Of a DNA stretch of 64,000 bases, positions 1 through 64,000 are shown one piece after another; positions within the stretch are counted from its first letter, which is position 1; each line of letters begins with the position of its first letter. The position numbers were made by a program, and so were the translations under genes. The notes below the pieces were generated by a model. That model saw only the letters and a list, made by a program, of their open reading frames with translations. It did not search any database and was not told the DNA's origin. Origin of the DNA: Bacteroidales bacterium (GTDB lineage Bacteria; Bacteroidota; Bacteroidia; Bacteroidales; JAADJA01); NCBI GenBank assembly GCA_026984135.1, contig JALSSR010000095.1:1840-65839 (forward strand), in the 5' to 3' direction.

Positions 1-639
1 CAGGTTTTTCATTGTAACCTCCGAAGCGTACCAATAACGGCCTGATTTTTTATAAGTATATGTCGCCTCCTTGTATTTTCTTCCGGATTTGTCGTAATAA
101 ACCATTGATTCGGGGTAATAATTGATTTTGTCAATGGTTACTATTATTTTTGAGTATTGTGATTTATCGCTCTTCGGAATCATTTCAACAACATAGCTTT
201 TATCATTGGTTTCAATCAATTTTGGTGTAAACCTCTCAGTATAAGGCCGCGTGTCCATATCTTCGGCAGAAAAATCGGTGCCGTTAAAAGCTTGACTTTT
301 AGCAAGTAATGAAATCTTTTTCGGTTTTCCGAATGCGGGCATATAGAGCCACATAACACCGTCAGGCAAAGACAGAGTGGCTATTCCCTCTTGTGATTCC
401 GGTTTTGTGTAACGATATATTTTCTTGTCGCGTCCAAGCTGCATCATTTCGGCTTCCCTGACTTTTTCCTTGCCTGATTTGCTGATAAGAATGATCTCTA
501 TTGTCCCGGTTCTGTCTTTTGGTGCCGACAATACGGCATCCATTTTATTTAGAATTGATGTTCCGTCCTGCGAGAAGGATTGTGCTGTGAAAAACAGTTG
601 TATTAAAATAAATAAAACGGTTGTTTTTATAATCTTCAT
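1..639 (-). CDS. LolA-like outer-membrane lipoprotein-sorting family protein (3' end cut by window edge)
   Basis: Absent from the ORF track because it runs off the window. My minus-strand translation from the ATG (complement of 637-639) reads MKIIKTTVLFILIQLFFTAQSFSQDGTSILNKMDAVLSAPKDRTGTIEIILISKSGKEKVREAEMMQLGRDKKIYRYTKPESQEGIATLSLPDGVMWLYMPAFGKPKKISLL... It has a signal peptide and sits next to an HAE3/MMPL exporter, a usual pairing. Confidence 0.6.
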   Translation of the reverse strand, partial: MKIIKTTVLFILIQLFFTAQSFSQDGTSILNKMDAVLSAPKDRTGTIEIILISKSGKEKVREAEMMQLGRDKKIYRYTKPESQEGIATLSLPDGVMWLYMPAFGKPKKISLLAKSQAFNGTDFSAEDMDTRPYTERFTPKLIETNDKSYVVEMIPKSDKSQYSKIIVTIDKINYYPESMVYYDKSGRKYKEATYTYKKSGRYWYASEVTMKNL

Positions 640-667
640 TTCCTGAATTTTAAATAAGGCTGCAAAT

Positions 668-2920
668 TTACAACTTTCTTCTTTTAACAAGAATTAAAAT
701 TACCGGAAGTAGTGTTAAGGCACCCAGGCTTGAACCTATCATACTGAAAGCAATCAGAAGTCCAAAGTACTGCAGCGGTACCATTTGAGAAAAAAGTAAT
801 ACCAGAAATCCCGCAGAAACGGAAATGGCATTAATCAATATTGCTTTTCCGCTAATCAGTATGGAGCCTTCAATAGCTCTTTTCAGATTATGATCTTCAC
901 CGAAAAGATGGTTGAAGTGTGATATTATGTGTATCGAATAATCAATGCCGATGCCGAGGGCAACACTTGCAACCAGTACTGTTCCGATATTCAGTGAGAT
1001 GCCCGTAATTCCCATAAATCCGAAAAGGATTGTGATTGCAATCACAATAGGTATTGTCGCATAAACTCCGCTTGAGAAAGATCTCAAAATTAATCCCACA
1101 ATAATTAAAACGAAAATAATTGCAAGAGTCAGGCTGCCAAATTGACTTTTAACGAGGCTCCTGTCCATTGTAACGTCAATAAAGGGCATTCCTGTTACGG
1201 CTATTTGGCAATCCTTGACGGAGTTTTCCTTGATAAATTTATTCATATAGTCGGCAAATGCTTTCTTAGACCTGTTATCGGGTGAAAGAAACGTCGAAAG
1301 AATAATACCCTCATCAAGGTCGTCAGTCACAAAGCGTTGCATATAGTCGTTTCCGTCAAGCAGAAACCAAAGTTGCTCTATCATTGCCCGGTCATCGGGA
1401 ACAGTATATCCGTTGCCCATAACTTCATTGATTTGTGCTATCAGGTCGGCAACCGATTGGGTATTCTTAATATCCTTGTTTTTCTTCATATAGGCTTCGG
1501 TCTTCATCATCATCTTCAACACTTTCGGGCTTTGCATATCCCCCTTGAAAAGAACAAAAACCGGTTTTGTGCCACCGAATTTTTCAATCATTATCTCCTC
1601 TGCCAATCGTGTTGGATTTCCCTTCTTGAAATACTCTTTAATATCCACACTCCTTTTTATCTTAAAAATACCTCCGACACTCAGCAATATTAAAACAATC
1701 CAGGTGATTAACACATATTTGGGATGTTTGAAGAGTAATGTGTGCAGAGGAGTCAAGATATTGTTGGAAAGTATTGAATGACGGGATTTTTCAATAATTT
1801 TTTCTTTGTTCTTGCTGGTTATTGAAAAAGCTACAATTACCGACGGAACAAAAAGCAGTGAAAGAAGCAGAGTGAAAAAAGTTCCGAGAGCCGTAAAAAT
1901 TCCAAAGTCTTTGATCATTGTCAGGTAAGCTCCGAAAATAAAGGATACAAAACCTATCATAGTTGTTAATGCGGCAAGAATTACAGGGATGAAAATATAA
2001 ACTAAAGTTGTGATAACGGCCTTTTTTCTGTCTCTCTCTTTTGATTGATTGATCCTGTTTAAAACGTGTATTGTGTATGCACTTCCAACGGCAAGAAGGA
2101 TTATGGGAATATTATTTGATATCATTGACATCTCGTATCCGCCCAATCCCATAATCCCAAGTGTCCAGATAATGGCAATAACGGCTGTCAGCAAAGGAAG
2201 CACTACACCCCGGGCTGATCTGAAACTTAACAGCAGGACAAATGCTATTAACAGAAAAGCGATTGGTAAAAGTTTAATCAGGTCGGAAGTCATCAGGTCG
2301 GAGATGTATGTTACCAGCATCGGAGAGCCTGTAAAGTATAGCCTTTCGGGCAGATCCATTGCCAGGACTTTCTCTCTGACAGCTCTTGCAACTGTCTGTG
2401 GATCAGCTTCGTCGCTGAGTGTAAAAATAATCAACGTTGCAGTGCCATCATCCGAAATGATAGTGCCGCGATACATATCCTTCGACATAACTCTTTTCCT
2501 CAAATCCTTTAACTCTTCGGGAGTGTCGGGTAAATCGTATTCATCAATAAGGTCACCCACTTCAATCCCGAAATCACCACCTTTGATATCAATAATGTTC
2601 GTCAGGCTTGTGACTGCGTTGATACCGGCCACTTCTTTCAGGGTGTCGGTTATTTCAACAATATTTTGTAAGACTTCGGTGTTGAATATATCATCGGCTT
2701 CAAGAATGATAATGCCCATATTGTTACCGCCAAATTGCTTTCCGATTTTTTTAAAAAGAACGGCATTAGGATCATCATCAGGCAAGGAGCTGATAATGTC
2801 GGAATTAATTTCCAGGTTTTTTATTTGGTATCCGAAAAATGTTGTTAAAAGAATCACGATGATGATTATAAACCATCTTAGCTTAATCGTAATTTCGGCA
2901 AATCGGTTCATTTTATTCAT
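668..2920 (-). CDS. RND superfamily (HAE3/MMPL-type) exporter, 12-TM with two large periplasmic loops
   Basis: 750-aa ORF with two blocks of hydrophobic helices separated by soluble domains. N-terminus (RFAEITIKLRWFIIIIVILL...) and overall layout are typical of MMPL/HAE3 transporters. Confidence 0.8.
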   Translation of the reverse strand: MNKMNRFAEITIKLRWFIIIIVILLTTFFGYQIKNLEINSDIISSLPDDDPNAVLFKKIGKQFGGNNMGIIILEADDIFNTEVLQNIVEITDTLKEVAGINAVTSLTNIIDIKGGDFGIEVGDLIDEYDLPDTPEELKDLRKRVMSKDMYRGTIISDDGTATLIIFTLSDEADPQTVARAVREKVLAMDLPERLYFTGSPMLVTYISDLMTSDLIKLLPIAFLLIAFVLLLSFRSARGVVLPLLTAVIAIIWTLGIMGLGGYEMSMISNNIPIILLAVGSAYTIHVLNRINQSKERDRKKAVITTLVYIFIPVILAALTTMIGFVSFIFGAYLTMIKDFGIFTALGTFFTLLLSLLFVPSVIVAFSITSKNKEKIIEKSRHSILSNNILTPLHTLLFKHPKYVLITWIVLILLSVGGIFKIKRSVDIKEYFKKGNPTRLAEEIMIEKFGGTKPVFVLFKGDMQSPKVLKMMMKTEAYMKKNKDIKNTQSVADLIAQINEVMGNGYTVPDDRAMIEQLWFLLDGNDYMQRFVTDDLDEGIILSTFLSPDNRSKKAFADYMNKFIKENSVKDCQIAVTGMPFIDVTMDRSLVKSQFGSLTLAIIFVLIIVGLILRSFSSGVYATIPIVIAITILFGFMGITGISLNIGTVLVASVALGIGIDYSIHIISHFNHLFGEDHNLKRAIEGSILISGKAILINAISVSAGFLVLLFSQMVPLQYFGLLIAFSMIGSSLGALTLLPVILILVKRRKL

Positions 2921-3341
2921 TTTCAGGTGTTTTTCTGTTTTTCTTTTTATTTGATTGTATCTTTTTGTTTTCCAGCCTTTTTTCTATTGAGGCTTTTGTC
3001 GGTTTTACGGGTATTCGTTTTTTGAGCGGAGTGAGAGCTTCCGTAATTATTGAGAAAAATTTTTCGATAACCTGTTGCTTGTTCTTCAGTTGTGTACGAT
3101 ATTTTTCAGATGTCAGGATCAACTCTCCTTTATTAGTGATCTTATTGCCGAGTTTCTTTAAAATAAGGGCTTTATCTTCATCCGAAAGCAGTTGTGTTTC
3201 AATGATATTAAATCGCAACTCAACCTTTGTATTCACTTTATTCACATTTTGTCCTCCCGGGCCGCCACTTCTCGATGCAGAAAAGGCCATCTCCTCCATA
3301 AAACGTTCCTTCGGATATTTTAAACGACTGCCTGAATACAT
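2913..3341 (-). CDS. arfB: alternative ribosome-rescue factor ArfB (peptidyl-tRNA hydrolase, RF-1 domain)
   Basis: 142 aa with the GGQ motif in SRSGGPGGQNVNKVNTKVELRF and a basic C-terminal tail (KKIQSNKKKNRK). Confidence 0.85.
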   Translation of the reverse strand: MYSGSRLKYPKERFMEEMAFSASRSGGPGGQNVNKVNTKVELRFNIIETQLLSDEDKALILKKLGNKITNKGELILTSEKYRTQLKNKQQVIEKFFSIITEALTPLKKRIPVKPTKASIEKRLENKKIQSNKKKNRKTPENE

Positions 3342-3464
3342 TTGCTATTATTAAGATTTCAGCAAAGGTAGATAAAATTAGTTATGATTTCCCGACCGTT
3401 ACATCTAAAATCTATGTAGAACAATCAGGGTTAGATTTGTTTTATGTAATTTGTCGTTTTTTTA

Positions 3465-3472
3465 TATTTTTG
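3465..3472 (+). promoter_or_regulatory. candidate Bacteroidota -7 box TATTTTTG (TAnnTTTG)
   Basis: Motif lies 48 nt upstream of the ATG at 3520. A second match, TAGATTTG, is at 3432-3439. Confidence 0.3.
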
Positions 3473-3519
3473 CTAATTATTCTTGTCAGAATTATTGATA
3501 CTCAATAAAATCAATTATA

Positions 3520-5634
3520 ATGATCTGTTTTGTAAAATATTTAAAAACCGTTTACCTGCTTTCAATAATGGTTTTTATGTTGAGTATGGATACTTTGGCT
3601 TCACATCCGGCGACAAGAACAGACAGTCTCAGAGTCGAATATCAAAATGCAACAACCGATACGGCAAGGATAAGAATACTCTTTAAGCTCGGATATCAAT
3701 TTCTTAACGGCCCTTCCGATTCACTTATATATTATTTTAAAAAGTCTCTTGACATTGCCGAAAAGAATCTTGAAATGTTTAATAAACGTAGTTCTGAACA
3801 GTCAAAGTTGATTGTATTGACTTACAAAAGGCAGGAGATCAGGGCTCTCATTGAAATAGGCATAGAACATTTTTATCAGGGCAACTATCCTTTGGCATTA
3901 GAAAACTATTTCAGGGCACTTTCCATATCCGAACAGATAAATGATCTTGATTTGATTTCGGAATGTTCGAGCGAGATAGGTATTGTTTTTAAAAATCAGG
4001 GTAAGTATGAAAAAGCTCTTGAATATGATAACAAAGTATTGGAATATGCCCGAATGGGTGGTGACACTTCCTGGTTTGCATCCTGCCTTGTTAATAACGG
4101 ATCCGTATATTATCATAAGGGCTACTATACTGTTGCTCTGAAAAATTATATGCAGGCACTCAAAATATTTGAATCATTAGGCCACAAAAAAAGAATTGAA
4201 GCCTGCTACCTGAATATCGGTAAAGTATATTATGAGCAGGGTGATGCCGATAAAGCTATGGGGTATTTCAGGAGGGCGCTTGATATTGCACTTGCCGAGA
4301 ATGAAAAAACAGGTGAGGCCGATTCCTACCTGAATATAGGTGCGATTTTTTCGGATAAGCATCAATACGATTCTGCCAGATACTACTTAAACAGGTCGGT
4401 GGAACTAAATCGTGAATTGGGATATAAACATGGTCTTGACGACTGTTACAGCTATATCGGGTTCACCTACAGAAAAGAGAACAAGTTGAAAGAGGCCTTA
4501 GGTTTTTATAACAAAGCACTGAAAATATCGCTTGAGGAAGAGGATAGTCCGGGAATAGCAGAATCACTCGGAAATATTGCTGAAATTTTTTATCTGCAAA
4601 AGCAGTATAATTCAGCTTTAGAAAAGGCACTGGAAGGGCTAAGCATTGCAAAGAAAACGGGTAATCTGCCTGTTTTAAAAAATATATATGCAATAATTTC
4701 ACAAATATATGAGGCTCTCGGAAATAAATCCCTGGCATTAAAGTTTTATAAACTCTACTCTTCAACAAAGGACACTATTTTTAACGAAAGTAAATACAGG
4801 GCAATCAGAGAGGTTGAAACCAAATTTGAGACTGAAAAAAAAGAGCAACAGCTCGAATTGCTTACTGAAAAAAATCATGTTCAGGAATTAATAATAACAC
4901 AGCGCAACAGAATGATAATTGCTTTTTGGGTGTTCTTTCTACTTGTCGCCGCCTCTATATATTTGTACTACAGGAATAATAAATTGAAGACGAAAAGAAA
5001 GAACATCGAACTGGAACAAAAGCTGCTTCGCTCCCAGATGAATCCCCATTTTATCTTTAATTCACTGATCGCCATTCAAAGTTTTATTTATAATAATGAT
5101 GCTGTTATGGCCGGTGATTATATTGCAAAATTTGCCGACCTGATAAGAAATATTCTTGAAAATTCCAGAGCGGAATCCATTTTACTCGAAAAAGAGGTCA
5201 AAACCTTTGAACTTTATCTCCAGCTTCAGTCGTTAAGATTTGGAAACAAATTTGAATATAAGATTGAGGTTGATAATAATATTGACAGTAAAGAGATTAA
5301 AATACCTCCAATGCTGGCACAACCGTTCATCGAAAATGCCATTGAGCATGGATTAAGATATAAGCGGGGAAAGGGATATTTGTTCATAAATTTTAAAAAG
5401 ACTGGAAATCATTTAAGGTTAGTAGTCGAGGATAACGGTATTGGCCGGAAAAAGGCCGAAGAGATAGAAAAGGATAAAAATTATAAATCAATTGGAATGT
5501 CTATTGTTAAAGAGAGGATAGAAGTGCTAAATAGTAGATATTATGAACAATTTAACCTGACCGTAAAGGACCTGTATGATAAATACGGAGAAGCGGCAGG
5601 TACAAGAATTGTTTTAGATATCCCTTATTTATAA
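3520..5634 (+). CDS. TPR-repeat sensor histidine kinase, LytS/YehU type (His_kinase + HATPase)
   Basis: 704 aa. Signal/TM region, then about 10 TPR-like repeats (YxxALxxxxxIGD... pattern), coiled coil, TM helix, then LRSQMNPHFIFNSL (PF06580-type H box) and an ATPase (IENAIEHG ... DNGIG). Confidence 0.85.
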   Translation: MICFVKYLKTVYLLSIMVFMLSMDTLASHPATRTDSLRVEYQNATTDTARIRILFKLGYQFLNGPSDSLIYYFKKSLDIAEKNLEMFNKRSSEQSKLIVLTYKRQEIRALIEIGIEHFYQGNYPLALENYFRALSISEQINDLDLISECSSEIGIVFKNQGKYEKALEYDNKVLEYARMGGDTSWFASCLVNNGSVYYHKGYYTVALKNYMQALKIFESLGHKKRIEACYLNIGKVYYEQGDADKAMGYFRRALDIALAENEKTGEADSYLNIGAIFSDKHQYDSARYYLNRSVELNRELGYKHGLDDCYSYIGFTYRKENKLKEALGFYNKALKISLEEEDSPGIAESLGNIAEIFYLQKQYNSALEKALEGLSIAKKTGNLPVLKNIYAIISQIYEALGNKSLALKFYKLYSSTKDTIFNESKYRAIREVETKFETEKKEQQLELLTEKNHVQELIITQRNRMIIAFWVFFLLVAASIYLYYRNNKLKTKRKNIELEQKLLRSQMNPHFIFNSLIAIQSFIYNNDAVMAGDYIAKFADLIRNILENSRAESILLEKEVKTFELYLQLQSLRFGNKFEYKIEVDNNIDSKEIKIPPMLAQPFIENAIEHGLRYKRGKGYLFINFKKTGNHLRLVVEDNGIGRKKAEEIEKDKNYKSIGMSIVKERIEVLNSRYYEQFNLTVKDLYDKYGEAAGTRIVLDIPYL

Positions 5635-5714
5635 AGATCATCGCGGTATAACCTAAATGTTCTTGGTGTATTGCTTTTTTTTATTATTTTTGGAATCGAA
5701 ATAAACGCGGAATA

Positions 5715-6452
5715 ATGCTGACAACAGTAGTAATAGATGATGAGCCGAAAGCACGCGAGACAATTATCAACGTTCTCGGTTTAGGTCCTGATAATGTTAG
5801 TGTAATTGGAGAAGCGGGAGATGTTAAATCGGGTTTTGATGTAATTACAAAAACAAATCCTGATGTCGTTTTACTGGATATTAACCTGCCGGACGGGACA
5901 GGTTTTGACCTCCTGAAGAAATTTAACAAAATAGCGTTTAAGATTATATTTATTACAGCACATGAGGAATATGCTGTCAGGGCGTTTAAATTCAGTGCTC
6001 TCGATTATATTTTAAAACCGGTAACTGCCGGTAATCTTTTTAGCGCCATTGAAAAAGCAAAAGAATCTATACAGAAAGAGGAGACGGAGATTAAACTGTC
6101 GGCTTTTTTATCAAACCTCAATAAGATCAAAAAAATAGTTCTGAAAACCGCCGAAAGTATTCATATTGTCAATGTCAAAGATATAATTCGTTGTGAGGCG
6201 GATATCAATTACACAACTTTTCATCTTGTAAACGGCGAAAAACTACTTGTTTCCAGACCTCTGAAAGAGTATTCGGAGATGCTTGAACCTATTGGCTTTT
6301 ACCGTACTCATCAATCACATCTGGTGAACCTTGACCATATCTTAAGATATGATAAAATGGACGGCGGCCATCTCGTTTTGATTGATGAATCCATAGTGCC
6401 TGTTTCCTCCAGAAAAAAAGAAGATCTTTTCAGCCTGTTCGAAAGAATGTAG
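5715..6452 (+). CDS. LytR/AlgR-family response regulator (receiver + LytTR DNA-binding domain)
   Basis: 245 aa. VVIDDEPKARE...DVVLLDINLPDGTGFDLL receiver domain. C-terminal LytTR region (IHIVNVKDIIRCEADINYTTFHL...FYRTHQSHLVNLDHI). Confidence 0.9.
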   Translation: MLTTVVIDDEPKARETIINVLGLGPDNVSVIGEAGDVKSGFDVITKTNPDVVLLDINLPDGTGFDLLKKFNKIAFKIIFITAHEEYAVRAFKFSALDYILKPVTAGNLFSAIEKAKESIQKEETEIKLSAFLSNLNKIKKIVLKTAESIHIVNVKDIIRCEADINYTTFHLVNGEKLLVSRPLKEYSEMLEPIGFYRTHQSHLVNLDHILRYDKMDGGHLVLIDESIVPVSSRKKEDLFSLFERM

Positions 6453-6476
6453 TCCAGTTTTTATTCTTATTTTACT

Positions 6477-6509
6477 GCGAATAATAATCCATCCCCGGCG
6501 AATAATAAT
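6477..6509. promoter_or_regulatory. perfect 12-nt direct repeat GCGAATAATAAT-N9-GCGAATAATAAT (21-bp phasing), candidate LytTR box
   Basis: Copies at 6477-6488 and 6498-6509, between the LytTR regulator gene and the next LytTR-domain gene. Confidence 0.35.
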
Positions 6510-6571
6510 TTGCCCGTTAAAAATGTGTACCCTCATATTAATTTAGTACGGTTTTAAAAATTGTTAACCCT

Positions 6572-7060
6572 GTGGATAAAATTATCATTATAAACGATAG
6601 CGGAATACAATATAAAATTGAAAAGTTTTTAAAGACGAATAAAAATCATATCAAATTCAGTTCATATATGGATGAGATTTCATTAGGCCAAAATCCCATC
6701 TTGAAAGAAATTATCAGTAAGTATGAAGATAAATGTAGAATAAAAATCCATTCAAAAGACAATATTAGTTTTTTCCGGGCTAACGAAATAGTCCGTTTTA
6801 AAGCTCACAAAAACAAGACAAATATATTCCTGACAAATGAAAAAGTAGTTGAGATAAATGAATCCATTGATAATATTGAACAACAATTAGAAAATCAACA
6901 ATTCCTGAGAATACACGAAGCACATATAATAAATGTAAATTTTATATCAAAAATTTTCGATAAAACTGAAAATAATATTGAACTAAATGATGGCACATTA
7001 CTTCCGGTAACGGAAATACGAAAAGAGTATATAATTAATTTTATTAATAACCATATTTAA
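6572..7060 (+). CDS. stand-alone LytTR-domain protein (no recognisable phospho-acceptor receiver)
   Basis: 162 aa with a GTG start in the track. C-terminal half (ISFFRANEIVRFKAHKNKTNIFL...FLRIHEAHIINVNFI) resembles a LytTR domain. Start codon is uncertain. Confidence 0.55.
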   Translation: MDKIIIINDSGIQYKIEKFLKTNKNHIKFSSYMDEISLGQNPILKEIISKYEDKCRIKIHSKDNISFFRANEIVRFKAHKNKTNIFLTNEKVVEINESIDNIEQQLENQQFLRIHEAHIINVNFISKIFDKTENNIELNDGTLLPVTEIRKEYIINFINNHI

Positions 7061-7122
7061 TAACCATCCTCTTAATTTAATTCCGAAAATTATCGGAATG
7101 GAGGATACAAAAACAAATCATT

Positions 7123-10100
7123 ATGAAAAATTATTTAGAGAAAAAAACAAAAGGGTATTCAAAAGGAATACTGATGGGATTTATCTCCCTAATGATCCTC
7201 GGCTCAACAAACATCTTTGCCCAGGTATCATTTACGCAAACCCTCAACGCCGATTTTTACAAAGGGGTCTATAACGACCTTACTGTGGCATCGGATAGTG
7301 TTTATTTGCCATATCAGGCCGATGATGTGAACAACTGGCTGACAACCACTGTTTTACCTCAAACACTTGAAGGGCATAAGGCGGCCACATGGAACAACCG
7401 TTATGTTTATGTTGTTGGTGGGTTTAACGATATAAGCTACTCCAGTTCGGTTTACCGGGCATCATTGCAGTCAGGAGGAATAAGTGGCTGGACAACTTTA
7501 AATCCCCTGCCTGTCGGATTGAGGGATGCTGCTGTTGTTATCGGAACAAATACCCTTTATGTACTTGGCGGCCGTGACGGTTCCAACATTTTTGATGATA
7601 TTTACTATGCGGAAATAAATTCCGATGGTTCACTCGGTACGTGGCAAACGTCTTCTGTAACACTGCCCGCAACACTCTGGGGGCATACTGCCGTTTATTG
7701 CAATGGTTATATTTATGTTGCGGGAGGTTCAAATAATTCTTCAGCCACTTCTGCCCGTTCAAATGTATATTATGCAAAAGTTCTGGCCGACAACACCCTC
7801 TCGGCATTTAGTGCGGCCACTTCATTGCCGCAAACCCGAAACGGACATAGTATGGTGGTTTACGGGGATAAAATTTATGTCCTCGGGGGTTTTTCAAACG
7901 GTGGTACAAAAAGAAATACCGTTTATTATGCCACCTCGGGAAATAACGGGTCTCTTGGGTCGTGGTCATCTGCAACTGCCTTGCCGGTAACTATCAGCAA
8001 TCATTCTTCGGTTATTATCAACGGTTTGATAACAGTTCTGGCGGGTGAAAGCGGCGGTACCTTGAGCAACAAAGTTTATTATGCCGACATCAATACTTCC
8101 CCTTTAACCTGGAACCTTGCCACCAATGTTATGTACGACCGAACCAAAGACGGAGCGGCTTTTGCCGCCAACGGCTGGATTGGATATTGCGGAGGTGAGA
8201 ACCTTTCGGGAACACCTATTCATAATTCCCGTTATGCAACACTTAATATTACAACAGATTATGAAAAAAACGGCTTCTTTGTCTCAAATCCGTTTTTTGA
8301 ACTGGGTGCTGAAAGAGAGATTACAAAACTGACATTTTTAACCTCAACACCCTCCGGTTCAAACTCGGAAATTGCCTACCGGACGGCAGGAGATGACCTG
8401 TATTGGGGCAACTGGTCGGCGCTTACCTCAACCAGTCCCATTATTCTCGGTATTACCGATCATTATCTCCAATACAAAGTTGTATTTACCGGAGACGGTA
8501 CAGTAACTCCGACATTTGATGAAATGACACTCTGGACACCGGGCACGGAACTTTCGGGCAACCTGAACAACTTAACATTGATTGATGCAGCCAGCAGCCC
8601 TTATTGGGTAACGAGCGATGTTTATTTTACATCGGGTACACATACATTTGAAGCAGGCGTTGTCTGGAATTTCCTTCCTCAAACGGGTTTAACGGTGGGC
8701 CAGGCAAATATGATATGTAACGGTACATCGGGTAATCCGGTTCAGTTTGTCGGTTATACGGATGATGACGGACTATGGGACGGTATTTATTTTGATGCGA
8801 ACAGTGATAACGGTGTTTCGTCACAGTTCCATTATGTAGTTATCAAAAATGCCGGATACGGTGACAACAATGCCAACCTGTATTGCAATTCTTCCAACGA
8901 GCCATTCCTTGATCATTGTACCATAAAGAATGCGGACGGAAATGGTATTCGACTGAACAATGCACATATCAACATTGAGTATTCCACTATTGAATACAAC
9001 AGTGAAAACGGTTTATATCTCGAAAATTCCAATCCGACATTGGTCTCCTGTGATGTTGGGCATAATGGTGCTGCAGGTGTATATTTCACCTCAAATACAT
9101 CCGATCCGACATACAGTTCTACAACGATTCACGACAATCTTTACGGAATGCATTATCCATCACCCAATAATACAATTTATCCCCCAAATGGCGACCCCAC
9201 TGTAATTAACAATACGTACAACGGTATCGCAATAGACGGAGGGGATATTACTTCAACCAATAAAGTATGGAATTCTATAAAGTATGATTACATCTTATTA
9301 GGTACGGTCAGGATTAAGCAATGGATGTCTAATGTTAGACTGACCATTGAACCGGGCAATACAGTTAAATCGGTCAGTGGTGCCCAAATACAGATTGGCG
9401 CCCCTAATTATGGCGGAGAACTTTATGCAATCGGCACGGTCGACAGTCTTATCACTTTTACGTCCTACAACGGATCAAGTGGCGGTTGGAACGGTATATG
9501 GTTTACCGACCAAAGCGATAACTGGGGAGGTGTTTCCGTAATGGATTATTGCATTATCGAAAATGGCAGCGATTATAATATATTTTCCCAAAGTACCGCC
9601 CAACCTAATATCAGTAATAGTATTGTACGTAATGCAGTGGTTGACGGAATTAGAAACTCAAACTCCTCGCATACCGTTCAAAACTCGCAATTCCTTAACA
9701 ACGGAAGATACCCGTATTACTTTTTGGATCCGAATGCCAACCCGGTACATACGGGAAACACCTATACCGGAAATGGTATCAACCGGATTGCACTTGAAGG
9801 GGGAACCTACCCCTGGGACAGGTCCTTGACCAACGATAATGTCCCCTATCTTGTATTGAACGATATTGTGATTGGTAAGTGGGGTGATCATTCGAGGCTG
9901 ACCATTGATCCTGGCGTAATTCTTGAGTTTGAATCAGGGAAAAAGCTGCAACTTGGCTATATCAATTGTGGTGGTGATCTGTGGGCCGAAGGTACTGCAG
10001 GTAATCCAATTACTTTCAGGCCATCTAACGGCTTGGAGGGAGGCTGGGAAGGTATTTACTTCACTGACTATAACGACAACTGGGGAGGTACCTCTTCAAT

Positions 10101-12270
10101 GAAATACTGCATTGTTGAAAAAGCCAACATCTATAATATCTCCTGCGAAAGTTCCGGCCAACCGAATATGGAAAATTGTACGATAAGGAATTCTGCAAAT
10201 GACGGCCTGAAGCTCTATAAATCGGACCCTCCGATTACCAACTGTCTTTTTCAGAACAACGGCGCATACCCAATCAATTATACCGACTGGACCTGTAATC
10301 CGCTTCTTACGGGAAATACCTATACCGGAAATAATCCTGATTACATTGCACTTTCGGGAGGGACATACGATGCCGACAGGACCATTTATAATGACGGCGT
10401 TCCCTACCTGATACTGGACGATATTGTGATGGGTAAGTGGGGTAATAATTCGAGGCTGACCATTGAACCCGGTGTAACACTTGCCTTTGTATCAGGGAAA
10501 AAACTGCAACTTGGCTTTATCAATCATGGTGGTGAACTGTGGGCCGAAGGCAATGCAGACAGCATAATCACATTTAAGCCGTATAATGATTCCATTGGTG
10601 GTTGGGAAGGTATTTACTTCAATAACTATAACGATAACTGGGGAGGTGCCTCTTCAATGAAATACTGCATTGTTGAAAAAGCCAATCTCTATAATATCTA
10701 TTGTGAAAGTTCCGGTCAGCCAAATATGGAAAATTGTACGATAAGAAATGCTGCAAATGACGGCTTAAAACTCTATAATTCGACTATTGGAATAATCAAA
10801 AATTCAACATTTTCCAACAATGGCGGGAATGGAATTTACATTGACGGATCAAGTAATCCCGTAATTGGAAATGACCCTGCTTTTACAAATAACCTTTTTG
10901 GCAACGGACTTTATGAAGTTTATAACAATACAACCAATAATATTGATGCACGTTATAATTATTGGGGGGCAGCCGATTCGGCTATGATCCATTCAAAGAT
11001 CTACGACTATTATGACAACACTTCCAAAGGGATCGTCATTTTCGAAGACTTTGCCCAAATACCTTCAGTAGGCGGAACTACAACTTTATTAAGCGGTAAT
11101 GTATGGTATAATAATGCTTCTTCCTCTCCCATGGAAAATGCCCTGATGGAGATTTTTGATTTTGGCGGAACTCCAATTTCCAGCACCAACACCAGTTCTT
11201 CCGGTCATTATTCATTCGGTTCCATTACTTCTGGAAATTATACAATGGACATTACGCCCGAAGATAGCTGGGGCGGTGTAAATTCAACGGATGCTTTGCT
11301 GATACTTAACCATTTTGCACATATAGATACACTCAAAGGAATGGAACTGGCTGCTTCGGATGTTAATCACAGCCAGACTGTTAATGGTACGGATGCACTG
11401 TTCGTGATGAAGCGCTATACGGGAATGATATCTTCCTTCCCTTCAGGTGACTGGTTGTACAATACCGAGAACCTGACAATAAATGGAAATCAGGTCGTAA
11501 ACGATTTTGCAATGCTTTGTTTTGGCGATGTGAATTCATCTTATGTACCGGCAAAAAAAGACGGAGAAAATGTTTCGCTTGTTTATGAAGGATCTCGGAT
11601 AATCCAGTCATTTACTGATTTTGATTTAACAATTTCAGTTAAGGATATGATAGAAATGGGAGCTGTTTCACTGGGGTTAACCTATCCGGAAGAATTTATG
11701 GAAATAAACGGTGCCGAGCTGTTAAATACATCCGGTAATGCGATTTTTACAGCTGATAATGGATTGTTCAGGATTGCCTGGGCGGACCTTAATAGTGTGA
11801 ATTACGAAGCCGGGGACGAAATGCTTGTCGTGCATTGTACAGCGAAAGATCTGAGTCTTATGCAGGAGCCGATTTTTGTTGGGCTTTATGGAGAAAGTGA
11901 ATTTGCCGATCCGACTGCACAGGTTATCAATAATGTAACGCTTGTTGTTCCCGAATTGACAACTCTGGCGGTTGGAATAAACAATCCCGCCGAGGAAGGA
12001 TTATGGCTGAGTGAAAACTATCCCAATCCTTTCACTCATTCAACGACAATCCGTTATCAAATTCCTGAATTCGGCAATGTGACCTTAAAAGTATTTGACA
12101 TAACAGGCGCGATTATCACCGAATTGGTCAACAGTCCGCAGAAAAAAGGTGAATATGCCGTCGAATTCAATTCTGAGGGACTGGAGCCGGGAATCTATTT
12201 CTATAAACTGGAATTCAGCAACTCGGAAAATCACAAAAGTTTGGTAAATAAAATGAGTGTAACACGTTAA
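7123..12270 (+). CDS. giant secreted surface protein: Kelch beta-propeller + repeated right-handed beta-helix modules + CarboxypepD_reg-like + dockerin-like + cohesin-like + T9SS C-terminal sorting domain
   Basis: 1715 aa with a signal peptide (LMILGSTNIFAQ). Kelch-like repeats (YVVGG, YVLGG, YVAGG, YVLGG). Beta-helix repeats (NxxxGIxL). Dockerin-like GGVNSTDALLILNHF...DVNHSQTVNGTDALFVMKRY. T9SS CTD NYPNPFTHSTTIRYQIPEFGNVTLKVFDITG...GIYFYKLEF. Confidence 0.85.
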   Translation: MKNYLEKKTKGYSKGILMGFISLMILGSTNIFAQVSFTQTLNADFYKGVYNDLTVASDSVYLPYQADDVNNWLTTTVLPQTLEGHKAATWNNRYVYVVGGFNDISYSSSVYRASLQSGGISGWTTLNPLPVGLRDAAVVIGTNTLYVLGGRDGSNIFDDIYYAEINSDGSLGTWQTSSVTLPATLWGHTAVYCNGYIYVAGGSNNSSATSARSNVYYAKVLADNTLSAFSAATSLPQTRNGHSMVVYGDKIYVLGGFSNGGTKRNTVYYATSGNNGSLGSWSSATALPVTISNHSSVIINGLITVLAGESGGTLSNKVYYADINTSPLTWNLATNVMYDRTKDGAAFAANGWIGYCGGENLSGTPIHNSRYATLNITTDYEKNGFFVSNPFFELGAEREITKLTFLTSTPSGSNSEIAYRTAGDDLYWGNWSALTSTSPIILGITDHYLQYKVVFTGDGTVTPTFDEMTLWTPGTELSGNLNNLTLIDAASSPYWVTSDVYFTSGTHTFEAGVVWNFLPQTGLTVGQANMICNGTSGNPVQFVGYTDDDGLWDGIYFDANSDNGVSSQFHYVVIKNAGYGDNNANLYCNSSNEPFLDHCTIKNADGNGIRLNNAHINIEYSTIEYNSENGLYLENSNPTLVSCDVGHNGAAGVYFTSNTSDPTYSSTTIHDNLYGMHYPSPNNTIYPPNGDPTVINNTYNGIAIDGGDITSTNKVWNSIKYDYILLGTVRIKQWMSNVRLTIEPGNTVKSVSGAQIQIGAPNYGGELYAIGTVDSLITFTSYNGSSGGWNGIWFTDQSDNWGGVSVMDYCIIENGSDYNIFSQSTAQPNISNSIVRNAVVDGIRNSNSSHTVQNSQFLNNGRYPYYFLDPNANPVHTGNTYTGNGINRIALEGGTYPWDRSLTNDNVPYLVLNDIVIGKWGDHSRLTIDPGVILEFESGKKLQLGYINCGGDLWAEGTAGNPITFRPSNGLEGGWEGIYFTDYNDNWGGTSSMKYCIVEKANIYNISCESSGQPNMENCTIRNSANDGLKLYKSDPPITNCLFQNNGAYPINYTDWTCNPLLTGNTYTGNNPDYIALSGGTYDADRTIYNDGVPYLILDDIVMGKWGNNSRLTIEPGVTLAFVSGKKLQLGFINHGGELWAEGNADSIITFKPYNDSIGGWEGIYFNNYNDNWGGASSMKYCIVEKANLYNIYCESSGQPNMENCTIRNAANDGLKLYNSTIGIIKNSTFSNNGGNGIYIDGSSNPVIGNDPAFTNNLFGNGLYEVYNNTTNNIDARYNYWGAADSAMIHSKIYDYYDNTSKGIVIFEDFAQIPSVGGTTTLLSGNVWYNNASSSPMENALMEIFDFGGTPISSTNTSSSGHYSFGSITSGNYTMDITPEDSWGGVNSTDALLILNHFAHIDTLKGMELAASDVNHSQTVNGTDALFVMKRYTGMISSFPSGDWLYNTENLTINGNQVVNDFAMLCFGDVNSSYVPAKKDGENVSLVYEGSRIIQSFTDFDLTISVKDMIEMGAVSLGLTYPEEFMEINGAELLNTSGNAIFTADNGLFRIAWADLNSVNYEAGDEMLVVHCTAKDLSLMQEPIFVGLYGESEFADPTAQVINNVTLVVPELTTLAVGINNPAEEGLWLSENYPNPFTHSTTIRYQIPEFGNVTLKVFDITGAIITELVNSPQKKGEYAVEFNSEGLEPGIYFYKLEFSNSENHKSLVNKMSVTR
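9208..10790 (+). repeat. three tandem ~181-186-aa modules inside the 7123 gene (copies start ~9208, 9751, 10309)
   Basis: Copies 2 and 3 share long identical nucleotide runs, e.g. tggggaggt.cctcttcaatgaaatactgcattgttgaaaaagccaa. Protein repeat: GNTYTGN...RLTI(D/E)PGV...GGWEGIYF..YNDNWGG.SSMKYCIVEKAN. Confidence 0.8.
12013..12267 (+). other. T9SS (Por) type-A C-terminal sorting domain of the 7123 gene product
   Basis: Last ~85 aa match the usual NYPNPF...V.L.V(F/Y)D..G......G.Y.Y.L pattern. Confidence 0.8.
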
Positions 12271-12281
12271 AAACCGTAATT

Positions 12282-15200
12282 ATGAAAACGAAATTTAAAA
12301 TATTCATTTCGGTGCTTTTCATAATTACCTGGCCGGTTTTATTGCAAAGTCAAACGATAAACACCACAGCCGGGTCGCCTTCGGAGTGCCCCGGGGAAAT
12401 TGTGGTTCCTGTAACGGTGACTAATTGCAGCGGCGTTGGAGCCATTTCCCTGACCCTTCAATACGATACGGTAGTCCTTACTTATTTGAATTATGAAAAC
12501 GTTCATACGGACTTAACATCAGGATTACTTGTTGTGAACCGGATCGGTAACAAGGTAATAATAAGTTGGGCTTCGACCACAGCTGCCAATATAGGTAGCG
12601 GAACCCTGATGGACATCCGTTTTTCGGGGGTTACAGGAAGCAGCAGCCTGACGTGGGACACACAAACACCGGGTAATTGTGAATACAGCGACTTAAACGG
12701 AAATATTCTTCCTTCTTCTTATACAAACGGTACGGCAACTGTTTATCAGGCACCGGAGATAATTGATTCTCCCGGTGATATTACTGCATTTGTGGGAGAT
12801 GATATCAGCTTTAGCGTGAATGCCGTAGCCGAAAATATAAGCAGATTATGGTACAAAAGTACGGATGGTGGATCAACCTGGGTTCCAACAGGCACAACCT
12901 CAGCTACAATTCATATTAATAATGTAACATTGGATATGAACGGATTTATGTACCGTTGTGAGATTAGCGGAACCTGCGGCCCTGTTGCTACATCCGATGC
13001 GGCAACACTAACCGTAATTCAACCGCTGATAACATCATTTGATATACAGAACGTTTGTCCGGGAAATATTACAATCCCAATACTGACATCCAATTTTACG
13101 GATGTAGCTTCCCTTTCCCTGGCATTTAGCTATGATACTTCAACTTTGACCTATTCGGGTTATCAGAATGTGAATTCATTATTACCCGGAAATTTTGTTT
13201 GTAATGAAGTTGGCGGGATGGTTTATATGTCATGGTCAACGACTTCACCCGTAACTTTCGGAACGGATACAACGCTTGTCGAAATCCGGTTTACCGGAAC
13301 AGCAGGAAGCAGCAACCTGACCTGGGATTTGACAACACCGGGTAATTGTGTTTACACCTATCTGAATGCGGATGAAATTGTTTCGGTATTTGAGAATAAT
13401 TCATTTACTATTTTTCAGGTACCGCAAATCAATATCCAACCTGTTGATAAACTGGTACCGGAAAATACCGGAACTAACTTTAGCGTGACAGCAGTAGCTT
13501 CGGGAATTCATTATCAATGGCAAATCAGTACCGATGAGGGTGGATTGTGGACAGACCTGAGTAATGGAAGCCAATACAGTGGCGTTACAAATGCAACACT
13601 AAACATTTTCAATACATACCTTTCGATGAGCGGTTATTTGTATAGATGTGTTGTGAGTGGATCTTGTACTCCCGATGCCATTTCCAATCCTGCAGAGTTG
13701 ACAGTTCTGCCAAAGATAACAGCTATAGCAGGAAACGTTTCCGACTGTCCGGGATCCATAATCGTTCCTATAGATGTAACCCATTTTATAGATGTTGCAG
13801 CCTTTTCCTTAACACTAAACTTTGATCAGACTATTTTAACGTTTGATAATTACCAATCGTTAAACAGCGCCTTGTCAGGTGGAGGTTTTGCTTTGAATGC
13901 AGTTGATGGAAAAGTTTACATGACCTGGACATCTACTACTCCGGCAACGATTGGTGACGATTTGCTATTGGAGTTGATTTTTACCGGAGTTTCAGGAAGC
14001 AGTACGCTTGCCTGGAATAATACTGATGAAGGTGCCTGTGAGTTCAGCGACATTGACGGGAACATTATTTTTGATAATTATGTTAACGGTAATGTAATTG
14101 TCTATCAACCACCCGTGATAACCGGCGATCCTGTAAATCAAACGGCTCCCGAAGGAACAAGCACCACATTTACGGTTTCGGCTTCCGGAACAGGCTTGAT
14201 CTATCAGTGGCAGGAAAGCATTGATAATGGGAGTAATTGGGTAGACCTGACAAACACCGGCCCTTATTCGGGGACAAATACTCCCACATTGCAAATCAGT
14301 CTCGTTGGACAAACAATGGATGATTATCAATACAGGTGCAGGGTGTCGGGCACATGTTCGCCACCGGCTTTTTCAGGTGCTGCAATATTACATGTGACAC
14401 CTCCCATAATAATTACTTCTGCCGGAGATATTACAAATTCCTGTACGGGAAATATTACCGTTCCGATAACCGTAAGTAATTGCAATAATGTTGGGGCCAT
14501 TTCCCTGGTTCTGAATTATGATAATACAAAACTAACTTTTGAGGGATACCAGTCGCCGAACAGCGAGTTAAACGGAGGGATGCTAATTGTAAATGCGACA
14601 GCTACACAGGTTATTCTCAGTTGGGTTTCTACAGATCCGGCAGACATAGGTTTTGGAACATTGATAGAATACAATTTCAAGGCCGATGCCGGTATTTCGA
14701 CAACACTTACCTGGGATACGCAAACACCGGGTAATTGTGAATACAGCGACCCTTTTGGAAATATATTTGCCACGGCATTTAATACCGGTGATATATCCAT
14801 TAATGCCAATGCTATAATAGTAGATGCGGGAAATGACGAGTCTATTACACCCGGAGGTTCGGTTCAACTTAATGGTTCCGTAACAGGAGGCACACCACCT
14901 TATATCATTCAATGGACACCAACAACCTGGCTGTCAGACCCGAACATCTTGAATCCCATTGCTGATCCGCCTTCTACAACAACATATACTTTGACAATAA
15001 CTGATGATGTTGGATGTACAGGCTCGGACAAAATGACCGTAAATGTTTCAACAGCAGGCATTGATCTTCATTTGAAAGCTTTTCTTGAAGGACCATTCAG
15101 CGGAACAGAGATGGGTACAGCATTGAACAGTAATAATATGATTCCTTTAAATCATCCCTATTCAGGGTCGCCATGGTATTATGGAGGTTCGGAATATGTA

Positions 15201-15731
15201 ACATCAATTCCCAATACGGATGTTGTTGACTGGGTGTTGGTTGAATTGCGCCAAACAAACGGACCGGCCTCAACGGCGACGAGCGGAAAAAGAATTGCAA
15301 GGCAGGCAGGATTTATCCTGAAAAACGGGAATATTGTTAAAACCGATGGTTCGGGTATGTTGCATTTTGATGTAACAATTACTCAAAACCTTTATGTAGT
15401 TGTCTGGCACCGAAACCATTTGGCAATTATGTCTTCCGGGCCTTTATCAAATGTTGGAGATACTTATTCCTGGGACTTCACCACAGGTTCCGGTCAGGCA
15501 TACGGAACAGATGCACAGAAAAACCTGGGTGGCGTTTACGGTATGTATGCAGGCGACGGTGATGCCAACGGAAAAGTCGAAACGGCTGACAAAAGTAATG
15601 TCTGGAGCGTACAGGTTGGTCGAACCGGTTATAAATCAGGTGACTTTGATATGAATAGTCAGGTGATGAATCAGGATAAAAATGAATTATGGGTACCCAA
15701 TGTTGGTAAAAATTCACAGGTGCCCGATTAA
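12282..15731 (+). CDS. scaffoldin-like secreted protein: (cohesin-like - Ig-like)x3 - cohesin-like - small beta domain - shared C-terminal dockerin-like module
   Basis: 1149 aa with a signal peptide. Four ~130-aa modules carry CPG.I.VP..V.....V.A.SL.L.YD...LT...Y......(approx aa 25-155, 246-378, 473-607, 701-835). They alternate with ~90-aa Ig-like modules (..YQWQ.S.D.G..W.DL...YSG....TL.I......YRC.VSG.C). Confidence 0.8.
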   Translation: MKTKFKIFISVLFIITWPVLLQSQTINTTAGSPSECPGEIVVPVTVTNCSGVGAISLTLQYDTVVLTYLNYENVHTDLTSGLLVVNRIGNKVIISWASTTAANIGSGTLMDIRFSGVTGSSSLTWDTQTPGNCEYSDLNGNILPSSYTNGTATVYQAPEIIDSPGDITAFVGDDISFSVNAVAENISRLWYKSTDGGSTWVPTGTTSATIHINNVTLDMNGFMYRCEISGTCGPVATSDAATLTVIQPLITSFDIQNVCPGNITIPILTSNFTDVASLSLAFSYDTSTLTYSGYQNVNSLLPGNFVCNEVGGMVYMSWSTTSPVTFGTDTTLVEIRFTGTAGSSNLTWDLTTPGNCVYTYLNADEIVSVFENNSFTIFQVPQINIQPVDKLVPENTGTNFSVTAVASGIHYQWQISTDEGGLWTDLSNGSQYSGVTNATLNIFNTYLSMSGYLYRCVVSGSCTPDAISNPAELTVLPKITAIAGNVSDCPGSIIVPIDVTHFIDVAAFSLTLNFDQTILTFDNYQSLNSALSGGGFALNAVDGKVYMTWTSTTPATIGDDLLLELIFTGVSGSSTLAWNNTDEGACEFSDIDGNIIFDNYVNGNVIVYQPPVITGDPVNQTAPEGTSTTFTVSASGTGLIYQWQESIDNGSNWVDLTNTGPYSGTNTPTLQISLVGQTMDDYQYRCRVSGTCSPPAFSGAAILHVTPPIIITSAGDITNSCTGNITVPITVSNCNNVGAISLVLNYDNTKLTFEGYQSPNSELNGGMLIVNATATQVILSWVSTDPADIGFGTLIEYNFKADAGISTTLTWDTQTPGNCEYSDPFGNIFATAFNTGDISINANAIIVDAGNDESITPGGSVQLNGSVTGGTPPYIIQWTPTTWLSDPNILNPIADPPSTTTYTLTITDDVGCTGSDKMTVNVSTAGIDLHLKAFLEGPFSGTEMGTALNSNNMIPLNHPYSGSPWYYGGSEYVTSIPNTDVVDWVLVELRQTNGPASTATSGKRIARQAGFILKNGNIVKTDGSGMLHFDVTITQNLYVVVWHRNHLAIMSSGPLSNVGDTYSWDFTTGSGQAYGTDAQKNLGGVYGMYAGDGDANGKVETADKSNVWSVQVGRTGYKSGDFDMNSQVMNQDKNELWVPNVGKNSQVPD
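15060..15728 (+). other. shared C-terminal module, copy 1 (223 aa, ends ...GKNSQVPD)
   Basis: IDLHLKAFLEGPFSG.EM...VDWVLVELR...HRNHLAIMS...GDGDANGKVETADKSNVW...GDFDMNSQVMNQDKNELW...QVPD. Alignable along its full length with copies at 17769, 21083 and 25977. Confidence 0.85.
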
Positions 15732-15926
15732 AATAAAGCCGGGCAGGGCTTTTTCCCTGTGACGGCCGGACGTTCTTTATACCGAAAGAAATCAGGTTTG
15801 CAACTTTATTGGTTGATTTCTTTCGAGTATAACTGGTTCTAAGAAGGTTTGTTTTTGCAAACATGTCAAGAACCAGTATACATCTTCGCAAAACCGGACT
15901 TGACATCCGGAATAATATCCGAATTA

Positions 15927-15958
15927 ATCCCCGCTTTATTTCAAAGCGGGGATTTTTT
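15927..15958 (+). terminator. rho-independent terminator-like hairpin
   Basis: ATCCCCGCTTT-atttc-AAAGCGGGGAT followed by TTTTT. Confidence 0.6.
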
Positions 15959-15959
15959 A

Positions 15960-15967
15960 TATCTTTG
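15960..15967 (+). promoter_or_regulatory. candidate -7 box TATCTTTG
   Basis: TAnnTTTG match 26 nt upstream of the ATG at 15993 and immediately after the terminator. Confidence 0.4.
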
Positions 15968-15992
15968 CCGAAAACAGAAATCCTCCAGGAAA

Positions 15993-18437
15993 ATGAAAAG
16001 AATTTTCTCTTTATTCATACTACTTTTGATGCTGCTGTCACAAGTATATTCAGATAGCGTCCCCATTGCAAAAGCTCATAAAATTGCCCGGAATTTTTTT
16101 GAATTATGTTTTTCTAAGAATAAAACATTTGAAAGAGAACTTTCTTCCGCAATTGCCAGTGACGGTTATTTTGTATTCAATCTGAAAAACAATGATGGAT
16201 TTATTATTGTTTCGGGGGATGATGATTTGCCTCCGGTTCCGGGATACTCCTTCTCGGGAAGTTTTGATAATGACAATAATAATGAAGCATTCCGTCTTTG
16301 GATGAAGGGGTTTTCGGCTTCAAGAGCTAATGGGAAAAGTTTGTCTGAGATCAAATCGGAATGGAATAAATTGTTAAAAGGTGATTCGGGAAAATCTGTT
16401 ACCGGAGTTGGTCCGCTTCTTACAATTGCCTGGGGACAAGCCTGTTACTATAATGCTAAGTGTCCCGTTGATTCCAATGGAAATTGTTACCACGCACGAA
16501 CAGGCTGCGGAGCAACCGCAATGGCTATGATAATGAAGTACTGGGAATTTCCCGCTCACGGTTATGGCGGCAATTCTTATCAAAGTCCTCTTTACGGGAA
16601 TATTTCCGCCGATTTTGAAAATACTTGGTACGACTGGCAAAATATGCCTCCCAAACTCTATTCCACAAGTGATACCGTACAGGTTAATGCCGTTGCCCAA
16701 TTGATGTTTCATTGTGGTGTGGCAGTGAATATGGTTTACGGACCTGCTGCATCCTCTTCCGATGAGTGGAATATCAGAAATGCTTTTACCAACTATTTCA
16801 AATATTCTTCACAATCACAGTATCTTGATAAAGCCGATTTTGCCGATACCGTTTGGAGAGATATTATGAAAAATGAGATTGATAACGGAAGACCTGTTTT
16901 TTACGAGATATCTTCCGGTTCGGGAGGCCATTTCGTTGTTATGGACGGATATCAGGACGACGACTATTTTCATTTTAACTGGGGCTACGGAAACCTAAAC
17001 GGCTATTATAAAACCTTTGACGAACTCCCTGTTATCCAGCAGGCTATAGTAAATATAAAACCCAATAGCGATACGGTTTCCGGAACTGCAACATTTTATT
17101 CCTACAACGGAATATTTAATGATGGAAGTAACGAAGAGAATTATCTGCCGGGGAAAACATTTTCCTGGCTCATTGAACCTGAAGATGCCACATCGTTGGC
17201 CTTGATGTTCACCCGGTTTTCGACTGAGTATAAAGCCGATTTTGTAAACATTTACGACGGTGATAATATTACGGCACCTTTACTGGGAAGTTTTTCCGGG
17301 CACAAATTGCCGCCCGTAATTCAAACATCCGGCAACAAGGCTCTTGTCAGGTTTGTTACAAATGACTCCGTTACCGATGCTGGATGGGAACTGCGGTTTA
17401 CAACTTTGCGAAACGGTTATTCTTGTTCCGGCGTTTCCCTGTTGACCGACTCCACAGGCACTTTTGACGACGGAAGCGGAAGCTCGAATTATATTGACAA
17501 TGCCGACTGCTTTTGGCTGATAAAGCCCGATACGGCAAGCAGTATTACTCTCCATTTCGATAATTTTAACACCGAAAAGGACTGGGATTTTCTATATGTT
17601 TACAAAGGTGAAAATCCTGCTCCCGAAAATCTTCTCGCAACACTGACTGGGAACATTTCTCCGGCTGACATAACTTCCACGGAAGGCGCGATGCTACTGC
17701 ACTTTCATTCCGACTGGAATACAAACCGGCCGGGTTGGCAGGTCTCCTATACAACCGGCTATGAAAAGATTTATCTTGATTTAAAAGTGTTTCTCGAAGG
17801 GGCTTTCACCGGGACTTCGATGGATACGAATCTGAGGCAGTTTATTCCTTTGTCGCAACCATTTGACAATAATCCTTCGGCAAATTATTATTACGAAGGT
17901 ACGGAAAGTGTTAATGAAATGCCTTTGGGTGTTGTGGATTGGCTATTGATTGAATTGCGCAACGCCGCAAGTGCATCCCTTGCTACCGGCGAAACAATAG
18001 TTGCACGTCAGGCTGCGCTTCTAACCGATAACGGTCGGATAGTAAATACCGACGGGTCATCTGTTTTATCGTTTAATCATTTTGTCAATCAATCTTTATT
18101 TGTGGTCATATATCATCGCAACCATTTGCCCGTTATGACAGCCAATCCGCTTACGGAATCGGGAGGGATTTATACATACGACTTTACAACGCCAGCCGGG
18201 CAGGCCTATGGAACCGATGCACAGAAAAACCTTGGGAGTGTTTATGGTATGTATGCCGGGGATGCCAATTGTGACAATTCCATTAATATTTCTGACCTTG
18301 CCGATTTTTGGTTAGACGAAACCGGATTACAGGGATACCTTAATTCGGACTTAAATTTGGACGGACAATCGAATAATATTGATAAAAATGATGTCTGGTT
18401 GCCGAATGAGGGGAAGGAATGCCAGGTGCCGGAATAA
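15993..18437 (+). CDS. secreted C10-family (streptopain-like) cysteine peptidase with two CUB-like domains and the shared C-terminal module
   Basis: Start moved to MKRIFSLFILLLMLLSQVYS (signal peptide). Spi-inhibitor-like N-terminal propeptide. Catalytic Cys context TGCGATAMAMIMKYWEFP and His context GGHFVVMDGY. Two CUB-like segments (GTFNDGSNEENY..., GTFDDGSGSSNY...). Confidence 0.8.
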   Translation: MKRIFSLFILLLMLLSQVYSDSVPIAKAHKIARNFFELCFSKNKTFERELSSAIASDGYFVFNLKNNDGFIIVSGDDDLPPVPGYSFSGSFDNDNNNEAFRLWMKGFSASRANGKSLSEIKSEWNKLLKGDSGKSVTGVGPLLTIAWGQACYYNAKCPVDSNGNCYHARTGCGATAMAMIMKYWEFPAHGYGGNSYQSPLYGNISADFENTWYDWQNMPPKLYSTSDTVQVNAVAQLMFHCGVAVNMVYGPAASSSDEWNIRNAFTNYFKYSSQSQYLDKADFADTVWRDIMKNEIDNGRPVFYEISSGSGGHFVVMDGYQDDDYFHFNWGYGNLNGYYKTFDELPVIQQAIVNIKPNSDTVSGTATFYSYNGIFNDGSNEENYLPGKTFSWLIEPEDATSLALMFTRFSTEYKADFVNIYDGDNITAPLLGSFSGHKLPPVIQTSGNKALVRFVTNDSVTDAGWELRFTTLRNGYSCSGVSLLTDSTGTFDDGSGSSNYIDNADCFWLIKPDTASSITLHFDNFNTEKDWDFLYVYKGENPAPENLLATLTGNISPADITSTEGAMLLHFHSDWNTNRPGWQVSYTTGYEKIYLDLKVFLEGAFTGTSMDTNLRQFIPLSQPFDNNPSANYYYEGTESVNEMPLGVVDWLLIELRNAASASLATGETIVARQAALLTDNGRIVNTDGSSVLSFNHFVNQSLFVVIYHRNHLPVMTANPLTESGGIYTYDFTTPAGQAYGTDAQKNLGSVYGMYAGDANCDNSINISDLADFWLDETGLQGYLNSDLNLDGQSNNIDKNDVWLPNEGKECQVPE
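17769..18434 (+). other. shared C-terminal module, copy 2 (222 aa, ends ...GKECQVPE)
   Basis: IYLDLKVFLEGAFTG.SM...VDWLLIELR...HRNHLPVMT...GDANCDNSINISD...DLNLDGQSNNIDKNDVW...QVPE. Confidence 0.85.
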
Positions 18438-18490
18438 AATCTAACACAGAGCGTTTTTACAAATTAAAATATAATCATAAAACAAAAAAA

Positions 18491-21400
18491 ATGACAAAGT
18501 ATCTTTTATTCGTGTTTCTACTTTCGATAAACAATCTTTTCGCGCAATTCCCACCCGATACCATCTGGGAGCCGCAAGCACCTGCCGCCTTGCCGATGCC
18601 GGCCTATTTGCAGGCAGTCCGGGATACCGCCCGCAATATTGATATTACGCGTATCAGCGATACGCTTGCTTTTGGTGTACCGCCGGGCGCGGGAGCCTTG
18701 ATGCCGCAATATGCGAAAATCCAATCGTGGAACGCCGATATGTCCAAAATCCTTGTGGGCTATGTGCATATCCTTAACGCCGATGATTACACCATTTACA
18801 AAAATATCGCAAACGCCTATCAGGGAGGATATTTCAACGATGGCCGGTGGTCAAATACCGATCCCGACATACGGTATTTTTGTTGGGGGGATAATTTTTT
18901 GAAAATAAATATTGAAACTGAAGAAATTGATACGTTACAAAACTTTCCCAATTATGTTGTTACAATTGGCCCCTACGAAGGCAATATTTCGGCAGATGAC
19001 AAATATGTCGTTATTACGAACGATACGGCCATTCAGGGCTTTAACGTCGGGAACAGGGCTTCGCTTTACGATATTGAACTTGATACCGTAGTGGCAAGCA
19101 GGCATTTTCCCGGCTGGGGCTTCGACTGGGCATCCATAACCCCTTCAGGTGATTATATCGCAGTCTCAAATTATGAAACCGATAAAATAGAATTATATGA
19201 CCTTGATTTCAATTTTGTCAAGGTTTTGCTGAACAATACCGAACACGCCGATTTTGCCGTTGATGCCAACGGTGATGAGGTAATCGTGCAGGTAATTCCG
19301 CTATCAATGACAAGGTTGTCCGATAATCATTTTACAGATTTGATAACCGATGCGACATTGTGCGGCTGGCCCCACGAAAACCCCAGTATTGCCGGGCATG
19401 TTTCGGGTAGGAATTTTAATCTCCCGGGATGGGCTTATGTTTCGGCACAAATAAATGAATGCGGCAACGGGAACGGATTTTATTACGACACGGAAATATT
19501 TGCCGTAAAATTAGACGGAAGCGGTACGATACGCCACTTCGGACATGCCCGGTCATCTTTTTCGTCATACGACAGTTATGCAAAAGCAAGCGTCAGCCCC
19601 GACGGCACAAAAATGATTTTCAGTTCCGATTGGAATTTATATCCCAATCCCGATAATACCGTTTATGCTTATGTCTCGGAATTTCACAAAAGTCAATCCC
19701 ACTATGTTTCAACAAGCGGCAATAATGCAAATCCCGGATCAGAAGCCCATCCTTGGCTGACAGTGCAATACGGCCTTGACCATATTTTTTCGGGCGATAC
19801 CTTGATAATCATGGCAGGGGTTTACAATGAAAAAGTGATTGTTCCGGTTTCAGGTGTTTTAATTAAAAACTATCCAAATCAAAATGCCATCCTTGACGGC
19901 ACGGGACTGACCTATTCCGATGCAATTATGGAAATAACCGATCAATCCGATATTACCATCCAAGGGCTCGAAATCGCCAATAATGTGCAACTCGATGCAC
20001 AGGGGATTTTGATTTCGGGAAATTGCCAAAACATTACAATAAAGAACAATAAAATACACGACATCTATTTTTCATCCGACCCAAATGCTCCCGTTAATGA
20101 AAACACAAATAGTCAGCCCCTGATAGTTTACGGAACGCAAACAACGGCTATCTCAGGCTTGCTGATTACCGGAAACGAAATTTACAACTGCCGTCCGGGG
20201 TTTAGCGAGGCATTGTCAATTGATGGGAATGTGGACGGTTTTGATATTAGCAACAATCTGATCCATGACATAACCAACATCGGGATAGTTGCTGCAGGGC
20301 ATTACCAGGTATGCCCCGACCCTTTGCTTGACCAACCTCGAAACGGTGTCATTAAAAACAATCAAACTTATAATTGTCGTTCGCCATACGCAGCTTCGGG
20401 CGGCATTTATGTTGACGGTGCAAAAGATATAGTAATCGAAAATAATACTACTTATCAAAACGATTATGGTATTGAAGTTGGATGCGAAATTACCGGTAAA
20501 TCGGCATCGGGGATTATCGTTAAAAACAACATGATATACAATAACCGGATTACCGGTATTGCTTTCGGTGGTTTTGATTATCCGGCAGGTTCGGGAAAAA
20601 TTGAATCCTGTACTTTAAACAATAATACCCTTTTTCAAAACGATTCCATTAGTGATTACAATGGGGAAATGCTGATTACCTATACCGAAAATTGCAATAT
20701 TTTTAATAATATTTTCAGTACGACAAATCAGGACATAGCTTTTTATCTTGATATTGCTCCGGTCAACCTTTTTTTGGATTACAACCTTTATTTTTGCCCG
20801 GGGGGAAATATTTCTCTGGAGTTTAGTTGGAACGGAACAACCTATATGGGGCTTTCATATTTCCGGAACGGAACGGGGCAAGCTGCACATTCCATTTTCG
20901 GTGACCCGCAATTTGTTTCGGCTCTTTTGCCGACTCCCGACCTTCATTTACAAAACACATCCCAAGCTGTAGATAATGGTGATCCTGCTTATGTTCCCGC
21001 AACTGGCGAAACGGATATTGACGGGGAAAACCGAATTGTTAATTTCATAGTTGAAATAGGTGCCGATGAATTGACCGGAATATTGCTCGACCTGAAAGTT
21101 TTTCTTGAAGGACCTTTTAACGGAACGGAAATGAACCCCTCGTCAGGCTTGGAATCCTTTCCGTTAGCCCAACCGTACAATGTTGCCCCTTGGAATTATC
21201 AGGGGACTGAATCGGTAGTATCAATACCCAGTGGAACGGTGGATTGGGTATTGATTGAATTGCGCGATACAACCGAGGCTTCATTGGCAACCCCTGAAAC
21301 CGTAATTGCGAGACAAGCTGCATTATTGATGAATGATGGGAAAATTGTTGATACGGCAGGTACAAACGTACTGACGTTCATCTCAAAATCCGTATCGAAC

Positions 21401-21748
21401 AACCTGTTCGTGGTAATACGGCACAGAAACCATCTCGCCATTATGTCGGCAAATCCGGTAACCGTATCAGGCGGCATTTATTCATACGATTTCACTACGG
21501 CAATAACACAGGTTTACAATGGAGGTGCAGGGTATAAAGAGATAGCAACGGGCGTTTACGGAATGGTGGGCGGCGATGCCAATGCCGACGGCACTATTGA
21601 CGCAGCCGACAAAACCCTCTGGGCAAACGATGCCGGTACCAAAGGCTACAAAGCCACCGACCACAATATGGACGTTCAGGTGGACAACCGGGACAAAAAC
21701 GGTACGTGGGCAGGGAACGGGGCATATTCGGGGCAGGTGCCCCAATGA
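18491..21748 (+). CDS. secreted protein: TolB/PD40-like beta-propeller + right-handed beta-helix (pectin-lyase fold) + shared C-terminal module
   Basis: Start moved to MTKYLLFVFLLSINNLFAQ. Propeller-like strands (SADDKYVVITND, TPSGDYIAVSN, VSPDGTKMIFSSDWN). Beta-helix repeats (ITIKNNKIHD, ISNNLIHD, IENNTTYQN, VKNNMIYNN). Confidence 0.8.
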   Translation: MTKYLLFVFLLSINNLFAQFPPDTIWEPQAPAALPMPAYLQAVRDTARNIDITRISDTLAFGVPPGAGALMPQYAKIQSWNADMSKILVGYVHILNADDYTIYKNIANAYQGGYFNDGRWSNTDPDIRYFCWGDNFLKINIETEEIDTLQNFPNYVVTIGPYEGNISADDKYVVITNDTAIQGFNVGNRASLYDIELDTVVASRHFPGWGFDWASITPSGDYIAVSNYETDKIELYDLDFNFVKVLLNNTEHADFAVDANGDEVIVQVIPLSMTRLSDNHFTDLITDATLCGWPHENPSIAGHVSGRNFNLPGWAYVSAQINECGNGNGFYYDTEIFAVKLDGSGTIRHFGHARSSFSSYDSYAKASVSPDGTKMIFSSDWNLYPNPDNTVYAYVSEFHKSQSHYVSTSGNNANPGSEAHPWLTVQYGLDHIFSGDTLIIMAGVYNEKVIVPVSGVLIKNYPNQNAILDGTGLTYSDAIMEITDQSDITIQGLEIANNVQLDAQGILISGNCQNITIKNNKIHDIYFSSDPNAPVNENTNSQPLIVYGTQTTAISGLLITGNEIYNCRPGFSEALSIDGNVDGFDISNNLIHDITNIGIVAAGHYQVCPDPLLDQPRNGVIKNNQTYNCRSPYAASGGIYVDGAKDIVIENNTTYQNDYGIEVGCEITGKSASGIIVKNNMIYNNRITGIAFGGFDYPAGSGKIESCTLNNNTLFQNDSISDYNGEMLITYTENCNIFNNIFSTTNQDIAFYLDIAPVNLFLDYNLYFCPGGNISLEFSWNGTTYMGLSYFRNGTGQAAHSIFGDPQFVSALLPTPDLHLQNTSQAVDNGDPAYVPATGETDIDGENRIVNFIVEIGADELTGILLDLKVFLEGPFNGTEMNPSSGLESFPLAQPYNVAPWNYQGTESVVSIPSGTVDWVLIELRDTTEASLATPETVIARQAALLMNDGKIVDTAGTNVLTFISKSVSNNLFVVIRHRNHLAIMSANPVTVSGGIYSYDFTTAITQVYNGGAGYKEIATGVYGMVGGDANADGTIDAADKTLWANDAGTKGYKATDHNMDVQVDNRDKNGTWAGNGAYSGQVPQ
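21083..21745 (+). other. shared C-terminal module, copy 3 (221 aa, ends ...YSGQVPQ)
   Basis: LLDLKVFLEGPFNG.EM...VDWVLIELR...HRNHLAIMS...GDANADGTIDAADKTLW...DHNMDVQVDNRDKNGTW...QVPQ. Confidence 0.85.
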
Positions 21749-21858
21749 TATAAATAAACGTTGCGTCGCTGCGCCGCTGCGTGACTGCTATTAGTCTCAG
21801 TCTCATCTGCTTCAGTAGCAGATATAAATAAACGTTGCGTCGCTGCGCCGCCGCGTGA
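21747..21858 (+). repeat. two copies of a 38-nt GC-rich element (GATATAAATAAACGTTGCGTCGCTGCGCCGC(T/C)GCGTGA), 74-nt period
   Basis: Copies at 21747-21784 and 21821-21858. The core is the same as in the 26665-26883 tandem array. Confidence 0.8.
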
Positions 21859-21896
21859 GAAATCAATCGTTCTTTAAACATCTTCGCAGATGATTG

Positions 21897-21929
21897 CCGG
21901 ACAGGTTTAATTCTGCCCGGTATTTTTTT
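21897..21929 (+). terminator. rho-independent terminator-like hairpin after the 18491 gene
   Basis: CCGGACAG-gtttaatt-CTGCCCGG followed by a T-run. A homologous hairpin lies at 26919-26953. Confidence 0.55.
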
Positions 21930-21934
21930 ATACT

Positions 21935-22341
21935 GGTTCTTATCAGGTTTGCCCCGACCCTCTGCTTGACCAACCGTGAAGCGGTGTCATAGAAAACAAT
22001 ACTGCTTATCAAAACGATTCGATCAATGATTTCAAAGGTGAAATTCTGATAAGCTATACAAAACATTACACTGTTTTTAATAATATTTTCAGTACGACAA
22101 ATTAGGACATAGCCTTTTATCTCGATGTTTCTCCTGTAAACCTCTCTTTGAAATGTTCGGCGGCGATGGGAATGCAGATGGAAACATCACCGGTTATGAT
22201 AAAGATATCATCTGGAAACCGGCAGCCGGTACAAAAGGATATTTAAATGCCGATTTCAACCTGAAAGATCAGGTTGAAAACAAGGATAAAAATGATGTCT
22301 GGACGGATAACCTGAATGTTCCCGAGCAGGTTCCTAAATAA
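21935..22341 (+). pseudogene. decayed paralog of the 18491 gene (mosaic of its 3' half with large deletions; last 62 codons still open, ending EQVPK)
   Basis: Nucleotide stretches match 20306-20370, ~20440-20470, ~20650-20780 and ~21555-21748 of the upstream gene. There is an in-frame TAG (acaaattaggac versus acaaatcaggac). The 22153-22341 ORF keeps GDGNADGNITGYDK...DFNLKDQVENKDKNDVW...QVPK. Confidence 0.75.
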
Positions 22342-22575
22342 AATACTGTCGGTTTGTTATGAAAAATCATTTTTTTTGCCTCTTGTAATCCTCAGAGAAA
22401 CAGTGGATTGTGAATTTTGCTACCTTTTGAAACCGTCAATATAACCTTTTGCATACCCGTAATATTTTATTTACGCCTTTTGTGAATGTATTTTTGCCTG
22501 TGATGATTTTTTTAGCTAAAGATGGAAAATGCAAACAATGAAAAAAATAGGTATATGAACTTAAATTTAAAAACA

Positions 22576-23319
22576 ATGAAAAGGACAAATTTACTTTTTT
22601 CGGCTGCTATCGTCATTTTATTCATGCTTTTGGGTGGATGTTCAAAAGATGATGATACAACAAATGTTTCACCACAAAAAGATCCTCCCGTTTATGCGGG
22701 TAAGACCGTTACACCGCCGGACGCACTTATACAATCTTCGGATCCCGGTGCTCAGGAAGCCGCAATGTATATTAGTATGGCAAACAGCTTTGCAAATATG
22801 GCCGGTGGTTATATGACACCTCCCGGAAAATCATCCGGCTTTAAATCAACTAACGGTGACGGGCCTCCCTGGGTATATTCGTGGGATGTCAATGATGAAT
22901 CCGGGACCTATACTATTACCCTGACAATCAATGAAGATTCGGAAGGAAGCGATTGGAATATGAAAATAACAGGTGTTGTGGATGGCAACACTTTTACAAA
23001 CTTCACCTATATAAGCGGATGGCAATCGTCTGATGGAAAGGCCGGTAATTTTACTATATATGATTGGGATACGCAAGATATTGCTTTTACAATGTCGTGG
23101 ACAACAGACGATAACAATGTTTATACTTTGACTGTTGAATTTCCCGAAGATTCCAAAATAGTAATCACTTCAAATCCTGACAATTCCGGTACCATTGAAT
23201 TTTATGAATGGACAGGCAATGATTTCGGTCTTTCTTTCAAGGCTGTTTGGGATACGGCCGGTCATGGTGAGTACTGGGAATATGAGAATGGTGAGGTAAC
23301 CGAACATGGAACTTGGTAA
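22576..23319 (+). CDS. hypothetical lipoprotein
   Basis: Start placed at MKRTNLLFSAAIVILFMLLGGCSKDDD (signal peptide plus lipobox Cys). I recognise no family. Confidence 0.6.
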   Translation: MKRTNLLFSAAIVILFMLLGGCSKDDDTTNVSPQKDPPVYAGKTVTPPDALIQSSDPGAQEAAMYISMANSFANMAGGYMTPPGKSSGFKSTNGDGPPWVYSWDVNDESGTYTITLTINEDSEGSDWNMKITGVVDGNTFTNFTYISGWQSSDGKAGNFTIYDWDTQDIAFTMSWTTDDNNVYTLTVEFPEDSKIVITSNPDNSGTIEFYEWTGNDFGLSFKAVWDTAGHGEYWEYENGEVTEHGTW

Positions 23320-23339
23320 AAACTTTTAAAATATATAAT

Positions 23340-26300
23340 ATGAAGACACTAATCAATTTTTTAACGGTAATATTTTTCCTGACCATTGGCGTGTCGGGAT
23401 TAAATGCAGCAATAATCCACTCTATGCCCACAGGGGGCAACTGGCATGAAACAACCACCTGGCAGGAAGGCGTAGTCCCCGGCCCCACCGATGACGTGGT
23501 TATTGTCGGCGGAAGTACCGTCATTGTATATAATGCCGGACACGAATGCCACAACCTGACCCTTGAAAACAGCGCAGTATTGCAAAACCGCACCTATTCT
23601 AACCAGACACTATTGGTGCACGGAAACATATCCAATTACGGTTCGATTCAAAACAACACTTCTTATTCCTTAACAATTAACCTTGAAGGTAATTTCGATA
23701 ATTATGGTTTGGTAAACAATTTTCGTATCAAATTTACCGGAAACTCCGGGCACGAAGTATATTGCGATGCGGGAGATGTTTTTGAATGTACATATTTTGA
23801 AGCAGCCGACACTACGGGCAACTTGTCCCTTTTGAACAATATTGAATTTATCGGTACGGTCATTGACCTCAACGGCGTTGAAATCATAGGAAACACCTAT
23901 GCTGTCAAACTGTCCGGCGGCAGTTATGTTCAGGAAACCACCATCCATGATTTTACGGTTCAGGGAAAATTCATCTTTCGTTCTTCGGTATTTTTTGAAG
24001 GGGAAATCATTGTTCAGGACACTTTGTATAAACCTCTAAATAGCAATCTCAACCTCTATATTGACGGCAACCTGACAAACAATGGCGTAATCACAAAACC
24101 CAATTACAATTTCAACATTTACATCACCGGAAATATTGTGAACAACGGGCAATGGCTATGTAATGCCGTTCATTTTACGGGTACCGGATTGCAAAACGTT
24201 TCACTCGGAAGCGGAAAAGTCTTTGATTGTACTTATTGGATTGATGACGATAGCGGTTCTGCTATCGAAGCGCTTACGGATTTGTCGTTTACGGGTACGA
24301 ACATTGACCTGAACGGCAGCACCTTGACCTTGCCCAACGGCGGTCATACATTAAGTCTATCGGACGGATATATAAAAGATGGGGAAGTAAACTTTAATTA
24401 TGGGACATTGTTTATGGAAAACGATGCTTATATTGGTTCAGATTTATTGCTTGATAATGTTACTCTTGAAGGGGTTGTACAGTTGCGTAATAATGGTATC
24501 GAATTTTCGGGCGATATAATCAATAATGCCTTTTTGCGGAATTATGTTAATTCTAATATTTCTACCACCATCACCGGGAATATTACCAACAACGATACTA
24601 TTACCGATCCCAATTATAACTTTTACCTTAATGTAACCGGGAATATTACCAATAATGGGGTTTGGTCGATTAATCGAACAAATCTTACGGGCAGCGGCAA
24701 CCATACTATATCGCAAGGTGCAAGCGATATCTTTTCGGGAAATTATTTTAATGCGGCTGATACCACAGGAAATATTACCGCCCTTAGCGATATAACATTT
24801 GAAGGAACCAATATTGACCTTAACGGGCGTACATTGACAATGCCTGCCACAAAGGGTTCATTGCTCAGTCTGTCCGGTGGGTACATACAGGATGGGGAAG
24901 TAAATTTTAATTACGGGACATTGTTTATGGAAAACGATGCTTATATTGGTTCAGATTTATTGCTTGATAATGTTACTCTTGAAGGGGTTATCCAATTGCG
25001 TAATAATGGTATCGAATTTTCGGGCGAAATAATCAATAACGCCTTTTTGCGGAATTATGTTAATTCTAATGTTTCTACCACCATCACCGGAAATATTACC
25101 AACAACGACACTGTTACAGATCCAAACTATACTTTTACCCTCAATGTTACGGGAAATATTATCAATAATGGGATTTGGTCAATTTCTCACACCAACCTGA
25201 CAAGTACAGGACCACACACTTTATCATTGGGCAGCGGAAAATTGTTTTCGGGAAATTATTTCGAAGCCGAAGCAGGGACAGGGCTTATCACCGCCACCAA
25301 CGATATTGTTTTTCTCGGAACAGATGTTGACCTCAATGGCAGTGAAATGGCGATGCCCGATGAAAAACGGTTTTCCATACTCGGCACCTCAACGAATAAT
25401 GCTCATTTGGACGATGGCACCCTCAGCGGCGATAACTTTGAATTTGAAGGTAACGATTATTCCGATTTTGAGAATATCACATTCTCGGGTAATGTAACTT
25501 TATTCGGAAATGTAAGAGCGGTTGCCAGTGCCGATACTTTCCTTGGGGATGTGGATGTGCGCGATACGCTCAGCACCCGTACAAATACAAACTCCACGCT
25601 TACCATCGAAGGCAGGTTGATCAACAACGGCGCGATCATCAACAGCAATTACCATCTTTTTTTAAATTGCCACGGTCATCTTGTCAATAATGGTACATGG
25701 ACAAATTCCCAAACTACACTGAACGGCACAGAAGACCAGTTGATTTATCTTGTCTCGCAAAAACCTATTGATGGCTATGTCAGTTTTGACGCTGTTAATG
25801 GAAGTAACCCTTTTCAGTGGTACCTCGAAGACACCGTTTTGAACTCACTGGATTTTACGGGGGAAACATCCCAAATCCTGAACTGGCAAGTCCCTGTTTC
25901 CGATACTTATAGCGGTGATTTCTATTGCATCGGCAGCGGCGACACTTCAAGAACGATTGTTGTAAAAAGCGGTATTATCGTTGACCCGAAAATTTATTTG
26001 CAAGGACCTTACAACGGAACGGATATGAATACCGATTTATCTGATTTGGGTTTAATTCCATTAAACCAGCCGTTCAATATGTCGCCGTGGAATTATAATG
26101 GTAGCGAAACCGCACCCTCTATCCCTTCCGATGTGGTTGACTGGGTTTTGGTCGAACTCCGGCAAACTTCCGGCGGACCCGAAACCGCCACTTCCGGCAC
26201 CATTGTGATGCAGCGTGCATTATTGCTGAGGAATGACGGAGTAGCGATAGACCCCTATAATTTTACACCCGAATTAAAGTATGATATTCAGGTAACGGGT

Positions 26301-26651
26301 AATATTTATCTTGTTATCTGGCAACGGAATCACCTCGGCGTAATGTCGGCGGTTTCTATTGGCGGATTATCCCCTGCAAGATATGATTTTACAACCTCCG
26401 CTTCGCAAGCCTACGGAGGTACCGATGCCTTGATAGATCTGGGCAATGGTGTTTTCGGTATGATGGGGGGCGATGCCGATTACAGCCAGACTATCACAGA
26501 TCAGGATTTAGATGGCTTTTGGGAACCCAATGCGGGAAAACCCACGAACTATGACGCGGCAGATTTTACCCTTGACGGTCAGTTGGACAATAAAGACAAA
26601 GATCAAACATGGGCAAAAACCTTGGGAAAACAGACTCAGGTGCCCAACTAA
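23340..26651 (+). CDS. large secreted repetitive beta-helix-like protein with the shared C-terminal module
   Basis: Start moved to MKTLINFLTVIFFLTIGVSGLNA. About five ~170-aa modules (..GNITNNG.I..PNYNF.(L/I)(N/Y)(V/I)TGNI(T/V)NNG.W....). C-terminal module as in the three upstream genes. Confidence 0.8.
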   Translation: MKTLINFLTVIFFLTIGVSGLNAAIIHSMPTGGNWHETTTWQEGVVPGPTDDVVIVGGSTVIVYNAGHECHNLTLENSAVLQNRTYSNQTLLVHGNISNYGSIQNNTSYSLTINLEGNFDNYGLVNNFRIKFTGNSGHEVYCDAGDVFECTYFEAADTTGNLSLLNNIEFIGTVIDLNGVEIIGNTYAVKLSGGSYVQETTIHDFTVQGKFIFRSSVFFEGEIIVQDTLYKPLNSNLNLYIDGNLTNNGVITKPNYNFNIYITGNIVNNGQWLCNAVHFTGTGLQNVSLGSGKVFDCTYWIDDDSGSAIEALTDLSFTGTNIDLNGSTLTLPNGGHTLSLSDGYIKDGEVNFNYGTLFMENDAYIGSDLLLDNVTLEGVVQLRNNGIEFSGDIINNAFLRNYVNSNISTTITGNITNNDTITDPNYNFYLNVTGNITNNGVWSINRTNLTGSGNHTISQGASDIFSGNYFNAADTTGNITALSDITFEGTNIDLNGRTLTMPATKGSLLSLSGGYIQDGEVNFNYGTLFMENDAYIGSDLLLDNVTLEGVIQLRNNGIEFSGEIINNAFLRNYVNSNVSTTITGNITNNDTVTDPNYTFTLNVTGNIINNGIWSISHTNLTSTGPHTLSLGSGKLFSGNYFEAEAGTGLITATNDIVFLGTDVDLNGSEMAMPDEKRFSILGTSTNNAHLDDGTLSGDNFEFEGNDYSDFENITFSGNVTLFGNVRAVASADTFLGDVDVRDTLSTRTNTNSTLTIEGRLINNGAIINSNYHLFLNCHGHLVNNGTWTNSQTTLNGTEDQLIYLVSQKPIDGYVSFDAVNGSNPFQWYLEDTVLNSLDFTGETSQILNWQVPVSDTYSGDFYCIGSGDTSRTIVVKSGIIVDPKIYLQGPYNGTDMNTDLSDLGLIPLNQPFNMSPWNYNGSETAPSIPSDVVDWVLVELRQTSGGPETATSGTIVMQRALLLRNDGVAIDPYNFTPELKYDIQVTGNIYLVIWQRNHLGVMSAVSIGGLSPARYDFTTSASQAYGGTDALIDLGNGVFGMMGGDADYSQTITDQDLDGFWEPNAGKPTNYDAADFTLDGQLDNKDKDQTWAKTLGKQTQVPN
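24378..25403 (+). repeat. 513-bp (171-aa) intragenic tandem duplication, first ~240 nt of the copies about 95% identical by eye
   Basis: gatggggaagtaaa(c/t)tttaatta(t/c)gggacattgtttatggaaaacgatgcttatattggttcagatttattgcttgataatgttactcttgaaggggtt occurs at both 24378 and 24891. Confidence 0.85.
25977..26648 (+). other. shared C-terminal module, copy 4 (224 aa, ends ...GKQTQVPN)
   Basis: IVDPKIYLQGPYNG.DM...VDWVLVELR...QRNHLGVMS...GDADYSQTITDQD...DFTLDGQLDNKDKDQTW...QVPN. Confidence 0.8.
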
Positions 26652-26664
26652 TTATTAACCAAAA

Positions 26665-26883
26665 CCGCTGCGTCGTTGCGCCGCCGCGTGAGCAAAACAA
26701 AACGCTGCGTCGCTGCGTCGCTGCGTGAGCAAAAAAGTAATCGTTGCGTCGCTGCGTCGCTGCGTGAGCAAAAAAGTAATCGTTGTGTCGCTGCGCCGCC
26801 GCGCGAGCAAAAAAGTAATCGCTGCGTCGCTGCGTCGCCGCGTGAGCAAAACAAAACGTTGCGTCGCTGCGCCGCCGCGTGAG
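26665..26883 (+). repeat. six tandem 35-39-nt units: GC-rich core CG(C/T)TGCGTCGCTGCG(T/C)CGC(T/C)GCGTGAGC + A-rich linker (AAAAAAGTAAT / AAAACAAAA)
   Basis: Read directly. Starts 14 nt after the stop of the 23340 gene. The same core occurs twice at 21747-21858. Confidence 0.85.
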
Positions 26884-26918
26884 AAATTAATCGTTCTTTA
26901 AACATCTTCGCAGATAAT

Positions 26919-26953
26919 CACCGGGCGGATTTAGGTTTGTCCGGTGTTTTTTT
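26919..26953 (+). terminator. rho-independent terminator-like hairpin
   Basis: CACCGGGCGGA-tttagg-TTTGTCCGGTG (11 pairs, 3 of them G-U) followed by TTTTTTT. Confidence 0.6.
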
Positions 26954-27021
26954 GTATATTCACTTTGTAAATTCCCCGCAGATGGACAACTCCGATTAAT
27001 AGTGGTTTAAAAAAAATATTG

Positions 27022-27029
27022 TAGATTTG
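27022..27029 (+). promoter_or_regulatory. candidate -7 box TAGATTTG
   Basis: TAnnTTTG match 22 nt upstream of the ATG at 27051. Confidence 0.45.
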
Positions 27030-27050
27030 CAGAAATAAAAAAAGACAAAG

Positions 27051-27995
27051 ATGAAAAAAATTCTACTTATTAACTTTGTGATGTTGATTTTTGTATTCGG
27101 TTTAAATGCTCAGGATCAGCAATTAAGCAATCCCGGTTTTGAAGAGTGGGAAGATGTTGGTGTGGGGCAGGATGAGCCTGTCAAATGGAGTACGATCAAG
27201 ACTTCGGATAATCCAACAATTAACTCTGTTGCTCCGGTAACCTGGGCAAAGAGTGATACTGCTCACAGCGGCAGCTATTCCGTCAGAGTATTTAACCTTA
27301 CTACCATTATCGGAGCCGTTGCCACAGGTAGCGTGACAAACGGACGGTTTCATACCACTTTTGTTCCGGAAGAAGGTTATGTTTATACCGATCCGGAAGA
27401 TTCGCAGTGGAGTGAACCCTTCACCGGAAGACCCGACAGTGTAGCGGTTTGGATTAAATTTTACCCGACGGATATTGACACGTTACAGGCAAAGTTTTTA
27501 TTGCATAAAGATGAAGGTACACTTGCAATACAGCCTGAAAATGAAGATAATGTAATTGCTCTTGCAAAAATTAACCTCACTGGAGTTCATGATGAATGGA
27601 CAAGGGTAGTTGCTCCTTTTGTTTATGAAAGTAATGAAAATCCCGAATATATTCTTGCCGTTCTTACTTCAGGTGCCGGATTAAATGCCGTTGCCGGTAG
27701 TATGGCGCTTTACGACGATGTGGAGATCATTTACGGACCTGATGCGGTTAACGATAATATGTTTGCCAACACAAAAATATTTTATAGCGATGGCGCCGTC
27801 AGAATCGGCAATTTACCTGCCGGTATGAACAATTCAACCGTTGAAGTAATTGATTTGACGGGAAGAGTCCTTGTTAAGGACAAGCTTACGGGTGACAGCA
27901 TTGATGTTTCGGATAAAGATATCAAATCCGGTATATACATTGTGAGAATCATCAATGAGAAGGGTGGCTTTTCCGCGAAGTTGTTTATCAGGTAA
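27051..27995 (+). CDS. secreted PCMD-like (putative carbohydrate-metabolism domain) protein with T9SS C-terminal sorting domain
   Basis: 314 aa with a signal peptide. NPGFEEWEDVG...PVKWSTIKTSD N-terminal pattern. C-terminus VEVIDLTGRVLVKDKL...SGIYIVRIINEKGGFSAKLFIR. Confidence 0.65.
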   Translation: MKKILLINFVMLIFVFGLNAQDQQLSNPGFEEWEDVGVGQDEPVKWSTIKTSDNPTINSVAPVTWAKSDTAHSGSYSVRVFNLTTIIGAVATGSVTNGRFHTTFVPEEGYVYTDPEDSQWSEPFTGRPDSVAVWIKFYPTDIDTLQAKFLLHKDEGTLAIQPENEDNVIALAKINLTGVHDEWTRVVAPFVYESNENPEYILAVLTSGAGLNAVAGSMALYDDVEIIYGPDAVNDNMFANTKIFYSDGAVRIGNLPAGMNNSTVEVIDLTGRVLVKDKLTGDSIDVSDKDIKSGIYIVRIINEKGGFSAKLFIR

Positions 27996-27998
27996 TTT

Positions 27999-28715
27999 TT
28001 AGTAATCCAGATTATACTGAACGCGGTACTCCATAGAATTTAATTCCAAGGCTATGAGATTACCGAAACCTGACCGGCCTGTCATATAGCAGCCGTTGTC
28101 AAGGTCTATGAACTTATGATTGTTTTGGCGGATACTGATATCAATAAATTCAAGATTTACAGGCACATGGCCATGAATAATCCGCCTGTTGTTTATTCTT
28201 GAGGAATCAATATTATAGTCTCTGACCCAGAGCATAGCATCTTTATCTTCAAAGGGATCTTTATTCCTGAAATTAAGTCCTGCATGAACCAAAATGAAAT
28301 CATCAAGCTCAATATAATACTCAAGATTTCGCATCCAGTCGAGATACTCTTTCGGGAAATCTTTCAGGTCGGTAATCTTAAAACTTTGCAATGTCTCTTT
28401 TCCCCCAAATATAAGCCACTCTTTCTTCTTTTTATTTTTTTGTTTTATACCCAGAAAACTTTTAAGGTTGAGTTCTTCTTCATACGATTTCAGCACATAT
28501 TCTTCATGGTTTCCCATAAGGAGGTGCAGGTTGTATTCCTCTTTTTGAAGATGCATCAGATAATCTATAACCTCTTTGGAGGCAGGCCCGCGATCAATAT
28601 AATCACCGAGAAAATAGAGATGGTCGTACTTCGACGGCTGGATCATATCCTCTATCAAAGCTCTCAGTGTTTGCGCACATCCGTGTATGTCGGGAATTAC
28701 CCAGTGTTCTCTCAT
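27999..28715 (-). CDS. calcineurin-like metallophosphoesterase (PrpA/ApaH-type Ser/Thr phosphatase family)
   Basis: Motifs DIHGC, GDYIDRGP, GNHE, HAG and GH, in that order. Confidence 0.8.
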   Translation of the reverse strand: MREHWVIPDIHGCAQTLRALIEDMIQPSKYDHLYFLGDYIDRGPASKEVIDYLMHLQKEEYNLHLLMGNHEEYVLKSYEEELNLKSFLGIKQKNKKKKEWLIFGGKETLQSFKITDLKDFPKEYLDWMRNLEYYIELDDFILVHAGLNFRNKDPFEDKDAMLWVRDYNIDSSRINNRRIIHGHVPVNLEFIDISIRQNNHKFIDLDNGCYMTGRSGFGNLIALELNSMEYRVQYNLDY

Positions 28716-28925
28716 CTCTGTAATTGAACGGTTCTATTTAAACTTATCCGGTAAATAACCCGGTAAAACCGGAGTGCAAAAGTACTCATTTTTATACAAA
28801 TCCAATATTGCTTGAAAATTTAATTTACTTTTGCTGTGCATTGTACCTTTTTGCCAATATATTCGGATGAAACGGGTGCAACCGGAGAAATTTATTTTTT
28901 ATGATAATGAATAAAATTGAAAATA

Positions 28926-30455
28926 ATGAAAAATTACAATAAAGCAATATTAATAATAATGGACGGCTGGGGTATAGGCAACAAATCGAAAGCAGATGTT
29001 ATTTATCAGGCCGATACTCCATACCTCGATTATCTGAATGAAAATTATCCTCATTCACAACTCATAACTTCCGGCGAAAATGTCGGTTTGCCCGACGGCC
29101 AAATGGGGAATTCGGAAGTGGGACATATGAATATCGGTGCAGGAAGGATAGTTTATCAGGACTTGGTGAAAATAAACAAAGCCGTTGAGGACGGAAGCAT
29201 TGCAAAAAACGAGCAACTTGTAAAAGCGTTTACTTATGCCAAAGAAAATAACAGGAGTGTCCATTTTATCGGACTTGTTTCCGACGGCGGGGTACATTCG
29301 CTGGATAAACACCTTTACAAGCTTTGTGATTTGACAAAGGATTATAACCTTGACAAGGTCTATATTCATGCTCTCACAGACGGTCGCGATACCGATCCGA
29401 AAAGCGGTTTGGGATATATTACGAATTTACTGGAGCATCTGAAACATTCAAACGGGGAAATAGCAACTCTTACGGGCAGGTATTATACTATGGACAGGGA
29501 TAAACGCTGGGAAAGAATCAAGGAAGGGTATGACCTGATGGTACACGGAAAAGGTAAACATACGCACGATATTTTACAGGCGATCCGCGAATCGTATGAT
29601 GAGGGAATTACCGACGAATTCATAAAGCCGGTGGTTGTTGTTGATGAAAATGATAAACCTGTCGGTACGATTAAAGAGGGTGATGTGGTTATCTGTTTTA
29701 ATTTCAGGACCGACAGACTCAGACAAATCACTACCGCTCTCACGCAAAGGGATTTTCCGGAATATAATATGAAAAGACTTGATTTGCAATACTATACAAT
29801 GGCAAATTATGATGAGGCTTTTAAAGGTATCAATGTTATTTATGATAAGGAAAATGTGAAAGATACACTTGGAGAGGTGGTTGCCAATGCGGGATTGAAC
29901 CAAATACGTATTGCCGAAACCGAAAAGTATGCACACGTAACTTTCTTCTTTTCGGGTGGCAGGGAAGAGCCTTTTAAAAACGAGAAAAGGATAATGATAC
30001 CGTCACCAAAGGTTGCTACTTATGACCTGCAACCTGAAATGAGTGCTTTTAAAGTGAGGGATGCAATTGTGAAAGAGTTGAAAACCGGATGGGCCGATTT
30101 GGTTGTTCTTAATTTTGCCAATGGTGATATGGTGGGGCACACAGGTGTTTATGAGGCTATTTTAAAGGCTGTGGAAACGGTTGATAAATGTGTCAATGAT
30201 GTTGTGGAAACCGCAAAAGACAACAATTACACTGCAATGATAATTGCCGACCACGGAAACGCGGATAATGCGGTTAATCCGGATGGTTCGCCGAATACGG
30301 CACATTCGCTTAATCCTGTTCCTTGTATTGTGGTTAGCGAAAAATATAAAAAGGTTGAAAACGGTATTCTTGCCGATGTTGCTCCTACAATTCTGACAAT
30401 AATGGGGTTGAATATTCCGAAGGAGATGACCGGAAAAGTGCTGGTTAGAGGATAG
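28926..30455 (+). CDS. gpmI: 2,3-bisphosphoglycerate-independent phosphoglycerate mutase
   Basis: ILIIMDGWG...[14 protein letters not shown]...DGGVHS...ADHGNA full-length pattern. ATG chosen at 28926; the track start 28917 is a TTG. Confidence 0.9.
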
Positions 30456-30678
30456 GAGTGAGGGGGCGAAAAGGCGATAGAGCGATAGAGCGAAGTGGCG
30501 AAAAGGCGATTGGGCGAGGGAGTGAAGAAGGGTTATGTTATAGATTGCCGACTGCCGATTGCCGACTGCCGATTGGCGACTGCCGACTGCCGATTGCCGA
30601 CTGCTGACTGGCGACTGCCGATGCCGACCTTCGGTCGAGCATGCACGAAGCAAAGCTTCGGCACTGGCGATTGCCGAA
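30456..30678 (+). repeat. composite intergenic repeat: purine-rich GGCGAAAAGGCGAT repeats, ~11 tandem heptamers GCCGA(C/T)T (30546-30620), and a 51-nt double-hairpin core (30620-30670)
   Basis: Read directly. The core GATGCCGACCTTCGGTCGAGCATGCACGAAGCAAAGCTTCGGCACTGGCGA recurs twice at 58236-58349. Confidence 0.8.
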
Positions 30679-30714
30679 TAAAAATACATCATAAAACGGA
30701 TAATATATAGTGCG

Positions 30715-33700
30715 ATGAATAATTACAAAAAACTCAACAACATCCTTGGAGCGATAGTCTTCATTGTGGCTTCTTCGGTCTATATTTTAACAACCGAACC
30801 CACGGCAAGTTTCTGGGATTGCGGTGAATATATAGCAACAGCTTACAAGTTACAGGTTGGACATCCGCCGGGAGCACCGCTGTTCCAGATGATAGGCAGG
30901 TTTTTCTCACTTTTTGCTTTCGGTGATACCTCTCACGTGGCACAAATGGTGAACATAATGTCGGCACTGTCCAGCGGGTTGACAATTTTGTTTTTGTTCT
31001 GGAGCATCACAATGCTGGCAAAAAAACTGGTTTTGAAATCCGGCGAAATGACCGAAGGAAAGATGTATGCTGTTTTTGGCAGCGGTCTGGTAGGTGCGCT
31101 TGCCTATACCTTCACCGACTCTTTTTGGTTTTCTGCCGTCGAGGGTGAGGTTTATGCAATGTCCTCCTTTTTTACGGCACTTGTTTTCTGGGCAATTTTG
31201 AAATGGGAGGAGAAGGCCGATGACGAACATTCTTTTCGATGGCTTATTTTTATAGCTTATATGATGGGGCTTTCAATCGGTGTTCACCTGCTTAATCTGC
31301 TGGCAATTCCTGCCATCACTTTTATTTATTATTTTAAAAAGTATAAAAATCCCAATCTTAAAGGTATTTTAATCACATTTTTTATTTCCATTATGATCCT
31401 TGCATTGATTATGAACGGCATAATACCTTGGATAGTAAAACTTGCCGGATATTTTGAGCTCTTTTTTGTCAATGCAGTCGGGTTACCTTTCAATACGGGT
31501 ACCATCATTTATTTTATTGTTCTTATCGGAGGAATATATTGGGGAATTCGCTATACCCGTAAGCAGCAAAAGGTAGTTTGGAATACGGTTATTTGGGGTT
31601 TTACATTTCTGCTCATCGGTTACTCTTCATTTTTTATGCTTGTCATAAGGTCAAATGCCGACACTCCTATAAATGAGAACAGTCCGAAAGATGCAATAAC
31701 CCTTCTTGCTTATCTTGCAAGGGAGCAATATGGTGACTGGCCGATTTTTTCGGGTCAGTATTTTAATGCACCCGTTATTGAGTATAAAGACGGAAATCCG
31801 GTTTACAGAAAAGACAAGAAAAAGGGAAAATATGTAATTGTTGATAAGAGAAAGAATAGAATTCCCGTTTATGATCCGCGGTTCACTACAATTTTACCGA
31901 GAATGTGGGACAACAGCGGGCAGATATACGTAAAAGATTATAAGAAGTGGAGCAAGATGAGAGGAGTGCCGGTAAAGGTTAAAACCGATTACGGCGAAGA
32001 CAAGATAGTGTATAAACCCACTTTTGCCGAAAATCTGCGGTTTTTCTTCAGATATCAGCTTGACCATATGTATTTCAGGTATTTTATGTGGAATTTTTCA
32101 GGTCGGCAGAACGATATTCAGGGAATGTCCGATAGAAAAAACGGAAACTGGATTACCGGTATTCCCTTTCTTGATAATGCACGCCTGGGCCCGGTGTTGA
32201 ATGTTCCCGAAAGTATGAAAAACAAGGCAACAAACAAATTTTACCTTCTTCCCTTTATTTTAGGGTTAATAGGTTTGGTATATCAGGTGAGAAAGGATAA
32301 TAAGGACTCTCTTGTTGTTTTCCTGCTCTTTTTTATGACGGGCATTGCAATAGTAGTTTATCTTAATCAGCATTCGCCGCAGCCGAGAGAACGTGATTAT
32401 GCTTATGCCGCTTCCTTCTATGCTTTTGCAATGTGGATAGGGATTGGAACGCTGGCTCTTATTAACCTGGCCGGGAAATATCTTAACCCGAAAATGTCGG
32501 CTTTCGTGGTTACCGGTCTTTCTCTTCTTCTTGTACCCGGAATTATGGCAAAGGAGGGCTGGGATGACCACGACCGCTCAAACAGATATACGGTCATTGA
32601 TCTTGCATCCGACTATCTCAATTCTTGTGCTCCGGATGCCATACTTTTTACAAATGGTGATAACGATACTTTCCCGCTTTGGTATGCACAGGAGGTGGAG
32701 GGAGTACGTACCGATGTCAGGGTTGTGAATCTCAGCCTACTGAACACCGATTGGTACATAAATCAGATGAGACGAAAGGTTTACAATTCCGATCCCATAC
32801 CTTTGTCAATACCACCTGAAATGTATGCCGGAGATAAAAGGAATTTTACGTACATTATTGAAAATGAAAGTATAAAGGGGTATGTTGATATCCGGCAATT
32901 ATTGGATTTGGTTATAAGCAATCCCGATAAATTTGTCAGAAAAACTGCAATGGGTGACTTCGATTATCTGCCGACTAAAAAGTTCAGTTTAAAGGTTGAT
33001 TCGGCCACAGTCGTAAATAACGGAACCGTTCAGCCCGAGTATGCAGATCGTATTGTGAAAGAGATAACCTGGACGTTCAACAGTAATGCCATTGCTAAAA
33101 GCTATTTAATGGTGCTGAATCTGTTAGCGGAAAACAATTGGAAAAGGCCTGTCTATTTTGCCATTACAACAGGCGGGGAAGCCTACATGGGGCTTGATGA
33201 TTACTTTATGCTCGACGGGCTGGCTTACAGACTGGTTCCCGTAAAATCAAAATCGCATCAGGGACAGCCGGGTATTGTAAATACAAATGTTATGTTCGAC
33301 AATGTGATGAATAAATTCCGCTGGGGAAACATTAATGATCCCGATGTATATCTTGACGAGACAAACAGAAGGATGATAATGAACCTTAGAAATAATTTTC
33401 ACAGACTTGCCGGCAGTTTGATAGATGAAGGAAAAACGGATTCCGCAAAAATGGTTCTTGACAGGTGTATTGAAGTTATGCCGGATAACTGCATCCCTTA
33501 TGACTATTTTACAATACCTATTGCCGAGGATTATTACAAAATCGGCGAAACGGAAAAGGCAAATGCCATTGTGTCGAGACTTATTACTATTTTTGACGAA
33601 AATATGGAATATTATTTTCGGTTTAAAAATGGGAGAGAGAATATCTATGATAGTGATATTCAGCAGAATCTGTATATGATACAAAAGTTGGCTAATGTAT

Positions 33701-33783
33701 CTCGGATAAATATGCAATCCGATCTTTATACCAAAGCATCGGATATTTATAACAGGTATTCAAAGATTTATTTTAAAAAATAA
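30715..33783 (+). CDS. DUF2723-family large polytopic membrane protein (glycosyltransferase-like)
   Basis: 1022 aa. N-terminus TEPTASFWDCGEYIATAYKLQVGHPPGAPLFQM, many TM helices and a soluble TPR-like C-terminal half. Confidence 0.75.
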   Translation: MNNYKKLNNILGAIVFIVASSVYILTTEPTASFWDCGEYIATAYKLQVGHPPGAPLFQMIGRFFSLFAFGDTSHVAQMVNIMSALSSGLTILFLFWSITMLAKKLVLKSGEMTEGKMYAVFGSGLVGALAYTFTDSFWFSAVEGEVYAMSSFFTALVFWAILKWEEKADDEHSFRWLIFIAYMMGLSIGVHLLNLLAIPAITFIYYFKKYKNPNLKGILITFFISIMILALIMNGIIPWIVKLAGYFELFFVNAVGLPFNTGTIIYFIVLIGGIYWGIRYTRKQQKVVWNTVIWGFTFLLIGYSSFFMLVIRSNADTPINENSPKDAITLLAYLAREQYGDWPIFSGQYFNAPVIEYKDGNPVYRKDKKKGKYVIVDKRKNRIPVYDPRFTTILPRMWDNSGQIYVKDYKKWSKMRGVPVKVKTDYGEDKIVYKPTFAENLRFFFRYQLDHMYFRYFMWNFSGRQNDIQGMSDRKNGNWITGIPFLDNARLGPVLNVPESMKNKATNKFYLLPFILGLIGLVYQVRKDNKDSLVVFLLFFMTGIAIVVYLNQHSPQPRERDYAYAASFYAFAMWIGIGTLALINLAGKYLNPKMSAFVVTGLSLLLVPGIMAKEGWDDHDRSNRYTVIDLASDYLNSCAPDAILFTNGDNDTFPLWYAQEVEGVRTDVRVVNLSLLNTDWYINQMRRKVYNSDPIPLSIPPEMYAGDKRNFTYIIENESIKGYVDIRQLLDLVISNPDKFVRKTAMGDFDYLPTKKFSLKVDSATVVNNGTVQPEYADRIVKEITWTFNSNAIAKSYLMVLNLLAENNWKRPVYFAITTGGEAYMGLDDYFMLDGLAYRLVPVKSKSHQGQPGIVNTNVMFDNVMNKFRWGNINDPDVYLDETNRRMIMNLRNNFHRLAGSLIDEGKTDSAKMVLDRCIEVMPDNCIPYDYFTIPIAEDYYKIGETEKANAIVSRLITIFDENMEYYFRFKNGRENIYDSDIQQNLYMIQKLANVSRINMQSDLYTKASDIYNRYSKIYFKK

Positions 33784-33805
33784 ACTTAACAAGCTTTTAA
33801 AGTTT

Positions 33806-36283
33806 ATGAGGTTGTTTCTTACAGTATTCGGTATCATTTTGTGGAGTTTCCTCTTGTCGCAGGAGAAAGCGGATTCATCACCGAATAATGGAAGTAACGG
33901 TAAGCATTTTAAAGATACTGTGGCTATTAATAACCTCCTTGATTTAAGTAAGAAGTACGCTTATGAAATTAAGGATTCCGCTTTGTTTTATGCACAAAAG
34001 GCCTTATCACTGTCGCAGGAGTTAAACATAGATGACAAAGAGGCTTTTTCTTATCTGAGAATTGGTGATATCTGGTCGGTTAACGAAGTTTTTGATTCCG
34101 CAATTTTTTATTATCAAGAATCATTAAATATCTATAATTCAACTGATAATAAGAGCCGGGTTGCCGACCTGATGACGCGTATCGGATACAGCTATTATTA
34201 TTCGGGTCATTATGACAAAGCACTTGAATACTTTACGAAAGTTGTTGATAGTTATGAAGCCCAAAAGGATAAAATCGGCCTTGCCTCGGCATATAATAAC
34301 CTTTCGGCATGTTATAACGATCTGGGAAAAACGGAAGATGCGTATCATTATCTCCTTCTGGCTTTAAAGATTAATGAAGAATTGGAGGACAAGGAGGGCA
34401 TTGCCGGTTCATTAATAAATTTAGGAACTCTTGAAAGCGGTATGGGAAATCATCAAAAAGCCATTGATTATTATAATAAGGCAATGAAATATTATGTTGA
34501 AATAGGTTCCAAATCGGGACAGTCAATGTGTTACAATAATCTTGGTGATTCATATTCGTCGCTGGGAAAGTACAAAAAAGCACTAACCTACTTTCAAAAG
34601 TCTCTTGAGATTGATATTGAGCTAAATGATGACTATGGAATTGCAATAGATGAGAATAATATAGCCGATCATTATCTTACCCTCGGCGATACGGTAAAAG
34701 CCCTGATGGAGTTTAAGGATGTCTTAAAATTTGCTCGGGAAAAAGGATTCAATAAGGTTATTTCCACAGTAAGTTATAATCTTGCAGAATTATATTTTAA
34801 CAAAGGCAAATATTCTGAAGCTGTAAACTTTGGAAAATTAAGTGAAAAATACGCCCGACTGACAGGAACTCCCGGTGATATTCTTGATGCCGTTAAGATA
34901 TTATCGGATAGTTACGGTAAAATGGGAGATTTTGGAAATGCATATAAGTTTCTGAAAGATTATCAGGTGCTTTACGACAGCCTGTTCAATGCTGAGAAAA
35001 GCAGGCAGATACTGGAAATAGAGGCAAAATATGAATCGGTAAAGAAAGAGCAGGAAAATCAGCTTTTAATTAAAAAGAATGAGATTGACAGAAAAATAAA
35101 GATTGCCCTGACCGGCTTACTGATTATTGCTCTCATATTTATTTTTACACTTTACAGATTGATTCATATTAAAAAGAAGTCGGAAAGAAAGCTTGCACTT
35201 CAAAAGAACTTTTATGAAAAACTTCTCGGAAATTCCCAGGATTTTATTGTTGTTGTTGATAAAGAACAGAATATTAAGTATATAAGCCCCTCGATAGAAA
35301 ATAAAATAGGCAGGAAGCCGGAAGACAGGGTTGGTAAAAGTGTTTTTGAAAATGTGCATCCCGACGACAGAAAGCAATTAAAAAAAGACTTTGGTGAATT
35401 GGTTAAGAAAAAATCCGTCAATTTTGAATTCAGGCTTAGTGACGTTTCCGGAAGATATCTGAATATGGCAGCATACGCAAAAAATTTATTTGATGATCCG
35501 AATATTCAGGGTATAATTGTTAATTTTTGGGATATCACGGAAATAAGGAAAACGGAAAAGGCATTGAAACTGGCCAATGATACCAAAGATAAGATATTCT
35601 CCATAATTTCACACGACCTGCGTGGACCTATAAGTACGAGTAAAAGTATTGTTGACCTTGTTGTTAATGAGTTCGACAATCTAAACAAGGAGGCAATCAG
35701 GGATTTGTTAACTTCTTTTAAGCCGACAGCCGATGCAACATATTTTTTACTTGAAAACCTGTTGTCGTGGGCAATGAATCAAATGGGGAAGCTTAAATAT
35801 GAGCCCGGGTTAAACCCCATAAAACCGATTGTGGATGTCAATATTGATTTATATACTTCACAAGCCGAGTCAAAGGGTATAACAATTATCAATGCTATCA
35901 ATGAAAATTTTATTGCCTGGTTTGACAGGGGAATGATTGACATTGTGATACGTAATTTTCTGTCAAATGCTATTAAGTTTACCCCGGGAGGAGGTGAAGT
36001 AAAAGTTGATGTTGTAGAAACGGGTGACTTTTTGAAAGTAGAAGTGTCCGATACGGGAATAGGTATGGATGATCATATTATCCGTACACTGTTTGATCCG
36101 GATATTGAAAATAAACAATTGTCGCAGGGGACTGACAATGAAAAAGGAGCCGGTATCGGGCTTATGCTGTGTAAAGAATTTGTTGAATTAAACGGTGGGA
36201 CAATTGGCGCTGAGAGTCAAAAAGGTAAAGGTTCGGTGTTTTTCTTTACCCTGCCGGTTAATAAAAAATATTTTCAGGAATGA
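33806..36283 (+). CDS. TPR-repeat / PAS / HisKA-HATPase sensor histidine kinase
   Basis: 825 aa. TPR repeats, TM helix, PAS-like segment, H box FSIISHDLRGP, and N/G boxes (NAIKFTPGGG, DTGIGM, GAGIGL). Confidence 0.85.
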   Translation: MRLFLTVFGIILWSFLLSQEKADSSPNNGSNGKHFKDTVAINNLLDLSKKYAYEIKDSALFYAQKALSLSQELNIDDKEAFSYLRIGDIWSVNEVFDSAIFYYQESLNIYNSTDNKSRVADLMTRIGYSYYYSGHYDKALEYFTKVVDSYEAQKDKIGLASAYNNLSACYNDLGKTEDAYHYLLLALKINEELEDKEGIAGSLINLGTLESGMGNHQKAIDYYNKAMKYYVEIGSKSGQSMCYNNLGDSYSSLGKYKKALTYFQKSLEIDIELNDDYGIAIDENNIADHYLTLGDTVKALMEFKDVLKFAREKGFNKVISTVSYNLAELYFNKGKYSEAVNFGKLSEKYARLTGTPGDILDAVKILSDSYGKMGDFGNAYKFLKDYQVLYDSLFNAEKSRQILEIEAKYESVKKEQENQLLIKKNEIDRKIKIALTGLLIIALIFIFTLYRLIHIKKKSERKLALQKNFYEKLLGNSQDFIVVVDKEQNIKYISPSIENKIGRKPEDRVGKSVFENVHPDDRKQLKKDFGELVKKKSVNFEFRLSDVSGRYLNMAAYAKNLFDDPNIQGIIVNFWDITEIRKTEKALKLANDTKDKIFSIISHDLRGPISTSKSIVDLVVNEFDNLNKEAIRDLLTSFKPTADATYFLLENLLSWAMNQMGKLKYEPGLNPIKPIVDVNIDLYTSQAESKGITIINAINENFIAWFDRGMIDIVIRNFLSNAIKFTPGGGEVKVDVVETGDFLKVEVSDTGIGMDDHIIRTLFDPDIENKQLSQGTDNEKGAGIGLMLCKEFVELNGGTIGAESQKGKGSVFFFTLPVNKKYFQE

Positions 36284-37155
36284 ATATGAAATCGCATAAG
36301 ATACTTATTGCCAATGACCAGAATGTTGATTTTTTGGTAATCTCGTCATATATTAAACTTACGGTTGAGAATATCGAAATTATCAGAGCGGAAAACGGCC
36401 GTGTTGCAATTGAAAAAGCTAAGAATTTGTTACCTGACCTCATAATAATGGACTGGGAAATGCCGGAGATGAATGGAATTGAAGCTATTAAAAAGCTGAA
36501 AGCAGATGATGACACTAAAGATATACCGGTAATTATGATAACGGCTGTAAATAAGTCAACTGCAAATCTGGATACCGCTTTTAATGCCGGTGCCGTTGAT
36601 TTTGTGCGTTATCCGATTGATAAGATTGAACTCCAGGCAAGGATAAAATCCGTATTGCTGCTATCATTGTACTATAAGGAGATGGTTAATGCCGAAAAAA
36701 AGGCCAGGGAGCTGCTCGAAGAGATAGTTGAGCGCAAAAAGATAGAACTTTCTCTTCTTACTCTTACCAGCATTCATAAAAGAAATCTTTTGTCGGAATT
36801 AAAAAAACAGGTTGATGAGGTCAGCGAGGAAAATCCGGGCATAAGAGGGATACATCGTATTTATTCAATCATTAAATCCTATGAAGAGAGTGAATCAGAC
36901 TGGAAGGTGTTTGAAAAACACTTTGAAGAGATACATAATGGGTTTTTTGAAAGACTGGAAAAAGCATCCGTATCGGAATTATCTCAGGGTGAGAGGAGGT
37001 TTGCGGCATTTATAAGAAGCGGCCTGTCGTCAGATCAAATTGCAAAAATGATGAATATTTCTATGGAGGGTGTAAAAAAGAACCGCTACAGGCTTAGGAA
37101 GAAACTTGGCATTGAAACTACGGAAAGCCTGAATAAGCTAATCGAAAGCATCTGA
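36280..37155 (+). CDS. response regulator with receiver domain and LuxR-type HTH
   Basis: ATGA overlap with the kinase gene. DLIIMDWEMPEMNGIE receiver. C-terminus LSQGERRFAAFIRSGLSSDQIAKMMNISMEGVKKNRYRLRKKLG. Confidence 0.8.
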   Translation: MNMKSHKILIANDQNVDFLVISSYIKLTVENIEIIRAENGRVAIEKAKNLLPDLIIMDWEMPEMNGIEAIKKLKADDDTKDIPVIMITAVNKSTANLDTAFNAGAVDFVRYPIDKIELQARIKSVLLLSLYYKEMVNAEKKARELLEEIVERKKIELSLLTLTSIHKRNLLSELKKQVDEVSEENPGIRGIHRIYSIIKSYEESESDWKVFEKHFEEIHNGFFERLEKASVSELSQGERRFAAFIRSGLSSDQIAKMMNISMEGVKKNRYRLRKKLGIETTESLNKLIESI

Positions 37156-37470
37156 TTTTAAATAAATTTTACCTGTCCACCATTTGTCCACTATGGAAAT
37201 TTTTCCATCCCGAAACCTTGATATACATTTGCCGTTGTATATTTAATCGAGCAGTTCTTAAAAAAATATTTTACCAAAGCTAAGAGGGGGAGAAGTCTTA
37301 TTTCTTTCGTCTTGGGTAAACAAACAGGGAATCCGAAGGCCCTTAAATGATTAAGTCTGTAGTAGGAATAAAATATATAGTTAGCAAAAAAATAGCTTTT
37401 TCAGATTTCGGGGTTTTGGTACATAAGGACGCTTTTTAGCGTCCTGTACCATTTTTAGGAGGCCTGTTTT

Positions 37471-38475
37471 TTATTGATTCACAGGTTTCATTCCCAAAAT
37501 TTCTTCTGCAAATTTGAAGGTTTCTCTTTCTACTCCCTTAACATCTTTCGACAATATTCCCGAAGGAATAGGATGTACTCCTGCCTCGGGAAACGCCACT
37601 TTCCTCTTTTTATTTTCAGGAGTGGATACCTGATCGAACATTTCCATCATTCTCGGAACGGAAACGGTAGGATCTTGATGTTCTTCATCCTTGTAATAAT
37701 ATCCCAGAAACAGAGGTTGGTGTATCTTTTTGAAAGTCTCCTCTTTCATAGTTTTATTTACAAGCCTTTTCATAGCCCTGACTGCTTCCAGACGGTACTT
37801 TGACTGCCAGTATTTCCGAACCTCGGGCGGATCGTCATAAATATTGTATTTCCCATGAAAAAGTTTTGCAATACAAAGGCCGCATGGTTTTGTAAGAATA
37901 TTTGCCGATTTATCCGCCACATCAATATTTGGAGAATAGAGAATCAATCCGTAAATCCAGGGATTTGCCGCTGCTATTGCCAGTGAAAGAGTTCCGCCTG
38001 TGGATGTGCTCATTAAAATAACCTTTTCGCCTAATTGTCTGCCTATTGCGACAGCTTTCTTGGCACTTTCAAGATAGTTTTCAGGAGTTAAATCAACTAA
38101 AGCATCCGTTGTATCAATGCCATGGCCGTATAATCGTGCAAGATACATATTACATCCGTAGCGTTTTGCAAAATCAAAATTTACAGGATAACCCTCCATC
38201 CAGCTTGCCGAAAATCCGTGTAAATAAACAACTACATATTCGGTTTTTTCCTTTTTTTCCGGATTAGCCCAAAGAATCTTAGCCTCGTTATCCTTTTTTA
38301 TGTTAGGTCTTGCAGCTTCCGACGCGTTTACTTCGGCTTCAAGCTGTTCCGGCGTTTTTACAATGGTGTCGTTTTCAATTTTAGCCGATAATTGCGCATT
38401 TGCAGGTTCCGATATCATAAAATAGATTATTGCAATTGTAAATAATACTATAATTCCAATAAAAATTTTCTTCAT
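37471..38475 (-). CDS. secreted alpha/beta-hydrolase (esterase/lipase-like)
   Basis: Start moved to MKKIFIGIIVLF. HGFSAS and nucleophile-elbow-like MSTSTGG motifs. Confidence 0.65.
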   Translation of the reverse strand: MKKIFIGIIVLFTIAIIYFMISEPANAQLSAKIENDTIVKTPEQLEAEVNASEAARPNIKKDNEAKILWANPEKKEKTEYVVVYLHGFSASWMEGYPVNFDFAKRYGCNMYLARLYGHGIDTTDALVDLTPENYLESAKKAVAIGRQLGEKVILMSTSTGGTLSLAIAAANPWIYGLILYSPNIDVADKSANILTKPCGLCIAKLFHGKYNIYDDPPEVRKYWQSKYRLEAVRAMKRLVNKTMKEETFKKIHQPLFLGYYYKDEEHQDPTVSVPRMMEMFDQVSTPENKKRKVAFPEAGVHPIPSGILSKDVKGVERETFKFAEEILGMKPVNQ

Positions 38476-38495
38476 AAAAAATATTCTATTATTTG

Positions 38496-38513
38496 TTACT
38501 TTTGCAAAAGTAA
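38496..38513. promoter_or_regulatory. perfect 18-nt palindrome TTACTTTTGCAAAAGTAA containing a TACTTTTG -7 box on each strand
   Basis: Lies between divergent genes (minus ATG at 38475, plus ATG at 38584). Confidence 0.4.
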
Positions 38514-38583
38514 TCAATAAATTTGTTTTACGCCATTTGGGAAGAATTTGTATTGTTATTATTTGACGATTAAAAAATTAGAC

Positions 38584-39450
38584 ATGAAACGAACTACAAA
38601 ATTGTTAATGCTTTCGGTTTTTATACTTTCGGTATTTTTATCCTGTAAAAAGGATGAAGAAAAGAACAGTGACCCGTCAATAAGTTCAATTACCGTTAGT
38701 CCGACACAAACGGAGACCAATACAAATGTAGCGGTTACCGTGCAGGCTTCAGACCCTGACGGTGATATCCTTAACTATAATTATTCTGTAACGGGAGGTT
38801 TAATAACCGGAAACGGGCCTACTGCAGTGTGGATGTCGGCAGGGCAGGAGGGGTCTTATAGCGTGACCGTGACCGTGGACGACGGTAAGGGCGGCACTTC
38901 AAGTGCTTCAGCCTCTCTGTCCGTTATTCAGGGGAAATATAAGGTGGTGAAGTTGGAAACAGACTTTGGTAATATGATGATCTGGCTCTATAACGAAACG
39001 CCGAACCACAAGGCTAACTTCCTGAATCTAACGACAATGGGCTTTTACGACAGTCTTATTTTTCATCGTGTTATTTATGATTTTGTTATTCAAGGTGGCG
39101 ATCCCGACGGTACTGGTTTCGGTGGACCCGGATATACTATTCCTGCCGAGATTGATACTTCCCTGCATCATGTTTACGGTGCTGTGGGGGCTGCACGAAA
39201 ATCTGATACTATGGATTCCAACGGCTCTCAGTTTTATATCGTAACCGACCCTGACGGTGAACCGGGCCTGGATGGAAATTATACTGTTTTCGGGTATGTC
39301 TTTTCGGGTATGGATGCAGCTTTTGCAATATCTGAGGTTGAGGTTGATACCAACGGCAGACCTCTCGACACGGTTTATATGAAAAAACTTTCAATCGAGG
39401 AATATACCGAACAAGAGCTTCTGGACCAGTTTGGATTTGAAATTCCGTAA
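38584..39450 (+). CDS. lipoprotein with Ig-like N-domain and cyclophilin-type peptidyl-prolyl isomerase domain
   Basis: Lipobox FLSC. Cyclophilin motifs FHRVIYDFVIQGGDP, GSQFYIV and YTVFGYV. Confidence 0.85.
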   Translation: MKRTTKLLMLSVFILSVFLSCKKDEEKNSDPSISSITVSPTQTETNTNVAVTVQASDPDGDILNYNYSVTGGLITGNGPTAVWMSAGQEGSYSVTVTVDDGKGGTSSASASLSVIQGKYKVVKLETDFGNMMIWLYNETPNHKANFLNLTTMGFYDSLIFHRVIYDFVIQGGDPDGTGFGGPGYTIPAEIDTSLHHVYGAVGAARKSDTMDSNGSQFYIVTDPDGEPGLDGNYTVFGYVFSGMDAAFAISEVEVDTNGRPLDTVYMKKLSIEEYTEQELLDQFGFEIP

Positions 39451-39513
39451 AACAAAACCGGCTGCTCTTGCGTTATTATATTTTGAGTGTTTATATTTTA
39501 AAGTATAAGAGCT

Positions 39514-39915
39514 ATGAAACGGAATTTGTTGATATTACCGGTGTTGCTATTTATAATAGCTTGCTCGTCAACAAAAGATGTTGAGGGCATTAAAGAGATA
39601 AAAGCTCAAAAGGTTGCGGATTCAACCGAATATGAACTTGTGGTTTTCGATCCAGGATTTACTTCCTGGTTCGCCACAAACCGGAAACCCAAATGGTATC
39701 ATTCGCACAGCTTCTATAAAAATTGGAATACCATCTATGTCAATGAATGGAACTACAGGGTTACGAATATGAAGTATCGGGAACCGTACGACTTTCAGAT
39801 CAATTATGACCCGCAAGAAGATTATGGCTTGGATGTGGATTGGGAACTTTACTGGTGGTTCAAGTTTATGGAAGACAAATATCATATCAAACTTGCCACC
39901 TTTGACAGCAGGTAA
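39514..39915 (+). CDS. small lipoprotein of unknown function (DUF6146-like)
   Basis: Signal peptide plus lipobox (IIACSS) and Trp/Tyr-rich conserved-looking body. The family name is from memory only. Confidence 0.5.
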   Translation: MKRNLLILPVLLFIIACSSTKDVEGIKEIKAQKVADSTEYELVVFDPGFTSWFATNRKPKWYHSHSFYKNWNTIYVNEWNYRVTNMKYREPYDFQINYDPQEDYGLDVDWELYWWFKFMEDKYHIKLATFDSR

Positions 39916-40047
39916 ACCTGTTATTAATGTGTATAAATATACTAAAACGTATAAACTTTGCAAATTTTCTTTTATGTAATTACCTGAACTATAGTAAATT
40001 TAACTCGAAGAAATTTGCATTTTCGTTCAGAATCAGTTTAAAAGGAT

Positions 40048-40320
40048 ATGGAAAACGAAATAATTCACGAAAATAATAAATTCTATACTGTTGTAGAAGG
40101 ACAGGAGTGTCACCTTCAATATACAATTGAGGAGGGCGACACTATTGTCTTTTACCATACGTATGTTCCACCTTCTTTACGCGGTCGCGGATTGGCAATG
40201 AAAATAATCAAAGAAGGACTTGATTATGCAAAATCTCAGAATATGAAATTTATTCCCGCATGCTCTGCAGTCAGAACTTTTGTGAGAAAATATCCTGAAT
40301 ATGAGGAGAATATGAGGTGA
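40048..40320 (+). CDS. small GNAT-family N-acetyltransferase (YjdJ-like)
   Basis: 90 aa. HTYVPPSLRGRGLAMKII...FIPACSAV pattern. Confidence 0.65.
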   Translation: MENEIIHENNKFYTVVEGQECHLQYTIEEGDTIVFYHTYVPPSLRGRGLAMKIIKEGLDYAKSQNMKFIPACSAVRTFVRKYPEYEENMR

Positions 40321-40532
40321 TGCTTTGATAATAAAATGAGGTTTATGTTTTCCACGAATATTGAATTGTAATATTGAGAAAGAGGTTCTTTTGCACCCGA
40401 AAACCTTATCTTTTAACAATACTCTTTAGATAATAAAGCCCGATTCGGAATCAAGTTTGCTTTTTATATCGTTATAAGTTTTTGAACATCCCCACAATAG
40501 AACAATTATCAAGACTACAAGATGAGAACTTT

Positions 40533-41678
40533 TTATCTTAGTTCTATTTTTCCAATGTAAAATGTTGCAGTATTATTCATTTCATCGTACTGATTGGGGA
40601 CTTTTTTGAAAAATATTTCATTTTTTGAAAGGGTATAGGCTATACCTGAAACATTTTGTGGTATTCGTATATCTTCGCACATTTTTTTATTTTTAATAAA
40701 AATCTGGATATATTTTCGAATTAATTCCATATTCTCATTTGCTTCTTCAAGCGAAGTGAATATTTCATCCTCTTTCATCTTTTGGTTATAGGTAGTTATT
40801 ATTGTATCTCCGAGAGTTGACAAATTTGAATATAATGAATTACTCAATATAAATGGCATAGGCATTTCGGGCTTTTTACCGTAATTTATTCCGTTAAGGT
40901 GTCCGAAAAAATCCGGCTTTAAATCCAACACCGAAAATAACTGAAAATTATTGTTAATATCATATTCGAACAATTTTGTGTCGTGTGGAAACAACACATA
41001 CAATATTCCTTTTGTTGAATTTACATAAGCCTTTGGTCTAACTTCAGGATAATAAAATTCATTATTTCTATAAATTGAGTTTTTTTCGTATGTTATGATT
41101 CGTCTTTTAACATTTTTGTTAAAATTTATGAAATAAAAAAACTTATAGGAAGTATCGTTATAAAAATCTACATTTATTGACCTATGGGATGTATATTGGT
41201 CGGCACTGTATATTGTACAAGAATCGCCTGAGTTGTTTATGAAGATATTAACATTTTTCCTAAATAAGGCTGAATTTTCATCGTCAAGTTTTATTACTTT
41301 AATGAAATTCCCGTCAAAGGAATAATTAACAAAAGCATTTTTACTTAATACAACAACAGAATTGTAAGTAAAAAATTTTGAAATTATAATATTTGTTTGT
41401 CGGTATTCTTTCGGGCCATCTCCTAAGCTGTTAAAACTGTATTTTATATGTCCTTTTTTATCAAAAATAACAATGTCTTTTGAATGGTAGTTAGTGCCTA
41501 AAAACAACCCTTTTTTCTCGTAATAATCATAAATTGCAATATTGCTTGCCTGTACAATTATGGAATCGTATATGGTCAATTTACCATTATATTGGTATTT
41601 GCCGGAATTTTGTCCTGTTGAGTTCTGAAAATAAATGAATAGAATTGAAAATAATAACAAATAATTATTGTATCTCAT
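40533..41678 (-). CDS. 6-bladed beta-propeller protein (BF3164-like family)
   Basis: 381 aa with a signal peptide and Asn/Tyr/Phe-rich repeated strands. Family call is from overall pattern only. Confidence 0.5.
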   Translation of the reverse strand: MRYNNYLLLFSILFIYFQNSTGQNSGKYQYNGKLTIYDSIIVQASNIAIYDYYEKKGLFLGTNYHSKDIVIFDKKGHIKYSFNSLGDGPKEYRQTNIIISKFFTYNSVVVLSKNAFVNYSFDGNFIKVIKLDDENSALFRKNVNIFINNSGDSCTIYSADQYTSHRSINVDFYNDTSYKFFYFINFNKNVKRRIITYEKNSIYRNNEFYYPEVRPKAYVNSTKGILYVLFPHDTKLFEYDINNNFQLFSVLDLKPDFFGHLNGINYGKKPEMPMPFILSNSLYSNLSTLGDTIITTYNQKMKEDEIFTSLEEANENMELIRKYIQIFIKNKKMCEDIRIPQNVSGIAYTLSKNEIFFKKVPNQYDEMNNTATFYIGKIELR

Positions 41679-41690
41679 AATAGTTGAATA

Positions 41691-41813
41691 TTAATCAATT
41701 GGAGGCTTTGCATAGCAGTCGGTCAAACAGGTATATTGGCCGGACCAAGCCGGACATTCAACTACATATTGCATTAATTCCGGATCATAATAAATTTTTT
41801 GGGGAATAGACAT
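41691..41813 (-). CDS. possible 40-aa Cys-containing peptide immediately upstream of the propeller gene
   Basis: My translation: MSIPQKIYYDPELMQYVVECPAWSGQYTCLTDCYAKPPID. Its stop is 12 nt before the propeller ATG. An overlapping 43-aa signal-anchor ORF (41774-41905, MKKILVLIMIIATIGILLSVTKYSESEENKKC...) lies in another frame. Confidence 0.25.
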   Translation of the reverse strand: MSIPQKIYYDPELMQYVVECPAWSGQYTCLTDCYAKPPID

Positions 41814-42050
41814 TTCTTATTTTCTTCCGATTCTGAATATTTCGTAACTGATAAAAGAATGCCTATTGTAGCGATAATCATTATTAGTACTAATATTTTT
41901 TTCATAATAGGTATATTTAAGTTAAACATTTATTTGATTAAAATGGCTGCGAATATATATATATAACTATGCAAGTTTTTTGCAATATTTTTTCAAAAAA
42001 GTTATTAATAATTGTTCTATGCAGTGAAATCCCGTACATTCGAGTCTTTC

Positions 42051-43418
42051 CTATCCGAACAACTTCCCGACCACTTCCTCTATTTTTCCGACCGGTACAA
42101 TTTCAATTTTATACTTCTTGCGGTCAATTCCTTTAAGGTTGTATTTGGAAATAAATATTTGCTCAAAACCCAGTTTATCAGCTTCGGCAATGCGCCGCTC
42201 AATTCTGTTGACAGGTCTGATTTCTCCCGAAAGCCCGACTTCCGCGGCAAAACAGGCCTTTTGATCAATAGGGATGTCTTCATTGGATGATAAAACCGCA
42301 CTGACAATTGCAAGATCAATGGCAGGGTCATCAACTTTTAAACCACCGGCGATATTCAAAAAGACATCCTTTGTGCCAAGTCTGAATCCGCTTCGTTTTT
42401 CAAGAACAGCAAGCAACATATTCAGTCTGCGAATATCGTAGCCGGTTGCCGACCTTTGAGGTGTTCCGTATGCCGCCGAGCTAACCAGCGCTTGTGTTTC
42501 TATCATCATAGGCCGCATTCCTTCAACCATTGCTGCAATTGCAATTCCGCTCAGGTTTTCATCACGATGTGAAAGTAGTATCTCCGAAGGATTTGCAACC
42601 TCCCTGAGACCTGTTCCACGCATCTCATAAATACCAAGTTCCGAGGTGGAGCCGAAGCGGTTTTTCGTTGAACGTAAAATTCTGTATCCGTAATTTCTGT
42701 CACCTTCAAACTGTAAGACCGTATCTACCATATGTTCAAGCACTTTCGGCCCGGCAAGGGAGCCTTCTTTTGTAATGTGCCCTATAAGTATGACCGGTGT
42801 GTTTGTCAGTTTGGAATATTTCTGAAACTCCCCGGCAGTCTCCCGTATCTGTGAAATACTGCCGGCAGACGAATCAATGATGTCCGTATAAGTGGTTTGT
42901 ATTGAGTCAATTATAACAAGGTGTGGCAGCAACTTTTCAATATGCTGAAAAATGCTTTGTGTATGTGTTTCAGCCAGAATGTAGCAGTCCGGATTGTTCA
43001 TCCCTATACGTTCCGCTCTCATTTTTATTTGTTGTTCGCTCTCTTCACCTGTGATATATAGAACTTTCATTCCCTTCAGGTTAAGTGCGACCTGAAGCAT
43101 AAGCGTTGATTTCCCTATTCCGGGTTCACCTCCCACAAGAACAAGCGATCCGGCAACCAAGCCACCACCGAGAACCCTGTTTAGTTCATTGTTGTGCGTG
43201 TCTGTCCGGTTTTCCGTACCTGCTTCAATTTCAGAGATGCGTTTTGGTTTTGGAGCGGTTTTGTTTGCTGTGACGGGAGCTTTGTTTTTACCTTTATCCG
43301 ACTGTATGATCTCCTCTACATAAGTGTTCCACTCCCCACACGAAGGACATCGTCCGATCCACTTTGAAGATTGAGCTCCACAGTTTTGACAATAAAATAC
43401 TGTTTTTGCTTTAGCCAT
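42051..43418 (-). CDS. radA: DNA repair protein RadA/Sms
   Basis: N-terminal zinc ribbon CQNCGAQSSKWIGRCPSCGEWNT, Walker A GGEPGIGKST, KNRFG motif and Lon-like C-terminal domain. Confidence 0.95.
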   Translation of the reverse strand: MAKAKTVFYCQNCGAQSSKWIGRCPSCGEWNTYVEEIIQSDKGKNKAPVTANKTAPKPKRISEIEAGTENRTDTHNNELNRVLGGGLVAGSLVLVGGEPGIGKSTLMLQVALNLKGMKVLYITGEESEQQIKMRAERIGMNNPDCYILAETHTQSIFQHIEKLLPHLVIIDSIQTTYTDIIDSSAGSISQIRETAGEFQKYSKLTNTPVILIGHITKEGSLAGPKVLEHMVDTVLQFEGDRNYGYRILRSTKNRFGSTSELGIYEMRGTGLREVANPSEILLSHRDENLSGIAIAAMVEGMRPMMIETQALVSSAAYGTPQRSATGYDIRRLNMLLAVLEKRSGFRLGTKDVFLNIAGGLKVDDPAIDLAIVSAVLSSNEDIPIDQKACFAAEVGLSGEIRPVNRIERRIAEADKLGFEQIFISKYNLKGIDRKKYKIEIVPVGKIEEVVGKLFG

Positions 43419-43450
43419 AATATTGTATAAATTATTTTTTTATTTCCCTT

Positions 43451-43694
43451 CCGAAACCTGCAAGGACATCCTGTCGCACTGGCTTTCAAGTCCTTACAGG
43501 TTGCTTTTTCCTCCCGAAACCTGCAAGGACAACCTGCCGCACTGGCTTTCAAGTCCTTACAGGTTGCTTTTTTCTTCCGAAACCTGCAAGGACAACCTGC
43601 CGCACTGGCTTTCAAGTCCTTACAGGTTGCTTTTCCCTTCCGAAACCTGCAAGGGCATCCTGTTGCACTGGCTTTCAAGTCCTTACAGGTTGCT
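43451..43694. repeat. four tandem 63-bp units, each an imperfect long hairpin
   Basis: Units start at 43451, 43514, 43577 and 43640. In each, AACCTGCAAGGAC ... GTCCTTACAGGTT forms a 13-bp inverted repeat with one mismatch. Confidence 0.85.
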
Positions 43695-43706
43695 GTTGCC
43701 GACTGC

Positions 43707-44195
43707 CTATTTCCTTATCCTTTCAATTATTCCGCTTGTTGAATAACCTTCGAGAAAATCAATGGTTTTTATTTCGCCGCCTTTTGCAAGAACAATATCG
43801 GCGCCTACAATATCTTCCGGTTTATAATCACTTCCTTTGACCAGAATGTCAGGCTGAACAAACTTTATTAGTTCATGCGGAGTGTCTTCGTCAAATAAAA
43901 CTACAGCATCAACAAACAGCATTGCCGACAGAATTAACGCCCGGGCATTTTCATCGTTGACAGGTCTGTTGGATCCCTTTAATCTTCTAACCGAATCATC
44001 AGTGTTCAGACCAATTAACAATATGTCTCCAAGGTCCCCGGCTTTGGACAGATAGTCAATATGTCCGGCATGAATAATGTCGAAACAGCCGTTTGTGAAA
44101 ACAATCTTTTTGTTCTGAAAACGCCAGATGGCAAGTTGAGATTTCAGTTGTTGCTTACTTAATATTTTCTCCTTCAGGATTGAGAGCATTTCCAT
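43707..44195 (-). CDS. cytidylyltransferase-fold D-beta-D-heptose 1-phosphate adenylyltransferase-like protein (RfaE domain II-like)
   Basis: [17 protein letters not shown] nucleotidyltransferase motif; 162 aa. Confidence 0.75.
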
Positions 44196-45198
44196 TTTTC
44201 TTATTGTTAATTAAGGGTAACACAATCATTGAGATGAGCCCGGAAACAACTATCATAAGGGTTTGACCCGTCCACAAGAGCCAGCCCATTGCATAACCTT
44301 TGGTTTGCGGGATATAAAATATAACCAGTATTTCCGCCACAATCCATGGATAGATGCCTATTCCGCCCTGAACCACGATAATTCCGATTGAACCGAAGGC
44401 AAGAACTGCAAGTGCCACATTAAGACCGAGACTGCTTGTCTCGGGCAAACTGAAAAACACTACCCACGCCATCAGCAGATACATAAACCAGATAAAAACG
44501 GAATGAAAAAAGAACCGGAAAGGCTTTTTTATCTTAGTTAAAGATTTCAGACCTTCTCCAAAACCGATAATAATGCCTTTTATGCTTTTGTAAAATTTGT
44601 AATGAGATATTTTATGTCTGAATTTAATGAACAGAACAATGACGGCAACTATTATCAGTCCCGTAATAATATATAATCTGCCCGGATGCTGAAGGTTGTG
44701 ATATCTCTCAATGGCATTTTTTGCGATAGAAGTCTCTTTAAACTTTGCAAATTTGTCAAGATTGATGACGAGGTTTAAAATGAAAACAATTAACAAAGAA
44801 ATCATATCAATTGCTCTTTCGGTCACAACGGTTCCAAATGATTTTTGCATTGGTATTTTTTCATACCTTGTCAATATTCCGCATCTTGTAACTTCACCGA
44901 GACGAGGCAGGGCAAGGTTTGCCAAATAACCGACCATAAGTCCGAAAAAAGCATTTTTGAATCTGGGTTTATATCCCAGGGGCTCCATAAGAATTAACCA
45001 TCGTACGGTCCGGCTAACATGGCTCAGAAGCCCTATAACCATTGAGATGAGAATCCAGTAATAATCGGCGTGAAAAAAAGTGTAAAAAATCTCCTTTTTG
45101 TCTTCCGGTGAGATGTTCCTCATAAATATCCAAATGAAAAACACTCCTATTCCAAGGAAGAAGATGAGCTTGGTAATTGTTAACAGACCCTTTTTCAA
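44155..45198 (-). CDS. flippase-like / lysylphosphatidylglycerol-synthase TM-region family membrane protein (UPF0104)
   Basis: 347 aa, about 8 TM helices, conserved RWLILM...LPRLGE(V)TR pattern. Confidence 0.65.
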
Positions 45199-45203
45199 AA
45201 GAA

Positions 45204-45551
45204 TTACTTTAGGTTATTATTATCATCAGGGAACACAATCGTCGGCTTGAAACTTTTTGCTTCCTCAAAAGGCATCATAGCATAAGATACAATAATTACC
45301 TTATCACCGACAGCTGCCTTTCGTGCTGCAGCACCGTTCAGCGAGATTATTCCCGTACCTCTCTTACCTTTAATAACATAAGTCTCCAATCTTTCACCAT
45401 TCGTAATGTTATAAATGCTCACCACCTCATTTTCAATAAGGTTGACGGCATCCATCATATTCTCATCAATGGCGATACTACCAATGTAATTCAGGTCTGA
45501 TTCCGTTACGGTAGCCCTGTGAATCTTTGATTTTAAAACTTTAATTTGCAT
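45204..45551 (-). CDS. panD: aspartate 1-decarboxylase
   Basis: [23 protein letters not shown], with the self-processing G-S site. Confidence 0.95.
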
Positions 45552-45563
45552 AACGGTGCAAAG

Positions 45564-46406
45564 TTACGAAAATAAAATAATATTGTCAATTAAACGAACA
45601 TTTCCAACGTAAACAGCTATGCAGGCGATTACGTTTTTGCTTCCAAGCCAAGTAGTTAGCGGTTCAAGTGTAAAAAGATCAACAATTTCAAAATATTCAA
45701 GTTTCATATTCTTCCTTTTGAACTCTCTTTCAACGTGATTTTTAAGTTCGTGAATAGGTTGGAAGCCTGCCTGAACTTTGACAAATTTTAGTGTTTTGTA
45801 TATCAATGAAGCCTGCTTTCTTTCCGATTTCGACAGCAACTCATTTCTTGAACTCATAGCAAGTCCGTTTTTTTCTCTTACTATGGGGCAGGGAACAAGT
45901 TCGACAGGGATATTGAAATCCTTAACCATTTTATGAATTATAAGAAGTTGCTGATAGTCTTTCAGCCCGAAATATGCTCTGTGAGGTTCGACAATCTCAA
46001 AAAGTTTTTTGACAACCGAAGCCACCCCTTTGAAATGCCCCGGTCTGTATTTTCCTTCCATCACTTCATCAAGACCACCAAAATCGAACTCTGTAGTATC
46101 GGGCTCCGGATACATCTCTTCATTTGAGGGGTGAAATACAACATCACAACCTTCGCCTTCAAGTTTTTTTAAATCAGCTTCCGGTGTTCTCGGGTATTTT
46201 TCCAGATCCGATTTGCTGTTAAACTGAGTTGGGTTGACAAAAATGCTTGCAACCACCAAATCATTTTCATCCTTTGCTTCCCTGAATAAAGAGAGATGTC
46301 CGTCGTGTAATGCTCCCATTGTAGGAACAAACCCAATTGTCATACCGGCATCTTTTTTTTCTTTAAGGTATTCCTTTAACTCTTTTTTTGTTTTAAACAA
46401 TTCCAT
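45564..46406 (-). CDS. panC: pantoate--beta-alanine ligase
   Basis: GFVPTMGALHDGHLSL ... FGLKDYQQ motifs. Confidence 0.95.
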   Translation of the reverse strand: MELFKTKKELKEYLKEKKDAGMTIGFVPTMGALHDGHLSLFREAKDENDLVVASIFVNPTQFNSKSDLEKYPRTPEADLKKLEGEGCDVVFHPSNEEMYPEPDTTEFDFGGLDEVMEGKYRPGHFKGVASVVKKLFEIVEPHRAYFGLKDYQQLLIIHKMVKDFNIPVELVPCPIVREKNGLAMSSRNELLSKSERKQASLIYKTLKFVKVQAGFQPIHELKNHVEREFKRKNMKLEYFEIVDLFTLEPLTTWLGSKNVIACIAVYVGNVRLIDNIILFS

Positions 46407-46427
46407 ATTCTTCGAATGATTCAGTGT

Positions 46428-46937
46428 TTAATTATTTATTATTTCCAACAAATCTTTCTCCAGCGTGTAATCCGGACTTTCAACGATCCTGCCTATCTCC
46501 GTTCCATTTTTCAAAATAATAAATGTTGGAATACGCTCAATATTTAGATTTGAAATGTCAATGTCGCCGGCAGTTTTATTTCTGTCAACACAAAACACCT
46601 TAACGGTATTAGTATTGTATTCCAGTTTGTCCATAATTTTATAAAAACGGGGTACTTCTCTTTGGCTGTCGGAACACCATGTTCCGAGCACTACTATGAT
46701 ATCGCAGCCGTAAATTCTATTCTTTAACTCATTGATTATCTCACGGTTGGGCGCGTAGTTTGTGTAGTTATATTTGAAATACTCACCAAAGTCTCCTGTT
46801 TGTAATTGACTTCTGGTAACCTTACTGGTTAATATCTCCTCTTTTGCCGGGCTATCCTGAGTTGCTTCCGTCTGAGCTGAGACAGACAAGTTCATTGATG
46901 AAATCAACAATGTCATTATTATAAATGAGGTTTTCAT
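46428..46937 (-). CDS. secreted thioredoxin-fold protein (CxxS variant)
   Basis: Signal peptide; LGTWCSDSQREVP replaces the CxxC site; thioredoxin-like C-terminus (IPTFIILKNG). Confidence 0.65.
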   Translation of the reverse strand: MKTSFIIMTLLISSMNLSVSAQTEATQDSPAKEEILTSKVTRSQLQTGDFGEYFKYNYTNYAPNREIINELKNRIYGCDIIVVLGTWCSDSQREVPRFYKIMDKLEYNTNTVKVFCVDRNKTAGDIDISNLNIERIPTFIILKNGTEIGRIVESPDYTLEKDLLEIINN

Positions 46938-47053
46938 TTTTATGATTTTTTAAAAATTGGCTGCAAAGATAAGATAATATTAAGCCTGTCATTATTTTCA
47001 GACATCAAATATTACTTTCAAAAAAATTTAACAGATAAAATAACTGCAAAAAG

Positions 47054-47398
47054 TTATTCAAATTCTATCAGTAGTTGGTTTTTAGTAACCAGATCACCTT
47101 TTTTGACCAATACGGCTTTCACAACACCACTTGTAGGAGAAAGAAGTTCATTATTCATTTTCATCGCCTCAAGAATCAAGAGGTTATCTCCCTCTTTCAC
47201 CTTTTTGCCGGGTTTTACATAAATTTTCTTTATTGTTCCCGGAATAAAAGCAGTGAGTTTTTTTATGTCTTTTTTCTCATATGGTTTTCTGGACTGATAC
47301 TTTTTTGTAAGTTTTGTCCGGTATTTAATATTTTCGATGAGTAGAGACTTGTATGACACTTTTTTAACTTTCTTAGTTAGTACATCATTTTCTTTCAT
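47054..47398 (-). CDS. biotin/lipoyl-attachment carrier protein (biotin carboxyl carrier-like)
   Basis: LILEAMKMNNEL biotinylation motif. Confidence 0.8.
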   Translation of the reverse strand: MKENDVLTKKVKKVSYKSLLIENIKYRTKLTKKYQSRKPYEKKDIKKLTAFIPGTIKKIYVKPGKKVKEGDNLLILEAMKMNNELLSPTSGVVKAVLVKKGDLVTKNQLLIEFE

Positions 47399-47407
47399 AA
47401 TATATAA

Positions 47408-48955
47408 TTAAAATGGTGGAATACCATGTTTCTTGTTAGGAATATACTCAATCTTCGATTCTGAAATTTCCAATGCATGCATTAGGAAGTTTCTTGTTTC
47501 GAAAGGTTCGATCACGGCATCAATATATCCATAAGCTGCAGCCACATAAGGATTTGCGAATTTATTTTTATACTCTTTAACCTTCAGTTTACGCATTTCA
47601 TCCGGATTTTCAGCATTTTTTATTTCATTTCTGAAAATGATATTTGCAGCACCTTCGGGTCCCATAACGGCAATTTCCGCCGTTGGCCATGCACAAACGA
47701 AGTCAGCCCTGAGATGGTGGGAACACATTGCAATATATCCGCCACCATAAGCTTTACGCATAATAACCGTGATTTTCGGTACTGTTGCTTCCGAATAAGC
47801 ATACAGCAGTTTTGCGCCATGCCTGATAACTCCGGCGTGTTCCTGATCAACACCCGGTAAATATCCCGGCAGGTCAACCAACGTTACAAGCGGAATGTTG
47901 AAAGAGTCGCAATATCTTATAAATCTGGCAGCTTTATCCGAAGAATCCACATCAAGGACACCGGCAAGAACCAAAGGCTGATTTGCAACAAAACCCACTG
48001 ATTGGCCTGCAATTCGTGCAAATCCAATAACGATATTTGCCGCAAACATTTCCTGAATCTCAAAAAATTCGGAATCATCACAAATAGCTTTTATAACATC
48101 CCGAACATCATAAGGCTGGCGGGGATCGGAAGGAATAATGTTTTCTATCTTATACTGACGTGTTTTAGGCCCTCTTTTTGGGAAGGTCTCCGCCTTTCGT
48201 TCATTATTCCAGGGAATGAAACTGAAAAGTTTCTTTATCTGACTGAAACTCTCTTCTTCACTTTCGGCATAGAAGTGTGCATTACCCGTTGTTTCGCAAT
48301 GAACGCGGGCACCGCCGAGTTCTTCCATTGATATCTCCTCACCAAGAACAGATTTAATCACCTCCGGGCCGGTAATGAACATTTTAGAGACCTTGTCAAC
48401 TACAAAAACAAAATCTGTTAATGCCGGGGAATAAACAGCCCCACCTGCACAAGGCCCTAAGATGACGGATATTTGAGGGATAACACCGGAGGCCTGCGTG
48501 TTGCGATAAAATATTTCGCCATAACCCGCAAGTGCATTTACACCCTCCTGAATACGAGCACCACCGGAATCGTTAATGCCAATAAGAGGTATTTTAAGCT
48601 TCATTGCATGGTCCATTATCTTGGTTATCTTTTTGGCATGTGCCCAGCCGAGTGAACCGCCTGCAACCGTAAAGTCCTGCGCATAAATACATACAGGATG
48701 CCCGTTAATAGTACCGGTTCCCGTAATAACTCCGTCTCCGGGCAGATACTTCTTATCCATATTGAAGTCTTTCCCGGCATGTTTTACAAAAAGATCGTAT
48801 TCGTGAAAGGATTTATTATCAAGAATTGACATTATCCGTTCGCGGGCGGTCATTTTTCCGGTCGCTTTCTGCTTCTCAATCGCTTTTGTTCCTCCTCCTT
48901 TTACCGCTTCCCGCATCCTTTTTTTAAGGTCGGCTGATTTTTGCTTTAAGCCCAT
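47408..48955 (-). CDS. acyl-CoA carboxyltransferase (methylmalonyl-CoA decarboxylase alpha / propionyl-CoA carboxylase beta family)
   Basis: 515 aa. Carboxyl-transferase N and C domains (GGSLG, DSGGARIQEG, PGYLPG..QEH.G). Confidence 0.9.
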   Translation of the reverse strand: MGLKQKSADLKKRMREAVKGGGTKAIEKQKATGKMTARERIMSILDNKSFHEYDLFVKHAGKDFNMDKKYLPGDGVITGTGTINGHPVCIYAQDFTVAGGSLGWAHAKKITKIMDHAMKLKIPLIGINDSGGARIQEGVNALAGYGEIFYRNTQASGVIPQISVILGPCAGGAVYSPALTDFVFVVDKVSKMFITGPEVIKSVLGEEISMEELGGARVHCETTGNAHFYAESEEESFSQIKKLFSFIPWNNERKAETFPKRGPKTRQYKIENIIPSDPRQPYDVRDVIKAICDDSEFFEIQEMFAANIVIGFARIAGQSVGFVANQPLVLAGVLDVDSSDKAARFIRYCDSFNIPLVTLVDLPGYLPGVDQEHAGVIRHGAKLLYAYSEATVPKITVIMRKAYGGGYIAMCSHHLRADFVCAWPTAEIAVMGPEGAANIIFRNEIKNAENPDEMRKLKVKEYKNKFANPYVAAAYGYIDAVIEPFETRNFLMHALEISESKIEYIPNKKHGIPPF

Positions 48956-49318
48956 ATTTTGTACTTTAGATTATACTTACCTGAGTTAATGTGCTTTTGA
49001 ATCTAATAAACTTATTAGTATCTTAATTTCAATGCCTTATATCAATATAAACTTTGATAACATAATTTAATAATGAACGCAAACTCCTCCAAAGTAATGC
49101 AAAGCTAATTAAAAATAAAACCAAATGTCAAGTTTATTTTGTAATATTTTTAACATTTTTGTATTAAATGCTTATGATACAGTGTGTAATGAACTACCTT
49201 TTTTTTCAAAAGCTCAGCAAAGATAAATTATTTACTTTTTGTATTGTTCAAACATATTTTTTATTTGTTTGTTTATAAATTAATCACGAAAATTTTTATA
49301 TTTGGGCAAAATCAAATT

Positions 49319-49666
49319 ATGAATATTGAGGAATTAAGAGAATATTGCTTATCCAAAAAAGAGGTTACGGAATCCTTTCCTTTCGATGAAACAACTTTGG
49401 TTTTTAAAGTGATGGGAAAGATGTTTTTACTGACCGATACGGAGGGCGATTTTAGCATAAATCTTAAATGTGATCCTGAAAAAGCCGTTGATTTGCGCGA
49501 AAGGTATAGCTCGGTGAAACCGGGATATCATATGAATAAAAAACACTGGAATACAATTTATATTGACGGTTCTGTTGATGACGGACTTATCTGCCGGTGG
49601 ATTGATGATTCTTATGACCTGGTTGTAAGTAAATTGCCCAAATCCAAAAAGGATAAGTGTGGGTAA
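49319..49666 (+). CDS. MmcQ/YjbR-family protein
   Basis: Start moved to MNIEELREYCLSKKEVTESFPFDETTLVFKVMGKMF..., with HMNKKHWNTI. Confidence 0.7.
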   Translation: MNIEELREYCLSKKEVTESFPFDETTLVFKVMGKMFLLTDTEGDFSINLKCDPEKAVDLRERYSSVKPGYHMNKKHWNTIYIDGSVDDGLICRWIDDSYDLVVSKLPKSKKDKCG

Positions 49667-49750
49667 TTAGCTGTAACACACAGTGCTATATGTGAAATTC
49701 TAAAACAGATATGGTCTTTCTCCAAAACATTCATCATCCAAAATTGCATC

Positions 49751-49996
49751 TTATCCGTTATCTTCTGTCTTTTTCTTTTTTCCGGCGAAAATATCGAATA
49801 CCAGATATCCCATTGCCGCACCCCAGAGCATGCTCAGCCATGGATTGGATGTTATGGCACAACTGCCTGAATTACAGCCTACTTTTGCATAATATAAATA
49901 GCCCCCGATAATTCCGGCAATAGCACCGACAGCGGAAATAAGAGGAATTTTTCCGAAGATCATTTTTGTGCTTTTATTTGTTGTTTTTTCTCTCAT
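49751..49996 (-). CDS. small two-TM membrane protein with CNSGSC motif
   Basis: 81 aa. Two hydrophobic helices flank VGCNSGSCAITSNPW. The family is not confidently recognised. Confidence 0.45.
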   Translation of the reverse strand: MREKTTNKSTKMIFGKIPLISAVGAIAGIIGGYLYYAKVGCNSGSCAITSNPWLSMLWGAAMGYLVFDIFAGKKKKTEDNG

Positions 49997-50075
49997 AAAA
50001 TTTGATATTTAAACAAAGGTTTAAACATAAGAGGAGTAAACTGCCTTTGCTTTGACTCAATATTAAAACTTTTTT

Positions 50076-50366
50076 CTATACTTCAATAGAAATTTTAACT
50101 TTCCCACCCAATCCTTTTTCAACTATTTCAAAGAGGGTTTTTAGGGTCAAATTACTTCCGTTATTTTCAACTCTTGAAATGTATGTTCTTTTTTTATCTA
50201 TAATATCTCCTAATTCTTGTTGCGTTAGGTTTTTCTCTTCTCTTGCCTTTTTTAACAAGAGTCCTATTTTAAAAGATTCAAATTCTCTTTCCAATTGATC
50301 CCTTCTTTCAGTCCCTTTTTCTCCGTAAACTGTATCTTTTATTTCAGTCCATGTTTTTGTTTTCAT
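50076..50366 (-). CDS. XRE-family HTH protein (HigA-like antitoxin)
   Basis: KNLTQQELGDIIDKKRTYISRVENNGSNLTLKTLFEIV helix-turn-helix; 96 aa. Confidence 0.75.
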   Translation of the reverse strand: MKTKTWTEIKDTVYGEKGTERRDQLEREFESFKIGLLLKKAREEKNLTQQELGDIIDKKRTYISRVENNGSNLTLKTLFEIVEKGLGGKVKISIEV

Positions 50367-50532
50367 CTTGTCTCCTCCTTTTTCTCATTATAATAATCAT
50401 TCATTAGTTTTAAAGCTTTATATATTTCTTTTTTTGGTGTCTTTTGTGTTTTTTTGTAAATCCATTTAATAGTATTACAAGTTTACCTTCATCAAAAAAG
50501 CAAAATACTCTCCATATATTTGAAGCTAAAAA
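50363..50532 (-). pseudogene. 5'-truncated, frameshifted RelE/Gp49(HigB)-like toxin remnant
   Basis: My translation: FLASNIWRVFCFFDEGKLVILLNGFTKK / (shift in an A-run) TQKTPKKEIYKALKLMNDYYNEKKEETR*. Its TGA overlaps the antitoxin ATG. The N-terminal half is absent because the thioredoxin gene ends at 50549. Confidence 0.6.
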
Positions 50533-50548
50533 CTATAGAATCAAGATA

Positions 50549-50980
50549 TTACATATAAGTATTAATTGACTTCATCAGGACACCTTTGGGCTTAACTCCG
50601 ACAAAACGTTTTACCATTTTCCCGTCCTTAAAAAGCATCAGCGTAGGAATATTTTGTATTCCGAGCTTTGCAGAAACCCTTCTGTTGTGATCAACATCCA
50701 GTTTACAGATATTAACTTTGTCTCCGATTTCATCGGCAATTTCGTCAATTATCGGTCCCTGAACTTTACAGGGAGTACACCATTCCGCCCAAAAATCAAT
50801 CAATGTGATACCTGATTTGATTATTTGCTCAAAGTTTTGATCCGTCAGAATTTTTACATTTTCCGACGGCGGAGCGTTAAGTCTTTTTCTTGATTTCAGA
50901 AAATTGTAAAAGATAAATCCGATTAATAAAACCGCAATGATAATGGAAATCGTGTTTCCCGTTCCTGCCAATTGTAACAT
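50549..50980 (-). CDS. membrane-anchored thioredoxin
   Basis: N-terminal TM helix plus FWAEWCTPCK active site. Confidence 0.85.
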   Translation of the reverse strand: MLQLAGTGNTISIIIAVLLIGFIFYNFLKSRKRLNAPPSENVKILTDQNFEQIIKSGITLIDFWAEWCTPCKVQGPIIDEIADEIGDKVNICKLDVDHNRRVSAKLGIQNIPTLMLFKDGKMVKRFVGVKPKGVLMKSINTYM

Positions 50981-50981
50981 T

Positions 50982-51308
50982 TTAAATATATTTTTTAATT
51001 ACCGATATAATACTTTCTTTGGGTTGTACACCTGTAAAATGATGAACCTTTTCGCCGTTTTTAAACAATAACAGTGTGGGAATGTTCATTACCCCGTATT
51101 TATTTGTCAAAAGACGATTGTCATCCGCATTCACTTTCGCCATAATTAACTTTCCGGCAAACTCATTTGCAATAATTTCAAGAATGGGGTCAAGAACCTT
51201 ACAGGGTTCGCACCATTCAGCCCAAAAATCAACAAGAACAAGGCTCCCGGAAAGGGTTTTGTCAAAATCCGGATAGTTTAAATTTATGATACGTGATTTT
51301 TTGTTCAT
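50982..51308 (-). CDS. trxA: thioredoxin
   Basis: 108 aa with FWAEWCEPCK active site. Confidence 0.85.
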   Translation of the reverse strand: MNKKSRIINLNYPDFDKTLSGSLVLVDFWAEWCEPCKVLDPILEIIANEFAGKLIMAKVNADDNRLLTNKYGVMNIPTLLLFKNGEKVHHFTGVQPKESIISVIKKYI

Positions 51309-51361
51309 TAGTTTTTACTTTTTCATTACAAAATGCCAAAAGCCGAAAGATTGTCGTCTTG

Positions 51362-53788
51362 CTATTTGAATTTCACCACTGTAATTCCGTGCCCTCCTCT
51401 TTCGATATGTTCGTCCTTAAAGTTTTTTATTTCGGGAACGGTATTCAGATAATCGTGTATCAGCGACCGTAATATCCCGAATCCCTTGCCGTGCAATATC
51501 CTTACTTCGCCTATATTCAGCACGATAGCATCGTCAATATACTGTTTTACAATGTCGAGAGCCTCCTCACCGCGCTTTCCCCTGACGTCAATCTGCAAAT
51601 TGAAATTAGCTGATTTTTTATTTATCTCATCGGCAATAGCCGAATAACGACGGTTACCGGATACCGCGCTTACCGGCTTTTTCGGCTTGTTTGTTATTTC
51701 AATCTTGTCGAGTGTGGTTTTTAATGTCACCGACTTGAACGAAAGTACCACCTCATCACCTTTAACAGTCAAAACTTCCGCAACAACTCCCTGTTCTTTT
51801 AGTTTTACGACGTCACCTGTCGAAATGGGTTTGGCAATGTGTTTTACGGTTGCTTTCTTTTCTTTTTTATCTTTTACAGGGACTTTCCCGGCAGGTTTAA
51901 GTTCAGCTGCTATTTTCTTTTCCTGTTCACGCAATTTCTCCCTCAGTTTTTTTGTTTTCACTTTATCGGCCTGAGCTTCCCTGATCTCCCGTATTGTGTT
52001 TTCAATAAGTTTATTCGAGGCTCCTACTATTTCAAGAGCCTCCTGTTTAGCTTTTTGTATGATTTCTTCCTTTTTGAGTTTCAGTTCTTTTGAAAGTTTT
52101 TCATATTTATCAATCATCTCGCTCAGAAAAGTGTCGGCAACGTTCACCTCCTCCTTTTTCTTTTCCAGTTCCTTTCTTTCAATATCCAGTTGCTGAAGTT
52201 GCTCGTCGAAATCCAGTTGTTTTTTTCCTGTCTTTTTTTCGGCATTTTTCAATACATCTTTCGGGAAACCGATTTTACGTGCTATCTCAAAGGCAAATGA
52301 GCTGCCGGGTTTCCCTATCTTTAATTTGAACAAGGGCTGCATCTTTTTTGTATCGAACAGCATAGCGCCGTTCACAATACCGTTACCCTCTTTCGACATC
52401 AGTTTCAGATTTGAGTAATGAGTCGTCACCACTCCGAAAGCTTTTTTCCGGTTTAACTTCTCAAGAACAGCTTCCGCAATGGCACCTCCGAGTTGCGGCT
52501 CCGTTCCCGTACCGAACTCATCAATGAGAAAAAGGGTTTTTTCGTCAGAGTGGTTTACAAAATGCTTCATATTTAGCAAATGCGAACTGTATGTACTCAA
52601 GTCGTTCTCAAGGGATTGTTCGTCACCGATATCAATGAAAAGATTTTTAAACAAACCTGCTTCCGAATCGCTCTTTACCGGGATTAATAAGCCGCACTGC
52701 AACATATATTGTAACAAACCCACTGTGGTGAGGCATACCGACTTGCCACCCGCATTGGGCCCTGAAATAACAAGAATACGGTTTTCGTTGTCAAGCTTTA
52801 TATTGAGTGGTATGACGGGTTTATTCTGTTTTTTATGTGCAAGTAAAAGCAAAGGGTGGACCGCCTTGTTCCAATTAATTAGCGGTTGTGATGAAAGTAA
52901 AGGTTTTACGGCATCTATCTCAATGGCAAACAACGCTTTGGCACGTATGAAATCTATCAGACCGAGAAACTTATAAGCCTCTGTCAGTGCGGGAATTGCA
53001 GGACGTAAAAAATCTGAAAATTCTTTCAGGATATTGACTATCTCTCTGCGCTCTGCGCTTTCCAGCTCTCTGATACGGTTATGTGCTTCGAAAACTTCAA
53101 CGGGCTCAATATAAACCGTTTGCCCCGTGGCGGACTCATCAAGCACCACACCCTGTAATGCCCTTTTGTGAGCTGCCGCAACCGGAACGGCAAGCCTGCC
53201 GTCGCGTATGGTAACCTCCGCATCCCCGGTCGTGTAGCCGAGCCGCTTGGCTTCACTCAACGATTTTCGTATCTTCCGGTCAATCGAAGATTGTTCGTGC
53301 GTTAGTTCTTTCCTTATCCCGGCAAGCTTTTGCGAAGCGCTGTTTTTAATTTTTCCGTTATCGTCAATTATCTCTTCTATTCTTATAATTATTGATCTTT
53401 CGACAAATATATTGGTTGATAATGATATGAGATTCGGATAATCCTGTTTGTTGAGTTTTTTTAAAAAAAGGAGGATGTCATAAATGGTTGCCAATGAAGA
53501 TTTAAGGTCGAATAGTTTTTCCTGTTCTATGTAAGTGCCTTCAAGTTTTATCCTGTTAAGTTCGGGAGTAAGGTCAAAATAGTCCTGTGCAGGAAATCCG
53601 GGCTCTTCCGACAGCATATTTTTAAACTCGGCAGTTTGGTTTAGCAGCCGGCTGATTAATGAATGGTCGGATAAGAACGAAAGCCTTTCAACATAGTATA
53701 ATCCCTGAGGGCTTAAACATTTGTCGGCTATCAGGTTTCTTATCTTGTCAAAACCTGTTTTTCCTTCAAAATTCTTCGGATAAATCAT
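51362..53788 (-). CDS. mutS2: endonuclease MutS2 (MutS domain V ATPase + C-terminal Smr domain)
   Basis: Walker A ISGPNAGGKS, long coiled coil, and an Smr-like C-terminus (DVRGKRGEEAL...ILHGKGFGILR). Confidence 0.9.
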   Translation of the reverse strand: MIYPKNFEGKTGFDKIRNLIADKCLSPQGLYYVERLSFLSDHSLISRLLNQTAEFKNMLSEEPGFPAQDYFDLTPELNRIKLEGTYIEQEKLFDLKSSLATIYDILLFLKKLNKQDYPNLISLSTNIFVERSIIIRIEEIIDDNGKIKNSASQKLAGIRKELTHEQSSIDRKIRKSLSEAKRLGYTTGDAEVTIRDGRLAVPVAAAHKRALQGVVLDESATGQTVYIEPVEVFEAHNRIRELESAERREIVNILKEFSDFLRPAIPALTEAYKFLGLIDFIRAKALFAIEIDAVKPLLSSQPLINWNKAVHPLLLLAHKKQNKPVIPLNIKLDNENRILVISGPNAGGKSVCLTTVGLLQYMLQCGLLIPVKSDSEAGLFKNLFIDIGDEQSLENDLSTYSSHLLNMKHFVNHSDEKTLFLIDEFGTGTEPQLGGAIAEAVLEKLNRKKAFGVVTTHYSNLKLMSKEGNGIVNGAMLFDTKKMQPLFKLKIGKPGSSFAFEIARKIGFPKDVLKNAEKKTGKKQLDFDEQLQQLDIERKELEKKKEEVNVADTFLSEMIDKYEKLSKELKLKKEEIIQKAKQEALEIVGASNKLIENTIREIREAQADKVKTKKLREKLREQEKKIAAELKPAGKVPVKDKKEKKATVKHIAKPISTGDVVKLKEQGVVAEVLTVKGDEVVLSFKSVTLKTTLDKIEITNKPKKPVSAVSGNRRYSAIADEINKKSANFNLQIDVRGKRGEEALDIVKQYIDDAIVLNIGEVRILHGKGFGILRSLIHDYLNTVPEIKNFKDEHIERGGHGITVVKFK

Positions 53789-54011
53789 CGGGCAAAGTTA
53801 AATCAATTTATAAATTAAAAAAATATTAGTAACTTTGCGATATTGTTTTCGGGGTTGGACGAAACTGACATGACAGAGCGAAAGGAGAAGTTTATAAAGA
53901 CCTTGATAATATACACGTTCGGCAATTTGGACGTAACATCAAACGATAAAATAAAACACTTTGTAAGATGGGATTTTGTGTTTTAATAAGATAAAATTTA
54001 CAAATTTGTTT

Positions 54012-56543
54012 ATGAATAAAACATCATTTTACCTGTTAATATTTTTATCAACATTTATTAGTTTCTCCTGCATTCGCCAACCCGTTTCGGAAAAGACCCT
54101 TGATCAAAACTGGCAATTTACCCGGTCGGGTAAAAACGATTGGCACAAAGCCACCGTTCCCGGGGTTGTACATACCGACCTTCTAAACGGAAAACTTATT
54201 GACGATCCCTTTTTCGGTGTTAATGAACAAAAACTGCAATGGATAGGCCAAAGCGACTGGGAGTACAGGACAACCTTTATAGCTGATGAGGATTTATTTG
54301 AAAACGAGCATATCGAAATAGTATTTACGGGACTGGATACATATTCCGGTATTTTCCTGAACGGCAATCCGGTTTTGGAGACCGATAATATGTTCAGAAA
54401 ATGGAGGATTGATTGCAAAGGCAAACTTAAGGAAGGCGAAAACGAGTTGACGGTAAAGTTTTACAGTCCTTTGAAAATAGACTCTTTAAAAGCATCGAAA
54501 CTTCCTTACAGACTACCCGACAGCCGTGCATTTACCCGCAAAGCACCCTATCAGTACGGTTGGGACTGGGGTTCGCGTTTCATTACAATGGGAATATGGA
54601 AATCCGTTTACCTTCGTACCTGGAACGATGCGCGCATTGAGAACATAAGGATTGTTCAGGATTCGGTTACGAAAGATACCGCTTTTTATACATCGTATTT
54701 TGAGATTGAATCTTCAAATGAACAGGACGGATTTCTTTCCGTTTTTGACGATAAGGAGGATGAGATTATCAACAAGGTGAGGGTCAGGCTTGCAACCGGA
54801 ACAAAAGAGTATCCCGTAACATTTTATGTTGACAATCCCAAACTTTGGTGGACCAACGGTCTTGGGAAGCAAAATTTGTACTATTTCCGGTTTCTGATGC
54901 AAACCAATCATTCCATTGATGAAAAGCACAGACGTATAGGTGTGAGGACACTTGAGCTTGTGCAGCAACCCGATTCTGCAGGCGAGAGTTTCTATTTTCG
55001 TCTTAACGGTGTTCCGCTTTTCATCAAAGGCGCCAACTATATTCCGCAGGACAATTTTTTGCCGCGCATAACTACAAATGACTATGGTAAGGTTATTAAA
55101 TCGGCTGTTGATGCCAATATGAACATGCTTCGTGTGTGGGGCGGCGGCATTTACGGTGACGACAGATTTTATGACCTTTGTGACGAAAAAGGGATGCTCG
55201 TTTGGCAGGATTTTATGTTTGCCTGTAATATGTATCCCGGCGACACGGCATTTCTGAATAATGTCAGGCAGGAAGCCACGGAGCAGGTCAAGCGTATTCA
55301 GTATCATCCTTCATTGGCATTGTGGTGCGGCAATAATGAGTCGGATGAGGGCTGGCATAATTGGGGCTGGCAAAAATCCCTAAATTATTCAAAAGATGAT
55401 TCCGTGAAGATATGGAGCGATTATCTTCATCTGTTTGAAAAGATACTACCCGGTATCGTGAAAAAATACTCTCCGTCAACAAATTATATTCCGTCGTCAC
55501 CGCGTATCGGATGGGGGCATAAAGAAGCTCTTAGGGAAGGTGATATGCACTACTGGGGTGTGTGGTGGGGCGAAGAACCATTTGAAATGTATGAGAAAAA
55601 AACAGGCCGTTTTATGAGTGAGTACGGTTTTCAGGGATTTCCCGATATCAAAACATTACGTACCTGTCTCGATACTTCCGACCTTAGACTTGATTCAAAA
55701 GCATTGAAAAATCACGATAAACATCCGCGGGGTCTGGAGTTGATAAACACTTATATGGAACGTGAGTATAAAGTGCCGGAAGATTTTGAGAAATATGATT
55801 ATGTTAGTCAACTTGTTCAGGCTTATGGGGTTACGAAGGCCATAGAAGACCACCGCCGAGCAAAACCGTACTGCATGGGAACTTTGTACTGGCAGTTGAA
55901 CGATTGTTGGCCCGTGATTTCGTGGTCAAGCGTTGATTATTACAACAGGTGGAAAGCTCTTCACTATTTTGTGAGGGTGGCATACAAACCGCTGCTTATC
56001 TCCTTTGAAAAAACGAATGATTCATTGCATATTTTTGTCGTTTCCGACAAACAAAAGCAATATCAGGCAAATCTTGAACTTAAAATGACAGGCTTTGCAG
56101 GTACAAAGATTTGGAGTAAGACCATACCCGTGACCATTGAAAAAAATTCATCCGCTGTTTTTTTCAATGAAAAGGCCGGTAATCTAATTAAAGGACTTTC
56201 ACCCGACACTGTAGTATTATCGGCAAAGGTGATATGGAAAGGACTTATGCTTACGGAAAAAAATTATTTTTTCGCACTGCCGAAAGACTTGAAACTTACC
56301 GACCCTGAAATCACAACTAAAATAAAAGCGACATCCGAAGGTTACCGGATAATCGTTGCCACCCGAAAACTTGCAAAAAATATTTATCTCTCAATTGATG
56401 AGGATGGGTTTTTTACGGAAAACTATTTCGATCTCCTCCCCGGCGAGTTTAAGGTTGTGGATTTTAAAACGGATAAAGATATTGAACGTTTTGATAAGAA
56501 GCTGAAAATTTGGACAGTGAATACAATAACGAAGTATAAATAA
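54012..56543 (+). CDS. GH2-family beta-mannosidase
   Basis: Start moved to MNKTSFYLLIFLSTF (signal peptide). Typical beta-mannosidase blocks (NWQF...ATVPG.VHTDL, GANYIP, WCGNNE, SEYGFQ). Confidence 0.8.
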   Translation: MNKTSFYLLIFLSTFISFSCIRQPVSEKTLDQNWQFTRSGKNDWHKATVPGVVHTDLLNGKLIDDPFFGVNEQKLQWIGQSDWEYRTTFIADEDLFENEHIEIVFTGLDTYSGIFLNGNPVLETDNMFRKWRIDCKGKLKEGENELTVKFYSPLKIDSLKASKLPYRLPDSRAFTRKAPYQYGWDWGSRFITMGIWKSVYLRTWNDARIENIRIVQDSVTKDTAFYTSYFEIESSNEQDGFLSVFDDKEDEIINKVRVRLATGTKEYPVTFYVDNPKLWWTNGLGKQNLYYFRFLMQTNHSIDEKHRRIGVRTLELVQQPDSAGESFYFRLNGVPLFIKGANYIPQDNFLPRITTNDYGKVIKSAVDANMNMLRVWGGGIYGDDRFYDLCDEKGMLVWQDFMFACNMYPGDTAFLNNVRQEATEQVKRIQYHPSLALWCGNNESDEGWHNWGWQKSLNYSKDDSVKIWSDYLHLFEKILPGIVKKYSPSTNYIPSSPRIGWGHKEALREGDMHYWGVWWGEEPFEMYEKKTGRFMSEYGFQGFPDIKTLRTCLDTSDLRLDSKALKNHDKHPRGLELINTYMEREYKVPEDFEKYDYVSQLVQAYGVTKAIEDHRRAKPYCMGTLYWQLNDCWPVISWSSVDYYNRWKALHYFVRVAYKPLLISFEKTNDSLHIFVVSDKQKQYQANLELKMTGFAGTKIWSKTIPVTIEKNSSAVFFNEKAGNLIKGLSPDTVVLSAKVIWKGLMLTEKNYFFALPKDLKLTDPEITTKIKATSEGYRIIVATRKLAKNIYLSIDEDGFFTENYFDLLPGEFKVVDFKTDKDIERFDKKLKIWTVNTITKYK

Positions 56544-56755
56544 AAGTAACCTTATTCTGTCAAAATATCCGAAAAAGATTACTTTTGAAGATATGCTTTT
56601 GAATAATTTACTGAGAATAAATAATTGTGTTATTTATCTCAAAACGTATTATTAATTAAAGAAATAATACTTAGAATAAATCCCATTGTTAGCACTGTCC
56701 TTATTTAGATTGCAATTAAATTAGTCTTTTCGTTTTGAAAAGAAATAATTTATTT

Positions 56756-56763
56756 TACTTTTG
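56756..56763 (+). promoter_or_regulatory. candidate -7 box TACTTTTG
   Basis: TAnnTTTG match 52 nt upstream of the ATG at 56815. Confidence 0.4.
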
Positions 56764-56814
56764 CAATTGTTAATAAAATAACAGACATTTTTACTTACCT
56801 AAAAAAGAGTTGTA

Positions 56815-58098
56815 ATGAAAAGGATTATCATTTTTTTATTCATTGCCCTTCCGTTAATCTCTTTAACACAGGACAAAAAAAAGTTCGGAATTAAATTTCA
56901 TGGATTTGTTAAAACAGACATCTTTTTTGACACGCGTCAAACTGTTGATGCACGCGAAGGACATTTTCTACTTTATCCCAAAAATGAAGACCTTGATGCT
57001 CTTGGTACGGATATCAATGCTGCTTCCAAGTTCAACATTTTGGCCATTCAAACCAGGATAAAAGGAGTTATCACAGGCCCGGATATTTGGGGTGCAAAGA
57101 CTTCAGGCCTTATTGAAGGAGCCTTTTTCGGAAATATCGGAACCGACATTAACGGATTCAGGCTCAGGCATGCTTTCGTAAAACTTGCCTGGCCCAAAAC
57201 GGAGCTTTTGATAGGACAGTATTGGCATCCTATGTTCGTGACCGGATGTTTTCCGGGTACGGTTTCGTTCAATACGGGAGCTCCTTTCGAGCCTTTTGCC
57301 AGGAACCCGCAGGTGCGCTTCACAAAAAAGTTCGGGAAAGTCAATTTAATTGCAACTGCGCTCGAACAGGTTGACTTTGTAAGTGCGGGTCCCTACGGTG
57401 CAAGCCGGAAATACCTTATAAATTCGGCAATGCCCGAATTTGATCTCAGACTGGAATATAAGTCGGAAAAGTTTTATGCCGGGGCAGGTGCCAACTATAA
57501 AAGGTTAAAACCGTTATTAAGTATCAGAACAATCGGAACGAACGAAACAATCTCTTTAAAAGCTAAAGATTATGCTTCGGGAATGAGCTATTACGGATTT
57601 GTCAAGATTGCTCCGAAGCCGGTTACTATTAAACTTTACGGGATTTACGGACAAATGTTGTACAGTATGACAATGCTCGGCGGATATGCCGTCTCGGGAG
57701 TTGATTCCACTTTGGTTTCGGGTGAATATGCTTATTCGGGATTTGACTATACTCCCATTAACACATTGTCATTCTGGCTCGATTTCAACACCAACGGAAA
57801 GAAACTCAAAGTCGGACTTTTTGCCGGATACTCAAAAAATTTGGGAACATCGGACAAAGAGTATGATTTCCCGGATGGTGACAGAATATATGCCAGAGGT
57901 GCAAATATAGCTTATGCTTACAGGATAGCACCGAGACTTATTTATAACATAGGCAAGTTCAGAATAGCTCCGGAGCTGGAATACACTGTGGCTGCTTATG
58001 CTGTGAAAGATTCGACAACCGATGAGTTCGGGGTGATTTCCAATCCGAAAGAGATTGGTAACTTTAGGGTTTTATTGGGAGCCTATTTTTTCTTTTAA
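56815..58098 (+). CDS. outer-membrane beta-barrel porin-like protein
   Basis: Signal peptide, alternating amphipathic strands, C-terminal aromatic residue (...LLGAYFFF). Confidence 0.6.
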   Translation: MKRIIIFLFIALPLISLTQDKKKFGIKFHGFVKTDIFFDTRQTVDAREGHFLLYPKNEDLDALGTDINAASKFNILAIQTRIKGVITGPDIWGAKTSGLIEGAFFGNIGTDINGFRLRHAFVKLAWPKTELLIGQYWHPMFVTGCFPGTVSFNTGAPFEPFARNPQVRFTKKFGKVNLIATALEQVDFVSAGPYGASRKYLINSAMPEFDLRLEYKSEKFYAGAGANYKRLKPLLSIRTIGTNETISLKAKDYASGMSYYGFVKIAPKPVTIKLYGIYGQMLYSMTMLGGYAVSGVDSTLVSGEYAYSGFDYTPINTLSFWLDFNTNGKKLKVGLFAGYSKNLGTSDKEYDFPDGDRIYARGANIAYAYRIAPRLIYNIGKFRIAPELEYTVAAYAVKDSTTDEFGVISNPKEIGNFRVLLGAYFFF

Positions 58099-58209
58099 CA
58101 AGAGATCCGGTACTCCTCTAAAGTTTTGTGACGGGTTATTCGAGGGGTTGAAACTTGCAAATGTCAGGAAAAAAGAAACGGTTGAATGGTAAAATGGTTA
58201 AATAGGTAA

Positions 58210-58352
58210 CTGGCGACTGAAGACTGGCGACTGAAGATGCCGACCTTCGGTCGAGCATGCACGAAGCAAAGCTTCGGCACTGGCGACTGAAGACTGAAGA
58301 TGCAGACCTTCGGTCGAGCATGCACGAAGCAAAGCTTCGGCACCGGCGACTG
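58210..58352 (+). repeat. heptamer-phased GC-rich repeat with two copies (63-nt period) of the 51-nt double-hairpin core
   Basis: Core copies at 58236-58286 and 58299-58349, flanked by TGGCGAC/TGAAGAC heptamers. Same core as 30620-30670. Confidence 0.85.
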
Positions 58353-58403
58353 ATGACAAATAACAAAAACACAACATATTTATAAATTAAAAAACATACA
58401 GTT

Positions 58404-60326
58404 ATGCTTAAAAAAATTTCAAATTTTGCGGAATATTTTCAACAATACCAAAAGAGTGTTGACGACCCTGAAGGTTTTTGGGGTGCAATTGCCGAAAACT
58501 ATAAGTGGTACAAAAAATGGGATACGGTCCTCGACTGGTATTTCGAGGGCAAGGATGCTCCTTATGTGAAGTGGTTTAAAAATGCAAAGCTCAATATTAC
58601 CGAAAATATTTTCGAGCGTAATTTGCCTGAGCGTAAGGATCAGGTAGCTTTAATTTGGGAACCGAATAATCCGGAAGATAAAGAGATCAGGATTACTTAC
58701 GGTGAACTGTTTGAAAAAGTCAAACAATTTGCCAATGCCCTGAAAAAAATCGGAGTTAAAAAGGGTGACAGGGTTGCCATTTATTTGCCTATGGTTATTG
58801 AGTTGCCGATAGCTATGCTGGCTTGTGCAAGGATTGGTGCCATCCACTCTATAGTATTTGCGGGGTTCTCCGCTAATGCGCTGGCAGACAGGATTATTGA
58901 TGCCGAATCCAACGTTGTTATTACATCAGACGGAGGATACAGAGGAACAAAGACTATTCCTTTGAAAGCTATTGTTGACGAGGCTTTGAAATCTTGTCCT
59001 ACGATTGAACACTCAATAGTTTTGAAACATACGGGTGATGATGTTCCTATGAAAGAAGGACGCGATATCTGGTGGCACGACCTCATTGACGGTGTCGGTT
59101 TCGACAATGAAGCGGAAGTAATGGATTCCGAGGATACGCTCTTTATCCTTTACACCTCCGGTTCAACGGGAAAGCCTAAAGGTGTACTCCACACAATTGC
59201 AGGATATATGATGTATGCGGAATATACCTTCCTTAATGTTTTCCAATACAATGAAGGAGATGTGTGGTGGTGTACCGCCGATATCGGCTGGGTCACAGGT
59301 CACAGTTATATTGTTTATGGGCCGCTACTTGCCGGAGCTACTTCCGTAATGTTTGAGGGTGTACCCACCTGGCCCGATGCAGGTCGTTTCTGGGATGTGG
59401 TTGATAAATATAAAGTTAACCAGTTCTATACCGCCCCGACTGCCATACGCGCTCTCGTAGCCCAGGGAAATCAATATGTTACAAGCCATGACCTCTCATC
59501 TCTTAAAGTTCTCGGAACAGTGGGCGAGCCTATTAATGAGGAAGCCTGGAGATGGTATCACGATATCGTAGGAAAAGGTAAATGCCCCATTGTTGATACC
59601 TGGTGGCAAACCGAAACGGGAGGTATTATGATAACACCTCTTGCCGGAATAACTCCTACCAAGCCCTCTTTTGCAACTCTCCCGTTACCCGGTATTCAGC
59701 CTGTTCTCGTTGATAACGAAGGTAATATTCTTGAAGGAAACGGTGTTGAGGGTAACCTCTGCATCAAATTCCCTTGGCCGGGAATGCTCCGTACAACTTA
59801 CGGTGACCATAAGAGATGCTATCAGACTTACTTCTCGACATATCCCGGACTCTATTTCACCGGCGACGGTGCTAAACGCGACGAAGAGGGTTACTACAGG
59901 ATTATGGGGCGTGTGGATGATGTTATTAATGTGTCAGGTCACAGAATCGGTACGGCTGAGGTTGAGGACGCCATAAATCAGCACCCCAAAGTTAACGAGT
60001 CTGCAGTGGTTGGCTATCCTCATCCCATCAAAGGACAAGGTATTTATGCTTATGTCACTTGTGAAGAGTTGTCCGACAATGAACTTGAAACCATTGAGAA
60101 GGAAATCCGTGCAACAGTTACCAAAATGATCGGACCAATAGCCAAACCCGACGTTATCCAAATTGTCAGCGGACTTCCAAAGACCCGTTCGGGAAAAATC
60201 ATGCGCCGTATCCTCCGTAAGATTGGAGAAGGTGATGCATCCAATCTCGGTGACACCTCCACACTGCTTGACCCGGGCGTCGTAGAAGAGATAATCGGCG
60301 GTGCCAAAGTTGAAGTTAAACGATAA
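58404..60326 (+). CDS. acs: acetyl-CoA synthetase (AMP-forming)
   Basis: 640 aa with [20 protein letters not shown] and the [11 protein letters not shown] tail. Confidence 0.95.
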
Positions 60327-60338
60327 ATCTTCAAGCAT

Positions 60339-60370
60339 CGGGAAGGTCGTTTCCTTCCCGGTGTTTTTTT
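60339..60370 (+). terminator. rho-independent terminator-like hairpin between acs and the acetate channel gene
   Basis: CGGGAAGG-tcgttt-CCTTCCCG followed by gtgTTTTTTT. Confidence 0.6.
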
Positions 60371-60391
60371 ATAAATCAAAAAATTAATAAT

Positions 60392-60952
60392 ATGGAAAAT
60401 AAATTAGCTAATCCCGCTCCCCTCGGTTTGATGGGCTTCGGTATGACTACCGTCCTGCTTAATATTCACAATGCAGGATTTTTCCCGCTGGGATCAATGA
60501 TCCTTGCTATGGGAGTCTTTTACGGAGGTATTGCACAGGTTATTGCAGGAATTATGGAGTTCAGGAAAGGTAATACTTTCGGAACAACGGCCTTCACCTC
60601 TTACGGCCTTTTCTGGATGACACTCGTCTTTCTGATTGTCTTCCCCGTACTGGGTTGGCTTGAAAAACCGCCCGCAGGCTTTATGGGCTGGTATCTCTTT
60701 ATGTGGGGATTGTTTACCTTCTTTATGTGGATAGGTACTTTCGGTAAAAACCGTGCACTGCAGTTCGTATTCCTATCGTTGTGGATACTCTTTTTCCTGC
60801 TTGCCATCGAGCATTGGACCGGATCAAAGCCGGTCGGTACTTTTGCAGGATACGAAGGTATTATCTGCGGTCTCTCGGCAATCTATCTTGCTATGGCTGA
60901 AGTGATAAATGAATCTCACGGGAAAACGGTACTTCCCATCGGCGAAAGATAA
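60392..60952 (+). CDS. satP: GPR1/FUN34/YaaH-family acetate/succinate channel
   Basis: N-terminal [11 protein letters not shown] signature and six TM helices. Confidence 0.8.
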
Positions 60953-61309
60953 ATTTTTGAACTATCGGTTTTTTTTTTCAGCTGAAGCCTCAAAATTATT
61001 TTTGGGGCTTCACTGTTATGAATCGGCTGAATCGCTTGCATAAAATAATATTGTTTGTAAATATCGGATGGTGAAAAATAATCGTATAAAAAACGCAAGA
61101 CCACCTTTAACAGGATATCCGGTGGAGCGATGTCCCACTATTCAGTGAAACTTCGCAGTGCAAAGAAAAGGATAATATAATTAATTTTGAAATATCAAGC
61201 TTCTTAGAGGAGGATTTTTAAATTAATACAAGAATTTTCAAAGCAATGTACTCAAAGATTAAATATAACTTTAATAAGCAATTAACAGCTTGAACTTATT
61301 AACGAATAG

Positions 61310-61618
61310 TTATTGTTTGCCCGGAAAGGCATCAACATATCTGATGGTGAAGTCTTCAAAAGCATCAACATATCTGATAGTGAAATCTTCAAAGGCGTTG
61401 ACAAATTCCCATTCACCGCATTGGTCGGGATTGATGACATTTGTATCAACATCCAAATCTTCAAAGCTATCAACAACACGCACCTTGAAGTCTTCAAAGG
61501 CTTCTACAACGCGAACCTTGCCGTATAAAGGAATAGCTTTGCATTTGCAATCGTTGCTTATTGGTTCGTCATTAATCGTAACCGGAATTAATAAAAGTAA
61601 TAGTAAAAAAGATTTCAT
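61310..61618 (-). CDS. small secreted protein with tandem (A/S)FEDF(K/T)(V/I)R(V/Y)V repeats
   Basis: 102 aa with a signal peptide. Five FED(F/L) repeats. The two C-terminal units are a perfect 30-nt tandem duplication at DNA level. Confidence 0.55.
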   Translation of the reverse strand: MKSFLLLLLLIPVTINDEPISNDCKCKAIPLYGKVRVVEAFEDFKVRVVDSFEDLDVDTNVINPDQCGEWEFVNAFEDFTIRYVDAFEDFTIRYVDAFPGKQ

Positions 61619-62357
61619 AAAAAGAATATTAAATTAACACTTTATTCCTATCCAAGACTACGGGAATAATGCAAGAAATGTACCAATACGTTTTAATATG
61701 ATTTATTCACCGGTTATGCAGGTTTTTTTGTTTAATTTATAATCAAGCTCTTTGCATTTACCGATGAATTGGCGTTTAGGCATAGTGAATTTAATATGCA
61801 TGGAGTCCTTTTTAGGCAACGCCAGTCCTTTCCATTTGCTATCGGCTTGGTTATTGCCGCCGGACCCTTGATGCTGCATAGCCCGGGCAAATTTACGTAT
61901 CTGTTTTTTGATTGGATATTATGCCCCGCTTCACCACCTTCATTATGAATTTTCGCATATTCTTTGTAGCTTGAGATTGGATATGAATTGTTTGGGGTGT
62001 TTAGAAGTTTTTTTAAAAATAATTTGACATTTGTGTAATTACTTTTGTATATTTACAACCTTGATTCTACGGATTCGATGAACATCGTTGCCCCTATTAT
62101 TTCGGGGCTTCTGCTTTTTTATAAAATTCGGTTAAATTGCCGTACTCCCAAAGCCATACTTCATCTATTTTTTGACCTTCCAATATCCTCATGCCGATAT
62201 TTCTTTTGATAAAGTAGTGGTTGGCACCGCCTGAATTGCCAATAATCAATCTTGGCAATTGTTTTAGCCCTCTGTTGAATTTGCCGGCTTTCGACTTCGT
62301 AAAATTTGCCATCTATCAAGAGTTTCGGGCACCTGCGTTTATGCCTTGTACCTTTGG

Positions 62358-64000
62358 GTTGTGAATTGCTTTCATTTTGTATCCCCGCCTGACTGGCGCA
62401 GTCGGGCAGGTTTGACGTATTGAACACAGTCAACTGAATTTGAGGGAAAAGTAGAGAAGGGGAAAGATTATATTTTAGTTGATGATATTTTTACTACTGG
62501 ATCATCTCTTGGAGGGTTAAAAAATATATAGAATCTAATGGAGGCAACGTTGTAGCAATATTTACATTAGCTTCATCAAGAAAGAGAAGTGTTTTTTCTT
62601 TAAAAAACTTGATAAGAAAAAAATTAATTAGTAAATTTGCCGGAAGTGATTTAAATAAAACATTAAAAGATTATGGAATCGCAGAAAATATTGAGGATCT
62701 TACCGAAAGCCAAGGAGAATACATTCTCAAATTCGCCTCGCTTGACAAGTTCAGAAATGCAATCTTTAAAAGCAGATATGAAGAAGGCCTACGAGTATTT
62801 GATGAAAAGAAGAAAGAGTCAAAAGTAAGTAGTGATTCAGATTATTTAAAAAATAAAACATCTAAAGAAAAAGCCACAGAAGAAAATTATCAAAAAATAT
62901 TTGATGATATTTCAAAAATTGCTCCTAATGCTTTAACAGTTAAAGTTGTAGATTCTATTGATGATTTACCGGATTATGTTAAAACACATCCTTTATTTAA
63001 GTCAGATATATTTGCTGCGGTAAATAATGGAGAAACTCTTTTTGTATTAAAATCATCAATAGAAAGCAGAGAAGATGTAGTGAAGATTTGGTTGCACGAA
63101 AACGGAGTTCATCAAGGTTTAAAAAATCTTATTACTTCAGAACCCGAAAGAATAAGATTTTTAGAAAAAGTATATGATGACTTTATTGAAATAGAAAAAA
63201 AGATAATCAGTTTCAACAAGTAGTTGATAAAGTGATAAATGAATATAATGGAGCGACTAAAGATACTTTAGGAAATGAATTTTTAGCATATTTGAGCGGA
63301 AAAGTAATGGATGAAAAGAATTTGACTCCATCAGAAAAAACATTATGGAATACTTTATAAGTAAAAGTTGTGAATTGCTTTCATTTTGTATCCCCGCCTG
63401 ACTGACGCAGTCGGGCAGGTTTGACGTATTGAACACAGTTAAAAAGTATGGTATTGACACAACGAATTTGTTGTGAATTGCTTTCATTTTGTATCCCCGC
63501 CTGACTGACACAGTCGGGCAGGTTTGACGTATTGAACACAGTGATAAAGCAAAAGTAAAAGATGTGATGTTCGTTGTGAATTGCTTTCATTTTGTATCCC
63601 CGCCTGACTGACACAGTCGGGCAGGTTTGACGTATTGAACACAGTAGGATCAAGAACTTAAAGGTTAAGACATCGTTGTGAATTGCTTTCATTTTGTATC
63701 CCCGCCTGACTGACGCAGTCGGGCAGATTTGACGTATTGAACACAGTAAGGATCAAGAACTTAAAGGTTAAGACGTCGTTGTGAATTGCTTTCATTTTGT
63801 ATCCCCGCCTGACTGACGCAGTCGGGCAGGTTTGACGTATTGAACACAGTTGCAATAGATAATGCATATACATCACGGTAGTTGTGAATTGCTTTCATTT
63901 TGTATCTTTGACGTATTGAACACAGTAATAGAAAAATGAACAAAAACAGATTTTCAGTTGTGAATTGCTTTCATTTTGTATCTTTGACGTATTGAACACA
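62358..64000 (+). CRISPR. CRISPR array (Bacteroidota type II-C-like repeat), 8 repeats in window, continues past the right edge; no cas genes in window
   Basis: 73-nt repeats: 62358-62430, 63367-63439, 63470-63542, 63573-63645, 63675-63747, 63778-63850. 46-nt repeats: 63881-63926 and 63957-64000 (cut by the window). 46-nt consensus GTTGTGAATTGCTTTCATTTTGTATCTTTGACGTATTGAACACAGT. Spacers are 29-30 nt except for a 936-nt interval. Strand is assigned from the GTTGTG... convention only. Confidence 0.9.
62433..63360 (+). pseudogene. 5'-truncated, twice-frameshifted gene fragment occupying a spacer position (PRTase-like motif; resembles phage/conjugative-element polyvalent-protein segments)
   Basis: Segment 1: EFEGKVEKGKDYILVDDIFTTGSSLGGLKN*. 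Shift in an A6 run. Segment 2: KKYIESNGGNVVAIFTLASS...WLHENGVHQGLKNL...EKKIISFNK*. Shift in an A-run. Segment 3: DNQFQQVVDKVINEYNGATKDTLGNEFLAYLSGKVMDEKNLTPSEKTLWNTL*. The reading frame opens at the repeat edge, and the natural stop is 6 nt before the next repeat. Confidence 0.6.

Follow-up and report, generated by a model that had tools for sequence, protein, structure and literature searches.

Comparison with known cohesin-dockerin and surface export systems

In clostridial and ruminococcal cellulosomes, the X-dockerin II of C. thermocellum CipA is bound to SdbA/OlpB, and the X-Doc of R. flavefaciens ScaB is bound to ScaE. The locus described here, located in a 64,000-nucleotide stretch of DNA from an uncultured Bacteroidales bacterium (JALSSR010000095.1:1840-65839, the window), resembles these complexes in several respects. 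It encodes a non-catalytic scaffold with tandem cohesins, which ends in a sandwich plus dockerin-like module, cargo proteins with a common, putative docking module at the C-terminus, and a neighbouring protein with a single cohesin beside a cell-anchoring motif. As in cellulosomes, evolution has given some scaffolds a C-terminal anchor of their own and others a putative docking module. However, this bacterium is a diderm, with a T9SS type A C-terminal domain (CTD) as anchor in place of an SLH or sortase motif, and the cargo comprises a C10 protease and beta-helix proteins, with no glycoside hydrolases or CBM. The shared C-terminal module (CTM) measures about 225 aa and scores too low to pass as a Pfam dockerin; its two loops are also closer together (spacing of 28 residues).

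Within the FCB group, a cellulosome-like complex was proposed for Ca. Stygibacter (Cloacimonadota) from MAGs, by sequence inference only (Williams et al. 2021, PMC8542988). A cohesin scaffold linked to the T9SS is thus an idea already known: an earlier note on the present DNA was right that such a scaffold is no established paradigm experimentally, but the proposal itself had been made. Similar to our locus, Ca. Stygibacter has a tandem-cohesin scaffoldin-like protein with a T9SS-type CTD for surface attachment, and dockerin-bearing peptidases and hydrolases. In Ca. Stygibacter, recognisable dockerins are found on the cargo and CBMs on the scaffold, whereas here most cargo carries the CTM, a scaffold CTM may replace the CTD, and a conserved Doc-Coh-CTD partner protein is present.

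According to Peer et al. (2009), as represented in PMC8542988 and PMC6487960, cohesin and dockerin modules are widespread outside cellulosomes, often with no demonstrated partner. Those of A. fulgidus (2xdh) and of the Clostridium perfringens glycosidase cohesin-dockerin complexes also occur on non-cellulolytic proteins, and both modules can share one polypeptide. Unlike our locus, these systems are small and have no link to a secretion-system sorting domain or to a large paralogous cargo family. Among T9SS type A cargo, the P. gingivalis gingipains and PrtT are comparable to p1 and to the gene at 27051, both with a type A CTD (TIGR04183/PF18962). PrtT is also of the same family type as p3, a C10 protease with an I69 prodomain, but p3 has the CTM at its end and no T9SS CTD.

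Gene content of the locus

Five genes for large secreted proteins, p1 to p5, are located on the + strand between 7123 and 26651 (Table 1), and all module positions checked agree with those given in the earlier note. By Pfam and NCBIfam, the cargo comprises beta-helix regions as well as a C10 peptidase with CUB domains, and no GH, PL, CE or CBM family was identified in p1 to p5. A multi-cohesin scaffoldin is present (p2, four cohesins); dockerin-bearing CAZymes and a cellulose-binding CBM are not. Therefore, the term cellulosome-like, used in the earlier note, holds for the architecture only.

Table 1. Predicted features of the locus and its upstream region, in positions of the window.
Feature	Position	Strand	Content and evidence
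LytS-type TPR-repeat sensor histidine kinase	3520..5634	+	Pfam TPR, His_kinase PF06580, HATPase_c
Response regulator, LytTR DNA-binding domain	5715..6452	+	Pfam Response_reg and LytTR
LytTR-only protein, directly upstream of p1	6572..7060	+	Pfam LytTR
p1	7123..12270	+	Signal peptide, Kelch propeller, beta-helix repeats, C-terminal cassette; Pfam and NCBIfam
p1 beta-sandwich and type I dockerin dyad, aa 1331-1431	11113..11415	+	Pfam Dockerin_1, PDB dockerin matches
p1 divergent cohesin, aa ~1484-1625	11572..11997	+	Foldseek, iterative HMM, hhalign
p1 T9SS type A CTD, aa 1633-1706	12019..12267	+	Por_Secre_tail/TIGR04183
p2	12282..15731	+	Signal peptide, four cohesins, Ig spacers, PKD-like module, CTM; Pfam Cohesin x4, Ig_3
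p2 cohesins	12351-12755, 13020-13424, 13710-14114, 14406-14810	+	Pfam Cohesin
CTM copy 1, on p2	15030..15728	+	Alignment of copies, HMM match
p3	15993..18437	+	Inhibitor_I69 prodomain, Peptidase_C10, two CUB, CTM at 17733-18434; Pfam and alignment
p4	18491..21748	+	N-terminal part, beta-helix-like region, CTM at 21050-21745; NCBIfam and alignment
Decayed partial p4 duplicate	21940..22341	+	Three-frame translation, HMM, DNA repeats
265-aa predicted lipoprotein, LLGGC lipobox, directly 5' of p5	22522..23319	+	ORF translation
p5	23340..26651	+	Repetitive beta-helix-like protein, CTM at 25950-26648; alignment
39-nt tandem repeat array, then terminator-like hairpin (26919-26946)	26655..26946	+	

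The p1 and p2 proteins

In p1, referred to as the A protein, a CarboxypepD_reg/SdrD_B-like sandwich (aa 1331-1378) precedes a dockerin (aa 1384-1431) that scores 30.3-31.6 bits with Pfam Dockerin_1 (PF00404), above the cut-off of 22.9; the tail-only search gave E 2e-7. The dyad also matches the PDB dockerins 8x39 and 3ul4_B. In about 30 related proteins, a dyad of this type is followed at constant spacing by ~265 aa comprising a cohesin and a CTD. The CTD of p1 was recognised by PF18962 (E 4e-12, tail) and TIGR04183 (34.8 bits, cut-off 23). Full-length p1 orthologues, with 54-66% identity, are encoded in L001, L002, L088 and L089.

The region between dockerin and CTD (aa ~1484-1625) has no Pfam match, cohesin PF00963 included. 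Nonetheless, its 36 best Foldseek matches in the PDB are all cohesins (E 2e-4 to 3e-2, TM 0.5-0.63; low-confidence model, pLDDT 48.7). An HMM of this module detected the Pfam-cohesin protein P0298 in the first round (E 7e-18) and the p2 cohesins in the second (1e-18), and hhalign aligned it with the p2 cohesins (E 9e-5, probability 59%). Because of the Foldseek matches, the transitive HMM homology and the hhalign result, the module is considered a genuine, though divergent, cohesin; it also lines up in position with the Pfam cohesin of an L051 protein.

The start codon of p2, the B scaffold, is 11 nt from the stop codon of p1, and a strong terminator-like hairpin lies 3' of p2 (15926-15954). 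The two genes form a bicistronic pair, which is the core of the locus. The four p2 modules match Pfam Cohesin PF00963 with 81.6 bits (cut-off 24.1), with Ig_3 spacers between them, and cohesin 1 matches the A. fulgidus cohesin 2xdh. The profile searches proposed in the earlier note thus recognised the p2 cohesins, the p1 dockerin and the p1 CTD, but neither the p1 cohesin (Pfam) nor the CTMs of the window as dockerins. Its reading of p1 as a protein with a dockerin pair, a cohesin and a T9SS CTD agrees with the profile matches (Dockerin_1, TIGR04183/PF18962) and, for the cohesin, with Foldseek and HMM results; that of p2 as four cohesins with Ig-like spacers and the shared end module agrees with Pfam and the CTM alignment.

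The shared C-terminal module

The CTM is common to p2, p3, p4 and p5, located at the C-terminus, ~225-233 aa long (~222 aa in the earlier note) and 44-48% identical between copies. The HMM search found four full copies and one remnant in the window, and no others. The unannotated family comprises at least 14,559 clusters and is found on unrelated cargo. As the earlier note had read for p3 to p5, no T9SS CTD is present in p2 to p5 by Pfam, NCBIfam and hhalign, and the CTM itself has no detectable similarity to T9SS CTDs (hhalign probability 0.3%).

In the CTM, a transthyretin-like beta-sandwich precedes a pair of 12-residue, dockerin-type EF-hand loops that are canonical for Ca2+ binding and have dockerin-like twofold symmetry, which is an X-module-plus-dockerin layout. 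Across 123 CTMs, conservation of the two loops (dockerin pattern D-x-[DN]-x-[DN]-G-x-[IV]-x-x-x-D), spaced 28 residues apart, is 87-100% (D176 98%, D187 99%, D204 and D215 100%), and each is followed by K-x-x-W. In the sandwich, P42, W48, D65, W66, R72 and H125-R-N-H128 are each at least 91% conserved, beyond what is expected for a passive X module, and this hints at another ligand. The CTM nearly always lies at the very C-terminus of its protein and closes with a conserved ...QVP[DE].

The window CTMs did not reach the gathering score of Pfam Dockerin PF00404 (best 8.7 bits, E 2.6). Ten of 120 homologues match Dockerin_1 at E<=1 (best 2.8e-5), and no other Pfam family is matched by as many of them. 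The top PDB profile matches are dockerins, although not significant, and the best Foldseek matches include the X-dockerin chains 4wi0_B, 4u3s_B and 2b59_B, also not significant (E 0.2-0.3, probability 0.33-0.47, TM 0.37-0.42). In the AlphaFold2 model the EF-hand tail has a pLDDT <50 and only its first helix was modelled. By hhalign, the CTM shows no homology to the p1 sandwich-dockerin dyad.

In ~10% of the locus ORFs the CTM is internal and then followed by Fib_succ_major, and in a single case, L016, it precedes further domains and a T9SS type A CTD. The CTM can thus not be a terminal signal that is always cleaved off, and the possibility raised in the earlier note that it is a cleaved sorting signal appears less likely. 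Abundant proteins of ~296 aa contain a signal peptide, the CTM and little else. CTM-only proteins have Sec signal peptides and lack any recognised outer-membrane export signal. Two or more CTM genes are present in 31 of 78 loci, and in the window, L001, L002 and L051 such genes lie beside the A-B pair. At most CTM loci, no cohesin is encoded within 10 kb, and the CTMs of scaffolds and cargo do not form separate classes.

Other genes and upstream regulators

The C10 peptidase and two CUB domains of p3, as first read from the sequence, were recovered by Pfam. The beta-helix signals of p4 (NCBIfam para_beta_helix and LIC10774) are weak, and p4 matches no PDB sequence. A decayed member, which the earlier note placed at 21935-22341, derives from the 3' part of p4: it contains beta-helix fragments with 81-83% DNA identity (repeats D4, D10) and the C-terminal 65 aa of a CTM (HMM E 2e-22). 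No Pfam or NCBIfam family matches the predicted 265-aa lipoprotein. In p5, beta-helix signals in sequence-family searches are also weak; an internal repeat is 90% identical, and the internal duplication is recent. Relatives of the 39-nt repeat also lie 3' of p4 (21762-21859).

Upstream of p1, Pfam domains agree with the proposed LytS kinase, LytTR regulator and second LytTR protein, and LytTR genes are again found beside p1-like and p5-like genes elsewhere. LytS-type kinase homologues adjoin CTM genes in L043 and L068. REC-LytTR homologues with 34-56% identity are found near or directly 5' of genes for CTM proteins, mostly p5-like, in L004, L043, L058, L032, L028 and L056; p5 homologues adjoin LytTR regulators at other loci. 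The LytTR-only orthologue precedes p1 orthologues in L001, L002, L085 and L089. Judging from these neighbourhoods, the LytS-type kinase and the LytTR regulators probably govern expression of the locus.

Conservation of the pair and exchange of the scaffold C-terminus

More than 15 contigs carry the p1-p2 pair, which has four, three or one cohesins depending on the version (window, L001, L002, L051, L082/L101, L085, L088-L100), and one contig has three tandem A-B pairs. The p2-type cohesin proteins with complete C-termini end in either a CTM or a T9SS CTD, verified by Pfam. The B proteins of L089 (CTM) and L088 (Por_Secre_tail) are 61% identical to residue ~941 and divergent thereafter. Such alternation on orthologous scaffolds is what an anchoring role of the CTM would predict. 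The A protein keeps its cohesin where B has a T9SS CTD, no CTM, and no CTM gene nearby, so that these cohesins may have a conserved ligand other than the CTM. The constant features of the pair are the classical dockerin of p1 and the cohesins of p2, which suggests a different or additional polarity, and the contact between them is the most conserved one predicted.

Proposed mechanism and alternatives

The mechanism that we infer would start with the fixed cassette of A (beta-sandwich, type I dockerin, cohesin, T9SS type A CTD), by which the protein would be exported through the T9SS and then, by analogy with Porphyromonas type A cargo, attached to the cell surface. B is a non-catalytic scaffold with four Ig-spaced cohesins, which the classical dockerin of A would engage. 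The CTM would act as a Ca2+-dependent, non-covalent tether with the same role as the T9SS CTD on orthologous scaffolds, docking onto a cohesin and keeping its bearer at the surface. Its best candidate partner is the membrane-proximal cohesin of A, and possibly also those of B. In this way, A proteins would be clustered on the surface together with the protease and the beta-helix proteins. The hierarchy of the earlier note, in which the anchor cohesin holds the scaffold CTM and the scaffold cohesins hold the cargo CTMs, fared less well: the CTMs score below the Pfam dockerin threshold, those of scaffolds are no type of their own, and the p1 cohesin is kept without a scaffold CTM.

It is possible, though we are doubtful, that the CTM is instead a surface-targeting or retention domain independent of cohesins, which would add a third type to the C-terminal modules for sorting or anchoring in FCB bacteria. 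The CTM would bind a conserved component of the envelope (LPS glycan, outer-membrane protein or shuttle protein) or be recognised by export machinery, and the p1/p2 cohesins would serve classical dockerins only. The CTM does replace the T9SS CTD on orthologous scaffolds, and its nearly constant terminal position, conserved end and 14,559-cluster spread over unrelated cargo are sorting-domain-like. The near-invariant polar residues D65, W66, R72, H125, R126, N127 and H128 suggest a conserved ligand, most CTM genes are distant from cohesins, the cohesin pair is kept in the absence of the CTM, and CTM-only proteins would otherwise have no outer-membrane route. Nevertheless, the internal copies, the joint occurrence with a type A CTD in L016 and the lack of T9SS CTD similarity argue against it, as does the tail, a symmetric dockerin-type Ca2+ loop pair; the abundance of signal peptide plus CTM proteins would be odd for a pure export signal.

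A mere cluster of secreted adhesins and a protease, with modules acting as spacers, Ca2+-stabilised folds or binders of environmental ligands, is quite unlikely. Many lineages have kept both the pairing of the two genes and the fixed X-Doc-Coh-CTD cassette, including its constant ~265-aa spacing, the only obvious role of four tandem cohesins on a non-catalytic protein is recruitment, and the CTM/CTD swap points to a role in localisation; such a cluster would be in line with the widespread non-cellulosomal modules, frequently without a demonstrated partner, and with a locus lacking CAZyme and CBM. The cassette is invariant and also ends the multi-cohesin proteins of L106, L108 and L111, and up to three tandem A-B pairs occur per contig, as would suit an S-layer-like coat, as opposed to an enzyme scaffold, in which A dockerins bind A cohesins in trans as a head-to-tail daisy chain, B cross-links and CTM cargo is peripheral. 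Such a homotypic lattice is very improbable: the divergence between p1 and p2 cohesins suggests distinct specificities, not one promiscuous pair, and the CTM would be left unexplained.

The reading of the locus as a non-cellulolytic, T9SS-coupled cohesin-dockerin surface-assembly system with the CTM as a non-covalent tether has, in our estimation, about an even chance of being correct. The general proposal of the earlier note, a cohesin/dockerin-type surface system tied to the T9SS, is strengthened by the conserved pair and the CTM/CTD exchange. Judged from their modules, the proteins of this locus, proteases and adhesin-like proteins, are probably assembled on the cell surface.

New here are the CTM family, the conserved p1-p2 pair and the exchange of CTM and T9SS CTD on orthologous scaffolds. 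A bolder reading, which we consider unlikely, is that the CTM defines a very large class of surface-targeting modules, exchangeable with the T9SS CTD, in Bacteroidales and their FCB relatives. Proteins with only a Sec signal peptide and a CTM would dock, possibly as early as in the periplasm, on the cohesins of T9SS-CTD carriers such as p1, cross the outer membrane as passengers hitch-hiking on type IX secretion, and be retained at the surface. If true, this CTM-based targeting class would be previously unrecognised.

Locus organisation and adjacent regulator genes

The genes from the TPR kinase to the PCMD-like protein are co-oriented (Table). An earlier note, made from the sequence alone, had read this region as a T9SS-anchored cohesin/dockerin locus with a hierarchy of anchor, scaffold and cargo. 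Pfam and NCBIfam matches, together with alignment, bear out its modules other than the p4 beta-propeller, its regulators and the C-terminal module (CTM) common to p2, p3, p4 and p5.

Table. Features of the locus and the remainder of the window (window positions).
Feature	Position	Strand	Evidence or remark
TPR + His_kinase (PF06580) + HATPase sensor	3520-5634	+	Pfam
REC-LytTR regulator	5715-6452	+	Pfam
LytTR-only protein	6572-7060	+	Pfam
p1 (A protein), 1715 aa	7123-12270	+	
p1 internal duplication	9787-10644		300-nt block, copies 558 nt apart, 76% identity
p2 (B scaffold)	12282-15731	+	
p3	15993-18437	+	
p4	18491-21748	+	
39-nt repeat, two related copies	21762-21859	+	after p4 stop; shared 103-nt flank, 87% identity
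CTM remnant	21940-22341		internal deletions, stop codons
Predicted lipoprotein, 265 aa	22522-23319	+	LLGGC lipobox; no family match
p5	23340-26651	+	
p5 internal duplication	24354-25166		300-nt block, copies 513 nt apart, 90% identity
39-nt tandem repeat, GC-rich	26655-26925	+	directly 3' of p5 stop; 5.6 copies
PCMD-like protein	27051-27995	+	T9SS type A CTD
TMEM260-like O-mannosyltransferase	30715-33783		precedes second kinase/LuxR pair
Second TPR + PAS + HATPase kinase and REC-LuxR (GerE) regulator	33806-37155		
Low-GC stretch	40001-42000		29% GC, ~40% elsewhere
381-aa ORF	40533-41678	-	inside low-GC stretch; no Pfam match

The p1 and p2 genes are separated by 11 nt, and a terminator-like hairpin with a 12-bp stem lies 3' of p2. 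Among related loci from other contigs, L001, L002, L085 and L089 also have a LytTR-only gene directly upstream of the p1-like gene, and in L004, L028, L032, L043, L056 and L058 p5-like CTM genes are adjoined by homologues of the REC-LytTR regulator and the TPR kinase. Between the end of the predicted lipoprotein gene and p5 lie 20 nt, a spacing that suggests a shared transcript.

The window from 28 to 64 kb contains ordinary housekeeping genes, the second TPR kinase/LuxR pair and a GH2 mannosidase; T9SS components were not detected there. The Rfam scan of the window returned nothing. The 39-nt repeat (unit approximately TGCGTCGCTGCGCCGCCGCGTGAGCAAAAAAGTAATCGT) has eight matches in the window, where none is expected by chance, all on the plus strand. 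None of the 115 related loci contains it, and Rfam has no match to it.

Domain composition of p1

Protein p1 begins with a signal peptide, followed by a Kelch propeller, several beta-helix blocks and a CarboxypepD_reg/SdrD_B-like sandwich. Residues 1384-1431 match Pfam Dockerin_1 above the gathering score, and the protein ends in a T9SS type A C-terminal sorting domain (CTD; PF18962, TIGR04183). The module of about 140 aa between dockerin and CTD was left unmatched by the Pfam search. Aligned to the p2 cohesins with hhalign it scored an E-value of 9e-5, and an HMM of the module plus its orthologues retrieved a related protein with a Pfam cohesin (P0298, E 7e-18) in round 1 and joined the p2-type cohesins in round 2. 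Its AlphaFold2 model is of low confidence (pLDDT 48.7), since the word-index homology search with this region gave only seven close fragments and the resulting alignment was shallow; the top 36 PDB matches of this model are all cohesins. Judged by profile comparison and predicted structure, these results show the module, previously called cohesin-like, to be a divergent cohesin.

The stretch after the classical dyad of beta-sandwich and dockerin ends in GD[VT][ND]xSY[VQ]P in p1 (aa ~1470-1478) and at the C-termini of L012 1557-8273 and L103 11132-9576. The CTM terminates in ..SQVP[DE], and the two may represent a common terminal motif. A few cargo proteins terminate in the classical dyad without a T9SS CTD.

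Proteins p2 to p5

The scaffold p2 possesses four Pfam cohesins with Ig_3 domains in between, and the first cohesin has a match in 2xdh, a cohesin of A. fulgidus. No entry for p2 turned up when public assemblies were queried for an exact match. Protein p3 comprises an I69 prodomain, a C10 peptidase and two CUB domains. Only weak beta-helix-type signals were obtained for p4 and p5, and a sequence search of their cargo parts against PDB gave no match.

The CTM copies of p2 to p5 measure approximately 225-233 aa, share 44-48% pairwise identity and match nothing in Pfam, NCBIfam or PDB sequences. Beyond these four, the window contains just the remnant downstream of p4. It had been taken for a decayed sixth member; it is indeed decayed, and represents a partial duplicate of the p4 3' end, not an independent member of the family.

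Distribution and structure of the C-terminal module

An exhaustive profile search detected the CTM in at least 14,559 representative clusters (50% identity) at E<=1e-3, 3,826 of which reach E<=1e-30. The GTDB genomes with a CTM are those of uncultured Bacteroidales and some 'Chlorobiota' MAGs, recovered from anoxic habitats and each carrying many copies; 31 of 78 loci hold two or more CTM genes. The host proteins range from 230 to 3,200 aa, have unrelated N-terminal parts and nearly always carry the CTM at the extreme C-terminus. Nevertheless, the CTM is not strictly terminal. Fib_succ_major domains follow it, making it internal, in about one tenth of locus ORFs, and L016 has further sequence and then a T9SS type A CTD beyond it.

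The combination of a CTM and one or more Fib_succ_major/FISUMP (Fibrobacter succinogenes major paralogous) domains is a recurrent architecture, seen in L001 (11203-13980) and in ORFs of L006, L011, L024, L029, L031, L043, L052, L060, L061 and L078. The word-index search added many proteins of about 296 aa, consisting of little beyond a signal peptide, a 45-aa motif (..LSWTLGEIATET..LTQGFQQP) and the CTM. They are abundant (P0024, P0033, P0040, P0112; L002 16450-17343; L020, L024, L025, L037, L047, L049), and within the loci the motif is confined to them. The gene of one such protein has housekeeping genes around it and an SprA gene at a distance of about 10 kb.

Profiles of four and of 120 CTM sequences found nothing significant among PDB sequences; the top, non-significant matches were dockerins. 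Dockerin_1 is the Pfam family matched by most CTM homologues, yet by only 10 of 120, with a best E-value of 2.8e-5. AlphaFold2 predicted a beta-sandwich core with confidence and a tail without. Foldseek gave nothing significant; transthyretin-like sandwiches are among its best weak matches, as are the X-module-dockerin chains seen in type II cohesin-dockerin complexes. The tail bears a pair of canonical Ca2+ loops of 12 residues, both of which precede K-x-x-W; their conservation across 123 CTMs is 87-100%. The near-invariant polar residues of the core are D65, W66, R72 and H125-R-N-H128.

Two possible relationships of the CTM were examined. At the level of sequence, it is not a divergent T9SS CTD (hhalign probability of 0.3% against type A CTDs), and a common origin with the sandwich-dockerin dyad of p1 is unsupported (1.4%).

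A-B pairs and exchange of C-terminal domains

The p1-like (A) and p2-like (B) genes form a conserved pair, present in the window and in L001, L002, L051, L082/L101, L085 and L088-L100. Protein A is composed of cargo, sandwich, Dockerin_1, cohesin and T9SS CTD, and B, directly after it, of a signal peptide, cohesin-Ig repeats, a PKD-like module and a C-terminal module. The L051 A protein has Pfam-verified dockerin, cohesin and CTD, and some 30 proteins have a constant stretch of about 265 aa behind the dyad, corresponding to cohesin and CTD. The number of cohesins in B varies, with three in L051 and one in L082/L101. Three tandem A-B pairs are located on one 47.5-kb contig.

Orthologous B scaffolds end in either a CTM or a Pfam-verified T9SS CTD, and the same two endings account for the p2-type-cohesin proteins with complete C-termini. 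The B proteins of L089 and L088 share 61% identity up to residue ~941 and diverge beyond it, and the A proteins paired with them can be aligned over the full length. CTM cargo clusters around CTM-type scaffolds. No CTM gene was seen near A-B pairs whose B ends in a CTD.

Tandem paralogous pairs, every scaffold of which ends in a T9SS CTD, were found on contigs Ga0118677_10001608 (L090/L094/L097, three pairs) and Ga0073936_10002127 (L091/L092, two pairs). A B scaffold with a T9SS CTD at its end is also encoded on Ga0172368_10000226. The PCMD-like protein directly after the locus has homologues in L078, one of which (457 aa) is fused to a CTM in place of the CTD; this is a further CTM/CTD alternation. 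Scaffold-borne CTMs were also considered as a separate 'type II-like' class, which was rejected, as a neighbour-joining tree places the scaffold CTMs of L051 and P0046 among cargo CTMs.

Proposed mechanism and comparison with known systems

In Porphyromonas, the T9SS exports cargo with a type A CTD, which is then fixed to the cell surface, and protein A would leave the cell and become attached in the same way. Its dockerin would engage the cohesins of B; both features are present in every pair. The CTM would stand in for the covalent T9SS anchor as a Ca2+-dependent, non-covalent tether, with docking on a cohesin as the most plausible mode, and the lone, presumably membrane-proximal cohesin of A is laid out as in cellulosome anchoring scaffoldins. 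Together these contacts would gather A, the C10 protease and the beta-helix proteins into a cluster at the surface. We consider the chances of this whole picture to be evenly balanced, and the specific claim that the CTM binds cohesin to be tentative, falling somewhat short of that.

On the main rival reading, the CTM would target proteins to the surface or retain them there independently of cohesins, and would have another conserved ligand. The exchange of CTM and CTD, the strong conservation of the sandwich core, the persistence of A-B pairs without a CTM and, for the majority of CTM loci, the lack of any cohesin within 10 kb favour it. We regard this rival as rather unlikely. Proteins with only a CTM have Sec signals and lack a CTD, and it is improbable that they cross the outer membrane by hitch-hiking on T9SS-CTD carriers.

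Similar to a cellulosome, the architecture includes a multi-cohesin scaffold with an X-Doc-like end, a common C-terminal docking module and a one-cohesin anchoring protein; however, the anchoring chemistry is not the cellulosomal one. Pfam detected no CAZyme or CBM in p1 to p5, so the locus departs from the definition of a cellulosome system in cargo and CBM. The framing of the locus as cellulosome-like and T9SS-linked is reasonable, but the hierarchy proposed with it is unproven and probably incomplete.

A scaffoldin with a T9SS CTD and dockerin-bearing peptidases have already been proposed for Ca. Stygibacter (Cloacimonadota) MAGs (PMC8542988), and rumen Bacteroidetes are reported to have dockerins and a few cohesins (PMC6487960). 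Neither the CTM nor the A-B pair nor the CTM/CTD swap was described in the literature searched, which likewise yielded no account of a Bacteroidales system or of a third class of CTD.

Biological implications

These bacteria encode many large Sec-dependent proteins without a known outer-membrane export signal, and the unannotated CTM family (~225 aa) now has a concrete, testable functional hypothesis. If the contacts are real, cohesin-dockerin assembly would reach diderm Bacteroidales, with the T9SS as anchor and with proteases and adhesin-like proteins, not cellulases, as cargo. Anoxic sediments, springs and digesters harbour the host organisms in abundance, and the surface proteome of these bacteria bears on the degradation of particulate organic matter.

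Follow-up and report, generated by a model that had tools for sequence, protein, structure and literature searches.

Cohesin-dockerin assembly is textbook biology of Gram-positive cellulosomes. In the type II X-dockerin (XDoc) dyads of C. thermocellum CipA/CipB and A. cellulolyticus ScaA (PDB 2b59, 4fl4, 5g5d, 5m0y, 4u3s), a beta-sandwich lies N-terminal to, and packs on, a duplicated calcium loop-helix dockerin. Here we describe a module of the same arrangement at the C-termini of neighboring proteins encoded in 64,000 nucleotides of Bacteroidales DNA, hereafter the window. Built as an X-dockerin-like dyad, it represents a very large family of uncultured Bacteroidales that lacks annotation, and this putative docking module has not been described before.

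Results

Four proteins of the gene cluster end in the module, and the remnant of another copy lies nearby (Table 1). The sequence-only reading had placed four copies and one remnant at these positions, which translations and HMM searches confirmed (E 1e-109 to 1e-117; remnant 2e-20). An HMM built from the four copies recovered all of them from the six-frame translation of the whole window (E 9e-117 to 3e-109), together with the remnant, and nothing else at E < 1. Pairwise identity among the copies is 44–50%, with 58 invariant columns in the alignment. Most of the invariant blocks that had been proposed were present, with exceptions in copy 1 (PLNHPY, with H for Q) and copy 4 (PKIYLQG for LK.FLEG, and ARYDFT for Y.YDFT). 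The full copies end in NSQVPD, ECQVPE, SGQVPQ, and QTQVPN and the remnant in PEQVPK, so that a stop codon directly follows the single residue after QVP in every window copy. The remnant terminates a collapsed pseudogene of an ORF3 paralogue, whose upstream pieces are degenerate beta-helix segments with in-frame stops and 82–87% nucleotide identity to interior segments of ORF3. The presence of this pseudogene indicates a cluster undergoing duplication and decay.

Table 1. Positions of the module copies, their carrier proteins, and neighboring features in the window (aa, residues of the encoded protein).
Feature	Position	Strand	Evidence and remarks
Upstream neighbor of ORF1, candidate surface anchor	7123..12270	+	Pfam, NCBIfam; ends 11 nt before ORF1
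Canonical Dockerin_1 of ORF 7123-12270	aa 1384-1431, nt 11272-11415	+	Pfam
Divergent cohesin-like region of ORF 7123-12270	aa ~1500-1600	+	hhalign E 2e-4, prob 45%
T9SS type A CTD of ORF 7123-12270	aa 1633-1706, nt 12019-12240	+	Pfam and NCBIfam
ORF1 (module copy 1, four cohesins)	12282..15731	+	Sec-type signal peptide; Pfam
ORF1 cohesin domains	12348-12752, 13017-13421, 13707-14111, 14397-14801	+	Pfam Cohesin E 8e-23, 4 stretches
Module copy 1	15060-15728	+	Alignment, AF2, Foldseek XDoc matches
Copy 1 beta-sandwich part	15060-15539	+	
Copy 1 dockerin part	15540-15728	+	
Copy 1 Ca loop 1, DGDANGKVETAD	15555-15590	+	
Copy 1 Ca loop 2, DFDMNSQVMNQD	15642-15677	+	
Copy 1 tail, NVGKNSQVPD	15699-15728	+	
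ORF2 (module copy 2)	15990..18437	+	Sec-type signal peptide; Pfam, module HMM
Module copy 2	17769-18434 (dockerin part 18246-18434)	+	Tail NEGKECQVPE; module HMM E 1e-113
ORF3 (module copy 3)	18491..21748	+	Sec-type signal peptide; NCBIfam, module HMM
Module copy 3	21083-21745 (dockerin part 21560-21745)	+	Tail NGAYSGQVPQ; module HMM E 5e-112
Collapsed pseudogene of ORF3 paralogue	about 21932-22341	+	tblastn and blastn vs ORF3
Module remnant, last ~62-65 aa, ...EQVPK then stop	22153-22338	+	Module HMM E 2e-20, HMM positions 158-222
ORF4 (module copy 4)	23340..26651	+	Sec-type signal peptide; translation, module HMM
Module copy 4	25977-26648 (dockerin part 26457-26648)	+	Tail TLGKQTQVPN; module HMM E 3e-109
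Downstream small protein, PCMD-like domain and T9SS type A CTD	27051..27995	+	Por_Secre_tail E 6e-6; TIGR04183 E 6e-9, 35.7 bits vs cut-off 23

Behind their signal peptides, the carriers have varied passengers. ORF1 is scaffoldin-like, with four cohesins (also four matches to our own cohesin HMM) alternating with Ig domains (Pfam Ig_3 match), followed by a PKD-like domain and the module; orthologues of this architecture occur in loci L001, L002, and L084–L104. In ORF2, Pfam identified an Inhibitor_I69 prodomain, Peptidase_C10, and two CUB domains ahead of the module, and an identical protein (P0262) is present in public data. ORF3 has a parallel beta-helix passenger, with weak para_beta_helix and choice-of-anchor Q NCBIfam matches just upstream of the module, and ORF4 a repetitive beta-helix-like passenger with a weak G8 match. 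The neighbor upstream of ORF1 consists, in order, of a Kelch propeller and beta-helices, a CarboxypepD_reg-like sandwich with Dockerin_1, a cohesin-like region, and a type IX secretion system (T9SS) type A C-terminal domain (CTD). The cohesin HMM matched it at E 0.018 and its orthologous neighbors in L096, L105, and L109 at i-E 3e-4 to 8e-7; the gene pair of CTD protein followed by four-cohesin scaffold is kept in about 20 loci, and cohesin proteins with a type A CTD are common in related loci. Given the type A CTD in ORF 27051-27995, the organism uses T9SS. Our own CTD HMM matched this protein and ORF 7123-12270 only, and all four module proteins lack a T9SS CTD (TIGR04183/PF18962). No PorP/SprF-like gene was found among the window ORFs scanned.

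The AF2 model of copy 1, based on 111 sequences, is one rigid unit (pLDDT 97.2, pTM 0.93) in which a beta-sandwich of ~160 aa, whose N-terminal loop region is long and highly conserved, packs on a duplicated Ca-loop/helix dockerin of ~60 aa; helices are predicted at residues 175–185 and 204–214, and the tail is ordered (pLDDT 94). In Foldseek searches against PDB, type II XDoc dyads made up 9 of the 12 top matches (4u3s_B, 4wi0_B, 2b59_B, 4fl4, 5k39_B, 5m0y_B, 3kcp_A, and 5g5d_B), with probability 0.7–1.0 and TM of 0.50–0.64 normalized by the 156-aa target, over 170–228 columns. E-values were modest (best 8e-3); the TM values exceed the level reachable by a ~60-aa dockerin alone. Both loops carry D/N at positions 1, 3, 5, 9, and 12, in the pattern D-x-[DN]-x-[DN]-x-x-[IV]-x-x-x-D followed by DK..W, and loop pairs equivalent to DGDANGKVETAD and DFDMNSQVMNQD occur in all four copies. 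The only PDB sequence match of the 111-sequence profile was the C. cellulolyticum dockerin 2vn5_B, covering both loops (E 0.8). Dockerin_1 scored 11.2 bits (E 0.44) in two of the four window copies, below the Pfam gathering cut-off of 22.9 bits, and exceeded that cut-off in two divergent members, with 33.2 bits in P0124 and 25.1 bits in P0122. Loop residues, modeled helices, and these matches together bear out the proposal that the last ~60–70 aa are a dockerin-type duplicated Ca loop-helix. Structure prediction thus upheld the dockerin half of the sequence-only reading and refined the rest, with sandwich and dockerin modeled as one unit closest to type II X-dockerin dyads, and the fold, as predicted, and the dockerin relationship can be regarded as established. 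The preceding domain of ~150–160 aa was rightly described as belonging to no named family: residues 1–154 had no Pfam or NCBIfam match, and PDB sequence, Pfam, and NCBIfam searches revealed no sequence homology of this part to known X modules. At family level, searches of Pfam, NCBIfam, and PDB sequences with the window copies matched the module to no well-characterized family.

The module family comprises 14,524 clusters at 50% identity, all those seen being in uncultured Bacteroidales-type MAGs from anoxic sediments, springs, and digesters. The hosts seen were without exception Bacteroidales with a T9SS, and every passenger seen had a Sec signal peptide. Among members with source annotation, every one seen was called hypothetical, bar one apparent mis-annotation. 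Passengers include C10, C25 (with propeptide), M14, and M28 peptidases, beta-helix and PKD proteins, and the cohesin scaffold, and Pfam Cohesin was found in 5 of 42 representative module proteins. The module is often fused or adjacent to Fib_succ_major domains. Standalone members of ~296 aa occur in housekeeping neighborhoods with no constant partner.

In two unrelated architectures, the module and the type A CTD replace each other at one junction. The 120 ORF2-passenger homologues comprise 29 that terminate in the module and about 88 that carry Por_Secre_tail, with zero overlap: none of the 29 module forms has Por_Secre_tail, and none of the others matches the module HMM. The four-cohesin scaffold likewise exists in 9 module forms and 10 CTD forms, which share 48–52% identity ending at ORF1 residue ~920–937, where the module begins. 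Module and CTD co-occurred in 1 of 261 proteins and 1 of 107 ORFs (P0133 and L013), with the type A CTD last.

Conservation of the QVP tail extends well beyond the window. In 255 modules of other organisms, Q is kept in 92%, V/I/L in 98%, and P in 99%, contrary to the possibility, raised by the sequence-only reading against itself, that QVPx is a by-product of recent duplication. About 78% of modules form the very C-terminus of their protein. In 71% of modules, P is followed by a single residue, which is D/E/N/Q in 170 of these 182 terminal cases (93%); in one subfamily, C-x-[VI]-P-x-COOH is restored by 27 of 33 short extensions. QVP is likewise kept when the module is internal, in tandem (P0121, P0124), or N-terminal, right behind the signal peptide, and when Fib_succ_major domains or the type A CTD follow it; the next residue is then variable. 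Given this persistence at internal, tandem, and N-terminal positions, QVP is the structural end of the domain fold and probably not a free-end signal; its mostly terminal location is the one usual for dockerin-type modules. The window copies, with the stop codon one residue after QVP, showed no motif with hydrophobic helix and basic tail of the sortase/exosortase type (LPXTG, PEP-CTERM, GlyGly-CTERM). The earlier idea of QVPx as a free-carboxyl sorting or processing signal is therefore mostly unsupported, as QVP also stands at internal boundaries. The residue after QVP and the position of the stop codon are nevertheless strongly constrained, which would weigh for a terminal signal and keeps us from dismissing it.

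Discussion

Our results are best explained by an X-dockerin-like module for surface attachment through cohesin docking, a function that we consider probable. Varied Sec-exported passengers, among them C10 and C25 peptidases, beta-helix adhesin-like proteins, and the four-cohesin scaffold itself, would dock in a calcium-dependent manner onto cohesin-bearing surface scaffolds. At the locus, the candidate partners are ORF1, through its four cohesins, and the T9SS-anchored ORF 7123-12270, through its cohesin-like domain. As the module stands in the CTD position of orthologues, it may act as an alternative surface “address label” in place of the T9SS type A CTD. Binding to cohesin is suggested by the four cohesins of ORF1, by Cohesin in representative module proteins, and by proteins with both cohesin and CTD in related loci. 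ORF1-type cohesins are rare (17 fragments; 3 of 78 module loci), and given the huge module family, most modules must bind other cohesin types or something else. Also counting against docking are the standalone members with no constant partner, the modest Foldseek E-values, the sub-threshold Dockerin_1 scores of the window copies, the larger sandwich with no sequence similarity to known X modules, and the wealth of invariant polar residues in the beta domain. The proteins that carry the module would be located at the cell surface, and those without a CTD would have to cross the outer membrane. Docking alone would leave this crossing unaccounted for in a T9SS organism, as well as the preference for D/E/N/Q after QVP and the rebuilt C-x-VP-x-COOH ends.

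The swap with the T9SS CTD on identical passengers keeps the idea of export alive. It is possible, though doubtful, that the module confers outer-membrane export on CTD-less proteins. The argument is evolutionary: had the swap trapped proteins in the periplasm, it should hardly have persisted and spread to thousands of families. One route would be for the module to be a T9SS signal of a third, structurally unrelated class whose recognition involves the constrained ...[SC]-Q-V-P-[DENQ]-COOH end. The other would be piggy-back export, in which the module would dock in the periplasm on the cohesin of a CTD-bearing protein and the complex would pass the T9SS translocon together. The sequence-only reading had likewise considered a non-canonical T9SS CTD. 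That the module or its free QVP[DENQ]-COOH end is such a sorting signal, recognized by the translocon or a shuttle and with the tail perhaps processed, seems unlikely, even though on two unrelated passenger architectures it stands exactly where the type A CTD would, hardly ever co-occurs with that CTD, and is carried by Sec-exported classic T9SS cargo in T9SS-bearing hosts; the mostly terminal position, the constrained last residue, and the re-created ends point the same way. Its 220 aa compare with the 70–100 aa of CTDs, which in type A form an Ig-like sandwich, it matched none of TIGR04183, PF18962, TIGR04131, and PF13585, no CTD structure was among the fold matches, and no PorP/SprF-like partner gene was found in the window. 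Furthermore, the module occurs internally, in tandem, after the signal peptide, and before Fib_succ_major domains that lack a CTD, where a T9SS CTD could not act, as well as upstream of a real type A CTD, with QVP kept at internal boundaries. Without likeness to type A or B in sequence or fold, and not being obligately terminal, it largely fails to fit that proposal.

Conservation is strongest in the beta domain, together with its long loop region, where many invariant polar residues (VDW.L.ELR, HRNH, PW.Y.G.E) exceed what a passive spacer needs, and invariant polar and aromatic residues are typical of a binding site. Together with low-ranking fold matches that include CBMs and a Bacteroides putative carbohydrate-binding protein, the frequent association with Fib_succ_major domains, and the excess of modules over ORF1-type cohesins, this could suggest a calcium-dependent anchor for a ligand such as a surface glycan, LPS, or a substrate polymer, the XDoc likeness being architectural only. 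We regard this as quite unlikely given the transitive homology to Dockerin_1, the enrichment of cohesin in module proteins, and the low scores of the CBM matches (probability ≤ 0.3, TM ≤ 0.23) relative to those of XDoc. Finally, four copies and a pseudogene within 12 kb, in a cluster that is duplicating and decaying, might be taken to mean that the module and its QVPx end are a functionless trace of recent local gene duplication. This has practically no chance of being correct, being refuted by the divergence of the copies, the size of the family, and the conservation of QVP across it.

A cohesin-docking module would allow thousands of C-termini now labeled hypothetical to be named and assigned a testable function, and would predict non-cellulosomal surface protein networks in Bacteroidota. 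Its replacement of the T9SS CTD on otherwise identical proteins raises the question of how CTD-less proteins reach the surface.

Comparison with known systems

Type II XDoc dyads, which provide the best structural matches in PDB, resemble the module also in their C-terminal position and in the association with a multi-cohesin scaffold, here ORF1. In contrast, the X part of the module has no sequence similarity to theirs, and its sandwich is 1.6 times larger (~160 vs. ~95 aa), with a long conserved loop. The module ends in N.G...QVP[DENQ], may be internal, tandem, or N-terminal, and is found in a diderm that has a T9SS, not in a Gram-positive clostridium. Type II dyads pair a scaffoldin carrier with an anchored cohesin: ORF1 fits the former, whereas most carriers of the module are enzymes or adhesin-like proteins, and the cohesin evidence for ORF 7123-12270 is weak. 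With type I dockerins (PF00404), the module shares two 12-residue loops (D/N at 1, 3, 5, 9, 12), a helix after each, and internal two-fold symmetry with DK..W after each loop, but the window copies score 11 bits against the cut-off of 22.9, the dockerin part invariably comes joined to the beta domain, and nothing in type I dockerins corresponds to the conserved tail.

T9SS type A CTDs, which serve T9SS-dependent export and are removed by PorU, occupy, like the module, the extreme C-terminus of Sec-exported multidomain Bacteroidota proteins of the same passenger families and are conserved to the last residues. They differ in showing no similarity to it in sequence or fold, and the module is three times larger, not obligately terminal, and precedes the CTD in the rare cases of co-occurrence. 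Type B CTDs (TIGR04131/PF13585) are also C-terminal domains of large surface proteins, and in ORF1 a PKD/SprB-like repeat immediately precedes the module; however, the module has no match to the type B HMMs, and the window yielded no PorP/SprF gene. The CarboxypepD_reg-like and Dockerin_1 pair of ORF 7123-12270, in the same cluster, also places a small beta-sandwich directly before a dockerin. That pair, which has a degenerate first Ca loop, is internal, followed by the cohesin-like region and the type A CTD, and has no detectable sequence relation to the module (hhalign prob 1.6%).

Results

Four long plus-strand ORFs with Sec-type signal peptides lie between positions 12282 and 26651, each ending in a copy of the ~222-aa C-terminal module, and upon translation the module coordinates proposed by the sequence-only reading matched the ends of all four. 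The aligned copies shared 44-50% pairwise identity and 58 invariant columns. A profile built from them and searched against the six-frame translation of the window recovered only the four copies (E 9e-117 to 3e-109) and the suspected remnant at 22153-22338 (E 2e-20), and the C-termini of all five indeed consisted of QVP, one residue and a stop. The sequence blocks listed by that reading were essentially right, except for PLNHPY in copy 1 and for PKIYLQG and ARYDFT in copy 4. The pseudogene that includes the remnant has in-frame stops and large deletions; its upstream pieces are 82-87% identical in nucleotide sequence to interior segments of ORF3, while its module tail is much more divergent (39-48% amino acid identity to the intact copies). 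A recent-duplication artefact was rejected as the origin of the shared module.

Two further ORFs (7123-12270, separated from ORF1 by 11 nt, and 27051-27995) carry type A C-terminal domains (CTDs) of a type IX secretion system (T9SS), and the organism therefore uses this system. The remaining window is ordinary chromosome. Downstream of each of the two sites of a 39-bp repeat lies a shared stretch of ~100 nt (88% identity), which ends in a hairpin and a T-run and has a terminator-like appearance.

Features of the window around the module-bearing ORFs
Feature	Position	Strand	Description
Upstream T9SS cargo ORF	7123-12270		Kelch and beta-helix regions, CarboxypepD_reg-like sandwich, canonical Dockerin_1, type A CTD
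ORF1	12282-15731	+	Four cohesin domains with Ig domains in between (Pfam Cohesin E 8e-23); module copy 1
ORF2	15990-18437	+	Inhibitor_I69 / Peptidase_C10 / 2xCUB protease; module copy 2
ORF3	18491-21748	+	Beta-helix-like protein; module copy 3
Repeat site after ORF3 stop	21747-21930		Two copies related to the 39-bp repeat
Collapsed pseudogene of ORF3 paralogue	21932-22341		Three short beta-helix pieces and a module tail
ORF (265 aa)	22522-23319		Lipoprotein-type signal LLGGCSKDD; unmatched in Pfam and NCBIfam; overlaps at its end with the open frame of ORF4
ORF4	23340-26651	+	Beta-helix-like protein; module copy 4
39-bp tandem repeat	26669-26883		5.6 copies of TGCGTCGCTGCGCCGCCGCGTGAGCAAAAAAGTAATCGT, directly after ORF4 stop
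Downstream ORF	27051-27995		Type A CTD at end
Low-GC stretch	40001-42000		GC 0.29 vs ~0.40 elsewhere
ORF (381 aa)	40533-41678	-	Inside low-GC stretch; no Pfam match

As far as the searched collections go, the module is undescribed yet very common. Comparison with Pfam, NCBIfam release 20 and PDB sequences gave nothing significant. When 1.84 billion cluster representatives were searched exhaustively with the profile, 14,524 matched at E<=1e-3, 10,723 at E<=1e-10 and 3,645 at E<=1e-30. Among the best 120 matches of a word-indexed search, all source names but one were "hypothetical protein", the single exception being DUF937, an apparent JGI mis-annotation. In GTDB contigs, with one genome per species, 591 module stretches were confirmed, and the best 80 of these all came from uncultured Bacteroidales/Bacteroidetes MAGs, a few of them labelled Chlorobiota. 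Genomes held several copies, often clustered, with at least two module ORFs in 26 of 78 loci. The passengers (the protein parts to which the module is attached) of 42 representative full-length carriers included Peptidase_C25 with propeptide (5), Cohesin (5), GEVED, beta-helix, MAM, M14, M28 and PKD, types that are typical of T9SS cargo.

The commonest short architecture among homologous proteins from public data (P-numbers) was a standalone form of ~296 aa, in which a signal peptide and a ~55-aa four-strand piece (SPEVVASAGDYYE..SLSWTLGEIATETYSNG..ILTQGFQQP), without a Pfam match, precede the module (P0013, P0029, P0040, P0055, P0059, P0081 and others). The neighbourhoods of these genes were housekeeping, and no constant partner gene was found in them. 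The module was also recurrently fused upstream of Fibrobacter succinogenes major paralogous domains (PF09603; P0130, P0153, P0155, P0175, P0233, P0237, P0255, P0257), and at one related locus (L082, 2671-5596) a standalone module gene has a separate Fib_succ_major gene downstream, the sole such adjacency in the standalone-gene neighbourhoods.

An AlphaFold2 model from a 111-sequence alignment predicted a single, very confident unit (pLDDT 97.2, pTM 0.93) with a beta-sandwich at residues 1-160, helices at 175-185 and 204-214, and a tail ordered to the last residue. When this model was compared with the PDB using Foldseek, nine of the top 12 matches were type II X-dockerin (XDoc) dyads of cellulosomal scaffoldins, namely A. 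cellulolyticus ScaA (4u3s_B, 4wi0_B) and C. thermocellum CipA/CipB (2b59_B, 4fl4, 5k39_B, 5m0y_B, 3kcp_A, 5g5d_B), with probabilities up to 1.0 and modest E-values (best 8e-3). Because their TM-scores, normalised by the 156-residue targets (0.50-0.64), exceed what a ~60-residue dockerin alone could give, the match extends to both halves and to the way they are arranged. As in dockerins, D/N occupy positions 1, 3, 5, 9 and 12 of both Ca loops, and a DK..W helix start comes after each. The large profile found a single match among PDB sequences, dockerin 2vn5_B, across both loops (E 0.8), and Dockerin_1 scored weakly in two window copies (E 0.44); divergent members passed its gathering cut-off (P0124, 33.2 bits, inside one of five tandem modules; P0122, 25.1 bits). 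Given the fold matches and the sequence evidence, we regard the last ~60 residues as a true dockerin, in line with the dockerin-like look that the sequence-only reading noted for the last ~70. That reading could not assign the beta domain to a named family, and we likewise found no recognisable sequence relative of the sandwich in Pfam, NCBIfam or PDB. On the predicted model and the sequence evidence together, we regard the whole module as an X-dockerin-like dyad.

Most of the module's invariant polar and aromatic residues lie in the sandwich (residues 1-160; 21083-21540 in the window, and family-wide), in the blocks LEGP, PL.QPY, PW.Y.G.E, VDW.L.ELR and HRNH. A passive spacer would be expected to show less conservation, which hints that the sandwich may have its own binding or metal site.

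On C10 peptidases and 4-cohesin scaffolds, the module occupies the position of the T9SS CTD. Among 120 homologues of the ORF2 passenger, 29 ended in the module and ~88 combined the same I69/C10/CUB architecture with Pfam Por_Secre_tail; the latter was found in none of the 29 module forms, and the module HMM matched none of the others. For the ORF1 family, a metagenome scan with a cohesin profile gave nine module-ended and ten type A CTD-ended scaffolds, and the CTD forms were 48-52% identical to ORF1 up to residue ~920-937, exactly the module start. With our own CTD HMM, module and CTD occurred together in 1 of 261 module proteins and in 1 of 107 module ORFs in genome loci, the same loci having 34 CTD ORFs.

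Across 255 modules from other organisms, the tail residues Q220, V221 and P222 were conserved as Q in 92%, V/I/L in 98% and P in 99%. The module ended at most one residue from P in 200 of the 255; in 182 it was terminal with exactly one residue after P, which was D/E/N/Q in 170. The suggestion that QVPx acts as a free-end signal found little support, since QVP was retained at internal, tandem, N-terminal and pre-CTD positions. Many proteins have Fib_succ_major domains downstream of the module, P0121 and P0124 carry three and five modules in tandem, P0206, P0213, P0233, P0237 and P0119 have the module directly after the signal peptide, and in P0133 and one ORF of locus L013 it precedes a genuine type A CTD. 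All internal boundaries listed kept QVP (or Q-I/L-P), with a variable next residue, which argues that QVP belongs to the module fold and needs no free carboxylate. What is odd for a purely structural QVP is the preference for D/E/N/Q as the single terminal residue and the rebuilding of the end: among 33 proteins in which QVP is followed by an extension of 2-30 residues, the motif C-x-[VI]-P-x-COOH forms the new end in ~27 (e.g., QVP followed by DGITKGYQCQVPE). The terminal residue might be a polar cap against tail-specific proteases, or its side chain might have a Ca or hydrogen-bond role. In an AF2 model of P0026, a standalone member with such an extension, the whole dockerin half had a pLDDT of 35-58, too low to judge the order of the extension. 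Cys precedes Q (profile column 218) in 28 of 250 modules; a disulfide was rejected, as there was no partner column. A sortase or exosortase-type signal was ruled out by the lack of a hydrophobic tail, and a T1SS-type signal by the Sec signal peptides.

Discussion

The best-supported reading, which we consider reasonably probable, is that the module serves in Ca-dependent docking. Through it, passengers exported by Sec would be attached to surface scaffolds that bear cohesins and are anchored by the T9SS, instead of being anchored directly by a type A CTD. Candidate scaffolds are common in related loci, where cohesin-bearing proteins of 2,000-3,000 aa have 1-7 cohesins and type A CTDs. In ORF 7123-12270, the region between dockerin and CTD is probably a divergent cohesin, on weak evidence: in the window it scored E 0.018 with the cohesin HMM and E 2e-4 (prob 45%) in hhalign, and the corresponding part of orthologous neighbours at related loci L096, L105 and L109 gave cohesin HMM i-E values of 3e-4 to 8e-7. 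Residues 1331-1706 of this ORF bring together a CarboxypepD_reg-like sandwich, Dockerin_1, the putative divergent cohesin and the type A CTD. In other metagenomes and MAGs, ~20 loci kept the pairing of such a large CTD protein gene with the 4-cohesin scaffold gene immediately after it, independent of the scaffold's C-terminal domain type. A cohesin-like neighbour, considered as a mark of module-form scaffolds, was also found next to CTD forms and is not discriminating. A cohesin profile search of the protein collection gave only 17 short fragments; cohesins of the ORF1 type are much less frequent than the module, and most modules must therefore use other partners.

For the module proteins we infer cohesin binding, a surface location and an export step. 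The last is a real gap, because to our knowledge a non-lipoprotein that lacks a CTD has no known way across the outer membrane in such bacteria. The module could instead represent a T9SS signal of a new class, or could leave bound to the cohesin of a CTD-bearing protein; taken jointly, we consider these options possible but rather unlikely. A ligand- or glycan-binding anchor, which would fit the large number of invariant polar sandwich residues, appears improbable to us as an account of the module.

Literature searches on cohesin/dockerin with T9SS, on X-dockerin in Bacteroidetes and on new CTD types gave no description of the module; they yielded general reports on dockerins in Bacteroidetes (PMC6487960) and recent T9SS CTD work in which the module does not figure. 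Neither the dockerin fold nor the XDoc arrangement is new; new are the module family, its size and host range, the distinctive sandwich and tail, and the interchange with the T9SS CTD. According to the predicted model and Foldseek, the module resembles type II X-dockerin dyads in having a sandwich and a dockerin in a similar arrangement, but its sandwich has no recognisable sequence relationship to theirs. Its dockerin half also differs from the canonical dockerin of ORF 7123-12270, to which hhalign found no relationship (prob 1.6%). With the type A CTD, the module alternates at the same junction, and the two rarely occur in one protein.

Follow-up and report, generated by a model that had tools for sequence, protein, structure and literature searches.

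The gene at positions 12282..15731 (+) of the window, the 64,000-nucleotide stretch of Bacteroidales DNA analysed here, had been read in a preliminary description as encoding a scaffoldin-like protein with four cohesin-like modules. Cohesin-dockerin assemblies are a textbook feature of cellulolytic, Gram-positive Firmicutes, and the locus raises the question of whether this is a true scaffoldin, and, if so, what would dock onto it.

A scaffoldin with four cohesin modules

The open reading frame was borne out, with a product of 1149 aa (B; this and all other features given here lie on the + strand) that is arranged as signal peptide-Coh1-Ig-Coh2-Ig-Coh3-Ig-Coh4-PKD-like-X-dockerin. The protein has a Sec signal peptide, and searches with Pfam and NCBIfam found four cohesins and no catalytic domain. 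A scaffoldin is a secreted, non-catalytic polypeptide with several cohesins, and the gene at 12282-15731 is a genuine scaffoldin with four cohesin modules. The same searches found no CBM family, the typical mark of primary cellulosomal scaffoldins, and no C-terminal sorting domain (CTD) of the T9SS, the chain ending instead in an X-dockerin (XDoc) module.

The cohesins, with boundaries derived from profiles and lying within about 25 nt of those first proposed, are Cohesin 1 (aa 25-156, 12354..12749), Cohesin 2 (aa 249-379, 13026..13418), Cohesin 3 (aa 478-609, 13713..14108) and Cohesin 4 (aa 709-842, 14406..14807). All four were recognised by Pfam, with the best stretch of the fourth at aa 724-824, and all four by the module profile. 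Modules 2 to 4 show 43-49% identity to module 1 across some 132 aa, 27 columns of the alignment being invariant, and a profile built from the cohesins of B recovers them at E = 1e-60 to 1e-64, far past chance. The motif blocks originally quoted for the modules are present, except that the CPG of the first block is absent from module 4, which reads CTGNITVP. The conserved Cys pair is invariant, both in the four modules of B and in 124/124 modules of 31 orthologues, and a disulfide between these residues is therefore plausible.

The Pfam Cohesin model PF00963 matched the whole of B in four stretches at E = 8e-23 and 81.6 bits (cut-off 24.1), and in a six-frame search of the genome each cohesin scored 24.0-35.0 bits singly, the weakest reaching the cut-off only together with its neighbours. 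A profile of the B modules matched the solved cohesins 4ums and 2xdh (PDB), and 2xdh was also the top PDB match in a single-sequence search. The cohesin fold is a nine-stranded flattened beta-sandwich (jelly-roll), and the AlphaFold2 model of Cohesin 1 is all-beta, with a pLDDT of 97.2. The best 50 PDB matches of this model in Foldseek were cohesins without exception, with TM up to 0.85; closest was 2xdh (TM 0.84/0.81, rmsd 2.5 A, 26% identity), a non-cellulosomal cohesin of Archaeoglobus fulgidus that differs in being a single archaeal module with no array and no conserved Cys pair. Neither profile nor structure search thus assigned the modules to a generic BIg or FN3 fold, the outcome that would have overturned the preliminary description, and there is next to no chance that they are ordinary Ig or FN3 repeats resembling cohesins by a coincidence of motifs: the Pfam Cohesin score of B stands far above its cut-off, all 50 of the best structural matches are cohesins, and the Ig_3 matches in the chain concern the spacers only.

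Cohesins of type II and III carry an extra helix and beta-flaps and span about 160-190 aa, whereas those of type I are compact, at about 140 aa. The B cohesins, at 132 aa, are type I-like, the best matches of Cohesin 1 being type I cohesins and 2xdh (TM 0.78-0.85), with type II and III cohesins ranking lower (TM 0.62-0.76). Cohesins bind dockerins in a Ca2+-dependent manner on the 8-3-6-5 face. The predicted strands 3, 5, 6 and 8 of the module carry many conserved residues, which is only suggestive of a dockerin-binding face. Among the 31 orthologues the four positions formed separate clades (support 0.95 for position 2 and 0.997 for position 4), same-position cohesins being 60-68% identical and different positions 38-48%, from which we infer that the four positions have been kept distinct since before the orthologues diverged.

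The cohesins alternate with Ig-like modules, as first described, although there are three such spacers and not four. Spacer 1 (aa 157-248, 12750..13025; Pfam ig/Ig_3), spacer 2 (aa 380-477, 13419..13712; Ig_3) and spacer 3 (aa 610-708, 14109..14405; Ig_3, best stretch 610-689) were delimited by Pfam and alignment, matched Ig_3 at E = 4e-14 and are mutually 40-44% identical. The blocks quoted for them (W, YRC and SG(T/S)C) are all found in the alignment. Cohesin 4 is followed by a PKD-like/Ig-like linker module (aa 843-922, 14808..15047) with a weak PDB sequence match to 5lxk, an Ig-like decoration protein. Several orthologues of B list PF22352 among their precomputed Pfam domains, in which its position within the protein is not given.

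The C-terminal X-dockerin module

The 225-aa unit at the C-terminus of B had already been noticed as a recurrent module, and it is a more novel part of the protein than the cohesins. By its AlphaFold2 model it is an X-module packed on a divergent two-repeat dockerin. The X-module (aa 926-1086, 15057..15539) is a beta-sandwich, with strands up to residue 166 of the model of aa 923-1149, and has no match in Pfam, NCBIfam or PDB sequences. The dockerin (aa 1087-1149, 15540..15728) consists of two repeats of a Ca loop plus a helix and ends in QVPD. The model is of one rigid 227-aa unit (pLDDT 97.1, pTM 0.93), in which the X-module lies directly N-terminal of the dockerin and packs against it, the arrangement that defines an XDoc dyad. 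In Foldseek, six of its seven best matches were chains that include an X-dockerin, from type II cohesin-dockerin complexes (4u3s_B, 4wi0_B, 4fl4_L, 2b59_B, 5k39_B and 4fl4_C; prob 0.92-1.0), with 3kcp_A and 5g5d_B lower down, at a modest strength of E 1.6e-3 at best and TM 0.45 by query length.

Type I dockerins (PF00404) are built of two repeats, about 22 residues long, in which a Ca-binding loop with D/N at positions 1, 3, 5, 9 and 12 leads into a helix. Two Ca loops are seen in the alignment of the XDoc tails, with helices at model residues 179-189 and 208-218, and the profile of the tails matched solved dockerins (4dh2_B at 1.4e-5; also 5nrm_B, 2vn6_B, 1ohz_B and 2b59_B). Pfam Dockerin_1 gave no match to the tail of B itself, but matched 15 of 26 isolated XDoc tails at E <= 1 (best 1.5e-7), and in the six-frame genome search three standard XDoc tails scored weakly, under the cut-off (19.1-19.5 bits). 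A paralogous four-cohesin protein, C264_5084, has an XDoc-type module with a canonical Dockerin_1 tail at 30.1 bits, above the cut-off. The module occurs in about 14,500 clusters of proteins, counted as representatives at 50% identity. A conserved DKN(D/E)xW marks its dockerin helices, and its C-terminus is QVP(D/E/N/Q).

Protein A and the XDoc carriers of the genome

Directly upstream of B lies protein A (7123..12270; 1715 aa), a candidate T9SS-secreted surface anchor in which a Kelch propeller and beta-helix repeats precede a C-terminal series of dockerin, cohesin-like module and T9SS CTD (Pfam Kelch, Beta_helix, Dockerin_1 and Por_Secre_tail; TIGR04183). The dockerin is canonical (aa 1384-1431, 11272..11415), scores 30.3 bits with Dockerin_1, for which the cut-off is 22.9, and was recovered by the six-frame search as well. 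The CTD is a type A C-terminal sorting domain (aa 1633-1706, 12019..12240; PF18962 E = 4e-10; TIGR04183 34.8 bits, cut-off 23). Pfam gives no Cohesin call on A itself; the intervening module (about aa 1486-1612, 11578..11958) appears to be cohesin-like through its paralogues, since the last 400 aa of A align full-length with two paralogous anchor tails (C264, E = 6e-47; C90, E = 5e-10), and the counterpart module in the C90 anchor is a Pfam Cohesin at 50.3 bits.

The stop of A and the start of B are 11 nt apart, with no terminator in the gap, and a strong intrinsic terminator after B, with a 12-bp stem and then a T run (15926..15954), is likely to be the end of an A-B transcript. Upstream, Pfam identified three regulatory genes, for a sensor with TPR and His_kinase domains (3520-5634), a regulator of the Response_reg+LytTR type (5715-6452) and a small protein with LytTR (6572-7060), and A and B are probably one transcript under these LytS-like/LytTR regulators. 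The A-B arrangement and the same 11-nt gap are kept at two orthologous loci: at L165 all three regulatory genes precede the pair, and the portion of L164 that is covered holds the two LytTR-type genes flanking one for a protein with a T9SS CTD. Twice more in the genome itself, a gene for an anchor is followed by one for a scaffoldin.

The locus contains four intact genes with the C-terminal module, as first counted, but one of them is the scaffoldin gene itself. The others encode a C10 peptidase/CUB protein (XDoc at 17763..18434; Pfam Peptidase_C10, Inhibitor_I69 and CUB), a beta-helix protein (gene 18419-21748, XDoc at 21074..21745) and a 1112-aa protein (gene 23313-26651, XDoc at 25968..26648), each module being identified by alignment and the latter two also by profile; a remnant covering profile positions 161-225 in an 85-aa frame lies at 22144..22338 (profile match C95:23983-24177). 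The agreement between four cohesins and four module genes, to which the preliminary description had drawn attention, is coincidental, because the scaffoldin was counted against itself, the genome has about 40 full copies, and the two orthologous loci have four cohesins with no module genes after them.

Genome-wide, 47 ORFs have an XDoc module, 40 of them full-length, giving about 40 proteins with B included. The module sits at the extreme C-terminus in nearly all carriers and internally in two. The carriers are signal-peptide proteins, among them peptidases of families C10, C25, M14, S8 and C1, and other domains in a Pfam tally of 39 carriers include beta-helix, GEVED, PKD and Fib_succ_major. 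The 25 Pfam families most frequent in these 39 carriers include no glycoside hydrolase family, and the cargo is not dominated by plant cell wall glycoside hydrolases as that of a cellulosome would be. The XDoc proteins have Sec signals and neither a T9SS CTD nor a lipobox, and no secretin was found in the genome (92% complete). Pfam counts 12 cohesins in about five proteins, and there are three anchor-type proteins.

XDoc modules and cohesins co-occur across 301 genomes of the phylum (odds ratio 2.9, p = 0.002, uncorrected for phylogeny). The association is loose, as 21 of the 43 module-bearing genomes lack a Pfam cohesin, and in three genomes with several XDoc copies no cohesin is found even at E <= 1. 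Cohesins are themselves present in 91/301 genomes, which lends something to the idea that B acts passively, as a surface fibre or adhesin with no dockerin partner, its cohesins serving as rigid beta-sandwich spacers or binding a non-protein ligand. Lone non-cellulosomal cohesins for which no partner is known are common (Peer et al. 2009, cited in PMC8542988), and the nearest structure to Cohesin 1 is such an orphan. The strict positional conservation of the four-cohesin array, the expansion of about 40 dockerin-type modules in the same genome and the pairing of the scaffoldin with a dockerin and cohesin-like protein in three loci all speak against a passive fibre, and we regard it as very unlikely.

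A proposed surface assembly and its relatives

On balance, an uncultured Bacteroidales bacterium with a T9SS probably builds a cohesin-dockerin assembly of a non-cellulosomal kind, with B as its main scaffoldin. XDoc units would dock with Ca2+ onto its four cohesins, such that one scaffoldin could hold up to four enzymes or adhesins; as the four positions appear to have stayed separate from before the divergence of the orthologues, they may differ in preference. The XDoc of B itself would bind the cohesin-like module at the C-terminus of A, which the T9SS would export and tie to the outer membrane, so that the complex would be fixed at the cell surface. Judging by the cargo, the job of the assembly is likely to be surface-bound protein breakdown and adhesion to particles, and not cellulose degradation. 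Some observations sit awkwardly with this arrangement. In clostridial systems the partner of an XDoc dyad is a type II or type III cohesin, typically that of an anchoring scaffoldin, and the pairing of XDoc dyads with the type I-like cohesins of B counts against it. There is also no clear consensus difference between scaffoldin-borne and enzyme-borne XDoc tails, and hence no explanation of why B should go to A and the enzymes to B. Further points against it are the absence of a Dockerin_1 match for the tail of B, the modest strength of the XDoc fold match, the loose co-occurrence of the module with cohesins, and the lack of a CTD in B and its cargo in a genome in which no secretin was found.

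Type I-like cohesins are the class that binds plain dockerins, and the cohesins of B may bind the few canonical dockerins of A-type anchors in place of the XDoc modules and cross-link up to four surface-anchored A molecules, with XDoc acting as a secretion or surface-attachment device that has another receptor. A and its two paralogues do have Pfam-grade Dockerin_1 domains, each directly upstream of a multi-cohesin gene, and XDoc is found in genomes without a detectable cohesin and sits at the C-terminus, where characterised C25/C10 peptidases of Bacteroidota have their T9SS CTD. We nevertheless consider this arrangement unlikely: the 3-4 canonical dockerins are few beside 12-16 cohesins and some 40 XDocs, sequence profile and fold both identify the XDoc tail as a dockerin, and the internal XDoc of two proteins disfavours a strictly C-terminal signal.

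Characterised C25/C10 peptidases of the Bacteroidota (gingipains, PrtT) carry C-terminal T9SS CTDs. The C25, C10, M14 and S8 peptidases of this lineage end in XDoc where characterised Bacteroidota relatives end in a CTD. On this basis, together with the Sec signals of the XDoc proteins, their lack of a CTD and lipobox, and the lack of a secretin in the genome, XDoc might have replaced the CTD in position and, in part, in function, a reading we hold to be doubtful. Either XDoc proteins would bind, in the periplasm, the cohesins of CTD-bearing T9SS substrates such as A and be carried out as folded complexes (piggy-back export), or XDoc would itself be a new class of T9SS sorting signal. If true, either route would be a new way across the Bacteroidota outer membrane.

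The assembly proposed around B shares with clostridial systems (CipA of Acetivibrio/Clostridium thermocellum and ScaA of Acetivibrio cellulolyticus) several type I-like cohesins on one secreted chain, a scaffoldin ending in an X-module packed on a dockerin (2b59, 4u3s, 4fl4 and 5k39 being the best fold matches), an anchoring protein (in the present case the candidate anchor A, with its putative cohesin) in which a cohesin stands beside a cell-surface attachment module, and many dockerin enzymes encoded genome-wide. It differs in its Gram-negative host, the lack of a CBM and a cargo of peptidases and adhesin-like proteins, and in that the enzymes bear the full XDoc dyad of the scaffoldin's kind and not a plain dockerin. 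The X-module is larger, at about 160 aa, the dockerin helices have the DKN(D/E)xW motif and the chain the QVP(D/E/N/Q) end, and the presumed anchor uses a T9SS CTD in place of SLH repeats.

A further parallel is the cellulosome-like complex predicted in Ca. Stygibacter (Cloacimonadota; Williams et al. 2021, PMC8542988), which likewise belongs to the FCB group, is represented by MAGs only and comes from an anoxic habitat. There too dockerins are borne by C25 gingipain-like and S8 peptidases, and also by GH18, and a CTD connects the scaffoldin, with its array of cohesins, to the T9SS. The Ca. Stygibacter scaffoldin itself bears the CTD, together with CBM2/CBM3, whereas B has neither and the CTD is on a separate anchor; its dockerins are recognised by InterPro, whereas the XDoc dyad is missed by domain libraries. 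The Ruminococcus bromii amylosome and the Limousia mucinolysome (PMC4611034, PMC12997984) are also cohesin-dockerin assemblies for a non-cellulose substrate, and binding in the amylosome has been demonstrated experimentally, but they belong to Firmicutes and have glycan-degrading cargo and plain dockerins.

What emerges is that a Bacteroidales lineage of anoxic sediments and springs, Gram-negative and equipped with a T9SS, has a complete cohesin-dockerin set whose cargo is mostly proteolytic and adhesive. The set consists of a conserved scaffoldin with four cohesins, some 40 proteins with the docking module, proteins of the anchor type and dedicated regulators. It looks like an assembly of the cellulosome type made for something other than cellulose. 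The compact, putatively disulfide-braced cohesins and the new dockerin class could serve designer protein assemblies. Pfam and NCBIfam have no XDoc model and such systems are therefore invisible to standard annotation; defining the XDoc family would alter the reading of thousands of "hypothetical" C-termini in environmental Bacteroidota. The system also makes concrete the question of how proteins that lack a CTD reach the surface beside a T9SS.

Cohesin modules of the scaffoldin

The scaffoldin gene B (12282..15731, + strand) encodes a protein of 1149 aa that begins with a typical Sec signal peptide. When cut at the coordinates of a preliminary description, its four repeat modules showed 43-49% identity to module 1 and shared 27 invariant columns, including one Cys near either end, and a profile derived from the modules recovered all four (aa 25-156, 249-379, 478-609 and 709-842; E = 1e-60 to 1e-64), so the four Cys-bracketed repeats proposed there were confirmed. 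The CPG block quoted as common to them is present in modules 1-3, with CTG in its place in module 4. The Ig-like spacers said to alternate with the modules do share the quoted W, YRC and SG(T/S)C blocks, at a mutual identity of 40-44%; there are three of them, and the fourth cohesin is followed by a PKD-like module (aa 843-922) that precedes the 225-aa C-terminal module.

Pfam Cohesin (PF00963) matched four stretches of B (E = 8e-23, 81.6 bits against a cut-off of 24.1) and Ig_3 matched the spacers (E = 4e-14), while an NCBIfam search of B matched no family. B alone, searched against PDB sequences, matched 2xdh, a cohesin of Archaeoglobus fulgidus; when a profile of all four modules was used, the ScaB cohesin 4ums (E = 0.0036) was found as well as 2xdh. 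An AlphaFold2 model of cohesin 1, built from an alignment of 36 modules from B and its orthologues, was all-beta (pLDDT 97.2, pTM 0.89), and its best 50 matches in the PDB were cohesins without exception (50/50), where the preliminary description had named a generic BIg or FN3 fold as the finding that would speak against its cohesin-like assignment. The first match was 2xdh (E = 2e-11, TM 0.84/0.81, rmsd 2.5 Å), followed by Clostridium acetobutylicum CohA2 (6kgc), 4ums and 1g1k, with type II and III cohesins ranked below type I-like ones. By this ranking the modules are compact, type I-like cohesins, and that B is a cohesin scaffoldin we regard as close to certain.

A protein search returned approximately 35 cluster representatives of 1144-1159 aa sharing the architecture of B, every one of them from a metagenome bin of uncultured Bacteroidales and labelled "hypothetical protein". 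In an unrooted tree of 124 modules from 31 B-type proteins, positions 2, 3 and 4 formed one clade each and position 1 made up the remainder, and in these 31 proteins cohesins in equal array positions were 60-68% identical, against 38-48% across positions. Judged by these sequences, the four-module array is old and every position has been retained, and the conserved positions would fit four distinct binding sites, without proving them. Both Cys columns were invariant (124/124 modules), and a structural disulfide between the paired Cys of the B cohesins is likely.

The C-terminal module and its carriers

Three proteins encoded nearby end in a module 44-49% identical to the last 225 aa of B: a C10 peptidase that also has CUB domains, a beta-helix protein and a protein of 1112 aa. 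All of these chains end in QVP(D/E/N/Q). Sequence searches with the whole module against PDB, Pfam and NCBIfam gave no matches, and its nature was revealed only by a structure model and by a profile of the tail alone. The model, built with 32 paralogues (pLDDT 97.1, pTM 0.93), is one rigid unit in which a beta-sandwich is followed by two helices, and its best PDB matches were chains carrying the X-dockerin dyad from type II cohesin-dockerin complexes: 4u3s_B at the top (E = 1.6e-3, prob 1.0, TM 0.61 by target length), then 4wi0_B, 4fl4_L, 2b59_B, 5k39_B and 4fl4_C, with 3kcp_A and 5g5d_B lower down. These E-values are modest, and the weight of the predicted X-dockerin fold lies in the agreement among the top matches. 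A profile of 26 tails searched against the PDB retrieved the solved dockerins 4dh2_B (1.4e-5), 5nrm_B, 2vn6_B, 2ccl_B, 1ohz_B and 2b59_B, and 15 of the 26 isolated tails matched Pfam Dockerin_1 at E <= 1 (best 1.5e-7). Another four-cohesin protein encoded in this genome, the paralogue C264_5084, bears the module with a canonical dockerin tail (30.1 bits, over the cut-off). Internal duplication of two repeats is a hallmark of dockerins, and in relatives of the module from other classes of the phylum the two repeats are nearly perfect internal duplicates.

About 40 secreted proteins, B included, end in this X-dockerin dyad (hereafter XDoc). The assembly holding the window (4.17 Mb, 92% complete) has 47 module-bearing ORFs, 40 of them full-length, and nearly all carriers are signal-peptide proteins in which the module extends to the final residue. 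In two proteins (contig C306:9680-13282, locus L162; contig C69:9922-12570, locus L146) the module is internal and precedes a Fibrobacter succinogenes major paralogous domain, so it is not always C-terminal. The same genome encodes 12 Pfam cohesins within about five proteins, more than 150 T9SS type A sorting domains and only a few canonical dockerins; one secreted protein of 206 aa (contig C133:1073-1690) consists of a single cohesin alone (Pfam E = 2.8e-9). A Pfam tally of 39 carriers gave peptidases of families C10 (two), M14 (two), C25, S8 and C1, together with GEVED (five), beta-helix (three), PKD and Fib_succ_major domains and single carriers with an arylsulfotransferase or a starch-binding protein; many had no recognised domain, and glycoside hydrolase families were absent from the 25 commonest Pfam families of these 39. 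In other bins the module is carried by C25, M14, C1 and S8 peptidases and also by GH18 and GH55.

Searched against 1.84 billion cluster representatives, the module profile matched 14,534 proteins at E <= 1e-3, of which 3,707 also passed E <= 1e-30, the nearest genomes being Bacteroidales bins that came from Zodletone spring, from the Black Sea at a depth of 750 m, from a deep mine and from Danish soils or sediments. Of 301 genomes of the phylum, 43 had the module, 91 had cohesins and 22 had both (odds ratio 2.9, p = 0.002, with kinship among genomes ignored). Three genomes with several module copies had zero cohesins even at E <= 1; strict co-distribution of XDoc and cohesins was rejected, the association being positive yet loose. 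In other classes of the phylum (loci L166-L171; genomes G167, G128 and G097) the dockerin half is nearer the canonical form, and the G167 module ends in (I/V)RY in place of QVPx; in G097 a cohesin was not detectable even at E <= 1. Some metagenomic proteins (P0002 and P0123) carry X-dockerin modules in tandem (3 to 5 copies) and could serve as multivalent connectors. Module-bearing C25 and S8 peptidases (P0027, P0031 and P0097) are filed under bins named 'Candidatus Thermoplasmatota archaeon'; with modules 55-59% identical to the Bacteroidales one, these entries look like mis-binning rather than an archaeal system.

Protein A and the conserved locus

The upstream gene A (7123-12270, + strand, 1715 aa; annotated with Pfam and NCBIfam) stops 11 nt before B. 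Its product is a T9SS substrate in which Kelch and beta-helix repeats are followed by a Pfam-grade dockerin, a stretch resembling a cohesin and, at the end, a T9SS type A C-terminal sorting domain (CTD). Along its final 400 aa, protein A can be aligned over the full length with the C-terminal parts of two paralogues (E = 6e-47 and E = 5e-10); the counterpart of the cohesin-like stretch in one of them is a Pfam cohesin (50 bits), and directly downstream of both paralogues the next gene encodes several cohesins and an XDoc. No terminator was found between A and B, and one with a 12-bp stem and a T run lies after B (15926-15954). The C10 peptidase ORF that follows has its listed TTG start (15849) upstream of this terminator; translation probably begins at the ATG near 15993, from which the product opens MKRIFSLFILLL, a signal peptide.

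At two orthologous loci from other bins, L164 and L165, an A-like gene (1712-1720 aa) is followed by a B-like gene with the same 11-nt gap. In L165 the A-like and B-like genes come after genes for a sensor kinase, a response regulator with LytTR and a small LytTR protein, in this order; the L164 sequence starts inside the response regulator gene, and an additional T9SS-CTD gene precedes the small LytTR gene. Unrelated genes lie downstream of the B-like genes, for a transposase in one case and for a type I restriction system in the other. The conserved unit therefore comprises the regulators, A and B, and the module-bearing genes after B in the window are local additions. The suggestion that the four cohesins correspond to four local module genes was rejected, because these genes are local additions, because the module count across the genome does not agree with it and because B is itself one of the four. 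Between two intact genes, an 85-aa open frame (22144-22338) with only the last third of the X-dockerin module is a decayed paralogue. A gene for a TMEM260-like protein O-mannosyltransferase, which may glycosylate surface proteins, lies downstream of the locus (30715-33783) and also in L164 (18981-22050).

Proposed assembly, export and comparison with known systems

No description of the B scaffoldin, the XDoc family or such a system in Bacteroidales was found by full-text literature searches. The nearest published idea is a cellulosome-like complex predicted from InterPro domains in Cloacimonadota bins, in which C25 and S8 peptidases carry dockerins and the cohesin scaffoldin has a CTD of its own (PMC8542988), and Bacteroidetes-assigned dockerins and cohesins have been tallied in metagenomes of the rumen, with no system described (PMC6487960). 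In architecture B is closest to the clostridial scaffoldins CipA and ScaA, which have a type II XDoc and from which its system differs in the host envelope, in the cargo, in having no CBM, in the presence of XDoc on enzymes too, and in a candidate anchor that is T9SS-based.

In clostridia, dyads of this kind pair with type II or III cohesins, whereas the four cohesins arrayed on the secreted protein B are type I-like, and despite this mismatch we consider XDoc the somewhat favoured predicted partner of the B cohesins. A distinct specificity class of scaffoldin-borne XDocs was rejected: in a tree of 285 modules only close orthologues grouped together, and the consensus tails of scaffoldin-borne and enzyme-borne modules were alike, so there is no visible basis for a hierarchy. 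The role of A is put forward more tentatively, as a candidate anchor whose chances fall a little short of even.

B and the cargo have Sec signals and carry neither a T9SS CTD nor a lipobox. XDoc occupies the position in which characterised C25 and C10 peptidases of Bacteroidota (gingipains, PrtT) have a T9SS CTD. No secretin was found in the genome (4.17 Mb, 92% complete), so a type II secretion route was discarded for the proteins that lack a CTD. These observations lead to a reading of XDoc as a handle for piggy-back export with cohesin proteins that bear a CTD, or as a sorting signal of a new kind, which we think improbable.

In the most likely reading of the system, XDoc units would dock in a Ca2+-dependent manner onto the cohesins of B, whose own XDoc would dock onto the cohesin-like module of A beside the membrane anchor; the resulting complex would lie at the cell surface and would concentrate peptidases and adhesins on particulate substrate.
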